Below are positions 1 through 64,000 of a stretch of DNA of 64,000 nucleotides, piece after piece (the stretch's first letter is position 1; every line of letters begins with the position of its first letter). Both the position numbers and the translations under genes were made by a program. The stretch spans positions 372,001 through 436,000 of the forward strand of contig NW_026918429.1 of assembly GCF_032062105.1 (NCBI RefSeq), read 5' to 3'. The DNA comes from Saccostrea cucullata. Lineage: Eukaryota. The notes under the pieces are model-generated. The model worked only from the letters and a program-made list of their open reading frames with translations. It did no database searches and was not told the DNA's origin.

Positions 1-560
1 CCACGCCCCCTTCCAAGGGGAGTAATTATGAATTTGTGAAAAATTTATGGCATTTTTTAAAAATCTTCTTCTCCAGAACCGCTGGGCCAGGAAAGATACT
101 CATGTGGAATCATTAGGTAGTGTGATTCAAGTTTGTTAAGAAAGTCAAGTTTTACATAGGGAAAAATCTTTAAAAATCTTCTTCTTAGGAAAGGAAAGAT
201 GAAACTCATGTGGAATCATTCAGGTAGTGTAGATAGTTTGTCAAATCATGGTTAAAGTTTTACATAGGAATATATAGGAAAAATCTTTAAAAATCTTCTT
301 CTCCAGTGCCACTGGGCCAGGAAAGATGAAACTCATGTGGAATCATTCATATATATTTGTTCAAATATGACCCCCGGGGCTAGGGTCAAAAATGGCCGAC
401 CCAAGTTTTACATAGGAATATATAGGAAAAATCTTTAAAAATCTTTTTCTCCAGAACCACTGGGCCAGGAAAGATGAAACTCATGTGGAATTATCCTAGG
501 TTTTAAATTTTGAATAGTGCATTATCTGTGCTATTGTAGCTCCAAGTTTTACATAGGAAT
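1..560. repeat. Degenerate satellite-like tandem array (Cg170/Helentron-associated type)
   Basis: The blocks 'aaaaatcttcttctccagaaccactgggccaggaaagatgaaactcatgtggaat' and 'aagttttacataggaatatataggaaaaatc' recur about 4 times. The array is the reverse complement of the family at 21.85-22.56 kb. Confidence 0.7.
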
Positions 561-1830
561 ATATAAACTTTAAAAACAACTTTCCTTCCATTTTTGTTGT
601 TGTATACTTCAAACTATGATTTGTGATATTTATTTTTTTTGATTCTAGTTTGTTCAAATGATGAAGGCACTAATCTTGTTTTTGTCAGTTCTGAGGCACT
701 AATCTTTACATATCCTCTAAGCTTTAACACAATATTGTTTTAGATTTTTAAACATCATGCACATCAGTCAAGATAAATAACTTAAATATTTTCTTTTTAT
801 TTGAGTGTGAAAACTTTAAATACAAATCCTATTTCAAAGAATTTTCTGTTTTTATTTGTAGCATAGCACATTATTATTTTTACGGGTAAAATAAATATGT
901 ATTTATGTGATTCTGTGCCTTCATAGACTAAAAGTCAGAGATCGTGTTTGTAGCTTTAATCAGGATTTTAAGTCCTGGACTATACTGTCAACATACCTTT
1001 GAAAATAGAATACTTCAAAGCAATCACAACCACAAGCACCTGTCAATGAAGAAGATCAAAATTTAATAAGAGATTGACCAAGCTGTGGACTATCTGTTAT
1101 TGCAAAATATTGACACTATCTAATTGAAAATGACCTCCTTTGTTTGTCAGTTTAAAAGGTATAGCATTTTTGTTTTTCTTCATTCAAATGTGTCAGAAAA
1201 ACCATGATAGATTGTGCCACCCTTTTACTTTAATGGGATAGGTTTGAAATCGTAAGTGTACATATTATTCTTGTGTTTACCCTAGGCTAATTAAGCTTAT
1301 TAGGAATGGAAATCGTTGGTGCCAAAGTTCAATGTACATCAGATTTTCAAAAACTCACCTGAATAAGCGTTTTCCTTAGAAAGGTCAGTAATACTTACAC
1401 AATAACTCATTGGTAACAAAATTGTTTTCACTCTAGATTTTCAAATCTCTTTAAAGTCTGGAAAAGCTTTTGCTGAAATTTTAAATTAAATTTTTGTTCA
1501 CGTAAGTCTCAACTAAATTGACCTTCAAGGGATATTTGTTTACTAATATAAGAAGGTAAATGTTACTACGATCTTGAACTGATTACATTCTTTGAGCGTA
1601 ATATAAAAGAGGATAAGATGGGGAGATAAGACTGGGATTGTGTGTGGGACAATGCGGTGATCCGCGGACTTAATTCCACACCGGGAGACTTGTGCCATGG
1701 ATGCATTCAATGTCAACAATAAATCATGTCTGGGAATACAATCGTACTGAGGAGGTCTACATGGGCCCTGCTTTGTGGCACTGTTGATGGAGACTTTGAC
1801 CTAATGGACCAATTTTTTTGGCTTTTTTAG

Positions 1831-4800
1831 AACAACCTCCACAGGAAAGAAGTGTAGGGGTGGGAAAGAAACACCTGTTAGAGTGGTGCCAGAAGGAATT
1901 GTCCACAGAATTTGATTCCCGTAACACACTGACATACAAGTAAGTAGAAAAAGTAAAAGAGAGGCTGGAACTGGACATATCTTTTTGATGATTATCGATT
2001 CTAGCTGATATGGATACACTTGGTAACTGCTATTGTTAAATTAATGAAGAAAAATTAATTGCATATTGCAGTTTGCAATTTTTGTGCTAATTTGCTATAT
2101 CATTTTTGTTTTTACTTCTGTCATATATTAATAAGCAACTTCAAAACAGAAGGAACAACTGGCTTTTTATCCCTTCACAATTAAGTTGGGGGATATAGAA
2201 ATGCATATGTATGTGTTAAATGGGTGAGTGAGTGCATTAAAACTTCCGTTTTGTATCAGGACAAATGTGCTCTTTTGCAAGTTAACCAGTAGCTGTGCTC
2301 TGCAGTGTCCTTCTTTCCTTGGCACTATAGAGCTATAGTGTCCCAAAATCATGATCCTTTCATTTACAATTATTTTCAGCAATCGGTTTTCAAAGTTTAT
2401 ATCCCTGTAAAATTGAAAACGTGTTCTATGTAATTCAAATCTCCCTGCTTTTTGGCATTCATGTTCTTTTGTCAAATTTCCATGCTTAATGGCAGAGTGG
2501 TTTATCAACTTCTCATATATTGCTCCAGCAGAAGAATGAATCTTTTGTGTGCAACAAAATTGATTGCATAAATACCTACTTTATGTAAAAATGAATAGAT
2601 ATTAAAATCAGAAGTGATTTTATTGGTTTATCATTAGATGAGTTCTAACTTGTTCATGTAAGAAGTTAGGTCAATCAGATTAAAGAAGGTTATATTCATC
2701 AAATTTTTGGTGTAATTTATTTATATATGTGCATTCTATAGACAAGATTTTCCAGTTTTCTTGATATTACTTAATTCAGAATGTCTTGGACATGGAAATT
2801 GTAGCTGTTTAGCTTTTGATCATGCCTGTCCATTTAAGGCATTTGGTTTATTTAAATGTTTAACTGTTTGTATTATAGTACAGGGGATTTTTCAATTTAA
2901 AGGTATTAGATGTAAATATTTTCTTGAGAGCTCTAGCTTTCCCATTATGTTTGCTTATTATTCACACTCCACTGGTACTTCAGAACTTTTATCCTTTAAA
3001 AGAGACCCTCTTTTTTCCCTAAATGTGAGCATTTAATGGGAGTTATAAGTGAAATTATGGTCTCCACATTTCTCTTTATTCTTTGTACAAGTGACAATTT
3101 CTTTATATGAAAATGTGGATTGTTAGATTTGGTTGAATAGATTCCACTGAGTTATGGCTGCTGTACAAATAGCCACACACTTACAATTTCTATCAAAACC
3201 AAATAGCAGAAGACAAAATGTGACAAAAGTAGCTAATCTGCATTTTGGTGCTTTTCCAAAACTTATAAAATTGTTTTTATAATCATAAAAATGAAATATA
3301 TTTGGCTTATAAATTTTATTCCAAAGCATTCTATTCATACTTGAGTTTTTTGACCTTCCAAAAAAATATCATCCCGATAAACTAACTCTTTTGCAAAGGA
3401 TGACAAAAATGTCAATGTATGTTCAAATTTTCAGTGAAGAAAAAGAAATTTTTCATGATGCACAGCAATCAGCATATTTTAGAAGGTTGCGCTCTACATT
3501 AAATATAGAAAAATAGCTTTTTAACTTTTTCAAATTCTGACACCTCAAATGCATTGATTTATCAAATTGCTGACATGAAGTAATATTCAATGCTGTTAAC
3601 AAAAACTGTTTTTCAAAAATGTTTAAATGTTATCTCAATTTTTTGAAAACTCAAAAAAGATTTTTAATCAAAGCCCAAACATTTTATCAAATTGCTGACA
3701 TAATAACTATTTTTGAAAAGATTGTAATTATAGCTCTCATGTGAAACTCCTTAGACATTCCTATAGTATACGTAATTTTGAAATTACAACTCAAATCAAT
3801 TACATTAACCTCAGTGTACCTTGGATAAAAAAGGGATGCAATCTTATATTTAATTTCTAAGGCACTCCAGTTAACACAAGATATATTGCTGTCTCAAACA
3901 GCAGTATACAATATTTGCCGGCTCAAAATCTTTGCAGAAACATTTAGCCTCACCTCATTCTACCGGTACTCTGTAATTTAAATCTTATGAAAATTTGAAG
4001 AATTAGATCAGGATTATGAATGGTGTTAAAACCAGCTAACTATCGTAATCTGCAGAACCTGGCAGACTTTTTATTAAGCTGAAAACTTTATTGCAGCTGA
4101 ATCATTGCAATTTTGCAAAATGATTTTATTTCCTCATAATCTTGAGGCAAATGGCCATGTAGGGGCCCGTTTCACAAAGCCTACTTAGGATAAGTTCTGT
4201 CTTAGGAAAGAACTTTTTTAGTTCATTACTTATCCGTTTCACTAACCTCGTCTTATCTTAGGATATTCCTAAGTTATGTCGTAACTTTAGGAAAGGTAAA
4301 TCGATGACTTAGGAAGAAACTACATATTGCGTTTCATATCTAAGATTTCATATGGAGAGAAGAATGTGTTTGGGGAAAGAAAATCCAATGGACTACTAAT
4401 ATATATGGATGATTGTGTTCTCTCTAGGTTAAAACTGCTTTACTTTGCACGTAATTACTAAGATTTCAATAATTGGCAAACATGTGTCATTAAGTCCAAG
4501 GTATATAAAAATGTCAGTTTACAAAACAGTCAAATGTGCACGTCTGGAATAAAATCATATGAAGAGCACGCCTTTTTAAATGAAAAATAGAACATGGCAA
4601 TTATTATACATGTGTGTTTTTATCTACATGCTAGTATTCAATTTAAAAAAGGATATTTTATATAAATGGAAACCCTTGATTACTTTAGATAAGTACATGC
4701 TTTTTGATGACCCCCAACCAAGCTCCAGATATATAATGTTTTCCCAAGAATGGCTGCATCAAGGGCGTTATTATTGAGAAGACACAAACATTACGCAGTT

Positions 4801-7800
4801 TTGTTTTCTATAGTATTCTATACATAGGAAAAATTATTATCATACCCCCTCCCGTGCTCCTCCAGTTCTTGCGACCATGAGATTACAACCATTTATGATC
4901 TCTGCTTTTAAATACAATGTATAGCTGTATAAGAGATTTCAATAATAACTTCTTTTAGTATTTTCATATCTCGTGAATTTGGATTTTTTTCTAGCATGGC
5001 ATTCTTATCTTATATATGTGAGAAAGCTTCACACAGCACGAACAAAATTTTTTTTTAAACAACATTTTATTCACTGATATATGAGATAGCCCTTACGTGA
5101 AAAGCATGTGTTCGCTACGAAGCAATCATTTTTAAATTTCATTCAATAATTTACAAGTATAAGGTAAAGTAAAAACAATACCTAGGATCGATATCTTATA
5201 AAGAGCAAAATAAAGTAAACGTATAAAACGTGGAACAATATTGCAACAAAATACAAATGCGTTCCCCGAAGGGAAGAAGGATTGAGAGGATGTGTCTGTG
5301 AATGCCTAGTTCTAGCATAGTAACTTCGCATAGTTAAAACATACTTCTGTCCAAGTTCTTTGAAAGTGTAATTCCCTCCCTTTTTGAAGCTAAAAATAAT
5401 GACATACTGAGAATTTGATGGAGCGGGGAAGTATTTTATTAGTCCTTATAAAGGCACAACTTAAAAAATGACTTAGGAAAAATTTAAGATAATTTTCAAT
5501 GAACTTCCTAAGTTATAACTTAGGCATATCTTAAGTTATGTCTTACGACATATCTTAGGAAACGTTTGTGAAACAGGCCCCAGGTATATAGGTCTAAATT
5601 TGTAGCCATCAAGTGGTGGTAGTTCAGCACAGGTGAAAAATTCTTGAAGGGATTTTGAACAACCAAACAGACATGATTTTGTGGGGAATGAGAAAAAAAA
5701 GAAATGAGAATTTTGAATTAAAATGCTAGTGACTCCAAACTCACTTTGACACATCTGTAGACTAGCATTTGAGATCTTGAAGTACATGTATATGAAATAC
5801 TGAAATTTTACTTTATAGTTGATAATAATTTTCAATTATAGCTGCTAGCAGAAAAGTAGATGTTTAGTAACATGAAAGACAGAGAAAAGCTTGGAAAAGC
5901 AAATATTTCTAATTCTGCAAAAGTTAATTTTCAGTTTAAGATTGTCTGAGAAGCATTTCAAGCCAAAGTAAATGTGCATAACACAAAAAATCAATACACT
6001 TATGTTGGCACCCACCATTGCCTGAATAAATTGTTCCTGATCAAAGCTATCTAATTTTTAAGTTAAGAGTTAGATTAGCAGGTATGGACTGTATTGCAAT
6101 CAGTGTTTGCCTTTTCCTTCAAGCAGAGGTTAATTCACAGAAAGTTTCGTGTTCATACTTGGCTATATTTCTTCCTTCTCACTAGATTTTTTTTCTCTCT
6201 TGAATTTACAGTTTGTGTACTACAGGGGATTGGTTTATTCAACTTCTGAGAAAATTTGTCAGTGAAAGTGACCTACCAGAGGTAAGCAATTTTGAATCTT
6301 TTTTTTTCTTTTATTTAAATCTCAATTTTATTACTCTGCATGTATTAACTTTTATCTACCAAGCTATTAATACTACATTTATTTTGAGACATTTTCAGGC
6401 TTCTTCTCTTAAAATTTTAAACTCTTTATAAGATGGCTCTAGTTTTTGTATTTGTTGGAGAGATGTAGATTTAATTTATTAATTTATTGGGTAAGATATA
6501 GTGTGTACCTGAACCTATCCCAGTAATGCTGAGGACTTTTATTTATCTTGCTTTAAAGCCCTTATGATAAGTGTTGACACATTATCTACATATTTGCACT
6601 TTTGATCAATATTTCAATGTTAAATATTTTGTTTGCTGTTCAAAGGAAGAATATTGATGAGGGATATTTGAATTCAGCAGGATTAGAAGTGGATCATTCA
6701 CTTTGGTCCTAAATTCAAATGGAAAGGACATGTACTTTGACATTTATATTTATTTGAGATCAGAATGAATATATACTAGCTATAAATTATTTTTGGACTC
6801 TGAGGAAGTAGTGAGCATCGAAAGGATTGTACCAATCAAAATCCATTTTACTTTAGAAAAATCACTCATTTTGGACGGCTTGACAGTTTTAAGTTTCAAA
6901 TTTAAATTCTCTAATACCTGGATATATATTAGTCTCACTCAAAATTTGAGCAAGGTTGTGTTATTCTAGTGCAAGGTGCGCAATTGTATACCCAGGTTTT
7001 TCAGAAGGTAAAAAATTGTTTAAACCATTCTTGCTGGAGAAATTGATATCAATTTATGGTATAATTAAAGGTTCTCTTAAATTACCCTGCAACTCCAGAC
7101 ACCTGACCTAAGCATTTCTATTGACAGACAGATAATGGGCAGTATTGATTTACACACAGTTAAGGTAATTGATCAACATCTTTATTTACCTGACAGGTGA
7201 GGAACAAGGAGAGAGAGTTAGTGTCTCTGTTGGAGGTGTTGGAGAAACAACAGGGCATTCGCCAGGACATCGTCAAGTAAGTGCTTCCTTAAGCCTCTCA
7301 ATATTAACCTTATCCTTGTGTAAATAAGGAGAAACAACATATCTCTTTTAATTCTGCTGGCCACTCTTTGTCCAAGTAGTGATTATTGGCAGGTAAACAT
7401 TTAATACCTTGGTACATACCTGAATGTTGGAGTACCAATGACATAAATATTACAACAGAGAAAATTCAGTTATAATCTGTGATTTATATATTTTTCATAT
7501 TGTCTAATTTTTTGGGATCAGCAATTGATGTATATGCTGGAAATTTGAAAATTATGCTGTGTAGTCATGTATCCTTGTTGAACAAAAATGCATGCAAATT
7601 TATTGTCATCAAGGGCATGTACAACCACACATTGGCCCTTTGGTTAACACACAGGTTGTGGACCACTTATGTAGAAAAATCAAATACTTGATGTTAAATT
7701 AATCAGAGTATAAACCAAATTGTTTATATAAAAGGGATATCTAAGAAGGGGTACCAACATAAAAATTAAATCTAAATCTAAAATTGTGTGAATTAATACC

Positions 7801-10800
7801 AGTAGACAAAATTTTAACCTGGGAATGCCAATGTTCTGAAAGTGCAACATAGCGTGGAAAGAATGCATGTTCTTCATATGACTTTGTTAACCTGTTGTCT
7901 GAAGATTTTTATTTCACCTGGCAAATCATTGGGTTTTAATGTACTATTTGTTAAAAAGAGAGATTATATCATCAACATGTTTTTATAGATGAATGAATAT
8001 TGATCTTTGGACAAAACCCATTCTGGTCTGGTTGTACAGTTTAAACTGTCTTGCTGAATAGTCAATATCTCTATACAAGATGGCTAGGCACTTTTTATCA
8101 TCCAGTCTTATTTATTCTTAAATCTATCTTTTTGTGCTCCTTCAATAGTGCCTTTACTTATTTTGTATGAGGGAACCCCTCAATATTCAGATCCAATCGG
8201 AACATTACCTGTGAGATATATTCTCTATACAATTTATAGACCATTATGTGTTTAACCTAACAACGGCATAAAAAAGTACTCCACCATTAAGCAAAATGTC
8301 TAAACCAGTGTGGAAAATTTATAAAAGTTAACTGAAAAGTATTGGAATTTTGACTTAAGTTGATTTTTTGGAGTGGTGTGTTTTGGTCTGCCCTTGTACT
8401 GTGTATTGAGATCATTCAATGGTTTTCTTTTTTTTCCAGTCCAACAGATGTCATTGAAAGCACCATAGATGAGCACACATTGATGATCTATATCTCTCTA
8501 CTGAAACGAAAGGTAGGATAATCACAGAGATTTTAAAACCTCATTTTATAGATGGCAGTTATTAAGTATGTGAAATCTGCTATAGTTTACCAAGTAGAGA
8601 GCCTGTAGAAATCATGGTGCCAAAGTTTATATAACACTTTCTTTTATTGTAAAACAGTGAATTATCAACTGCAGTGTAAGTAAATAAATGTTTCTGAGAA
8701 TATACATTGTATAACCAAACTTCATATATATAGAAATAATATATGCATGAGCTTTCAGTCATGTATAATTCCTATAGTAATATCATTGAAGCAAATATAA
8801 CTTGGTGAACATGTTGTGTTCATTAAATCTTAATTTCCTCCTGTGTTTATATACAGTCATAATTTTCATATCTGAATAATAATACTTAATAGCATGTGCT
8901 TTTGAATTTTTTTTTTCTTCATTTTTATTGATTTTTTCCAATGCCTTTAATAACTCTAATGCCTATAAGTTTTAGAGGTGTATCATCTTTCATCTTGTAT
9001 CAACTTCAAATTCTTGTATGCTAACATTTTACATTAGAAGTTAGTCATTTCTATGTTTAATTGAAACTTATCCTTTTCAAATTTTTTCTTTTTTAGGTTT
9101 CATTAGGCCATTTAGATTTCACAGAAGATAGAGTAGAAAGTGAAAAAGTAAATGTTTATACTTTTCTAACTGCAATTTTTTTCTTTAATTGATACCAAAA
9201 ATCTTACCGTAAGATTGAGAATGCTTATAGCTTATAAATCTAATTAATTTTCTTGCAGCAATCATCTCAGGAAGTTTCAAGTTCTGGTTCACCAGGGAGG
9301 AGAAAAAAAGCCTCACCTCTGGTCAAACATTCATCAGTGGATGATTTAGCAGACGACAATTCTGATTGGTTCTCCTCATCCAATGGTTCTGTGAAGTCTG
9401 TTGATCCTGACGTAACTCCAGAGGGGGAGAGTCTGATCATTAAAACAATTTCTGAACAAGTGTCTGAACATTTACCTCTGGAAGGAGAAGAGGACGAGGA
9501 AAGTGTGAGCGTGTTGTCTGGATCTGCCTCTATAACAACTGATAAAAAAGAAAAACTTCCTGTACAAAAATCTGAAACAGAGGATACTACTTTAAAGAAA
9601 AACACTGAGCAAAAAGAGGAGGAAACATTTCCAAAGGACAGTGCTGAACAAGACGAAGTATTACAAATAAATGTGGATGAAACTTTTTTGAAAGAAGGAC
9701 TTGAAAAAATAATACCCAAAATTGAGACAAATGTAAAGGAATCCCTTCCCATTGTGTCTAGGACTGTGAAACGTCCCAGGACAACTGAATCTATTATGGC
9801 AGATGCCAGACAAAAGTTTGAAAATAGAAAACAAGAATGGCAGAAAATGGAAGAAGCTCGTAAAACTCTTGAACAGCAGCCAGAAGGTGATAATTTTTCA
9901 ATTACGTCAAGTGATTTAGACAAATCAAGTATGAAAGAAGGTGACTCCAAATCTCAGGAGGAGATAGAGGACATAGGTGCAGAGGCAGGCTATCAAGGGA
10001 CATTTGGGACGACTCCACACTACTACTATCCTGGTATAGGTAGAGGTATGCCTATCTTCATTGTGCCTGGACAGGGAAGTAGTGCAAGTCCAGAAATGCA
10101 GTTCTTTCTTCAGGCTCTTCGACAAGCCAGGCATGAAGCTAATTTTCACGATCAGGAAACAAACAGACCAAGAGACCAGGGTCCTCAAAGTCTTCATAAT
10201 CTACTAGATTTAAATGCTGTGGATGATGTTGCACCAAATGTAGTACCAGAGGTTGATCATACCAAACAGAGAGAAACAGATAATGAAGGAAGGGGAGTGA
10301 CCTTTGCTCCAAGCGCAACATCTGCTTCTCAACCAGACAGTAGTGTTGACCTTACAAACTTACCAAAAAATAAACGTGGAATACTGGAAGTTGTGGGTGA
10401 TGGGTTTGAAACAAATCACAATATTTTGGAAATATCAAAACCACTGAGAGATAGGAAAGCAAATACTGGTGAAAGTGATGGAGAGCAGAGAACATTTCCC
10501 AGAGTTGATATTGTGGAACCTCTGAAAGAAAAGATACAAAAGGATTTGCAAGTTGGAAGGAACAGGAAAAAGGACAGGAAATCACCAGAAAGGCCAGCAG
10601 TATATAGACCACGTTCATTGACTCCTGGGTCAGGCTTAGAGGAGGAGACATACCCAAAATCCATTTTGAAGGATAGGTCATCAAGCAGATCTAAATCTCC
10701 AAGTCTAGAAAGAAGTAGTCCTGAGAGAGCATTTGGCAGGGAGAGGCTAACCAGATCTGTAGACTTCAGTCAGGAAATGTCCCCTAGAAGTAGTTTAGAA

Positions 10801-13800
10801 AGATCACCTAGAGCAAGTATAGAAAGGTCACCTCAAACAAGTTTAGAAAGGTCTCCAAGATCTAGTCTTGAGAGAGGACCAGTGAAAGGGGATAAATCTC
10901 CAAGGTCTCCTAGAGCAAAATCCCCTGCTGAAGAAACTCAGGGAGATGTGACTTCACCAGGCAGACACAGTAGGGAAACTGACCCAAACAGAAGACTAGT
11001 GAGAGTCCTGAACCGAGAATTGGAACTGTTAAAATTAAAAATGGATGTTTTAGAAAAGTCAAATCTGTCAGATGATACAGAATTAGAGGATATCGACAAA
11101 CTCACCAAACAACTTTCTGAACAAGTCCATGAGAAAATTGCAAAAAGTCCCGAAGCAAGATCACCACGAATTTCTCCTACAAGATCACCAAGATCACCAA
11201 GAAGATCATCTAGATCTCCAGATTTTACAAGAGGAAGAATGTTCAGGCAGAGAAAGGATGAAGATTCGAGTCCTGTTAGGTCTAAGTCTGAAACAAGGTT
11301 ACACTCTAGTGCTTCACCTGAGCGGTATACACCCGATTCATACACCTCACGAAGTTTGCAGGACTTATCTATCACTGAAGCACCTGATGGCAATTTAACA
11401 TTTGCTCCAACTCGAAGAGGACAGCCTATAAGTTTAGGATATTCTAGTCCAATACGGAAAGTGTCTGAAGAAATCTGGGGAATTGATTCTTCAGACAATC
11501 TTGGATATGATCCTAAAAAAGTAGAAAAATGGAAAAAGTTAGCCAACAAATCACGAATATCTGATCAAGATCTTATAGAACTGAAACAGGCTCTTGCCAC
11601 TGCCATTACAGAAAATGACATTTTACAGGCAAAGTTGAAAAACTCGAATGTTGAAATGACTGAAAAAATGGAGAAAACTAATGATGTACTAAATGACTGC
11701 AGAGCTCATCTCTCAAGATCCCAGGCAGAAAACATGGAACTGAGAACACAGCTAGAGAAAGAAAAAACAAGAAATGAAAGTACAGAGGAAAGACTTCGAG
11801 AAACTGAGAAACAGTTACAGGCAGCTAAATCCAGCATTGATGACTTGGAGGCTGAACTGGAGCAGACAAGAAACCTGCTAGCTGGCAGCTCCAAGAAAGA
11901 CATCCCTACACTTCAGTCCTTAACTGAGGAAAGGGATAACTTCAAAAACATCTTAGCAAATACACAGAGAGAAAATACAGAACTCAAAGAGGTATGGTAC
12001 CAGTTGTAATTTTGTTTTTGATGAGATATCTTATTTTATTTTTTTTTCAGTTTGCTAAATTCACTTTACAAGTAATATGTGTACAAGTATTTATATTTGT
12101 TTTTTGTAGGACTTAGCAAGGGAAAAGAAACTTACTGGAAAGCAACAGAGCATCATCAACGATCTCAAAAATATCCTTGATGATGCCAGAAAAGAAAGAA
12201 AACAATTATTTTGGGAGCTATCAAAATTTCAGAAACAAGGTCAACTATCCAAAGTTAGTGGGATCATTGGAAAATACATAGAAAATGGTCTTTACGATGA
12301 TGATGAAGAAGAAGAGGAAGAGGACTTTGAGGAGCCAATAAATGGATACTCCATCAAAAGTCAACCGAATGGATTCGCAAAAGATTCTTTTCTGACACCT
12401 AGAAGAAGAGAAATCCCTACAGATGTGAAAATGACATCAACTCCTACATACAGATCCCGCTCAGAATCAGCAGGCAGTGCTCGGCGCCTTTACGATGATT
12501 CCTTCCAGTCATCAACTCAGAAACCTAATTCTTATACATCAGGAAGATCCACTCCCATCTCTGTTGGAAGAGAAAGTGGATACGATGAAATGTCTCCACC
12601 GAATTCAGCTCGCCATGAAATTTACCCTCACAGAAGGGCACAATCTTATAAATCAAATTTCAACTCATCTGTTGGAGAAGCAGACGATGACTCAGTAGAT
12701 GATCTGGAAGTTCAAAGATATTTCATTAAACGACCAACTGGTAGATTTGACGACGATAAAGATGAACAAGATGACTTTATTCAGCGAACTCCAAAAAAAG
12801 AAATGAGGAAGAGTCCAACATTAAGGTCGAACAGTCCTAGTCGCAGCAGGAGTCCGAAAGGAAGAAGTTTTAGTGAGGAAAAAACAGCAAAAAGACATTT
12901 AGTTTATAGTCCATATTTAATGAACTCAAGTGATGCTGTCAGACCTCAGAGGTCTTACGTTATATCCCCAAGAAACACTCGATACGACAATACCAAAGAA
13001 ACTATTGAGTGTATTGTAGAATCTCCAATTGATAATCGCTACAAAGAAGAGTATCAAAGACCGAGTCGATATGACTTACATAGTCCAAACGGCGACAAAA
13101 CGTTTATGAAGGCACTGGAGTATGCAGTTCAACAAGAGAGCTGTAATCGCTACTACAATACCGATGACTACGGACCTCCATACCGGTCTTCCAGCTATGG
13201 ACCCACGCGGTCGTCTTATGGCTCATCTGTTTCACCACAACGAAATAATGCTAACATCAGAAGCATCCTCAAAAACGCTAAAAGCGAAACTAACTTAAGT
13301 ATTAAAGAAGGGATCAACAGTGCTCATCGACGATCCTATTGCTCACAGTCAGCCTCCCCAACTCGAAGTCCCGTTAGAACTCCCACGAAAGAAATCGGTT
13401 CTCATGGGTCCTCATACACATACAAACCTTATGACGGCAGCAAGACGTGTTCATCTCCCACAAAACCCATTTATTCTTCAGGGCTGAAACGGAGCGGCTC
13501 CCTTCGCACCGCCAGGGAAATTTTCGACGATGAGTTATCACCTGTTAGACCAGTAACACCAATAAGATATCAGCATCAGCCATTGTAAGTACTGAATTAA
13601 CGTTCATTTTTTTTTTCGAAAGAGGATGGGAAAGGGGGATTATGTCATATAGATGGTGCTGGAAGTTTAACGGTAAAAGGGGTTGTTATTAGTTAGAACA
13701 TGTTTTAATGCTGTAAAGTAGTAAACGTCACGTTTTGGCTGGGGTATATTCCGTAGAAATTTTATATTTTAAGGTATCAGATCGTGGATTACTAGTATTT

Positions 13801-14867
13801 GACTGTTGATATTCTGAATCCATCAGCTATATATATATTAATAATCATAAAGTTTCCTGGAATAATATAATTCATATTTCGCATGTTGCTAATTTCAGAT
13901 GATACTAGTAATTAAAGGTGAACTTGATTACTATAGATCACCGTTATTTAGTTGATATATTTGGAACATCTATCTATTCACTCCCTTTTAGTGTATTCCA
14001 TATTGTGTATCCTAAATGAAGCTTTCTTGACTGAAAAACGTTTATTTAAAAAATAAAATGGTATACAAGTTGATTTTCAAAAAACTTTTTTTATGTCAGG
14101 AAAGGTTCGATTTCACATCCATATAAACTTCTTACACAGGCACCTGACGTTGCTTATTTTTCTTTTAATGAAAAAAAATAATAAATATATACCCATACCT
14201 AATAATAAACAAGGTTTATTATTAGGTATGTGTATATTTTTTTATTAAAAGAAAAATAAGTAACGTCAGGTGCCTGTGACTTCTTAATAGGTAATTTACC
14301 TGTACATATTTCTACTAATTTTGCATGTGCTTGCGCTGCTGTGCTGTTCTATGTTTGATCGCATTTACACAGAAATTTGCATGTGTTGACTAATCACGCA
14401 GTATATTTTTTGTTACTTTAACCAACATTTCATTTGATTATAATTTTCTCACGTAAATAATGCACTCATTTAAAAATGTTTTGTTTAAGTGGTAATAATA
14501 TGATCGTACAGGGTCTAAGTATCTGAAAAGGCCAACAGGTGTAATTCTGTGTTAGATGCGCGAACCTGGAACTGCATATCCAACTCGAAAACATAATCCA
14601 AAATCATACATTTATTTGATAACTTGTCAAGGTGAAAAAATGGAAGAGCTAATTGCTATATTGTTATGGATTATGGTTTCTAAGTTCTCCCCATGTATAT
14701 TCAAGAAAACTCCCCTTGCTTTAATTTCTGTGTATCCGGGTTGACCAATATTCTCTTCTAATAGAGGAAATCCACCTTTGTTAACGGAAGAAGAGCGGAG
14801 ATATGCAGATATTCTTGTAGCAAAATACACCAAACAACATGGCTTTGGACGAACCGTGGCCATATAG
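1831..14867 (+). CDS. 5'-truncated gene for a CH-domain, Ser/Pro/Arg-rich, coiled-coil protein (>1550 aa in window). Exons: 1831-1939, 6212-6281, 7197-7276, 8440-8512, 9097-9147, 9259-11991, 12110-13584, 14765-14867
   Basis: All junctions are GT-AG and phase-compatible. The first four exons splice to GKKHLLEWCQKELSTEFDSRNTLTYNLCTTGDWFIQLLRKF...LEVLEKQQGIRQDIVNPTDVIESTIDEHTLMIYISLL, which has the LLxWCQ start and GI..P.D...DE...M.Y end of CH2-type domains. ORFs 9253-12009 and 12425-13588 join in frame. A heptad-rich segment lies at about 11570-12230. Confidence 0.75.
4163..5580. mobile_element. Non-autonomous DNA transposon (PIF/Harbinger-like), intronic
   Basis: Terminal inverted repeats (TIRs) GGGCC(C/T)GTTTCACAAA at both ends, many subterminal CTTAGGA/CTTAAG repeats, 3-bp flanks tag/cag, and no ORF. 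Confidence 0.65.
10779..10880 (+). repeat. Coding 24-bp (8-aa) repeat SPxxS(L/I)ER x4
   Basis: Translation reads SPRSSLERSPRASIERSPQTSLERSPRSSLERGP. Confidence 0.8.
14135..14278. mobile_element. 144-bp fold-back MITE with 8-bp target-site duplication (TSD; hAT-like)
   Basis: Near-perfect palindrome CACAGGCACCTGACGTT...AACGTCAGGTGCCTGTG, flanked by ACTTCTTA at 14127-14134 and 14279-14286. Confidence 0.85.
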
Positions 14868-17606
14868 TAAACACAATGTAACCACGCTCCCCATAGGTTT
14901 GTAGATAGTAGGGAAACGCTATGATTCGGCTGCAGCAATGCTTGTTTAATCAAGAATATGTTATGTTGACGAATTGTTAAACAGCTTCTTTTTCAAAGAT
15001 TTTTTTTTCTCCTTTTTCTTGGGAAAAGGAAGGAACGCATTGAATCTGTTGTGGAATAGTGGATGCAATTGCTAAAGGGGAAAAGTAAGAATGCAATCAA
15101 ACATTGATTGTGCGGCCGGGGCATACAATACTAAAATAATTATTATAACATATATATTAATGGTTAAAGGTGGCGGAATTTTGTTTTTAATTAAAGATTA
15201 ATGTTGTGAAAGTTTGCAAAGTAACAGCTGTAAGGTGAAAGGGTTGTCAAACAAAGCTTCTGGCGTTCTTAATCAGGCGGGTATACACTGGGCCACGTCG
15301 CTATTTCATTGAAAAATCATGTTTGGTCATGTACAGTCCAAAAACTGAATTGCCAAAATATCGAAGAATGTTTTATAAAATGTCACTTTCATTGAAATAC
15401 GGATTGGTTCAATACTAATTGTGTGATTAATTTTGGAAAGAGAAAAAAAATGAGAAATACTCTTGTTGGCAGAAAAACTATTCGCTTTGACATGGAAGAT
15501 TGCGTTGAGTGTGACGTATGTCGGGATCGGTATAACAAACTTCGTAGGAGGAATCAGGGAACAAGACTAAAGGTACAAGAGTTATCGAACCTAATCCGCG
15601 TGAAACACAGCCTTAATGAAAGTTCGATCTAGAGAGAGTTTGTTTGACAATCTTTTCACTCTTAAAAGTACTTTTTTGATAATTTGAAAATTTTATTTTT
15701 GTTTCTTTTGCATGTAAATGTTTAATAACAATTGCATGATAAAGTATTTTTTTTAAATAATGTAAAGAAAAAAGAACATTTGTAAATGAACGTGTATATT
15801 AATATTATCCATTTTGAATAGGTCTCCCAGTTTCAAACTGATGTGTGCCGCAGCTGCGAAAAGAAATGCCAGATCTGATCAAAGACTACCGCTTACTTCA
15901 AAATTAGGATAAATCCCGTTCAGTTGTTATATTCTTGCGTTTTTCACCCATAATTGTATCAAAACAATCTGACCTACTAGCAATTATACAATGTATAGGT
16001 TTAGAATTTGTAAATGCTAGCAATCTCAGAGCCTATTATTTTTCAAATACCTTAGAATTTACTAACATTATCTTTTGCGATTTATAGCAAATGTATTAAA
16101 CACATTCTTTTTTTCTTTTTTTTGCTGCACTATTGAAATTAGATGAAACTGTGATATTAGCAAATTATTTATATATTTGTATATTCCGTCCATTCGTCAT
16201 TTACTTGTATTTATTCTGCACTGTGATATTTTCATACGTAACTTGCCAGAATAGAGTTTTAATTTTGTTCTTAAATTGATTTTATAATAGATCATTTTCA
16301 TTTACTCTGTTAAACTGTTATTCCTTTGCATAAAAAGATTTTTTGTTTTAATTGTCTTCGTATTTAATGATTGATGGATTAAATTAATGACATTCTCTTT
16401 CCTTACAAATACATGTTTTATAATTTTAAACTGCGATTCTGTAATTTTTTTTTTAAAGTTTTTGTGATATAGAGGCATAATTTCTTTTTAACATGTAAAC
16501 ATTTTATATTGTTTCCATTTTTGTAAAGAAGTAAATATTACTTATTTATTATTTTATTATGTTGTAAAATGTGATTTTGGTTTATATGATTCATATTGTT
16601 AATTCCACGATACTTTAGGAAAAAATATTTATTTTACATTTCTGCACAGTGTCGTATTGTTATATTTTTTTCATATTAGTTAATCATGTCCATTTTTCAT
16701 TTCATAATGAGCAGTAAAAAACACTAAAATGTCACTACAGTATTGAACTTCATCATGTTAGGTATTTTGAATTTTATGAAACAAGTGTTATTGTTAGGCC
16801 CGTTGTTTACGACCGGTTATTGGACTATTTATGGGCTAGAAACGGTTTTTGCTAATGTTACATGTACTGCTTGTAGAAAAAAAATGTTACAATTTAAAAT
16901 ATTGGTGAAAGCACCGACAATTTTATCATACAATAATGTTTCTAAATGAAATAGGTAAATGCATTGCTAACAGTATTATCGTAAGCTAGGTATAAAACGG
17001 AATCTGGTGCAAACACACTGTATGCATAGTCGTTTCCAACGAATGCCTACTTGCCTATGAAGTATGCAAGACTTAATAGATCGCACCAATGTACACAGGA
17101 TGTGGGAAAATGAGGAAAATAATTTGTACGTAAAAATATGCATGTTGTTTGTTGGATTTTTGAGCGTAGACAAAAAAAAATGAGAGTAGTTAAATGTTAT
17201 TAATAATTAAATTATTGAGAAAGTTGCCTGGTGTTGGTTTTCCTTTAAAAATATTAAAGTATTATTGAGACTGTTTTAGGAACGCGTAATCAGTTGATAT
17301 GCGTTATATTCCGTTAAAGGATTTGCCATTCTATGAACTATAATTGAAAATACCAGAAACTGAAATTAATTTTGGTTGTTAAACAAGATATTTATGATTG
17401 TATATTCGCCAATGAAAAAGTAAGAAAATTTATCATTCACATGTTTACTTCATTTTCAACTAGCAGTAACAAATTGTACTACATCATATGTATATATAAT
17501 TTATTAAATATGTTAACATTATGACAATTTCAAAAACAGTTTATGTATATCTTTGGCTTTCTCTTGATCCATACAGTAAAAGTTAAAATGACTGACATTC
17601 AAGGAA

Positions 17607-18663
17607 CTAACAAGCTTTTTTGTCACAGCTGACCTGTAATTAAAAAGAAGAGATTGTACATAAACAATTAAAATGTTTTAACTTTGGTAATCGGGAAAGC
17701 GGTTATTCATGGAACAATGATAGGATAATAAACTTACTGTTCCATACAACGACAAACAAGAACATTTGCTCCCACACTGATCCACCGACACCGTGTTACC
17801 GAGTGAAATAAATAGGTCCCCATGCCGACACCCTGTATAACGCCACAAAGTGATCGTTATAAATGTTTCTATTTATGTGCAGACTTAGGGAGTTAATTGG
17901 TAGAGATTGAAGAATACAGAGTGCTCGAAATTAGGCTGATTTGTTAGAAAAGGAATTGGTTTTGTGTGAGAGGAATAAAAGTTCTTGTGTTAGGTAGAGA
18001 GTACATTGTATTAGTTATAAATGCTTACCTGGTTGACAAGTACATGATACTGCAGTCGCTGAGGGACAGACAAAGCTATTTCCTACTGACTGGTCAATAT
18101 ACATACAAACTTCTCCAATGGCACAGTTATTACTCCTGTTCAAAAGAAATGAAAAATATGAATCATTCTTCCTGGTGAGATCTGTTGTAAATCACATCAA
18201 AGGGAAAACATAAAATACTTTCTATTACTCACATGGCATTGCAGGGTTTACCATTCAGTACAGGTGGTACAATATCACGACCTGGAGCAAGATCCCCACG
18301 GAGGGGTCCGGAATCTTCTATAACCGGATTCACCGGATCTACGATCACGGGTCCGGAGTTATCCGGAATAACAGGTTTAACGTCAATAGGTGGCTGGGGC
18401 TGAGGAAACAAAGGTAGAATTTGATCGTTTCCTGGCGCAGGTTGTCCTCCAATCTCAAAAAACTTCAAGGCCACAGGAGTTGGAGCGGGCACGTTCCACT
18501 GGGGCCATCTTGGGAATGGCATTGGAGGAAACCTTGGTCTGTAATAATGATAAGTCGGAGGAAATGGCAAAGGTCGCTTCACACAATTTTTTCTCCTCTT
18601 GTAAGAGTAAGCATTTGTTAAAGATACAAAACACAAAAGGCAAACAATTATTTCTAACTTCAT
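17607..18663 (-). CDS. Paralog A: secreted Pro/Arg-rich protein with C-terminal 12-Cys module (219 aa). Exons: 18663-18233, 18135-18029, 17832-17738, 17633-17607
   Basis: Signal peptide MKLEIIVCLLCFVSLTNA. The spliced C-terminus is CNAMSNNCAIGEVCMYIDQSVGNSFVCPSATAVSCTCQPGCRHGDLFISLGNTVSVDQCGSKCSCLSLYGTVSCDKKAC*. Introns are canonical, and AATAAA lies at 17500-17505 (-). Confidence 0.9.
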
Positions 18664-19537
18664 TGTCCTTCTAGCTGATTGGACTATCAAAATACAATAT
18701 GCATTTGTTGACAGTTTTTTGAGTATATATGAGAAGAAATGACGTTTAAAGTGTGGGTATGAGAACTAATAGACGTCAACACATGTTCCGATTTCTATTA
18801 AATTATGACCATCAATCAGGATTGACGGACTACGTAACGCCACGCACGCTTACATCTTGAGAAAAGAGAGAACGTGTACCATTGGCTGCTCCTTTATGAC
18901 CATCCAATCATAAAGATGGTAACAAGGTTTTTTTTCTATGACAAGCGGCCTGCGGAATGTTCAGCAATACATAGATGTTTTCCTATGGCCTAGAGGTACA
19001 GATTTACCCCAGGAAATGACTTAACTGTTAGTAACATTGGTTTATCCTAGGTATGGCCACTTGACCACTTACGTGTGATCTGTAAAGAGGCGGCCTGTTG
19101 ACGGGGGTTGGGAGTTCATCCTACTCAGCAATTTGTGCAAAGACAAGCCTTTCGGCAATTATAACAGCATCTTTAGGGTTTTTTTTTTTAAAGAAAGTCT
19201 GCAAAGACAATATATTATATACAGGCACTGCACCACGCTTGTTTTGTCATGTATCGTTGTTTATATATTGCATTTCTGTAATTTTCAGCGTATTGTGCAC
19301 TGCACCGACTTCGTTAATATGAAAAAAAGTGTTTGAACTGCAAAAACAATATCTGTAACATTTTATTAAACTCTTTGGAATACATAAACTTTTGTAAGTT
19401 CTTTATAAAAGATACACTAAAACCAGTCAGACTTCACAACTTGAACTTGTCATCAAATCGAGTTTTAGCACTATTACTTCAGTTCAGATATAGAATTTCC
19501 GACTAGCACTCTAGGAAGCACAACGAAGCAGTTTCAC

Positions 19538-20449
19538 TCAACAACTGTCAAATTCGCATTCCACCTGCAAGACGTAAAAACAAAATTAACAGCTATACAC
19601 ATATAATCTCCGATTTTCAGATGATTTATGATAAATATTTTGGTCTAATGAAAGCCTACCTCGCCATTTAAGCTATTACAGTAGCATTTGTTTCCACATT
19701 TATCAACCATTATTGACGTGCCATAGGGAATAAAAAAGTTTTTATGTCGACAGCCTGCAAGGAGAAGACAAATTGATGCAAAGAATTTATGAAAGAATGT
19801 TTTTGAACTTAGAAAAGAGATAAATTGATTGGAAAGTATTGATGACATTTTAGCATTTAACAATAGATAAATAGCTTTTAAGTCTCTCACCTGTTTGACA
19901 TCTACAAAGGGGATGCACGGAATTATTCAGGGGACAGATCGAGGCTACAGCATCACCATCCAGAGTGGGCGGCAAATAAACGTACTGCTGGCCAACAGGA
20001 CAATAGGGTGTACTGCAAGAGACGAACCAAATATATCATCATCCAATCATAAGAAGCATGCAGAATGCAAAAAGATTTCAGGATTTATTTCAGTTATACT
20101 GAAGCCCTTATTACCTAGGGTAGGGGGAGATGTACTTGACTGTATTTACGGGCGTAACCGCTTCCCGTCTCGGAACGTTCATCGTATTTGGAATCATCCT
20201 TTGTGGAGGCCGCATGTTGCCCATGGGAATCGGGGGTCTTAGGTTGCGCACAGGAGGTGGGGGTCTCCTCCCCCTGTTGTTCACTGGCCCCAAGGGTCGA
20301 TTTTCCATGAAGGGTGTGTAATAGTTATCAGATGCATCGTTTTCTACGTTATCGAAAATTATTACAGTCCACGGAACAGAAGCATAGAGAAAGGAATCGA
20401 CATGCACAAAACATAACAAAAAACACAACAGTTTTAATAGAATGTTCAT
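19538..20449 (-). CDS. Paralog B: secreted Pro/Arg/Met-rich protein with a 10-Cys variant of the module (192 aa; alternative ATG at 20467). Exons: 20449-20115, 20012-19891, 19754-19660, 19564-19538
   Basis: Signal peptide MNILLKLLCFLLCFVHVDS. The spliced C-terminus is YPSTPYCPVGQQYVYLPPTLDGDAVASICPLNNSVHPLCRCQTGCRHKNFFIPYGTSIMVDKCGNKCYCNSLNGEVECEFDSC*. Exon 3 (95 nt) and the coding part of exon 4 (27 nt) match A in length. AATAAA at 19362-19367 (-). Confidence 0.88.
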
Positions 20450-20998
20450 TGTTGAACGTAGTACCATGGGGAACTTTGTTATTTTACGAAAGAAAAAAAA
20501 TATTATTGTTTCTTTAATTATTCCTCATGAATACATCCCTGTTTTTTGTCCAATACACACAGAATTGCTAAGTCCAGAAATGTTTACAAACATCCACTCA
20601 ATAATTAGGATCTTGTTTTAATTGATTTGTTTGTATATGTGATTGTTTATGTCTGGAGAGTATGAGTGTGTGTATTGGTGGGTATATTTATCTATATATC
20701 GTGTTATAACCCCAATCCCTGAATGAGGTGTGGGTATATTAGAAATACATCATACGACCCACGTTCAAGGAAAGTACGCATGCTACACAAACAAACGTGT
20801 GGCTATTTGGAATTTCGTAAGATCTGTCAAATATCACCCAGAAAGTAGACGATCACATACCAAAAGCTCGACACATGGCGACATTTCGTCATTGCCGATT
20901 ATGGCAATAAAAGTTTTCATTTATAACGTATTAAAAATGATAGGTTGACTGTTGATTACCATTTATATGAAAAAATATAAATACATGTAAATAGAAGT

Positions 20999-21151
20999 CA
21001 TAGGCGTAGTCACAGGGGGGGCAGCGGGGGCACTAGCCCCCCCACTTTCAGATGTGGGGGGCAAGAGTATTGTAACTTTTTAAAAGAAGCTATTTTCCTT
21101 AACATTACCTTTATATAGGAAATATATATAAAAGTTGGCCTCTACCCCCCC

Positions 21152-21185
<34 letters not shown>

Positions 21186-21363
21186 ACGAAATAGGATTTT
21201 CGAGTTTGGGGAACTTTCCTGTTTTTTTTTTTTTTTGCTTGTCAAAGAATTTCTGGAGTTGAGCCCCCCCACTTTTAAGTTTTTTTTTTTTTTAACTTTC
21301 TTTCTTTTCAAAGAATTTCTGGAGTTGAGCCCCCCCACTTTTAAGTTTGTGACTACGCCTCTG
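20999..21363. mobile_element. MITE with CA...TG ends and 5-bp TSD; internal poly-C run
   Basis: TIR CA(T/G)AGGCGTAGTCACA, GAAGT duplicated at 20994-20998 and 21364-21368, an internal ~65-bp duplication, and a ~40-nt C tract. Confidence 0.8.
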
Positions 21364-21847
21364 GAAGTAGAAAAGTAATTATAACTTAAAAGTGGTTTAA
21401 AACCCTTGATCCGATCGTTGTGATATACTAGTAGTAATATCAATGTATTACTCACAGTTTGAAAGTAATGTCTTTTATTAATTTTCAATATGAAGTTGAA
21501 AATGATTACAAGACAAATTAATTTGTCATATAATCATTTTCAACTTCAGATTGAAAATTAACAAAAGACAGTAATGAAACTGTTAAAAAGTAAGTCGGAT
21601 ATTGGACCAATGCAGGGAGATCCATTTTGGTCTTTTTTATTAGTGTACACACATGTTATCTTATGATTAGAATTAATAAAATAAATCATGTACCTAATCA
21701 ATAAATATTACCGCACATTAATAACCCGATATTCATTGATCAACCCTCCTATTCGAGAAAAAGAAATTAATTATTTTCTCTGCAAATTTTTAAATTATTG
21801 TTTCATTGCAATTAGTTACATAGGCTTTTCTTTGAATTCATAACCAA

Positions 21848-22555
21848 AATAAGAGGTCCACGGGCCACATCGCTCACCCGAATAGCTTTGACCAAGCTGC
21901 TCTTTAAAAGACTTCCCCCTTGTAATACATTTTGTGACCTCACCCTACCCCAAGGGTCATAATTTGGACAATTTAAAATCTACGCCACCCCATAGTGCTT
22001 TCGCATAAGTTTCAGCTTTCCTGGCCCAGTACTGGGTGGTTCCCGAGAAGATTTTAAAGGTATTTCCTACATATTCCAATGTAAAATGTGGGTCCCCTAT
22101 TGTGGCCATGCCCTACCCTCGGGGGTCATGATTTGAACGATTTAGAATCTACACTAGCCTAGGATATGCTTCCACATAAGTTTCGGTTTTTCTGGCCCAG
22201 TGGTTCTTGGGAAGAAGATTTTTAAATTTTTCCCCCTATATATTCGATGTAAAACTTGGATTCCCTATTGTGGCCCCGCCCTATATACTCCCAGGGGTCA
22301 TGATTTAAACATTTTAAAATCTACACAATCCCAGGATACTTCAAGTATAAGTTTTCCCGGCCCAGTGGTTCTTTTTGAGAAGATTTAAGAACCAAAATTC
22401 ATGTAATTTTCAATGAAAAACTTGGATTCCAAATTATGGCCCCGTCCTACCCCCGAGAGTCATGATTTGAATAATTTAAAATCCACACTACCCCAGGATG
22501 CTTCCACATAAGTTTCAGCTTGCCTGAGCCAGTGGTTCTTCGGAAGAAGGCCTGA
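21848..22555. repeat. Helentron-type element carrying about 4 units of a ~168-bp Cg170-like satellite
   Basis: Starts 'aataagaggtccacgggccacatcgctcacc'. The motif 'ccctacc..gggtcatgatttgaa..atttaaaatctacact' recurs at about 21942, 22111, 22280 and 22446. Confidence 0.7.
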
Positions 22556-22793
22556 CAAACTTGATGATTACATGTATATTAAATGACATCTATTTTGAAA
22601 TCCCATGAAATTTGATTTCTGCTAGACACTGGATCCTTTTAAAAAACACCAGAGAGATATAAAACATCAATACATGTAGTAGCAAAATTTATTTGTTACA
22701 ATGGATTTCATTTGAAAGCACATCATATAATTTAAATAGAAGGATTTCTCAAATCATTTATGAAAATAATCTCTTTAAAACAAAAGCACTATT

Positions 22794-24235
22794 TTAAATT
22801 TTCTGCGAATCTTTGACGATCGGAATCACGGGAAAATTCATTTGGACGCTGTCCTTTCTTTTGTTGATTTTCAGCTTAGATGTCGTGGTGACGTCAGAGG
22901 TGAACGCAGTCGGTAACGGATTCTGTGATGTTGAAATGTCGGCTGGTAAAATGTCGGATACTTCCGTTGTTGGAATTTGATCAGATGGTAATAATTTCTC
23001 CGAGTTATTTGGAGCTTTGCATGATTTATTAGAACAAGTTGGCTGTAAAATAAAGAGAAAATTAATGTAGATATTTTCGTCATAAAATCACAAAGTAATA
23101 TAATGTGTTGCACAATTCTCTTGGTCTGATAAAAAAAAAAAAAAAGGAATACTTACAGCTCCATACATATTAAAACAAGAGCACGTGTTTCCACAGGTAT
23201 CCATGGTAACAGTTGTGCCATATGGTATAAATGTATAGTCGACTCTGCAACCTGCTCTGCACTTGCAGTCGACTTCCGGTATGTATATGGGACAAATGTG
23301 GGAACCAGAAAAAACACATTCGTGTCCCGTCATGCAACCTCTGTAAAGAGAGAAAATGGTGGTAAAAAATGATATTTCAGAAAAAAAATTATGTTGGTTT
23401 GTGAAATTTGATGTTATAAAAATATTACATTCAAATCGTTTTAAATATAATCTTGACATTTAATTTTGTAATTTACTTACGTTTTATGACAGGATGGTTC
23501 ACTGGTCTTCGTACTCTCTTGTCCGTTCGTTACAGTTATTGTATTAGAATCTGGGACCAGGTTTGTGTCACTTCCAATGGTGCTGGTATTATTTCCCAAG
23601 TTTTCTTGATTTCTGATCGTGCCAGTCGAATCAATGTTACCCCCATTCACTTCTGGTACTGAGGAAACATCAGTTTTATCTGTTGCTATGGGAGTTAATG
23701 GTCTTGTTACCACGGGTTCTTCTCGTTTATCTGAAGTTGGTAGAAATTCCGATGTAACCATTGGGACCTCAACATTAGATGGAACGATGTTATCCGGAAA
23801 CAGTGGGACGCCGGGGCTCACAGAGTCTGGTGTGTTGTCCGGAAGCTTATCATTCAATACAAGAACAGAATCTGGGTTGACCTTGTCAAACATTGACCAC
23901 GTGTTAGCATCCCTCCATTCATCTGGCACGTTCCACCCGACTCCGTTTTCGGGGTAGATCCCTGAAGGGAATCCTGTGTTGTGTGAATGACCAACATCAC
24001 TGGAGACATGAGAGTGTTCGAATTGTCTTCCATTGAATGGCACGTGGATATGTGTGTTTGGTCTAAATCGTCTGCTCCTGAAAATTCTGCCGACTAGCGG
24101 GATGTATCTGATTGGAAATCGTCGAAACCTGGGTCTCATTGTTATATCGCCTCTGACCCGAACAGGGCGACCAATTGGAAGTATCATTGCGCTGACTATT
24201 TGTAGGAAAAGGAGAAATGGGATAAGAAACTGCAT
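22794..24235 (-). CDS. Paralog C: secreted protein with Arg-rich, His-rich and acidic Pro/Thr regions, the 12-Cys module and a ~75-aa tail (395 aa). Exons: 24235-23481, 23340-23157, 23042-22794
   Basis: Signal peptide MQFLIPFLLFLQIVSA. The module is CHKTGCMTGHECVFSGSHICPIYIPEVDCKCRAGCRVDYTFIPYGTTVTMDTCGNTCSCFNMYGAPTCSNKSC, followed by KAPNNSEK...KDSQKI*. Confidence 0.88.
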
Positions 24236-24334
24236 GGTTCTTTGTATTTAGAAATAGCTAATCCGAAAGATTAGAAGGTTCAGTGTAGTTGTTGTTATTC
24301 TTACTCAATAATGCATGCATACTGTATTGTCTTC

Positions 24335-24341
24335 TTTTATA
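24335..24341 (-). promoter_or_regulatory. TATA box of paralog C
   Basis: TATAAAA 100 bp upstream of the ATG at 24235. Confidence 0.5.
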
Positions 24342-26502
24342 TACAAGACATCTACACATGTTTACGGCATGTTTACGCATTTCACACCTTCAGGAAGCAT
24401 ACGTCACTGAACCACTACTCTTATGAATGGAAACATTTCCTCGTGAATGAAACTCACAAGTTTGGTCATTCACAGGATACTATTACGTTCATTTAATGGA
24501 TTTTTAATACTCGAATTGACCGTAAAGACCCATGACGTATAAGCACGGTTTAATGTTCAGTCAGGACAACGCAAGGTGACCAACGGACCGTGGACTGGTT
24601 GCATTAATCGTGCACAGCAATAAAAGGTGACAATATATTATAAGATGTGACCATTATTAATGACAAAATGAAAAGATGAGTCATGTTGGCCATTTACTTA
24701 CAATGCTAGGTATGCGATAAATGAAATATGGGATAATCATTGATGAATTATGATCTTTGATCGGAATACATATTATAAAAGAGTTCTACGTTTTGAACTT
24801 ATGAAATTGGTAATTCTAACAAGCGTTATCACTCAAAGATTTACAAAAGCAGAGCTAGGAAAAGGAGTTGAGTGGACTTGAAACATACAACAATTTTAAA
24901 ACGTTCAAGCTTTCACCACCAGGAAATATCCGTGTATTAAGTGCAATGCAATCCATTTTGAATCTTTTAACTAATTTATTAATTGTGTTTTCGGCCTTAT
25001 TTTGCTGTTGTTGTGTACAAATCTTCTCGCACAACCAGCATGTGTGTTGTGTAGCAATAATTATTTTCACATGATATTTAAAAAAAAAAGATTTCTATGC
25101 TTAGTAATGCTCTTCTTCATGTCGAGATTATAGCTGAAATTCATTCCAACCTTAAACCTTAAATTTGGCCAAGAGAGACCATGTTTCTGTGATATGAATT
25201 TATTTTTGGAGAACTGTTTCACAATAGGAATAGTAATCTAGCTTGAATTACTGAATAATTATGATTTAATTGTCTTACTTAAATTTGTACACGCATAGTA
25301 AACTTTTTAAAATAAATCTGTTATTTTTCGATGTTCAGCAACTTCTAATCAAGACGTATGTGTAACACTGATACCTACGCGTGACAACTCACAGTGAGAG
25401 TTAAAGTTTATGAAATGCATGTCAAAGCCCAAGGCCAGGAGAAGAAATAGTTGTACACTCAGAAACGGCTGTAACAAGAAAATTACATGTGAAAAAAAGA
25501 ATTAAGTTCTAGCTCGAACCATTTAAAATGATGGCTCATGCCCATATTAAAGTTTCTCAAAAGTAGGTCAACCTTCAAGATGAAAGGATCTGAATTAATG
25601 GTGCCCAAGGAAAGGTCTTGTCACAAGGAACAAACATCTGAAATAAAGAAGCTCTATAGCACCAACTGATCAAAGGGTATTGCTATGATTAAAGTTTTTT
25701 AAGGTCACCTCTGATTCTGAGGTCAAGGGGTAAAAATGTTTTGATATCCATGGGATACTCTTGACATAAGAAACTCACCTGTGAAATAGTCAGAACTAGT
25801 ATGAAAGCCTTAACAGAAACGTTCAGAAGTTACGGCCAAGTTTGAAGTTTTTCTTAAAAGTTACTCAATATAAGGTAGGATTCTTCTCATATTTCTAATA
25901 TTAAAAATTAATGAAATTTTCACAGAATCAAGAAGACAATACCAGTAAGTGATAGTATCAGTGAAATTAAATTTGACCGTTTTATATTTGAGGCAAGGTC
26001 AGGTCAAGGTCATTATCTTTTTCCTTGACATTAAGAATAAAAAATGACTTTTGCCAATCATGTGATACCTACTCTTATTTCAAAAGTTTAATGATTGTTC
26101 TTTTTGCATAAAAACATATTACTATATCGGGTCTATAGCATGACATTACCAAATTTACACAAATAATTTAACTTAACTGGATATTGGCTAATCCGAATTT
26201 GTAAATTGTTTATACGTAGAGCATGCTCTTGTGTGTCGAATCAACCGAGAAATAAAAACTCTGTTTGCAGGTGATGAAGGTAAGTAAGGGAAATACATTT
26301 TCAAACTTCAATATGTAATTATGTTTTGAGGTTAATTTGATCTATTTTGGCATATAATATGAAATTTTCATGTAAGAAAACCATTTTAGTGCCCTAAAAT
26401 CAAAAATATATATTATTATATATTTCCCATATTTTGTAACATTTATTTAGAGCAATATTTCTAATAAAAATTGAAACCGTGAACCCGATTTCGGATCATG
26501 TT

Positions 26503-26645
26503 TAGCTGCAGAACTGTAGCTCTCTGCTTGAGAAAATTCGGACAGATAAGATCCAAAAACCCTCGAATTACGCTGACAATTTTTTGTCGCTCACTTCGGG
26601 TATTTCGAGAATTTTCTCAAGCAGAGAGCTACAGTTCTGCAGCTA
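26503..26645. mobile_element. 143-bp MITE with TAG...CTA ends
   Basis: A ~35-bp perfect TIR TAGCTGCAGAACTGTAGCTCTCTGCTTGAGAAAATTC. The flanks gatcatgtt/gatcacgta look like a decayed 8-9 bp TSD. Confidence 0.75.
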
Positions 26646-26725
26646 GATCACGTAGTGCAATACGATGCAGAAAAAAATAATAAATTAGAAAAGTTACCAA
26701 AATTAAAGAAAAATTGTATTTTTAA

Positions 26726-27562
26726 AGGGGCATGGACACAGTTTCAACTGATTTTTGAAAATGAATTTTATTTTTTACAATTCCTAGGAATGGCATCATT
26801 TACTGATCAGTAAAAATTTGAACATCATTTGTTTATTAACAAACGAGATAGAGAACTTAAAGTTTATGTTAACATAAACAAGGCACGGGCCTTGTTTATG
26901 TTCACATATAGAAAATATTATATTTATAAGAAAAAGAAATTCAGAAAATCACTAGAAATTGACTGATTGAATTTAAAATTAACTTTTTTTTATTGAAATT
27001 ATCTGCTTTGTACGAACATATATAGTAACATTATGTAAAAAAAAAAAAAAAAACATGACACTATTAGTTATCCAGGTTCAATCAAGGGTGTACGGGAATT
27101 TACCCCGGGTTTTATTCCATACACCCTGAGGCCGCAGGCCGAAGGGTGTATGATAAAAATTTTAAACATACATTTGTTGATTGGACCTGGATAACGAATT
27201 TATTTCCTTTGTACCAATAAAAATGCTTTGTAAACATCAGAGTGTGTCTCAATCTATCGATTAGATAACTACGTACTGAGAATGTATACACTGTGACGTC
27301 ACGTTTTATTTACACCCGGCTCAAGTCGGGTGCACGGATATTTACACCCGACTTTTTAACCAATCAAAGCTCGTGTTACAAGCTAGATAGGAAATAAGGA
27401 CCATGATTACATATCAAAGTTTTGAAGCTCTATATCTGTCTTGTATCTCGACAACCGAAGTTCAGTTTTTTTTTCTGATCATTATTAGAACTAGTTAATA
27501 ATTTGATAAAATTTGAAAACTAATTTAAATTTTATTTTAGCTTAAACTTTGTCCATGCCCCT
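26726..27562. mobile_element. Non-autonomous TTAA-targeting DNA transposon (Kolobok-like) with a nested hairpin element at about 27060-27400
   Basis: TTAA|AGGGGCATGGACA...TGTCCATGCCCCT|TTAA. Confidence 0.8.
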
Positions 27563-28335
27563 TTAACTTAAGCTTTATTTTATGATGAAAATATACATGT
27601 AGTACCGGATATGTCTTGTTTCTTAATGATTAAAAAATATATTTTATTCTTGCTATTATTAAAGTTAGACCCTACCAAAAAACTTGACCTCAGAGATGAC
27701 TCGTGTGTCGCATAATGTGACTATGAAGGCTTAAGTGACAGAAAAGATAATATGCTTCGTCACCGGTTGGTACATAAATGGTCGGCAAAGTTATAACTAA
27801 CCTGACAGTGCAATGATTGAAATATACAAAAAATAATGAAAGTTGCGAATATTGACATTAAATTATACAAAACAAGGGTCGTACACCAGACAATTGACAA
27901 AAATATTGAGTGATATGTCTTAGACTTATTCATAATTATTGATATATCACTACTAAAAAATATTGGTGTAGGCGTCCAAGCACGTGTTAGAAAAAAAAAA
28001 AAATAGAGTTGAACCTTTAAAATAATAAGATAAAAAATATCTGTTAGACATTGCATAACCTTTGTAATTTTTAATATAAAGAAGTGATTAAAAGGTGCCA
28101 CTTTGATTTTGAAAGCAACTCCCGGAAACCTCTGTGTTAGTCATGAAATGAACAAGTCTTCACAAAATTTGAATTTTAAACTTTTTATTATAAAAGGATT
28201 TCAAAAAGCATGACACAAATAACAGAACATGACAATAATAAAACAGCAAAATAAATAACATACAAATGGGACTGTGTGCCTCGTCACGATGAAGTTTGTA
28301 GCATATAGAAGAAAGATGTAAGTTTTTGTGACAAC

Positions 28336-31300
28336 TTATCCAAAAGCCGGGTTCATCTTCTTTATCTTAATAGATTTTATAGAGGATCTTTTTGCAATCG
28401 GAACGTTAATTATACCTCCAATGTGAATTCCAGCCGTTTTGGTCAAATAAGGAAAGTTATTTTCAGTGTAGTTTTTGGTTTGAATGTCTGGTATTTGATA
28501 AGTAGGGTTGTGTACAACCTTCTTACGTTGTCGGACGGGCACGTAAATGATCCCCCCGATTGATATGCCATTTGTCCAGCCCACTGGGTATTCCACTTCT
28601 ATGGGCGAGGTCTGGTTTTTATCCTCTTTATTTTTACGCTGTATTTCGCTTTCGCCAAGAAATTGGACAGGTTCATTATTGTTTTTGTTCGGTATGTAAA
28701 TAACACCTCCAATAGTGATTCCTCTTGTGGTGCCATAAGGTGTTTTTACCGATATGACATCTGCATCAGCGAAATTTGTCTTGTCATATATGTTTTCAAA
28801 TTCACGATTCTTTTCTTGAAAAGTCTTTTTTCTTTTGTGCACTGGAACATATATGATGCCCCCAATAGTTATTCCTTTTGTCCATGAGGAATTGCCTTCA
28901 ACAACATTTTCATAATCAGTTTTGCCATTTTGTTCATTTGTGTATTCGCGGGAAGGTACATAAATGACCCCACCTAGGGATATTCCCGACGTCCAGTCGC
29001 CGTTTTTATCGAGTTCAGAGTTCGTATGATTTCGTTTTGGTATATAAATAACGCCACCAATTGAAATCCCATACGTATTTTCGTCCTCACCAGGAGTGTT
29101 CGGGTTATTTTTCGGGATCCGAACACGCTGTACAGGAATGTATATCACACCACCTATAGATATGCCGGTGTAGTTTGCCTGCTTCTTTACGGGATCCGCC
29201 ACAGTTCTGTTAGAACATCGGAGTCTGTGACACTCAGCCTAGCGGGATAGAGAAAAAAAAACAAAAAATTAAATTAATGATCACAAATACAAAATTTAAA
29301 ATACAAATTACAGCTTATGCTTCAGAATAAAGGAACTACCGCCTCCTTTTCGAAAAAGTACTTCGTAAAAAATACATTCATTTACCTTTCCATAAAGGTT
29401 GAAGCAAGAACAAACACTTCCGCACTCATCCAACTGATAGGATTCACCGAGTGGAATAAATAAATTTCCTACTCTACAGCCCTGGGTACACTGACAGTTA
29501 GTTCCAGTCACAGCCGTGGGACACAACCATGTATTATTTTTGGTACATTCCTGACCAATTTTACAATATCTGCAAAACATAGATAAACATTTAAAAATGT
29601 GAAAAAGGAATGCAATATAGCATAAATTATAGAAATCTTCTATGAATTTATTCTGAAAAATTAAAATATTTACGTTTCTTGGCAGACTTTCAGCCCCTCT
29701 GTTGTAGTTGAGGAAGGAGTTGATGTAGTGACTACTACTGGAGTTGTTGTTTTATCTTCTCTCAATGTTGTCTGCTCAGGTTGTGTCGTTGTGGTTGCTG
29801 CCTGTTCGGTAGAAGTTGTTGTCGAAGTATACACCGGCTCTGTTGTCTGGGTTGGTGGTTCGAGTGTTGTCGTCTGCTTTGTGCTTCTGAAATCCATCAT
29901 TTCTGTGGTAGGTTTGTTACTAGATAAAAATCCCGAAGATACCAATATTGGAGTCGTTTGTGTCGTTGATAGTGTTGGGGTCGTTGTTCTTATAGTTGAT
30001 GGTGATGTGGTACTTTCCAGGACTATATCAGTTGTTTGGTGTGTTGTCATATTCATAAATTCATCATAATATATGTATGTGTTATTTTCAGTTTCGTTGA
30101 AAAACCAGTCATAAGGAACTGTATCATAGTCGTACACCGGTGTCTCTGTGTCTGAATAGTAATCATGTGAAGTTATCGGTATTTGTGTTGTTTCAGTTAT
30201 ATTTGGTATTGCTGTTGTTGTTGTCGTTAGAGGCTGTGTAGTTGATGAAGCCATAACAATCTCAGCAAGTTCCGGTGTAACATTTGTTTTTGTATTTGGT
30301 TTCAGGCTCGTTAGGATTCGTGTTGTTGTTGGTAATTCAGTAGTCGTTGTTGCAATTGTTGTTTCTTTCATCGTTGTGGGCCAGATGGTTGTAGGTTCAC
30401 CTGTTTTTGACGTACTGCTTACTTGTATTGTTGTTGTTTCTTTATCTGGAGTCGAATAATCAATCGCAACGTCGGATCTTGACGATATAATCTGTTTATT
30501 TGTCATAAAATCCAAAATTATTTCCTCGTTTACCTGGTCGTCAACCACAGGTGCAGGTATTGTTGTCGTTAATGTTGCCACACCTGGCGTATCTTTAAAT
30601 AAGTTAGTTGTTGATTGAGGCACATTAGCGGTCGTCTTAACAGTTAACATTTCCGTACCCGTAGTTGTTGTTTTTGTAACTGGCGTTGTCGCTTCTATTG
30701 ATGTCTTTGGCGCTGATGTTGTAGTCGTTGGATTATCAAAAATTAAGTACGGAAATGAGATGTTTATTTCCTGAGGTTTATATTTAAAGAATGCTGATTT
30801 ATTCTTCTGTTCTTTTTCTATTTTTTGATCTACCATATCTATATTATTCTGACCGTCACCAGTTGTTCTATTCACAATTATTGCAGGCTCTGTTGAAAGA
30901 ATACTGCTAGTTGTTGTCGATGTTATCTCTAATTTTCTTGTTGGTGTCTTTGTTGTGATATCTGAAGCAGACGTTGGTTGTTCGAACCTTCTTACCTCAA
31001 TAAATGATAGAGGTGGTAGGGTCATTGTTGTTGTAGGATAAGTTGCTGATGGCTGCTGTGTTGTGAAGACGGCTGTTGCACTGGGGACACCTTTAATTCT
31101 ATGTAAAAGGATCGACGGCATTGTCGTTTTTGTTGTTTCTGTTGAAGATTCCATTGGACCCTCGGTAACTATGCTGTATGGCGATTCATTTACATGTGCT
31201 GTTTCGTTATATTTTGGATCAGATATTGGCTCAGGTACAAATATAGTGTCGTTTTTACGTTTTACACTGTCCCGGCCAATTATTTTAACAATAGGTTCCA

Positions 31301-32780
31301 ATGGCCGCATAACATATGGTTCCTTTTCCTTGTTTGATATACGAGGAATTATTTCCGGTGGGAAGGGTTTTTGAGAGAGGTCCCACGGAAACGGTTGTAT
31401 GTCCAGCGGCAGGGGAGACTGGCTATCCGGTGGTACTACACCAAAAGGCTCAATTATTAATGGCTCATTGCTCAGGTCTAAATTTGGAAATTCAGACAAA
31501 TCAGCTACATCCGTCAACATTTCGTTAAGGTTCCCGGGAAGTGGAACAATGCTATTTACATTCTGTTCAGTTGGTAGTCCATCCACTATAATACTGGGTG
31601 GAGTGACAGAATCTGTAGGAAGCCCCACATCGAGTTTATTGACACCTCCAGTACTACTAGGGATTGGTTCATGAACAATTTCAATAGGTGGAGGTAGACC
31701 ACCCGTAGGAAGATCATTGACTTCCGTAATATCGAATGGCGGGCCTATATTATCCAGGTTAATAGGAATACCCATAACTGGTGCTTTAGGACGCGGCTTA
31801 TCTATTTTTGGCGTTGGATTGTTCCTGATCTCGTTAGTATTTGAAGGCTTGGGTTTTTCAGAAACGGGGATCCCAGGCCCTGCTGGATCCTCACTCTTAC
31901 TGATAAAAGGTGGCTTTACAACCACAAAATTGGCAATGATACCGCCATCTTTTTTAGGTGGCCGAGGTTTGGGAATGTTTAGCCGTTTTGGAGGATAAGG
32001 AATATTCGTATATATTTCATTGAAAATCCGTTTTCGTTTTGTTTTTACAGGAATTCCCTTACCGGTATTCTGTTTCCTTATCATCCAGTCATTAATCTTC
32101 CTCAGCCATAGTTCATATTTGCTAGTCTGTGGCTTCTTTGAGAGCCTGTTAGTTGGTGGATGTAGAATTCCTGTAGGAAGAAACATATTGGTTTGTATCT
32201 GCACACCTGGTTGTGGAAATCTTGGAACTTTCCTTCTAGTTCCGTATGTCAAACCATTTTTCACAGGATATTGTCCATATTTACGAGGAAATTTTTTCGG
32301 TTCGAACGTTTTCTTCATTTTTCTTTGGTACGTCGTAAACATTGGCTTTTTGTGATAATGAGTGTGTGGTTTAAAAGGTCCATGAGAGTGTCCGTATATT
32401 TTCTTGTTCAACGGAATATGCACATGAAAATCAGGTGGCAAACTGTACTTCCGAATGAGGAAAGTCTTATACATCACTGGCTTTGGAAGTGGACGAATTT
32501 TGTGATGGATGAACTTTGGCTTGTGAAATTTATGGAAATATCCATGTTCGTCCATCTCGTGGGGGTGAGGATGATGATGGTGAGGATGAGGGAGGTGGGG
32601 GTGAGGGGGATGCTTCGGGGGGTGGGGATGAGGAGCGTGGGGGTGAGGATGGATATGATGGTGGTGGTGATGATGATGATGAATCGGAGGCAGCAATATT
32701 TTCTTGGGTTTGAAGAAATAAGTTCCGTCACAAACACAAGAGAACAATACAGTCACAAAAAGAATCTTTAAGATATCCAT
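28336..32780 (-). CDS. Paralog D: large secreted block-type protein (poly-His/HP, Lys/Pro, acidic Pro, Thr-rich mucin-like, 12-Cys module, 7x GI(S/T)IGG(V/I)IY(I/V)P tail; 1397 aa). Exons: 32780-29674, 29569-29386, 29238-28336
   Basis: The track start at 32840 is a GTG; the ATG at 32780 gives signal peptide MDILKILFVTVLFSCVCDG. The module CQETYCKIGQECTKNNTWLCPTAVTGTNCQCTQGCRVGNLFIPLGESYQLDECGSVCSCFNLYGKAECHRLRC runs in frame into ORF 28336-29202. Confidence 0.9.
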
Positions 32781-32966
32781 TGTTTTTTTTGCACAGTCAG
32801 AAACTTTTTGATGAGAATCAAAACTATCTGTGTATTTCACGTGCGCATTCTAAACATCCCATTGTTTTAATACACCGAGGGAACAAATGGCAATATACTA
32901 ATAGTAGATACGAATGTGTCATCGCTTTTTCAAATCTGATTGGTCAGCTTGTGGACATCTTTATGC

Positions 32967-32973
32967 TTTTATA
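32967..32973 (-). promoter_or_regulatory. Candidate TATA box of paralog D
   Basis: GTATAAAAG about 190 bp upstream of the ATG at 32780. Confidence 0.4.
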
Positions 32974-33537
32974 CCGATGGCCATGGTAGTTGTAATGTCT
33001 CTATGCCATACACACAACATTTGATGGCCAAGCGTGTTCTGTTGATGGCCAGAAATCCAACCGTCAAATGTGTCACCTTACCAAGTGAGGAAACGAGCCA
33101 TAGAACAAAGAAAATTCGGCTGTATAATTTATTTTGTGTGAGCCGATCTTGATATGAAGATATGAAATCCCCATAAAGCATATCCCAACGTGATCCCGGT
33201 AAATACCGGTAGAACATATTTGGTAAAATTAGAAAATGGTGTCTGTACCTGTCCAAAATATCACAGTGTCAGGAAATGTGTTAATGTTCACAGTCATGGA
33301 CACGGCAAAATTCAACGCTTATGCAATTGATGCATGGAAAACTAGGGGAAATGAAATATTCTTATTAAATACAAATTTTTTAAATATAAAAAAAGAAAAA
33401 ACAAAATAATACGATCTCGAAAAAATGATTTGAAAACTATTATAAATCAATCAATTCTAAGAAAATGCTTTCTGTCTGTTGCTTAAAGAATATTTTTAAA
33501 GGAACAAAAGTCGTTATGTTTCAAAATAGGCCCTGTA

Positions 33538-33660
33538 AAAGTATTGTCTTCCCACAATTGTTTTTACTAAAATAGAAAATTTGGGTAAAATATGACTATG
33601 TAACTAGTCAAAACACCAAATTTCTATTCCAGTAAAAAAATTGTGTGAAGACCGTATGAA
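33538..33660. repeat. Small hairpin/MITE; a related copy lies at about 46363-46456 in an intron of paralog F
   Basis: The inverted ends 'tgtcttcccaca...ttgtgtgaagac' and 'ctgtcttcccaca...tttgggaagacag' are shared by both loci. Confidence 0.5.
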
Positions 33661-33734
33661 AATATCTTAGCATTTTGTAAGTAGTGACGTTGAATGCAAG
33701 ATTTTTAATAATGATATATTTATATATATTTTGT

Positions 33735-33900
33735 ACGTCCGTCCGTCTGTCCGTCCGTCCGTCCGTCCGTCCGTCCGTCTGTTACGCTTTGGGGTACCCA
33801 TCTCTTATCCGCAACTCCTCTCATACCACTGCATGAAATTTGATGAAAAATCTTTATTACATATTGCCATTGTGCACCTTCTATTTTAAGACACATATTT
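33735..33900. repeat. (CCGT)n microsatellite at the end of a CvA/Helentron-like fragment
   Basis: About 11 CCGT/CTGT units followed by 'gttacgctttggggtac', also seen at 50165-50200. Confidence 0.7.
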
Positions 33901-36900
33901 TGGGTTTCCCGGCCACAGGAAAACATACTTTTTCACCAGTTATAACCTATAGCTCATGATAGTTTTATTGGCATTCAAAATCCGTCCATATTCAAGCAAA
34001 GATATTTTATCCTATATCATGATATTACTTTCATACTTTATGTCTGCAACATTTGAATCATTTCATCTGCACTTTTCTCTCTTTACTACAGCCATATATC
34101 TTACTATTGCCACCATATATTCCATAAAAATAGTTATGGTTGAATTAATAATTGTGGGCTTAGCCATTATTACATCTTTATGGGTAACACGCGAACTAAA
34201 GAATAAAAACTGAGTTCTGCATGTCACCCCCGCAATGTACCGAGCAATAAATGATAATCCAATTCTTACAGTGGTGACCACAGATTGGCCCCATGCATGG
34301 TTTACAAGAAACTCTTCCATGAAAGAACAGTACATATATCTTTAACCTAGTTCTGGGGAGATTTCAGCACTGGGACATCTACAAGTATATAACATAATTT
34401 GAAGTAAAAAACTGAAGTGCGGTAGATGATCCGCGTTAATGTTGAAGAAAAGGTGACCTGGGTTCTTTTTAATTTCAGAATACATTTATGAAATTCTGAT
34501 TTTTGATGTTCTACCTAGCTCGTTAGTCATAATGAAAGTTAGGTTCTATGGTCCCAAATAGCTCTGTCCATACATCAAGATGACATTAAACTAGCAAGAA
34601 CATTACGTCATTTTCAACAGAAATCCAGTCATTAGGGTTCAAAATGTAAATGAGCATTTTTACACTTGTTTCCGTAGAAGTTGACAAGGCCAAAACGATC
34701 CCTATGAGAAATTTCTACATTTTTATCTACTTGTTTATCAATTTGTATATCTTTTACCTGCATTCCACACGTCATAATTACTAATTAATATACGATGATT
34801 ATCAAAATAATATTCTAATTACTAACAATATTTGTAGAAGTAATGTGTGCATATGAGAAAAGGAGACAGAAAGAACACTTTTCTTCTAAAAATAAGTCTA
34901 AGTATAATCACCTGGAAAAAAGATAAAACCCTTTCATAAAGTTCTGTTGCGAAATCTATATTCCGTGCAATAACTGTATAAATATTTCCTATATAAGGAA
35001 GCAAATATATGGTGAAAGATATGTTATTGTGCATATATCGATATATATGTATTTTTTAAAAACAATTGTTTATCTATCTGTATGACCCTATTTGTTTTTA
35101 TAGATATACAATAAGTCTAGAGGCAGTTCGGCCTGAGGGTGTGTTCAGGTGAGAAATCGTGTAACGTTACGGTCAACAGATTAATCATTATGATGACTTT
35201 ACAGTGAAGAAGGCTAGCAGATCAGAAAAAAATATGTGCATTAAAATGTGTCCCGTAACTGTCATTTTGAGAACTTACGGAAGTACATGTATCCCAGTTA
35301 TATATTCAATTTAAAATATCGAAATAACATTATTTATCTTTAAAAATATTCCTAGAATTACATGTAAACTGTAAATCAAATTCATTATCAAGTTCATTCA
35401 TAATCTGCGAAATTCGTTCTTTTTTACTCAAGCCCTAGAAGGGCTTGAGTTATCTAAAACGATGCTAGGTCATCGATTTACTTAGTTTAAAAACACAAAA
35501 ATATATTATTTTAATAGACAAAAATATTTCTAGAGACAAAAATGAAGCTCATCTTGAAAACGTTTGTATATTCAAACATATTAAGTGTTAAATGTCGGAT
35601 TCTATTCTATGGCGAATGAACAATGAGTGAAGCTCCACAGCCGCAACAGTTTCTATACAGAAATTTCGCGCTTTCCTTCGCGTAGGAATCTCAGGTAACT
35701 TAGACAGTCGCCGACAAAGCATCCTTGGACGAGTCCACTGCAGACTCTGAAAGATGACGCAGGTTACCCCATCGTTAACAATTCTACAACGCATGGTCAG
35801 AAAATTTATGGCTGTACCCCCCAACTAAATTTGCTTTTCACAGGCCTGCAAATGATGTGTACTTTGAGTTACAGCAAAATATAATAGCACAAAATAAATG
35901 TTAAATTCTAGTATTATTTGAAGCTTTGGTAACGGAACCTATTTTATAATAACTTCTTTTGGATTCTTATGGAATATGTATTCGATATGCCGCTCAGCTA
36001 GATGAACCTCATCGTCTCAAGCCACGGTTTTACATTTTGGCCGTGGTTTTGGAACCTTAATAGGTTTTTTGGAGCCCGGAGCCCCCCCCCCCCCTTCCAC
36101 TTTGAAAAACTTTTCTACAGGCTTGTAGCAAGCTATTTAGAATGATATATATTGAATGTGATGTACATCATTATGAAAAAAAAAAATACAAAAAACGTAT
36201 ACTAAATGTCCACATAAAAAAATATTTCATTAAATTAAGAAACGGCAACCTATAAAATATTCCTGAAATTGTATCACGTAAATTCTTCTTAAAAAATAGT
36301 AAGATTAATTATATTTCTTCTAATTAAAATCAATATATGAATTTTGTTTCATGTACATGTAGTTTATTCAACAGAAGATTGAACTCAATAGTCCTCATCT
36401 TATAAAATTTAGGGATATTAATGACACTTCCGAATTGACTTTCTACAGCTTGAGTATTTCTGACGTTTTGTCAGTATATACTTGTTTTTTTTACTAGATG
36501 ATGGAAAATATAAAATGCAATTTTGATTTGAACAATATTTTTAAAAAAGCGTTTTGTAAAGAGAACCATTTAAGTACACTTTTTATTTGATTAAAATCAG
36601 TGCACAGTAAGATGGCTAATTTATGATTATCAAAATATAGTAAATGTCGGTAAATCTTTTACAATTAAGTAATTGAAAATTTAGTATTAAAGAATGAAAT
36701 TCCATTTCAAATTGAATAACAGGAGTGCTACCCATTTCGTTTTGAATTTTTCTCAAAATGAAATGAACAATTTAAAAAAAAAAACAACAAGAATACGTTT
36801 TTTCAAATATAACACTCCTTTTATATTTTTTGAACATATTCAGTTAACGCGTAATATTGTACAACAGTTTGTAAATGTGGCATGGACTTCCTTGCCATTT

Positions 36901-37033
36901 ATGTTAATGTTTGGTAGATTATGGAACTTCAGTACGGTCCTTGGTGTAACTCGGACATAATGATGTCGTCAGTCGATTGATCACCCTGTAGATTAAATAA
37001 CCCTCTGACGACTCACTAAGATATTGCTATTTG

Positions 37034-37068
37034 ATTGGTTGCCAATATTTTCTCTCGCACGTATAAAT
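37034..37068 (+). promoter_or_regulatory. CCAAT boxes and TATA box of paralog E
   Basis: ATTGG at 37034, CCAAT at 37042 and TATAAAT at 37062-37068, 34 bp upstream of the ATG at 37102. Confidence 0.5.
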
Positions 37069-37101
37069 TCAATTTAATAAATTAGAGGTTTATTTGATAA
37101 A

Positions 37102-38925
37102 ATGATGAAGTTACGAATTGGGTGGATTTTGATGTGTTTTGTTGGTGCAGTGTTCAGTCAAGGGAACACGCTTAACCTTACCCCGAACACAGGCAGTGGT
37201 TTGGACGTTTTTTCGTTTCCTACACAGAATTTGGGAAACAGTCAAACTCCAGGTACTGATTCAAATCTGAATTCTGGATTACAACCTGTGAACACAGGAT
37301 TAAGCGCCTCTACAACAAATACAGTGGGAACCCAGACCGGAACTCTCGGAACAAATCCAGCTGCTGGAACCGGAACTGGAACGATTCAAGGAGGTTTTCC
37401 TACAATTGGTGGCGCAACTTCTTTACAAAACACTGGTCTCCCATCCCAAACTACCGGTTTAACTCAAGGTCAACCAGGGTTTCCCAATGGAGTGCAACTT
37501 GGAGTTAATGGGTTTCCACCTACTCAGGGTATCCCTGGTCCCATGAATCAGGGATTCCCGCCTCAGTTTGGACCACAAGGACGTGTTCCTGGACAAGGGG
37601 GTTTTATGGGACAGGCCGGTTTTAATGGACAGCCAGGACCTAATGGACAACCAGGAATGGGATTTAATGGACAAGCTGGCTTTAACAATCTCCCAGGATT
37701 CAATGGACAGCCTGGGTTCAACGGACAACCTGGGTTCAATGTGCCTCCAAATTTTAACGGTCAACCTAATATGCCAGGAGGATTCAACGGACAACAAGGA
37801 TTTCCACGACCAGGATTCAATGGTGCACAGGGCGGATTCAATGGTGGTCCACCAGGTTTCGGACAACCGGGTTTCAATGCTGGACAACAGGGATTTAATG
37901 GCGGACAACCACCACTAAACGGATTTCCAGGAGGACAGCCAGGATTACCCAATCAACAAGGATTTCCGGGACAACCCGGGGCATTTCCTGGACAATTGCA
38001 ACCCTCTCTAGTTCCCGGGGGTCAAGGAAGCCAGACACAATGTCACCAGACGTAAGTTAATTTTACATTTTAAGCCATACATAGCCAGATATTTTCAGTT
38101 GATACATTTACGATGGTCATATTTCATATATTAATCATACCAGATTTTATTTCAGGGATTGTCCAACTGGTCAACAATGCGCCTTTACCCCAACTGTTGC
38201 TGCACAAGCTCAATATATGTGTCCGAAATGGATTCCTATGTTAAGATGCCAGTGTGTTGCGGGTAAGATTACAACATGTATACGTTTTTTAAATGTAATA
38301 ATTACATGTATATATGCTTAATATATATCTTTTACAAAATGCTTCATTATATTATGTTCAGTGTAAAAAAAAATTGATGTAAAATTTCTTTCAATCAGGT
38401 TGCCGGGCACAGAACACATTTATTCCTTTCGGACAGTCTCGACAGATTGACCAATGTGGAAACGTGTGTACCTGTAATAACAGTCAATCTGGAGAGGTAA
38501 GGATGCTTCAATAATGTATTTAATTTCTCTTACAAATTCCTCCTAAGATGGGCAGTATAGGTTACACAGTATATGTGAGTCATCGTTAAAGATAAACCTT
38601 TGGATGGTCTCACACACATGCTTTAATTGTTGCACAAAGAGATACCGAATCTAGGAAATGGTGCCGATACAAATTTGGTTCCTGGTTTATATTTATTGTT
38701 ACCAGGCACAAACTAGGCACGAGATCTAGATTTTTAGCTATAACTTAACAATTAAGTCATAAAGGAATTACAGTTTAGTGCCCTGGACCTGGGAACTGTA
38801 AGATTATGCCTGGTAGTATCTCACGGCCCCGACAAACAGAGATTTATGTCCATGGTCTGTACGTGCTTTTTCTTCTGTTTCAGGCTGCCTGCACGATGCG
38901 AGCTTGTCCGGATCTTTCTGGATAG
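37102..38925 (+). CDS. Paralog E: secreted Gly/Gln/Pro/Phe/Asn-rich (GFNGQP repeat) protein with the 12-Cys module (398 aa). Exons: 37102-38051, 38156-38262, 38399-38496, 38884-38925
   Basis: Signal peptide MMKLRIGWILMCFVGAVFS. The module is CHQTDCPTGQQCAFTPTVAAQAQYMCPKWIPMLRCQCVAGCRAQNTFIPFGQSRQIDQCGNVCTCNNSQSGEAACTMRACPDLSG*. AATAAA at 39045-39050. Confidence 0.92.
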
Positions 38926-40928
38926 AAATAAAGAAAATCTGTCATCATACATGATGTCCTTTACTAAATTATTACAACGTTACAAGGGCTATTCCTGCGT
39001 CGCCCTATTTTGTTTCTGTGATTTTTTGTACTTATGTTTTTTATAATAAATATACAATTTTTTGTATGTCTGTGTCTTTTTGTTCCCTTTTTTTCTCTCG
39101 AAAATGAGTATGTCCAGTACCTGGCCATAAGTGAGTCATAGTTTTATATTTCTTTTATTGAAAAATAAATTTTCTTAATACTATTATATAATGCAATTTT
39201 ATTTATAGCTAATTTTTAAATGTCCAAAAATGGTATAGTTAAATGAAAATGTATATATATTATTAAATTGAAAAAAGTATAGATAAATTGTGGTGGTTTC
39301 CTGAAAATTTAGTCGTAGGAATTGCAGTAATATTGCATGTCAATTTTACGGCTGTATATGTATTTTGTTAAGAAGTCATAGTAATTTGAAGTAAAAAGTA
39401 TTTTTTGTCGAATTTGTAAATCATTCTTAAAGGTTAATGTTTAACTTTGCTAAGCATTTCAATTCTGTTAAGATAGAATTTCGATTTTGCAGGATTCTGT
39501 GAAAATATGGACATTGCTACAATTATGACTCATTTTGGACATATTGTGTATATTTTTATTTTGTAAATAACTTTAAATATCCCCCCCCAAAAAAAATATA
39601 AAACGAAGAAACATATCAAAACGTATAGAAAACCGTATACCGGTACTGAATTTGGGTTAAGAATTTGATTTAAAGTAGAATAGGAAATATTTAAAGATTT
39701 TTAACTTTAAAACATCAAGATCCGACACAATGCTCCACAAAGCACCAAATTCAAAATAGCATTTTTAACAATGCAATTGAAGATAATAGATAAAATAAAA
39801 GAATCTGAATTTCTTTAAAAAAAAGTACTTTTTCCTTTAAATATGAAAATTTTGATACTCTGACTTTCTATTATAAAATCGTTTTGAATTTTTAATGTTA
39901 CTTTAATGAACGTAGTCTATATCTTATTATACTTAACTGTAAAGTTATTTTGGGGGTGTCAAGATTTACACTTTTAATGCCATAAGAAGAAAATTGTACA
40001 TTTATACAATATTAAATTATTAAATCAATATATAAGATTTTTATTTCAAAATTAGCAAATTGTTCCAACCAGCAAAATTGAGGAACATCTTAACCTATAT
40101 AAAGTATTAATGTTAGATCATACGCTGTAGAGTGCACATTGTATAAACTACGTTATATAAAATGATATTTTGTGACAACGATGGTCATATTAATGGTAAT
40201 GTAATATATATAATGGGACTGGGCTGTCCATCAAAAACGAAAAACACTGACTTCTCCTTGACCCAGCCGTCAGTACAGACGACCATTTTGTTAGATCCGA
40301 TTTATCTGTCTATATATTTTTTTAACATCGTTATTAAAAAAAACCTAGATCCAGACATATTTGTACCTGAAAGGTGGAACCTCCCAATAAAAAGTTCCAG
40401 ATTAGATTTTTCCACCCTCCTGTTCTTTACATGTCTATTTTTGTAAAGAATAAACAACAGCATCATTAGATTAAATTTTTGTAAAAAAAAAAAAAAATTG
40501 AAATAAATAAAATAAAACAAAAATAAATGTTATGGTAAAACCGCACTTTGTCCATCAGTGACAATGATAAAGAGTTCATGTGGGGCATATTAAGTATAAG
40601 GAGAAAGGACATATAAAAAATATTTTTTAATACTGCATAATGTGATTGGGAATTGAATGGTCGCTATCACCTGTGCAGATGAAAGAAACAGTATATTATA
40701 CCAATAAGTAATAACACATACATAACATTAAAAACTTCTGTGTTCAATACACGTTTTGCAATAAAACTGTCCATAAAGTCTCATATTGTATCGCCACTGA
40801 CCCTGGCTGTTTAGTAGATCATCATATCCTTTAACACATTCATCGATAAATACAGCGCCATAAAACATCCCGAGGCACCATATCTACACATTCCAGAACT
40901 CTTTCACAATCACTTTGTCCTGGGCACC

Positions 40929-43900
40929 ATGGAATATCTAAAAACCTGTTGGAATCTCTTTTTCGTACTTTTGTTCTTGTTCATTAAGTTCTCCGTTGAA
41001 CAAGGATTTACCCCGTTAGTATTCCGTGGTTTTGGGGCTCCCCCGCCTCTGTTTCCAGGATTTGGACCCCCTCCACCAGGTGTACGTACTCTCTTACCAG
41101 GCCCTCCCGGGTTTCCCGCCATTCCTGGACCACCACCACTACCTATCATTTCTCCCCCTGTGACAACTTTATCTGACGCAGGAACTGGAAGTATTGCCTT
41201 GAGTGGTGAAACAGTGCCAACCACTTTTGATTTAAGCGGATTCTCAAATTCACTTCAAACATTACCTGCTACGACTGACACAGCTAGTATCGTGGGGCAG
41301 TCAGGTTTCGATGGAGGATTAATTACTTTGAGTGATCCGGGCAACACTTTAGAGGGTCAAAATTTAATTACAACATTGACTGGCCAGGATGCATTACTAG
41401 GAGGCACCACAACTTCGATAGCAAATGGCCTAGCAACAGGTTTAATAACCTCCGATGCAGGAGTACCGGAAGGTGTGAATCCTGCGTCTGCTGCAGAGTC
41501 ATCGTTTGTTTCACGCTTTAGTAACAGCAACTCTAATGATGGTACATCGTCACAAATGATTGTAAATGGACAACTTAATTCGTTTGATTCTGTATCAAGT
41601 GTAAATCCACAAAATTTTGATGCCAGTGCGATTTTAAATACAGTCTTTGGAAATTCGAACACAGATCCAAGCTCCAGTCGGACCACAACGGTAACAGACA
41701 ATTCACCGAATCGAATCGTGCTTACCAGCGGTGTCTCCAATAATGCCATTCCCAATAACATTATTCAACGTCAGCCAGTGTCTGTCGAAAACACCGGAGA
41801 AAGGATTCCTTCTCTGAGTGAACTTCAACAAATGTTTACACCAACCCAGTTCTCTAATACGGCACAAGACAATGCTATTGGAACTGGTGGGTCTCCAGCT
41901 GTTGGCATTCCTGCTACTGGTTCTAGGACTGGGTTATCCGTAAGTAATAGTAGACAAATATTAACTGATCCTTCTGGAAGAAATGATGAAACGAGGATAG
42001 TAAGAGTAAACACAGCAACAACTATTAATCAAATTGATGGCACCAGAAAAATTACATCACCCTCAGATGAACTAGATTTGGACTTTAGGAACTACATTAG
42101 AGCTAATGGAGGGCAGGTAGATCCAAATGATATTCTGTCTAGATTTCCTGGACCAAGTGGCATAAGTACAGTATCGAGGACATCAAATGAAAGAATGATG
42201 ATCCCTTCTAATTCAATTTTTAGTCGAAATTCCAACGATCCAAATACAAGGTCTCGTACTACCATTACAGAAATTCAAACTAGATCAAACAGGGGTATCG
42301 ATCCTTTGAATCAGCAATTCATGCCTTCAGTGTTTGCAGACCCAGCCAGAAATCAGGCCGCCACAGCAATTGCACAAAATGGAAATAGTATTGACAACAG
42401 TCAAATAAGTCGCCCATCAACCTCGGTGTCCGAGGTTAAAAACAAGTCCAACATAGTTATAAATGGAAATAGCAATATAGTAGGCTCTAAGGTAGATATG
42501 AATAACATCATCCGAACTTCTGTTGACGTGCAGCCTCAGTCTGTTAATCTCCAACGCTCGGATTTTGAAAATACTCTCTCTACAGTAGGATCAACAGTAG
42601 CTCCAGTTAACCCATTAAACGATAGATTTGATGTAAGAATGGATCCTGTGTCAAACATTACCAGAAGACAACCAAGCACCAATTCCCAAAGAGGAAGTAA
42701 AATTATGTTTGTGGACGGTAACAATAATGATGATGAAACAACTTTCCAAGAAGCCTCTTCAGCGACGGGCACCAATAATCAACCAGGAGCTAATTTTAAC
42801 ACAAACCTCCCAACAGCCAGAAATCAACCTGGAGTAAATTCCAATATCAATTTCCCAAACAACTTGCCAGAGGTTGGAAGTAATAACAATTTACCAATGG
42901 TCTCCTTTGATCCTTCCAGACGCGGTAATTCTATGGTGAGCTCGCAGCAAAACCCAGGCATCCAAAGTTTCCAAGGCACCAACAGAGAGCTTAATGGAAA
43001 TGTTGCAGTAAATGATCCAGGCACAATCAACAGAGAACTTAATGGAAATGTCGCAGTTAATGATCCAGGCACAACCAACAGAAGTTTTAATGGAAATGCT
43101 GCAGTAAATGATCCTGGCACAACTAACAGAGAGCTTAATAGTAATGTTGCATTTAACGACCCACGCACAACCAACAGAGGGCTAAACGGTAATGTTGCAT
43201 TTAACGACCCACGCACAACCAACAGAGGGCTAAACGGTAATGTTGCATTTAACGACCCACGCACAACCAACAGAGGGCTAAACGGTAATGTTGCATTTAA
43301 CGACCCACGCACAACCAACAGAGAGCTTAATGCAAATGTTGCATTTAACGATCCAGGCACAACCAACAGAGGGCTAAATGGAAATGTTGCATTTAACGAT
43401 CCAGGCACAATCAACAGAGGGCTAAATGGAAATGCTGCATTTAACGATCCAGGCACAACCAACAGAGGGCTAAATGGAAATGCTGCATTTAACGATCCAG
43501 GCACAACCAACAGAGGGCTAAATGCAAATGTTGCATTTAACGATCCAGGCACAACCAACAGAGGGCTAAATGCAAATGTTGCATTTAACGATCCAGGCAC
43601 AATCAATAGAGGGCTAAATGCAAATGTTGCATTTAACGATCCAGGCACAATCAATAGAGGGCTTAATACAAATGTTGCATTTAACGATCCAGGCACAACC
43701 AACAGAGAGCTTAATGGAAATGTTGCAATTAATGATCCAGGTAGAACTAATTTAAGAGACCCGAACAGAATTCGAACAACGGCACAAGTCACAGGATTTT
43801 CGCGCCAACCCACTACCTCACAAATATTCCCAACCAACAACGAGGCAGCAGTACGTGGAAATACAGTTAATTTAGATCCAATTAGAACGGGTATGACAGA

Positions 43901-46900
43901 TCCGAGTAACGGTATATCATCGCAGACACAGACAAATTTGGAAAGATCTAGAACAGAAAATAATGCACCTTTACCTGGCAGTTCAAGTACTAGAAGATTC
44001 ATAAAAAAGACAACAACTATCAGGAGAATTATCTCCAATCCTAATGAAAGCGACACAAATAATAGGTCACAAATTAACAATACCCGTATACCAGATGCTT
44101 CTAGCTTCCGCGTTTTCGCCAATTTAAACAATAGAATGAATGGAATGAACACCAATTTAAATGCAAATGTGGATCCTTTGACTGGAGATGGAGTTGCAGG
44201 GAATAGAGATAGTTTTGTTTCCTTTCCAAACTCTGCAGATTCCACAAGAGTACCACAAATCATGGGTGTTCAAAACTCTAGATCTTTTTCAAGTGTTCTT
44301 CCTGGAAATATGGGAACATCCAACTCATTTGTTAGACCTACAGGTTCCGCTAATGTTAACCGTCAGTTCATGGGGACAGGATTTGATCCCGAATCCAACA
44401 CACAAACATGGGGAACTGTGTTTGGAACTATTCAAAGTCAAAATATGCCCTCTACAGGCAGTTTGTCCTCAAACAGTAATGGTGTTGTGGATCCTAGTTC
44501 AGCAGAAAGAAGATTTTCCTCAAATGCTTTCACAGGAAATAATGGTAACTCAAACACGTTTGAAAGAGGAGTGGGCTCTACTGACAATGTTAATAACCAG
44601 TCCACAGTGACAAGATTTGATCCGGTTTCCAGCTTACAAGCTGAAAATGCTTCAAGACCTTCCCAAAGCCAAATGTCTCGCTCTAGTAACATTTTCAACC
44701 CTAACTCTAACGCTGTCGTCAATCCTGGGTCAATAGAAAGACGATTTTCCTCAAATTTTCCTCTTGGAAATAATAGACCCTTTAACAGCCAGTCATCGAT
44801 GGCAGGATTTGATCCTGCCTCCAGTTCACAAACTGTAGGGTCAATAGAAAGACGATTTTCCTCAAATTCTCCTCTTGGAAATAATGGACCCTTAACTAGT
44901 CGGTCGTCGGTAACAGGATTAGATCCTACATCAAATTCTCAAACTGGAGGGTCAATAGAAAGACGATTTTTCTCAAATTTTCCCCTTCGGAATAATGGAG
45001 CCTTTGATAGTCAGTCGCCGATAACAGGATTTGATCCTGACTCTAACCCACAAACTGGAGGGGAAATGGTTAGAACTATGCAAGGTCCAAATAATCCTTC
45101 TAGAAGTAGTTTTAACAATGGACTTCCGCGAAATTCACAACAGAATACTAGAGTGGGCGGGTTTGTGAGTATGAATGCAGGAACATCATCCAGAACATCA
45201 GCTGACCCACAGAGCTCTGCTTTCGGAACATTCGGCGACGCAGCATCCAGAGGTTCTGGGTTCCAAACAAGAGTAGCGTCTACCAATAATGTCGGGATAA
45301 GACCACCCTCAACTGGTTCTCTGACCAGAAACAGTGCTGTTTCAAGAAGTGTCGATCCAAATGGCAACACAATAATTGAAACTTCAAGGCAGAATGTTGT
45401 CTTATCCTCCGAACCTCAAAACAACAGAAATGAAACTGGGAATTTCATGGTCCAAGGAACGACACTACCTCCAGTAGTTGTAGCAAACGACACTCAGTCT
45501 TGTAAAACGAGGTAAATCTATATAATGTAAATGTAATACGTTGTTTCGATTTATAGTCGAGAATTCGTTGACATCCCTAGCATATATATTTGACAAACGT
45601 ACAAAACATATAATGAAATGAAATTCATTTTTCCCTTTCTGCTTTGCAGTGATGACTGTCAAACTGGAAATCAGTGTACATACAACAGGAATTTCCTATG
45701 TCCTGATTGGGTAGATTCAGTCACATGCCAATGTCAACCAGGTACCAATCCTTATTTATTAAATATCGACCCACAATTTGTATAATACGTTTCTTTTATT
45801 ATTTTGAGCAGTTTTCATACTTTTTGGGGCTTCTTTTTATGTGAATCTACCCTCCCATGAAAAACTTTGAGCTCTTTGAGTCGGTTCTATAAAGAAACTT
45901 CAGTCTGGAATTTACTTAAGCCACCATTTTATCCACTATGAGATTTCGTTTTAGAAATTTGTGAATTGTTATACCCGGATATTAAACAATTTCAACAGAT
46001 TTGATGACAGGAATGTGACATTTGAATTTAAACTGAGTTTTATTTATATTACTGATTTATTCAATATTTTATTTTGCTTTTCGCTAAGACCAAATATATG
46101 TAATAGACTGAATAGACTGTTTTCTAAGAAGGAATGACTTTTTGTCTGTGTCCCTTTGTGTGCATCTCTCTAAAACCATACCAAGTTTATCGCGGAGATT
46201 ATTTGAATTTAAGATGCCACTGTCGTCGGTATTTTGATAGGATAAGATTGCAGTCATTGTTTTCATGTACTAATTATAAAGCATTTCATTTACTTAATAT
46301 AAAAACAATAAATGGGCCATGGAAGGTCTCCCTTGAGGTACACCATAAGAAATTTTGAAAGAACTGTCTTCCCACATTTTTTATTAAGATAAATATTCTG
46401 TTGTTATGACTATTTACCAAATTTTCCATTTTAATTAAAAAAATTTGGGAAGACAGAACACATCACACCCTGAAACCCTCTGGTTAAATAAAATTTTGTG
46501 CAATTCACACCATTTACATCATTGCAACATTCTGCATTTACCGCCACTCAATTAAAAAATTACCATATATTACATGTATATGTTTATTTATAACAAGAAA
46601 TAATAAATTGTTTGCTGTAAATGTTTTAATTTCTCATAGGATGCGATGCATTCAATCAGTTTATACCTCTGGGGACCAAGATATCAATTGACAATTGTGG
46701 AAATGAATGTGTTTGTATCAGAAATGATGGAATCGTAAGTATTCAAGTCAAATAAGTTTTCCTCAGATAAAATAAAGATTTTTAGTCGAATATTATGATG
46801 TTTGAACCTACAATGAAAAAACAACAGCTTAAAAAATATCAGAAAACCACAGTTTTAAAACTACATCAATCACAATAGCACTGTATGAAATTTTATTAAT

Positions 46901-46962
46901 TAAATTTGTGCACAATTCTGTTTTAGGCAACCTGTACTCAAAACGCGTGTCCGCAAGCATAG
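40929..46962 (+). CDS. Paralog F: very large secreted Asn/Ser/Gly/Thr-rich repeat protein with the 12-Cys module (1601 aa). Exons: 40929-45511, 45650-45741, 46640-46734, 46927-46962
   Basis: Hydrophobic N-terminus MEYLKTCWNLFFVLLFLFIKFSVEQG and a 4.58-kb exon 1. The module is CKTSDDCQTGNQCTYNRNFLCPDWVDSVTCQCQPGCDAFNQFIPLGTKISIDNCGNECVCIRNDGIATCTQNACPQA*. AATAAA at 47029-47034. Confidence 0.92.
42981..43748 (+). repeat. Coding minisatellite: 16 x 48 bp, NR(G/E)LN(G/A)N(V/A)AFNDP(G/R)T(T/I)
   Basis: Direct repeats are visible in both the DNA and the translation of paralog F. Confidence 0.95.
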
Positions 46963-47544
46963 GTCTAGATCTGAGAAAAACGCAAAAGAGACCTTTGTCT
47001 GAGGGCATACAAGACCGACTTCGGTTCAAATAAAAACAAAAATGACCGGATATGAAATGATGGATTGCCTTCCTGATTCCTGATGAGGAGTGGTGTTCTA
47101 AAGACGACGGTGGTTATAGGACTACAAAACATGTATCATGTGAACTAAGAAATCTGATGTATGATATCAATTAACGTGTTGTGTCTTTAATTGTCATATA
47201 TACTGAAGGGAAAAAGAAACGCAGGGTAAACTTTTGAGGTGAATTAAATTTGTTTTTCTTAAAATACTTTTTAGTTTTCTTACCTTACTTTTAAAATCAT
47301 CTTTCAAAAAGATATAACCAAATTCTCGTATAATTTTGTGTAATTATTCATGAGTTATTGAAGCTCAAATGACGATACCCCCCAAAAGGGAAAATTGAAA
47401 ACTCTCATTATCTTCAATGTCCATCTCGTGCATATCTCAGAGTCTTTTTTCTCCTTTGCATGGAATTTCATCAGAGTGTTTATTTTTCAAACCCTGGCTA
47501 TATTTAGCATGGGTAACCACGCAAAAAAATAAGTCAAACGACGC

Positions 47545-47580
47545 GCGCATGCGCCAGTGAGAGGAATACAACAGTAAGTT
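47545..47580 (+). promoter_or_regulatory. NRF1-type site followed by a splice donor; candidate promoter and short non-coding first exon of the downstream gene
   Basis: Perfect GCGCATGCGC at 47545-47554 in a locally CpG-rich patch, then ACA|GTAAGT at 47574. Confidence 0.5.
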
Positions 47581-48584
47581 GACTGGCTCAAAAAACCAAA
47601 TTGCGGAATTGTTTTCTTTCAAATTTCCTATGAATGTAATGATTATAATCGGGTACACTATAAATGGCTGTTTTTGTGGTAGTAAGGTGGCGATTTAAGA
47701 GATAGCAGGATGAATAACCCGCTCGTTACATGGCTCTGTTTCGCGTTAACGTCAGCGTCACGGTTGATTGAAATCCACTCCACACCCTCTCTGACAACGG
47801 CTAAAAAGTTTTATGGGGGAAAACTTACAAGAGAATGCTTAGTAAACTGTTGTTGCCTTTTTCATTAATTAGGCAATTCGAAAACAAGACCCAACTGAAC
47901 TTCCGTAAACTGTGCCATGATTGCAATAAATTCATAATGTCTCTTAATATTGAAAAACAATGTGCATACCTCATCTGCATCAAATAATGCAACAAGATTT
48001 GTGAACAGACACGTCGTTATCAAATTGCACGTGTTTTGGGCTTTTTAGCGTTTTCCCTACGTGACGTCATAGATTTTACGGTTGAGTAATTCTGGATACT
48101 GATTTTGATGCACAGTAACTTAATTTCCAATCTGACTAATTTTCGTAATTTTCGGTCATGTGGTCAAATTTTTATCGACAATTATGCTACCCTGCGTTTC
48201 TTTTTCCTTTCAGTATATATAGGTAACTTCCATCTTATGTGTGTCGTGTCTCGTTCGTGTAATGTTAATAAAGAGTCAGTTTCATGTTTCCGATTTAATA
48301 TTCCTTTTTCAGTATATTACATGTATTTGTACATGTTGCTTTAGAAGTTTACAGATGGCATGGCAAAAATTGGTATAATGCTCTCATTTTAGTGTGTTGA
48401 TTTAACATTTAATTTTGGTTGGAATCACAATCCTTATATATGTAATAAAATTTTCTCTAAAAAAAAATTTTGGTTATGCATGTATTTAAAAAATGCTGTT
48501 ATTTTAATGAAATCAATTTAATATGATGATGATAAATAAATGAATAAATAAGACAAGAATTTTGATTAACAACTACTTATTAAT

Positions 48585-49200
48585 TAAGTTACTTGAGTCA
48601 CTCGGTTGACGTACTGCTATCTGTTTTTGTCCGTCCTCGTGCGTCGTCTATCGTCTGTTAAAATCTAAACATTATATTTTTTAGCTTCTTTGGAACTACT
48701 GAACCATTTCAATTAAATTAATTTGCAAACATCATCTACGGATGAAAAGGGAGAGGGGTTCCTGTGTAAGGGTGGGGCTCTTTTTTTTATGGCGAAAATG
48801 TATTATTTGATTATAAGCAGAAAATTAATGAGCAAGGTTGCCTTTATAAGGAAAAAAATTCAAATTTGTGGTCACAGTGACAGGGGTTCTTTTTTTTTAA
48901 ATGGGGTCTTTTGGTTAAAAAGTTAACATGCAATATTTTTTTGAAAATCTTCCTTTCTCCTCTTATATAAATACTAAACAAACTCAAGTCATCGTTTTAA
49001 TGAGCAAGAGTGCCTCTCATGTTTTTTTTTTTCTAAATTCAAGACTCTGGGTCAGTGGTTCTGGAGCCAGGGTGTGATTCTATATATTGTTGATAGTGAA
49101 AATGCATTATTTCTGAGAAATTACTCTCTGCATGCTCAGCGATTTTTTAAAAATACTCAGTAGTACTCAGGTTGCCGTGAATGTCCTTGGCCTCTTGTTT
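48585..49200. mobile_element. Degenerate non-autonomous Helitron/Helentron
   Basis: Starts 'aagttacttgagtcactcggttgac...gtccgtcctcgtgcgtcgtc' and ends 'ggcctcttgttt', matching the 'aacaagagg' type terminus seen at 21848. Confidence 0.5.
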
Positions 49201-49361
49201 TAAACTGTCGAGGGTTTGGATTATTGATACCTATCTTATTAAATGATTTAAATTCTATTATTTGCCATCAGTATGTAGGTTTCACTACAAGATGGATATT
49301 TCTTGTCTATATTAAATTTTTAAAAAATACAATAAATATGAATGAAAGATGCTTTAATCTC

Positions 49362-50050
49362 ACTACTACGGAAGCGTATAAGTGCAATGTTTTTTTAAGA
49401 TGGTAATTCCAACTTTACTCTTGGCTTTTTCAACTTTAAATTTGATAATTCCAACTTTAATCTTGGAAATTCCAACTTTAATCTTGGCTTTTCCAACTTA
49501 ATACGGTTTTATGTATTATATTGTCTGAGATAATTTGTAGCTTAACTCATGTTACCGTTTTATACATGTAATTAAAATGGAAAGATACAATTTTATTATG
49601 AAATGATGATTTTAGAAGGAATCATGTTATAGTGCATAGCGTAGGAGCCGAAAGGGGGGGTGCGTTGTGGCGTGTCCAACCCCCCCCCCCCCCCAATAAT
49701 ACAATAATTTGCCAACATATAATATTGTTAGTGACTTATTTCAATGTACTTGTATATTAAGCATTATTAAAGTTTTATACTATATCTTCCTATGGCTCGT
49801 CCGCCCTTCGTACCTCCCATCTCCATCCACCCATGTAGGTTGCGAAAATTCATTGCTAACCAGTCTATTTCAGTGTATTACATTTTCATTAATAAAGTTG
49901 GTAATGGTTTAAAATAAAGGGGAAAAAACTAAGAAAAGGGGCTAGAAGATCTCAAAATAAAGTTGACTGGAAAATCCAAGATTAAAGTTAGAAAAGTAAA
50001 GATTAAAGTTGGAATTACCAACTTTAAAAAAAATTCCGCACAGTAAGTAC
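49362..50050. mobile_element. MITE with inverted arrays of ~20-bp subterminal repeats
   Basis: 'aattccaactttaatcttgg' about 5 times at 49404-49500, with inverted 'attaaagttggaattacc' copies at 49890-50020. Confidence 0.55.
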
Positions 50051-50577
50051 TATTGTATTAGACATGTTCATATCTTGTAGGGTAAAACGTTCTAACATTG
50101 ATTCCGATTAAATATTATCATAATCCCGCTTGAAAAGTGGGAGTTAGGGTATAATGATCGGAATGTACGTCCATCCGTCCGTCTTTTACGCTTTGGGGTA
50201 CAGTCAAAGGACAGAATGTTTATTTTAATAAATAATAATAATAATATGAAAAGTGAAAACATTGTAAAGTACACAGGTACACAGGAGTCTGCAATATTTT
50301 ATTGAAAAAGATTGGGATTTTTAACGACCAAACAATGAACGACTTACTATTAAAAAGAGCTCTCTAGAAATTGAGGTAGATAAACTTCATAGCGGGAAAG
50401 TTGACTTTCGTAAACACAAAATGTTGAGATTTTCAAGATTTTCGTAAGTACTGTTAAGTGTTTTGTTAAATCTTGTACAATCAGGTGATAGGAAAAAAAT
50501 GATCTTTCAAACAGCTTGCTGACTTTTTCCTGGCTGGCTCATTTAGGGGAATTAATACTATATAATAGCTCTTTATT

Positions 50578-51353
50578 CAGGTCCAGCACAATGTCTTGAT
50601 TAAGCTATATAGCTTTAAAAAGCTATGTAGCTTTATTGAGCTATTCAGTATAGCTTAATAAAGCTATTAATATTCATTTTTTCACAAAAAACGATTTTTG
50701 CTATAAATAAACAAAAAGTCCCATATATTTGACAATTCATATATATGTACAATCAGTACATTTAGCTACGTAGGTAGAATTATCATAAATACAGGTAGGT
50801 TGCCTACCAAATGAATTTCTTTCTATAAAAAAGCATTTTTCTCAGGATGTGCAAAAACTATCTTTTTGATGCAGTGATCATTTTCAACTTTGAACTCATT
50901 TGAAAACAATTCATGAAAATTTCCCCTTGAAGAAATGTCTTGTTTGCAATTGCAATCAAAGTTCTGAAAGTTTTGGGGCTATGTATGACAGTTAGAACAG
51001 TTACTCCTTGAATGAATTGACAAAGAAGTCCAGTTCTGGTTAACATGATAATAGGTCGGTAATTATTCAGCACAATGTGAAGTAATCATACTCAGTCATG
51101 CCTCACCGCACGGACAGATAACCAAACAATGGAATTACATGTTTTGCTCTAAACTGACTAAACACAGCGATGTTTAAACTATCTCTGCTTTGGAATGTTT
51201 TTTAAAGTCTCCCTAGTATAAATATATAGTCATTTAACTGCGATTTTTTGTCTCTTTTCCAAGAAAAAAAAAGTTACATTGAAATAGCTAAATAAAGCTA
51301 CCTGGGGTAGGAGAAAACACGTGTTTTTAATTAAACTGATTGTACTGGACCTG
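50578..51353. mobile_element. Non-autonomous DNA transposon with CAGGTCCAG termini
   Basis: CAGGTCCAGCACAAT ... ATTGTACTGGACCTG. The termini resemble those of the element at 58833-59747. No clean TSD. Confidence 0.55.
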
Positions 51354-51489
51354 TGTACTATGGGTTATCAAAAATACAGCCTAAATCATAAAAAGTTTTA
51401 ACATTGCTGCTGTTGAATACTTTTAAGCAAAAGATGAATTTCCATTGTTTGAGTAACTGGGCTTTATCTTGAGTGCGGTGAGGCGTGGA

Positions 51490-52310
51490 CAGTGTTTGGG
51501 AAGGCCAAAATGGTCAATGGGACTATGGCGCAACTGTCAACATTTTTGATGGGCCATTTTGAAAATGAATGGGCCATCAATATAATCTGAAGGGCCATTT
51601 TAAGAAATAACAAAGTGACAAACAAATATGAAATATGAGAGAAAACATGTTTTTAATTAACTGAATCTGATTTTTAATGCATGAAATACAGAAAATTTAA
51701 ACTTAAGGAACTTTCTTAGAATAATATGTTTTACGGTGTGACCGTTGGGCCGAGCACAGTTGTACCATCAAAAAAAGTCGTTATAAAGGTTCAATTATAT
51801 CTCTTACCTCACATCATTACCAATCTTTTTCAACCGACCCTTGTTTAAAATATATACACATATATTACAATCTTTTCACTGTCAAAATCATGTGACGTGG
51901 GATTTAAACCGAGAATGGTACAAAGACGAGGAAAAACAGAAATAAAAAAAATCGAGGCGGGGGTATAAAATCGGGGCGGGCGGGGATGAGCGTAGGAATA
52001 TTTTTATTAAACTATAGAACAATGCTGACCCGTATTTTGTGTTAAAATTAACAGTTTTGGAAAGGGAACACCCTACCATACAAATGAATGAAGTATTGAA
52101 CTTCATGTAAGTGCTTCGTTTAAAGGATTTTACAAACTTCAACCAAAAGTTTGTTGTTTTAATATATGCTTTACGTTATTATTTACACAAAATTTATTAA
52201 TAACATCGGCTAAAAATTGAATGCGCACCAAAGGACATTGATTGATTTAATGTGCCATTTTTCACTTCAATGCGACTATGGTGCGTGGCGCAAGCCCTTC
52301 CCAATCACTG
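51490..52310. mobile_element. Non-autonomous hAT-like element with 6-bp TSD
   Basis: TIR CAGTG(T/A)TTGGGAAGG, with CGTGGA duplicated at 51484-51489 and 52311-52316. Confidence 0.8.
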
Positions 52311-54202
52311 CGTGGATAAGTATGATTGCTTCTCATTGTGCTGAACTAGCTGTTACCAATCAATTATCCTGTTGGCCATAACTGACCTCCTTTATAACTT
52401 CATTCAAGAAGTAACTGTGTGGTCACTCATCAATAGCCCCAAACCTTTATAAACTTTGAGTACAAAGTCTCTCAAGGAGACGCAATTTGGTTAGTGGATT
52501 TTACATGCACGGTATTCAAAGGTGTGTTGCACAAATTATTGTAACAAGTTTTGGAAAGGAAAAAGAACACCCTACCATACAAATGAATTGAAGTATATTG
52601 AACAAATAAAATTCAATATGATATAAAGGTTTGATTGATTATTCTTTATTATGTGTGTAGAAGATTCTTTTTATGTGGAATATTTATTACACTGTAATGA
52701 GATTTGTTGTTTAACCAATTGACTGAACCACATTGAAACCACAAGGAACCAGAATGAAACCACAAGGACATCTTAATTTAATTTTAATGAATCTATATAT
52801 GGTTTATATGCATAACATTGCTCACACAAATTGCTATATGCGCACCTTGTGCGCCACGATTGATCTTTTGAACCATTTAATGCGCCATTTTTCACTATCC
52901 AATTGCGACTAATTATGGATACAAAGCGTAAAGGGGAGCAAAACTTTTGGATTTCAAAATCTCTTACCCAAAAGGGACTGAGGTGTGGGACCAAAACCAT
53001 CAAAATTAATGCAATTTTAAAAATCATTTTCCTTACTCCTGAGCATCAAGCTGTCAAAATTTTGGCATGCTTATAAAATAAAAAATGCATTAAGTCAATA
53101 CAAAAATTAAAATTTGTTAAAAGGCCTGGAAATAGGTATTAGATTATTAACTTTTTAAAAACTGTCCTTTAAATAAAGGAAAACGATTTTTTTGTCATTC
53201 AAGTAAGTACTTACATGGACAAGGTGCTGTGCATTCTATTTTTGTTTTATCACTAAATAAAACATGTTCAAACCTGATTAATAGAAGCATACATGTGTAT
53301 ATGATAAAATGAAATAATTTTATGGAGTGGAGATTATAGCCATGCAGACTAACTATATTTGGTTTAGTACAAAGTGGATATTTCACGGATATACATGCAA
53401 AATTCTTTACAAATCCTTGTAAAATTTCAAAATATTGATATATTCCAATTTATGGATATAGCAAACTGACCAAGGTGAAATTTACATCTTTTATAACGAA
53501 CTTTCAAAGATCTCAAAATTTGATTAATTGAACTGACTTATTTTTGTTAATGGAATTGTATATATATTTCAATTCACAATAAAACTTTAGTTATCAAAGG
53601 TAATTGTTTTGTAATATTTGCTTCCCTAACATATTTGGTAGTAATTCTTGAAGGAAAACATGCATATTGCGAATTCCCTTTACCGTATAATCCCTAATAA
53701 CCGCCCTGGGCACTTAGAAAATTTCGAAAAGGGGGCGGTTATTTTGGTATTCTCTTTATATTCAATTTAATGTCATTCTTATTCTTAAAAAATTTTAAAG
53801 AATAATTAAAATAATGTCGAACCTTACTTTAAGTGAAGATAATCCACCCAATTTATGCGATATGATATAAAGGAAATTGGATACTGATAACATTTTCTTT
53901 GTTAAAAATTTTGTGTGTTGATACAATTCTAGATGATTTTAATATGGAATATTTATTACACGGTAATGATGATTTTATACGGTTATAAAGAATTACGGAT
54001 ATAGAAAATTAAATTCACAGGTCCCTAGGACTTCACAATAACTGAGTTTTACTGTATTAGTTAATCAATGATCATTTCATTCCTTAAAGGTACATTTTGG
54101 GGATTAAATCATCTCTTTATCTTGTTTTCATTACATAAATATCAAGTTGGTCATTCTATGGATCTTTTACAGGGTAACAATTAATGGATTATGCTTCAAA
54201 AA

Positions 54203-55250
54203 TTTTTAGCTCACCTCAACGAAGTTGGGGGGAGCTTATGTGATACCCACGGCGTCGGCGTCCCAGGTTAAGGTTAAGTTTTTTGGAGCAGTTTTCTTTT
54301 TAATTACTTCTGTGTCCTATACTGATTAGACATGCATGGAAGATGGTTTTAGTGTGTTTTATTGTACCAGACAAAGTTTCAGATGCTGCAATTTCAGCAA
54401 AGGAATTACATGTACCAGGTTAATGTTTTTGGAAAGATTAACAGTCACATTTTACATGTATATATTGACCAAACTTGCATGGATGATATCTAAGGATGCA
54501 AAATTTTACACAATGCATGGTGTGAACATTTAAAGTTTTTTAAACAGTTCTCATTTAGATGTAACTATAAGAATGTTGATAAACTTGCATGGATGATACT
54601 TGTTTTATACGTAATAACTCTCCTACATTTTCCAGTTGAGTGAACAGGTTAAAATTTTGTGCTAAAAATAAGCCCTATGTTGACCAAACTTGCATGGATG
54701 TAATACAATAAATACTAATAAAACAAATGGGGTGCAGGTTTAACAAGTAACTTTAAGCCCTATGTTGACCAAACTTGCATGGATGATACAAGAGGATGCA
54801 CACTACCAGGCTTGCTTTTGGTATAAAATTACATTGTTAAAAGCAGGTTTCATTTCCAAGGAAATATGAGTTCTTTAATGACCAATCTTGCATAGATGAT
54901 ACATCTAAGGATGTCAACAGGCTTGTCGGATGCTGAATCTGACCTACTTTTTGTGGATGAGTGAAAATGTTAGTTTTGATGCATGTTTCATTTCCAATAA
55001 ACTATGAGCCCTATAAACAAACTTGCATGGATGATACAATAGGATGCACACTAATGGACTTGGGGGTGCTGAATTGGACATACATTTTTCAGATAATAAA
55101 CAAGGTAAAAAGCAGGTCTATTACCAAAAACTATAAGGCTTATATAACATTGTATAAACCAAACTTGCACAAATGCTGCATCAAGAGATGAAAACTCTCA
55201 AATTTGCTTCAGATCCTGGATTTTATTACATTTTCATGAAGAAGAAGTAG
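54203..55250. mobile_element. Helentron-like element with degenerate internal tandem repeats
   Basis: Starts 'tttttagctcacctcaacgaagttggggggagctt...ggcgtcggcgtcc'. The motif 'ttgaccaaacttgcatggatgata' recurs about 6 times. Confidence 0.6.
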
Positions 55251-55804
55251 TATAAATTTTTTATGTAAGGTCTATTTCAAAGTATCAGATCAAAATTGCT
55301 TTTAAAAATATTTTCATTTTTGGAAAACTTTTTGTTGGTTAATTGTGTGACTTTGCCTTACTTAAAGACAACATTCATTTATTAATCTCTGATTACCTAT
55401 GTTTATAATTGTATAGGCGAAAGCATTATAAGAAACAAGAGGCCTCGCTCTTGTGTTGTACATGTATACCATATTTTTTTTAATGCACTGCTGCTTTAAT
55501 TTTGAAAAAAAACTAACAAAAATATTAAAGTTGCAAAAATTTGGATAAATTGCATATTATTAAAAATAGTACTGTAATGAATATTTTAAGAGTAAAAAAA
55601 TTTAATAATTGTAAATTGGTTCCTTGTGGTTTCACTTGTGGTTTATTTGCATGGTTTCCTTGTGGAAGTGGTTAAATTGTGGTTCCTTGTGGTTCAATTA
55701 TTAAAACTGTAATGATGATTTTATGAGTTTGTACAAGAAAACATTTTTCATTTGATATATATCATTTAGTAAGACAAAAGTATTTCGAAAAAAAAAAAAA
55801 ATCG

Positions 55805-55875
55805 GATTTTCCGGGATGCGAACCCTGGCCCCCTCACATGTGAAGCGAGAGACATACCAATAGACCATGGAGCCT
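55805..55875 (-). pseudogene. tRNA-derived (Val-CAC-like) pseudogene or SINE head
   Basis: The reverse complement has A-box TGGTCTATTGG, an anticodon arm CTCGC-TTCACAT-GTGAG and B-box GGTTCGCATCC. The acceptor stem is poor. Confidence 0.45.
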
Positions 55876-56249
55876 CTTTAGCATGGCGAAAATTATACAC
55901 AAAGATTAAGTCACATACATGTATATATTCACGTTCAATATATTGTCAAAATTTTACACAATGCATGGTGTCTAATTTATCCTTTATTAAACAGTTCTAA
56001 TAGATGTAATAAGAATATAAAGTCCGCCGAGAACTTGTTTTATACGTAATAACTCTCCTCATGCCCCTGTGCTAAAAATAGCGACATGTAATACAATAAA
56101 TACTAATAAAACAAATGGGGTGGGACACTTTGAGAGGGGTGAGAGAGGTCCTAGGGACTTTTGGTATAAAATTACATTGCAAAAGCTCAAAATCCTCTTT
56201 AAATATTGCCCGAAAACGATAGTGTTACACACAAACAGAATGTATACAT

Positions 56250-56615
56250 TTAAGACCTCGAACTTTGACCTTTTGACCTCAAAATCAAGAGGGGTCTTCC
56301 TTAAGCCACAGGGAGTTGTTATGTAAAATTTCATTGCAAAAGCTCAAAGGGTTCTTGAGATATCGCGCGGAAACGAAAGTGTTATAACAGAGAGAATTTG
56401 CAAATTTATGACCTTGACCTTTGATCTTTTGACCTCAAAATCTATAGGGGTCCTCTTTAGTCCATAGGGAGTTGCTATGCAAAATTTCATTGCAAAAGCT
56501 CAAAGGGTTCTCGAGATATCGTGTGGAAATGAAAGCGTTACAGACAGACAGAAAGACGGACGGATGGAGGGACAGACCCAAATTAATATCCCCCACTTTT
56601 CAAGCGGGGGACAAT
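56250..56615 (+). mobile_element. CvA/pearl-like (Helentron-associated) element
   Basis: Two ~157-bp core repeats (56272, 56429), then an ACAG/ACGG microsatellite and the terminal hairpin 'cccccacttttcaagcggggg'. Confidence 0.7.
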
Positions 56616-57370
56616 ATAAAATTTATATAGCGCTCTATCGATTTGAGTCCTCTAAAGCGCTTTACAATTAAAATATATAAAAAGATAGTAATTGAAAATA
56701 CATATAATCATATAATATAATACATACATGTACATAAAAGTAGTCAAGATGTCACTGTCTAATTATAAAACCATATTTATATTTAAAAGAGAATCACAGA
56801 TTATAGGCTAGCTTAAAAAGGTGTGTTTTAAGATCCTTTTTAAAACAAGTCAGTGAAGCACATTCTCTAAGCTTAAAAGGCAGTGAGTTCCAGAGACTAG
56901 ATGCGGCCTTGTCTAAACGACAGTCTCCATATGTTTTAGTGCGTGTCCGAGGTACCTAGAGAAGATGTGCGGATTCTGAACGCAGTGATCATGGCGGGTT
57001 GTAAACAGTTATGATATCTCTCATGTAGACTGGAGATAGGCTGCGAAGGGATTTGAAAGTGTACAGAAGGATTTTATATTGGATTCTGTATTCAACTGGG
57101 AGCCAATGAAGATGGATTAGAGTTGGAGTTATATGATCGGATCTTTTGGAGTGTGTAATTAGTCTTGCAGCAGAATTTTGCACTCTCTGAAGTTTGGCGA
57201 TGTGGTGGGAAGGAACGTCGTATAGCAATTCATTGCCGTAATCTAGTTTAGATGTTACTAAGGAATTAACTAGTCTAGAGCTTTACATGCTTCGTCACTA
57301 ATATAGGAACGGATGCGACCAATTCTGCGAATGTTCATATATGCCGAACGTGAAACTGAGAAACTGGCAT
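56615..57370 (-). mobile_element. 5'-truncated, decayed L2/CR1-clade LINE (ORF2 C-terminus plus 3' UTR)
   Basis: ORF 56989-57228 reads KLQRVQNSAARLI..KRSDHITPTLIHLHWLPVEYRIQYKILLYTFKSL, the typical post-RT motif. The 3' end carries the stem-loop 'gtaaagcgct...agcgctatataaat'. Confidence 0.88.
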
Positions 57371-57944
57371 GCTGAAAAAATAACACATTTGAGAAAAAAG
57401 TGTGATAAAATAGCTTAATCAAGCTATTCTTAATAGCTTAATAAAGTTATTTATTATACCTCTACTGTAATTACTCTATATAAAATTAATACCATAAAAC
57501 TATTTCCCCGAGAAGAGACTATTTTCATCATCTGAAGAGTGAAGACTACTCCCTGGAAAATCAGAGCTACTCCCTGGGACTACTCCCTCATGAATATTTA
57601 TTAGTAATTTTAACCAATCAAAGTGTTCAGTGGGCGAAGCATTAAAGGAATCTCGAGTCTGTGATGTCATGTTATTAGCAATGTAACTATGACGTCAAAA
57701 CATGTGATGTCAAAATCATACTTGAATTCTAGCAAAATGAAGACAACAATAATTCTTCAAAATGTCAATGAAAATACTTTTTAAAAATAATTTAATTGTT
57801 TAAGGACACTATGCATTACTTATCATACAATCTGTTAAACCGTGTGCATTTGTAATCATTATGCCTCAACAGTGTTTCTTTTAAATGTTGGAATGTCTGG
57901 TAAAAAAAAAATTAAATCGCCTATGATTGTTTCGGTATAATGAA

Positions 57945-58098
57945 ACAGTTATGGAATGTGAACTCAAGAAATAGCAAATTTATGGTTCCTCTCGGCAGGA
58001 AACTATTTCTTTCGGTGGCGAAGCCGCCGAGGGAAATAGTTTCCTCCCTCGGGGAACTATAAATTTGCTATTTCCCTCGTACCCATTCCATAACTGTA
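57945..58098. repeat. ~150-bp fold-back element centred on GCGAAGC
   Basis: Arms 'acagttatggaatg..aatagcaaattta..gaaactattt' and 'aaatagtttc..taaatttgctatt..cattccataactgt'. Confidence 0.75.
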
Positions 58099-58726
58099 TA
58101 ATAGCTAAATCAAAAGATTGTACCAGACCTGTTATTGGGATGTAAAGCTCCCAACAGACTAAATGTCCAGTATACTGTACAATCACTTATCAGTACATTT
58201 ACTGCTTTAGCTACAGTAGCTGAGTAGAGTTCTTGAAATATTTTTTTCACTGTCAGTCATTTGGATTGACTGCCATGTGAAGTTGATCAGTCCAGACAGA
58301 TTTCTATCAGTCCCAAAAAATTCAATAAAAAGATGAAAACTTTGTTTGATTTGATTATCAATACATTGTGCACCCTGTTTCAATAAACACTGCACACTTC
58401 ATGCTGATTTGATCGTCAATTTTCTTTGAATTATCTCGGGGGTCGATTTTCTTCATAGGTTTTTAATCTAGTTTGATTTTCTCACTTGGCTTACCGTAGC
58501 ACCGTCAACAAACCTGTTTTATCAGTTTACCAATCATAGTTTGACACTTGCGTTCATCGAAGAAGCCATTACAAGATTGCAGAAAAGAGTTTGAAAGATT
58601 ACGATCGGACGTTATAGGGAATTTGTACGAAATTTTGTCAGATTTTCGCAAGTTCCTCTGTCAACATTTACCGGTCATTTTGACTGACACAGAACGCAAA
58701 ATAATCGGTCTTTGGTTGATTTTATC

Positions 58727-58758
<32 letters not shown>

Positions 58759-58832
58759 ACTCTGCTGGGCTTTATTTACCTACTAATTCATATACTACAT
58801 GGTGGTAATTTAGCACAGCATGAACAGGTGAA

Positions 58833-59747
58833 CAAGTCCAGTCCAAAGACTATTTCTACCTATGTAGCTACTCATAGCTACGTCCATATCTTTCTTACAG
58901 AGGGACATTAAAGTAGCTATTTTTACCTACTTTTGCTTTCATGCATTAAGGGTGTGTCATGACCAAACCAGGAAGGTCATTTGGTGGCACAGTTCATACA
59001 GTCACACTGATGATGGATAGGACAAAAATTTGGCCAAAAAATGATTATTTTGTATATTATCAATTTTGCATACAAACTTATGTAAAATTGATAAACTTGG
59101 TATGTAATCATTTTTTCACACAAAGATTGCCCATGACATCATTAGTGTGTGTATGAAAATATGGTATTCAACCATGTTACGCTGTTCAAGGTCACTGGAA
59201 GCAAAATTTTCAAAAATCATGTTTGATACAGAAAGTAGGTAAAAACAGGTACTTTGGGTAGGTTTAAATACCTAACGTAGCTATTAATACTGAGCATCGC
59301 AAAGCGACACTTGTAACTGCGAGCTCTAACGACAACGCCTGGGCGAAGAGAAAATTTGGACTACTGCACATTCATTCCATAGAATTTTTTCCGCAGTAAT
59401 TTTGACCCACAATGCATCGCTTCGTACACAAACGCTAAAGCCATGTTCTCGCGAGAATAACGACAAAAGTTAAAAGAAAAATAAACTTGTCTTGATTTAA
59501 TGAATTTTTCTGTTTATTGCAGAAAAATAATCATAAACTGATTGAAATCAGCCCTGTTCACATGGTTCAGGCTTCGGCAACATGCAAACGACGTCATGTG
59601 ACGTCATAGTCTTATACACACCAAATTCACGAGCGGTTTGACGAGTCCGATTTAAATGAAAACTGGGTAAGTACCTGCGCTCGCCCTAACGGTCGCACCG
59701 TCAACATATTAGCTACGCAGGTAGAAATAGTCTTTGGACTGGACCTG
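58833..59747. mobile_element. Non-autonomous DNA transposon with 5-bp TSD
   Basis: A ~38-bp TIR CA(A/G)GTCCAGTCCAAAGACTATTTCTACCT..GTAGCTA, with GTGAA duplicated at 58828-58832 and 59748-59752. Confidence 0.85.
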
Positions 59748-59980
59748 GTGAAGTAACCAATTAACCATATATCATTAATCAGAAAAATTAAAATTAATAA
59801 GGGAGTAAAAGGTAGTTAATTTTAGATATTAGCATAATGGGATATGAAGTATTATGGTCAAAGCATAAAACATAAAACCATAATGCTCAGTTCTGCATCT
59901 ATATATTGAGATACATTAGGACTGTATCACTAGGTGCATCTTATTTCACCATGTATTATAATTATATTTTCTTCAAATAG

Positions 59981-60270
59981 ACAAAGGGAAGTACAAGCTA
60001 GAAAATGGACATTTGTTAGAGATTGGGAAAATGAACCAACATCATCTGAGGAAGACTTTAGAACTAGGGTAAGGTGTATTGATTCCACCTTTCATTCTCT
60101 GCTGAAAAGTGTACAATAGTGGTAATCCTTGAATACCCAAATGACAGCTATAAATGAGTAAGAGAACATGAGTTTGGGATATAAAAAAAAATTGGAAGAT
60201 TTTCTACTGGTATCCATAATATACGATAGAAGGTAGTTGACAAATCATTGCTGAGATCCAAGAAAAAATG

Positions 60271-60302
<32 letters not shown>

Positions 60303-61570
60303 GCTGTACAGCTGTTGTCTAATTGTGTGGATATGGAGTATGGGTCAGAAGTCTTGAGTAGAAATATAATAGTCATAATTGTAGGAGAAACATTTTGTCA
60401 ATTTGTCATGCACATGCTAATATGCTAGTTCTATTATGTATGTTCAAGTATTAATAAAATCCCTTTATTTTATTTTCCTTCTCTAGATAAGTCCCCGTGC
60501 TGAGATTATAACGTCACCAAGACCAGAGGTGATCCATCTTCCTGGAGGAAGACAAGTTATCAGAGGAAGTCCAGTACCAGTGCTCATGAACACAAGTAAT
60601 TTATTTGAAGAATTCAGTACTAAATGTATAAACAATTTTAGATTGCTTATCAGGTTTAATCTGAAATTGTCCATTGATAACTTAATAACTTGCAGGGATG
60701 ACTTGCTTGTCTTGAAACTGGGCGAAGAGAAAATTTGGACAACTGCACATTCATTCCATAGAATTTTTTCCGCAGTAAGAAGAAAAGACCATAGCTACTA
60801 AAAACTCTGCTATGAATTTATTATAACATGGTATAAACTGAGTTAATGTTGCAGGTTCATCTCAACATTATTCATCTCCCAGAAAATCTCAGCTCCATCA
60901 GCAGCAGGTCTCAATCCCTAGAGTGGATCTTCACAGCCCAGATTATCTCCAGGATTCACAACACTACAACAGCTCATACCACCAGAGCAAGAAAGACAAC
61001 TCTGGTGAAGAGAGTGGAGAGTCACCAGCAGATGATGAAAGTACACAAAACAATCCAAGCTCTAACAGTGAGATTCTGTTTGAATCCAATGCTGGGGACT
61101 CAAGACTGTCAAGTTCTGTCTTCGCTAATCAATCAAGTGAAGTAAAAGAGGGAGACAACTTAGTCAATTCAAGGGAACTAAGTCAACTTCACCAGAAAGA
61201 ACAAGAGGTAGCTGATTGTCAGGACATTTCTAATAGAAGTAAAAAACTTATCATTTCCCCAAACGGAAGAAAAAGTACCAAAAATAATAACAGTTCACAA
61301 GTTCAGGACAAATCAGAGCCAAGTAATCAAAAGAGACTTGTGTCAGTTAGGAGACAAAATGTAACAAGAACAGACACTTCATGTGTACAGAGCAGTGAAG
61401 TAGTGGCAGGAAAGAGTCCATCTCCAAGAAAGAGAAGGGCACAGGACAGAAGTAATGAGAGAAATGAAGTCCAGGGTTCAGTACAGAAACAGTTAACCTT
61501 GAATCCAGTTAAGAAAAAGAAACAGGATACAGAAGAAATATCAGAGACATTAGGACAGTCGGCCATTCAG
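59981..61570 (+). CDS. Internal exons of an unidentified gene encoding a Ser-rich disordered, probably nuclear protein. Exons: 59981-60068, 60487-60595, 60855-61570
   Basis: Phase-compatible GT-AG junctions give ..QREVQARKWTFVRDWENEPTSSEEDFRTR|ISPRAEIITSPRPEV..|SSSQHYSSPRK... It has many SP sites and basic clusters (SPRKRR, PVKKKK), and it continues beyond 61570. Confidence 0.65.
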
Positions 61571-63317
61571 GTTTGTCTCTCTGTGTACTACATTATAATG
61601 AATGATGGTAGTTTCCTTGAATGAATTCTGGATATCTTTGTCTTTATGTTACCTTATAAAAAAAACTTTGCCTAAGCAAAAAAATGAAGAAAAAAATCAG
61701 ATGAGCTTTTCTGATTGGGCTTTGAATAGTATGAAACCGTATGCAATAGTATATTTGTCCTGCTAGTATGTAAAGTTTTAACATTATATCAACTTCTCTA
61801 AAACTGAAGTTGAACCACTGGAAAAGTTTCCACAAGACCTTAAGTGCTTTAATATGGAGTAGCCTTTAAGGAGAGCTGATGCACTAACTAAAACTGTAAA
61901 ATCAGTAACATGGTCACACTTGCAGTAGAATAAAGTTTAGGGTAGGGTGGTGTAATTTCGACCAATTATTTTTTTATACTTAAGATTTGTTAAAGCATGT
62001 CACTGTTATGTTATTTTACAACTTTTACTGGATCCTTTTTCCTTCGAAATACCTTCTATCTTTCAGATTACTTTGATTTTATATATAATTATTGGTCATC
62101 ATATAAAATAAATGCATTCAATTTACGAAATATGTGTGTTAGATAACTTCGACCGCACACGGGGTTATTTCGACCGATGGGGCAATATAAAGGAAATAAC
62201 TGGCGTCAGCTCTACTATAGTAAAAAGAAATATGAATTTAAATTTTTCTGCTGTGGAGCATAAAAGATTTAGTAAAAATACTGACAAAAAGATGGCAATT
62301 TTCAAAATGTATCTAATTCAAAGACATCGCGTGTACAAATGTACACGTACAGGCATCTAAACCGCATGTAAAGAAAAGAAATGATTTTTCACTATTGTAG
62401 AACTAGTTTCTACCGAGTATTCATGTACACAATACTTATCCTAATTTTTTTTACGGACAGTCATGAATTCTTTCTGGTAACAGATAGTATTGCATCATTT
62501 TTTTTTTTGGTCAAAGTTACCCACTGATGCCGTATTCATGTATGGATAACTTCGGTCGATTTCTGTTCAGCTGATTTGCAATTTAATTTGTAAAAACTAA
62601 ATACTATAAAGGATCACTTCATTATAAATAGGAATTTGACATATAGGACCGGGATTGGTTTTTTTCTCTACAAAAACCTTGTCGATTTCCGTTCTGATTA
62701 ATGGCATTAGGCTGAACACATATAACAATTTGTTTTTCCTAAATCTTTTTTCAGCGAGTAGAGGTATGGGGAACCCTTTCATTGATTTCCTGAGTTTGTT
62801 ATCTCAAAATGTAATAATTGATATTTGTCATAACTTCTCAATAAGCATAATGGTAGTGTTTACTGCCTCTGAAATTCTATTCTTTATGTTTAGGCAATTT
62901 TATCCCTGAATGTAGTAAAACATTCCATTAATGTATGCAAATTATATAGGCCTAAATCAAATCCGAGGGAGTACAGTTACTGATATGTATGTAGCCAAAA
63001 TCAATGTTATTAAATCCTAAGGAATATATACAATTGACATTCATCGCAGCTCAATGCTGCCAAATGTACCTGTATTAAGTAACACAGAGTGAGTTATTCT
63101 TGTCCTCGGAGAAAGTGTGCTTAGGCCTTATACTGAGGTTTGCTCCACCTGACTGACAACTGTACATTGGATTTTCATGATTTGATATCTCTTTCGTGTT
63201 TCTTATATCAAGATGGGCATGCATAAAGGATATATAATTGAAGGAAAATACACAAGGCTATAAAAAAAATATAAAATTGGCTTTGAAAAGTCGAAAATTT
63301 AAAAATTTAAAAGTGTG

Positions 63318-63400
63318 GTACCAGGTGGATTCGAACCCCCGACTTTAAAATGTTAGTGTGCACACTGTAATATAGTCAGCATATATATCAACTGACCTAG
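63318..63400 (-). pseudogene. Degenerate tRNA-like sequence within a repeat
   Basis: The reverse complement has an A-box-like TAGGTCAGTTGA, B-box GGTTCGAATCC and a terminal CCA. The middle is too long and does not pair. Confidence 0.35.
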
Positions 63401-64000
63401 TCTGACTATACGATTTACCGGTATAAATTTGAAGCAGATTATCAAAATCAGGTTTCCTTATTTTTTGCTGGTTTTTTGTGAATTTCACCCCTAAAAAAAT
63501 CCCATCTTTAATTAATCCTTACATCCAAACCTATCCAAATATCACAATTTCATTTTGTCCACCTGCTAGTACATGTAGGCCAAAATTCATGCAAAAATCA
63601 AACTTTCTCTACAAAATGGTGTTGAGGCCAACTTTGGAGGTGTATTGTAAAGTTATAAATAATAAATTTTAGGTATAAAATACAAATTTGAAAAATTAGA
63701 CATACCGTTAATCATTAATTAAAACCGCCCCGGGCACATACAAAATTGCAGTAGAAAAAGGGGCGGTCATGTTTTTATAAGATGTTAAAATTTTGTTTTA
63801 ATAAATGTCATATTTTAACTTACAATCTTATTGAAAAAAAAAACAAATAACAGAGTAAAAACATGGCTGTCCTTCCTTTAAATTACAATATGCTATATAT
63901 TAATTTTCCCACTTGGCATTAGGGAATCGACAAGGAGAAAATTTTTGTAGAATTTTTTTTAACTTTCATCAGAAATACATGATTAGGTCGTTCTAAAAAT

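What the first reader, a model, noticed from the sequence alone, without database searches (positions are those of the whole stretch)
17607..46962. Hidden cluster of six secreted proteins: one conserved spliced 12-Cys module, six unrelated low-complexity regions
Seen: ORFs that look unrelated (A 219, B 192, C 395, D 1397, E 398 and F 1601 aa after splicing) all start with a signal peptide. Each ends exon 1 at a phase-2 GT donor, in five of six just after a lone Cys (CNA|, CHK|, CQE|, CHQ|, CKT|). Each then splices into the same module: C-x4-6-C-x2-G-x2-C-x7-15-CP-x7-8-CxC-x2-GC-x5-FI(P/S)xG-x5-D-x-CG(N/S)xCxC-x4-5-G-x3-C-x4-C. Exon sizes are conserved (exon 3 is 95 nt in A, B and F; exon 2 is 107 nt in A and E). 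The exon-1 regions share no sequence and differ in chemistry. Inference: a tandemly expanded family in which the Cys module handles assembly or cross-linking and exon 1 supplies interchangeable material properties, as in a composite shell matrix, periostracum, larval cement or mucus. I do not recognise it as a named family.
Basis: partly seen in the sequence, partly recalled or inferred. Interest (0 to 1): 0.92.

Follow-up and report, generated by a model that had tools for sequence, protein, structure and literature searches.

The report
Ancient bivalve secreted-protein gene cluster
Six neighbouring oyster genes make secreted proteins that each join a different floppy arm to one shared small disulfide-bonded domain; the family, apparently undescribed, occurs across bivalves and probably helps build a secreted material such as shell matrix or mucus.

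Summary
The six genes are real and intact, with the stated lengths. RNA contigs support the junctions of A, B and C. A equals RefSeq XP_062604285 (Saccostrea cucullata, uncharacterized). Corrections: B has 10 Cys; C and D lack intron 2, carry tails and share an exon-1 motif; three further relatives lie on another contig. The family spans oysters, pearl oyster, scallops, mussels, a unionid and a mactrid, always as signal peptide + low-complexity arm + one module, with the same intron phases wherever I could map them. Oyster gene order is kept, and a head-to-head cluster recurs in a probable scallop and probably in mussel. The module has two parts: a 6-Cys unit with no match found, and a fibronectin-I/VWC-subdomain-1/mucin-E/pacifastin-like unit that scores below every Pfam cut-off. 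The arms are conserved within each paralog line, so they are not interchangeable. Best reading: structural matrix proteins with a shared docking domain. Tissue and partner are unknown. No paper naming the family was found. The scan's earlier notes on it come only from this window.

The parts
17607..18663 (-). Gene A, 219 aa; exons 18663-18233, 18135-18029, 17832-17738, 17633-17607; Pro-rich arm (25% P) with one extra Cys27 and a GPLRGD motif; 12-Cys module at the C-terminus
   Evidence: identical to XP_062604285; RNA joints
19538..20449 (-). Gene B, 192 aa (198 from ATG 20467); exons 20449-20115, 20012-19891, 19754-19660, 19564-19538; Pro/Asn/Arg arm; 10-Cys module lacking C1 and C3
   Evidence: intron-free transcript of the Magallana ortholog (L055)
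22794..24235 (-). Gene C, 395 aa; exons 24235-23481, 23340-23157, 23042-22794; Arg-rich start, His motif, Val/Pro/Thr/Ser/Asn arm, module, Thr/Ser/Pro tail
   Evidence: orthologs of 390, 362 and 384 aa
28336..32780 (-). Gene D, 1397 aa; exons 32780-29674, 29569-29386, 29238-28336; His/Pro start, Lys/Pro block, Thr-rich mucin-like block, module, tail with seven GISIGGVIYIP-like motifs
   Evidence: ortholog in M. angulata, tail 73% identical; not RNA-tested
37102..38925 (+). Gene E, 398 aa; exons 37102-38051, 38156-38262, 38399-38496, 38884-38925; uncharged Gly/Pro/Gln/Asn/Phe arm; last loop CTMRAC
   Evidence: relatives in mussel and probable scallop; not RNA-tested
40929..46962 (+). Gene F, 1601 aa; exons 40929-45511, 45650-45741, 46640-46734, 46927-46962; Asn/Ser/Thr/Gly arm with a 16-aa repeat (about 16 copies) and a 37-aa repeat (3 copies)
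   Evidence: close homolog P0050 shares the e1-e2-e3 junctions; not RNA-tested
32781..37101 (.). Head-to-head interval between D (-) and E (+); candidate shared control region
   Evidence: window layout; divergent layout in L058 and probably L057; regulatory function is inference

Best explanation
An ancient bivalve family of secreted structural matrix proteins, kept as a cluster. Each protein is exported by a signal peptide (inferred from sequence). The module folds as two small disulfide-bonded units: a 6-Cys N-unit (C1-C3 bond inferred from their joint loss in B) and a fibronectin-I/E-module-like C-unit (predicted fold; C7-C10, C8-C12, C9-C11 inferred by analogy with VWF E and pacifastin domains). 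The module acts as a shared, mainly non-covalent docking domain, binding other members or one common matrix partner (inferred). The paralog-specific arms (Pro-rich, His-rich, Thr-rich and probably glycosylated, Gly/Gln/Phe-rich, Asn/Ser-rich) give the secretion different properties (inferred). My estimate of the site within this reading: mantle secretions (organic shell matrix, periostracum, ligament) about 45%, gill or pallial mucus 30%, larval or juvenile foot secretion 15%, other 10%.
For: Shown: intact spliced genes, with transcripts for A, B, C, and all three present in two of the runs; near absence from a 1.9-Gb poly-A read sample, so expression is restricted. One architecture in every full-length homolog. 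Every hit with a source name is a bivalve, among 1.84 billion representatives. C6-to-C10 spacing is x3-x17-x3-x1 in all but one homolog. Module exons are 72-95% identical to Magallana, arms 50-72%. AF2 pLDDT 90.6; residues 33-77 align with fibronectin-I, tPA finger, collagen-II VWC, mucin/VWF E modules and pacifastins. Low-complexity domains are a general feature of shell proteomes (PMC5379566).
Against: No tissue, proteome or binding data. The arms are not acidic (D+E 1-12%), unlike many mineral-binding shell proteins. No paper cites the accessions I searched. Fold scores are low (best Z 4.2; no Foldseek E<=0.001), and this fold type serves many functions.
Confidence: 0.58

Rival explanations
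1. Pacifastin-like canonical serine-protease inhibitors carried on disordered stalks; the C11-x4-C12 loop is the reactive site.
For: The fold matches pacifastins weakly. PF05375 hits 3 of 22 modules below cut-off, and full-length P0056 at 19.4 bits vs 27.9. E reads CTMRAC, and Thr follows C11 in many homologs.
Against: A, B, C and D lack that Thr. The loop of B is identical in Saccostrea, Ostrea and Magallana, not hypervariable. Spacing is C-x17-C-x3-C, against the pacifastin C-x9-12-C-N-x-C (consensus from own knowledge). The genome has about 50 segments above the pacifastin cut-off elsewhere and none listed in this cluster (the exon split lowers sensitivity).
Confidence: 0.12
2. Covalent network formers: the module's intramolecular disulfides reshuffle into intermolecular bonds after secretion, as cnidarian minicollagen Cys-rich domains do (own knowledge).
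For: Dense Cys module. A has one extra conserved Cys27 after a basic cluster in three oyster genera.
Against: Even Cys counts, paired loss in B, and a confident compact monomer model. No cystine-knot or VWD polymerisation domain.
Confidence: 0.13
3. Growth-factor (BMP/TGF-beta) binding modulators that use a VWC subdomain-1 surface.
For: Matches to collagen-II VWC, CCN3 VWC and NELL2 (Z 2.1-4.2); VWC-type atlas neighbours at 0.75-0.78, lead level only. UniProt auto-names two mussel members 'VWFC domain-containing'.
Against: Only six of the ten VWC cysteines and no CC doublet. Arms of up to 1500 aa with material-like composition are not expected for such modulators.
Confidence: 0.07
4. Cell-to-matrix linkers or glycan-scaffold binders, in the manner of insect cuticular proteins (one binding domain, variable arms).
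For: GPLRGD in A of three oyster genera and in a mussel member, GPTRGD in another; aromatic residues are frequent around the CP and FIP motifs.
Against: No chitin-binding or lectin Pfam hit, even at E<=1-10. RGD occurs only in some members.
Confidence: 0.1

Closest known systems
E module (TILa, PF12714) / fibronectin type I-like / VWC subdomain 1 of VWF, MUC2, MUC5AC, FCGBP and collagen II
   Same: Six-Cys beta-rich unit with C..CxC..G..C-x4-C layout; structural alignments over residues 33-77; sub-threshold Pfam hits
   Different: x17 and x3 spacings; preceded by an unmatched 6-Cys unit instead of TIL; single copy; no VWD, C8 or cystine knot; only in bivalves among named hits
Pacifastin inhibitors (PF05375)
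   Same: Same small fold class and four-residue last loop; E has CTxxAC
   Different: Spacing and CNxC motif not met; Thr after C11 missing in four of six; single domain on a long arm
Molluscan low-complexity shell, byssus and mucus matrix proteins as a class (e.g. accripin11, PMC9808598)
   Same: Signal peptide, disordered region, conserved Cys domain, clade restriction
   Different: Accripin11 has 8 Cys in a helical C-x3-C-x6-C-x3-C pattern and an acidic tail; this module is 12-Cys and beta-rich, and has not been shown in any matrix
Single-VWC (SVWC) proteins of invertebrates
   Same: Secreted, one VWC-like unit
   Different: No SVWC Pfam hit at E<=1; extra N-unit and long arms

Membership tests
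Pacifastin (PF05375) | Score above gathering cut-off 27.9 | tested here: not met
   best 19.4 bits; 3 of 22 weak hits
Pacifastin (PF05375) | C-x9-12-C-N-x-C-x-C-x2-3-G-x3-6-C-T-x3-C (from own knowledge) | tested here: not met
   spacing 17,3,1,8,4; Thr only in E and F of the six
Pacifastin (PF05375) | Canonical serine-protease inhibition | not testable with these tools
   needs an assay
VWC (PF00093) | Ten Cys with C-terminal CC-P-x-C subdomain | tested here: not met
   six Cys in the unit and no CC doublet; best 16.5 bits vs 27.6
TILa / E module (PF12714) | Score above cut-off 27 | tested here: not met
   16-17 bits; 7 of 22 weak hits, best E 0.0022
TILa / E module (PF12714) | Fibronectin-I-like six-Cys fold | tested here: inconclusive
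   consistent low-Z matches, rmsd 2.2-3.1 over about 42-45 residues; no coordinates were returned, so disulfides could not be read
TIL-E tandem of gel-forming mucins/VWF | Ten-Cys TIL domain before E; VWD and C8 in the same chain | tested here: not met
   N-unit has six Cys; no TIL, VWD or C8 hit
Accripin11 family | Eight-Cys helical pattern and acidic C-terminus | tested here: not met
Shell matrix proteins (functional class) | Peptides in shell matrix and mantle expression | not testable with these tools
   run tissues are coded; accessions not found in papers

The most novel reading that the evidence does not exclude
A kit for one composite material, conserved across bivalves: co-expressed, clustered paralogs hetero-assemble through a shared two-part module whose N-unit is a new disulfide fold, while each paralog adds a fixed arm chemistry. 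A relative on C23121 may also swap N-units by mutually exclusive splicing.
Probability: 0.2. Interest if true: 0.75.

Novelty: new variant of a known kind. Interest (0 to 1): 0.5.

Why it matters
It defines an unannotated protein family and domain combination in at least six bivalve families, with a cluster that seems older than the oyster-scallop-mussel splits (over 400 million years, from own knowledge). Low-complexity matrix proteins of molluscs are usually lineage-specific and hard to trace. Here a shared module lets very different arms be followed across the class and offers a small, expressible handle to test how a bivalve matrix assembles. The design (signal peptide + disordered arm + Cys domain) is familiar and no function is shown, which caps the interest.

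Tried and rejected
Pfam on exons, modules and full-length homologs: nothing above cut-off. PDB by sequence: only RNase hits at E 0.3-4.5, taken as chance. Word-index homolog searches with the module were nearly blank because of the word and length limits; the full HMMER scan found the family. Four hits in that scan (P0070, P0074, P0075 and similar Cys repeats) are unrelated repeat proteins or weak and were not used. The N-unit alone (pLDDT 84) gave no Z>=2 and no meaningful Foldseek match; for 37 residues this does not prove a new fold. Atlas feature searches gave only 0.75-0.78. Nine completed paper searches by accession and by description found no account of the family (less overlap; subscription journals not covered). 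The module tree is too short to resolve deep branches. Exon shuffling was rejected as the origin of the arms. Adult byssus is unlikely, because cemented oysters keep all six genes (own knowledge of their biology). Exact look-ups of exon-1 pieces found nothing.

Full report
Observation. A six-frame scan for Cys motifs recovers the module exons of all six genes. Testing every GT/AG choice near the junctions gives one sensible model per gene. Lengths are 219, 192, 395, 1397, 398 and 1601 aa, with canonical introns, phases 2,1,0 (A, B, E, F) or 2,0 (C, D), and no internal stop. A-D lie on the minus strand and E-F on the plus strand, head to head across 4.3 kb. Window exons score 21.5-92 bits against the module profile; 20 shuffled windows reach 6-13.

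Splicing. On 17580-23560, contigs from three studies lie only on the exons and run on across the predicted joints: A e1-e2-e3, B e1-e2-e3 (e4 in one contig), C e1-e2-e3. These runs are only guessed to be RNA, but the contigs lack the introns. They differ by a few percent and by indels, so they come from other individuals or a sister lineage. A raw poly-A run (1.9 Gb read) shows nothing on A and B and traces on C, so expression is restricted; tissue names are coded. The NCBI model XP_062604285 (Saccostrea cucullata) equals gene A. An intron-free contig encodes the Magallana B ortholog. D, E and F were not tested on RNA.

Corrections to the finding. B has ten Cys, lacking C1 and C3 together, also in Ostrea and Magallana. 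C and D have lost intron 2 and have tails after the module; the D tail holds seven GISIGGVIYIP-like motifs and is 73% identical in M. angulata. C and D share an N-terminal His motif, and C aligns with a Pinctada protein over its arm (E 4e-10). The genome holds further relatives on contig C23121: G (His-rich arm, 12 Cys), H (degenerate) and I.

Range. A profile of the module against 1.84 billion representatives gave 32 hits at E<=0.001, 17 at 1e-10. Named members come from Saccostrea, Ostrea, Crassostrea/Magallana, Pinctada, Argopecten, Mytilus, Sinanodonta and Mactra, all as uncharacterized proteins or automatic 'VWFC domain-containing' entries. No named hit is outside bivalves, but not every hit was looked up. 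Each full-length member has a hydrophobic leader, a low-complexity arm and one module. Intron phases 2,1,0 recur in Mytilus, Argopecten and Sinanodonta, with a 95-nt exon 3 in Mytilus and Sinanodonta (104 nt in Argopecten). The order C-B-A followed by a convergent calponin-homology gene is kept in O. edulis, S. echinata and M. angulata, where D is also in view. An assembly I take to be a scallop has an E-like gene head to head with a C-like gene and another member. A Mytilus locus has a similar divergent layout, though the identity of its minus-strand gene is not shown. M. coruscus has three members with near-consecutive accessions. In the module tree, E groups with mussel and scallop proteins (91/87) and C with a scallop protein (80/52); neither branch is firm. 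Arm composition agrees: E with the scallop 475-aa protein r 0.92, D with the mussel 1353-aa protein 0.91, C with the scallop 459-aa protein 0.84. I infer that several paralog lines predate the oyster-scallop-mussel splits.

The module. AlphaFold2 on 22 sequences gives pLDDT 90.6, with a short helix and hairpin followed by a beta-rich unit. Residues 33-77 align with fibronectin type I, the tPA finger, collagen-II and CCN3 VWC, E modules of MUC2, VWF and FCGBP, and pacifastins, all at low scores (best Z 4.2). Pfam agrees weakly: TILa, pacifastin, VWC2L_C and VWC, all below cut-off. The first six Cys form a unit that matches nothing in Pfam or the PDB. The intron between the two units, and gene I with three copies of the N-unit exon and no C-unit exon found, suggest that the units are separable. 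Disulfides could not be read from the model. C1-C3 is inferred from joint loss, and the C-unit pairing from known E and pacifastin domains.

How it most likely works. Shown: intact, spliced, clustered genes; a module under stronger constraint than the arms (72-95% vs 50-72% identity to Magallana); restricted expression. Inferred: secretion; bonds within the chain; a docking role for the module; material roles for the arms. I put this reading at 0.58, with mantle secretions the likeliest site and mucus second. Rivals are disulfide reshuffling into a network (0.13), pacifastin-like inhibition (0.12, most plausible for E and F), glycan or cell linking (0.10) and BMP binding (0.07).

Known families. 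It is built like other molluscan low-complexity matrix proteins, and its second half resembles an E/VWC-subdomain-1 unit. It fails the tests for pacifastin, VWC, TILa, TIL-E and accripin11 (see membership table). The C. gigas shell VWC protein in PMC5854119 has six VWC repeats and so has a different architecture. No paper in the library names the accessions searched or describes the family.

Limits and handling. Whole-module searches and folds used database proteins by id (P0001, P0047 and others). Joined models were built only inside local scripts, to check frames, composition and the tree. N stretches in fetched loci were left as they are.

Verdict. A real, apparently undescribed family and ancient cluster found across bivalves: a new variant of a known kind of protein, function not shown. 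Interest 0.5.

Noticed in passing
G000:C23121:4774-7359 (L019), minus strand: Gene I: secreted-type exon 1 ending in a lone Cys at phase 2, then three copies of the N-unit exon. Each reads best as phase 2 in and phase 1 out, so they may be mutually exclusive (an in-frame tandem reading via a nearby acceptor is possible for one). No C-unit exon was found before the contig end.
   Followed up: partly
G000:C23121:8133-10744 (L018/L019), minus strand: Gene G: seventh full member, 410-aa exon 1 with His-rich repeats (60 His), fused exon 2+3, standard VWC-like C-x2-C-x-C spacing, Arg-rich tail.
   Followed up: partly
G000:C23121:35740-37465 (L023/L042), minus strand: Gene H: degenerate member with an extra Cys in the N-unit and loss of C8 and apparently C12.
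   Followed up: partly
window 21800-22580: High-copy interspersed repeat between genes B and C, with very high contig depth; a related-looking 156-bp tandem lies at 56167-56553.
   Followed up: no
window 9253-13588, plus strand: Large exons of a calponin-homology/coiled-coil gene (about 1690 aa in other oysters) that flanks the cluster convergently in four oyster genomes.
   Followed up: partly
window 60923-61624, plus strand: Ser/Asn/Lys-rich exon of the next gene; a close homolog's model (P0050) fuses F to it, probably an annotation error.
   Followed up: partly
window 18290-18310 (gene A): GPLRGD motif conserved in three oyster genera, and found after the module in a mussel member (P0057).
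   Followed up: partly
L056 (JGI 3300018951): Intron-free contig encoding a full member; from memory this accession range is plankton metatranscriptome data, which would hint at larval expression. Not verified.
   Followed up: no
G000, many contigs (C13891, C11357, C5588, C18883, C1181, C15890): About 50 segments above the pacifastin cut-off, many in tandem arrays; unexpectedly many for a bivalve, perhaps VWC-like repeat proteins.
   Followed up: no
G000:C23121:1564-3579, plus strand: Broken reverse-transcriptase fragments of a non-LTR retrotransposon downstream of gene I; observed only.
   Followed up: no
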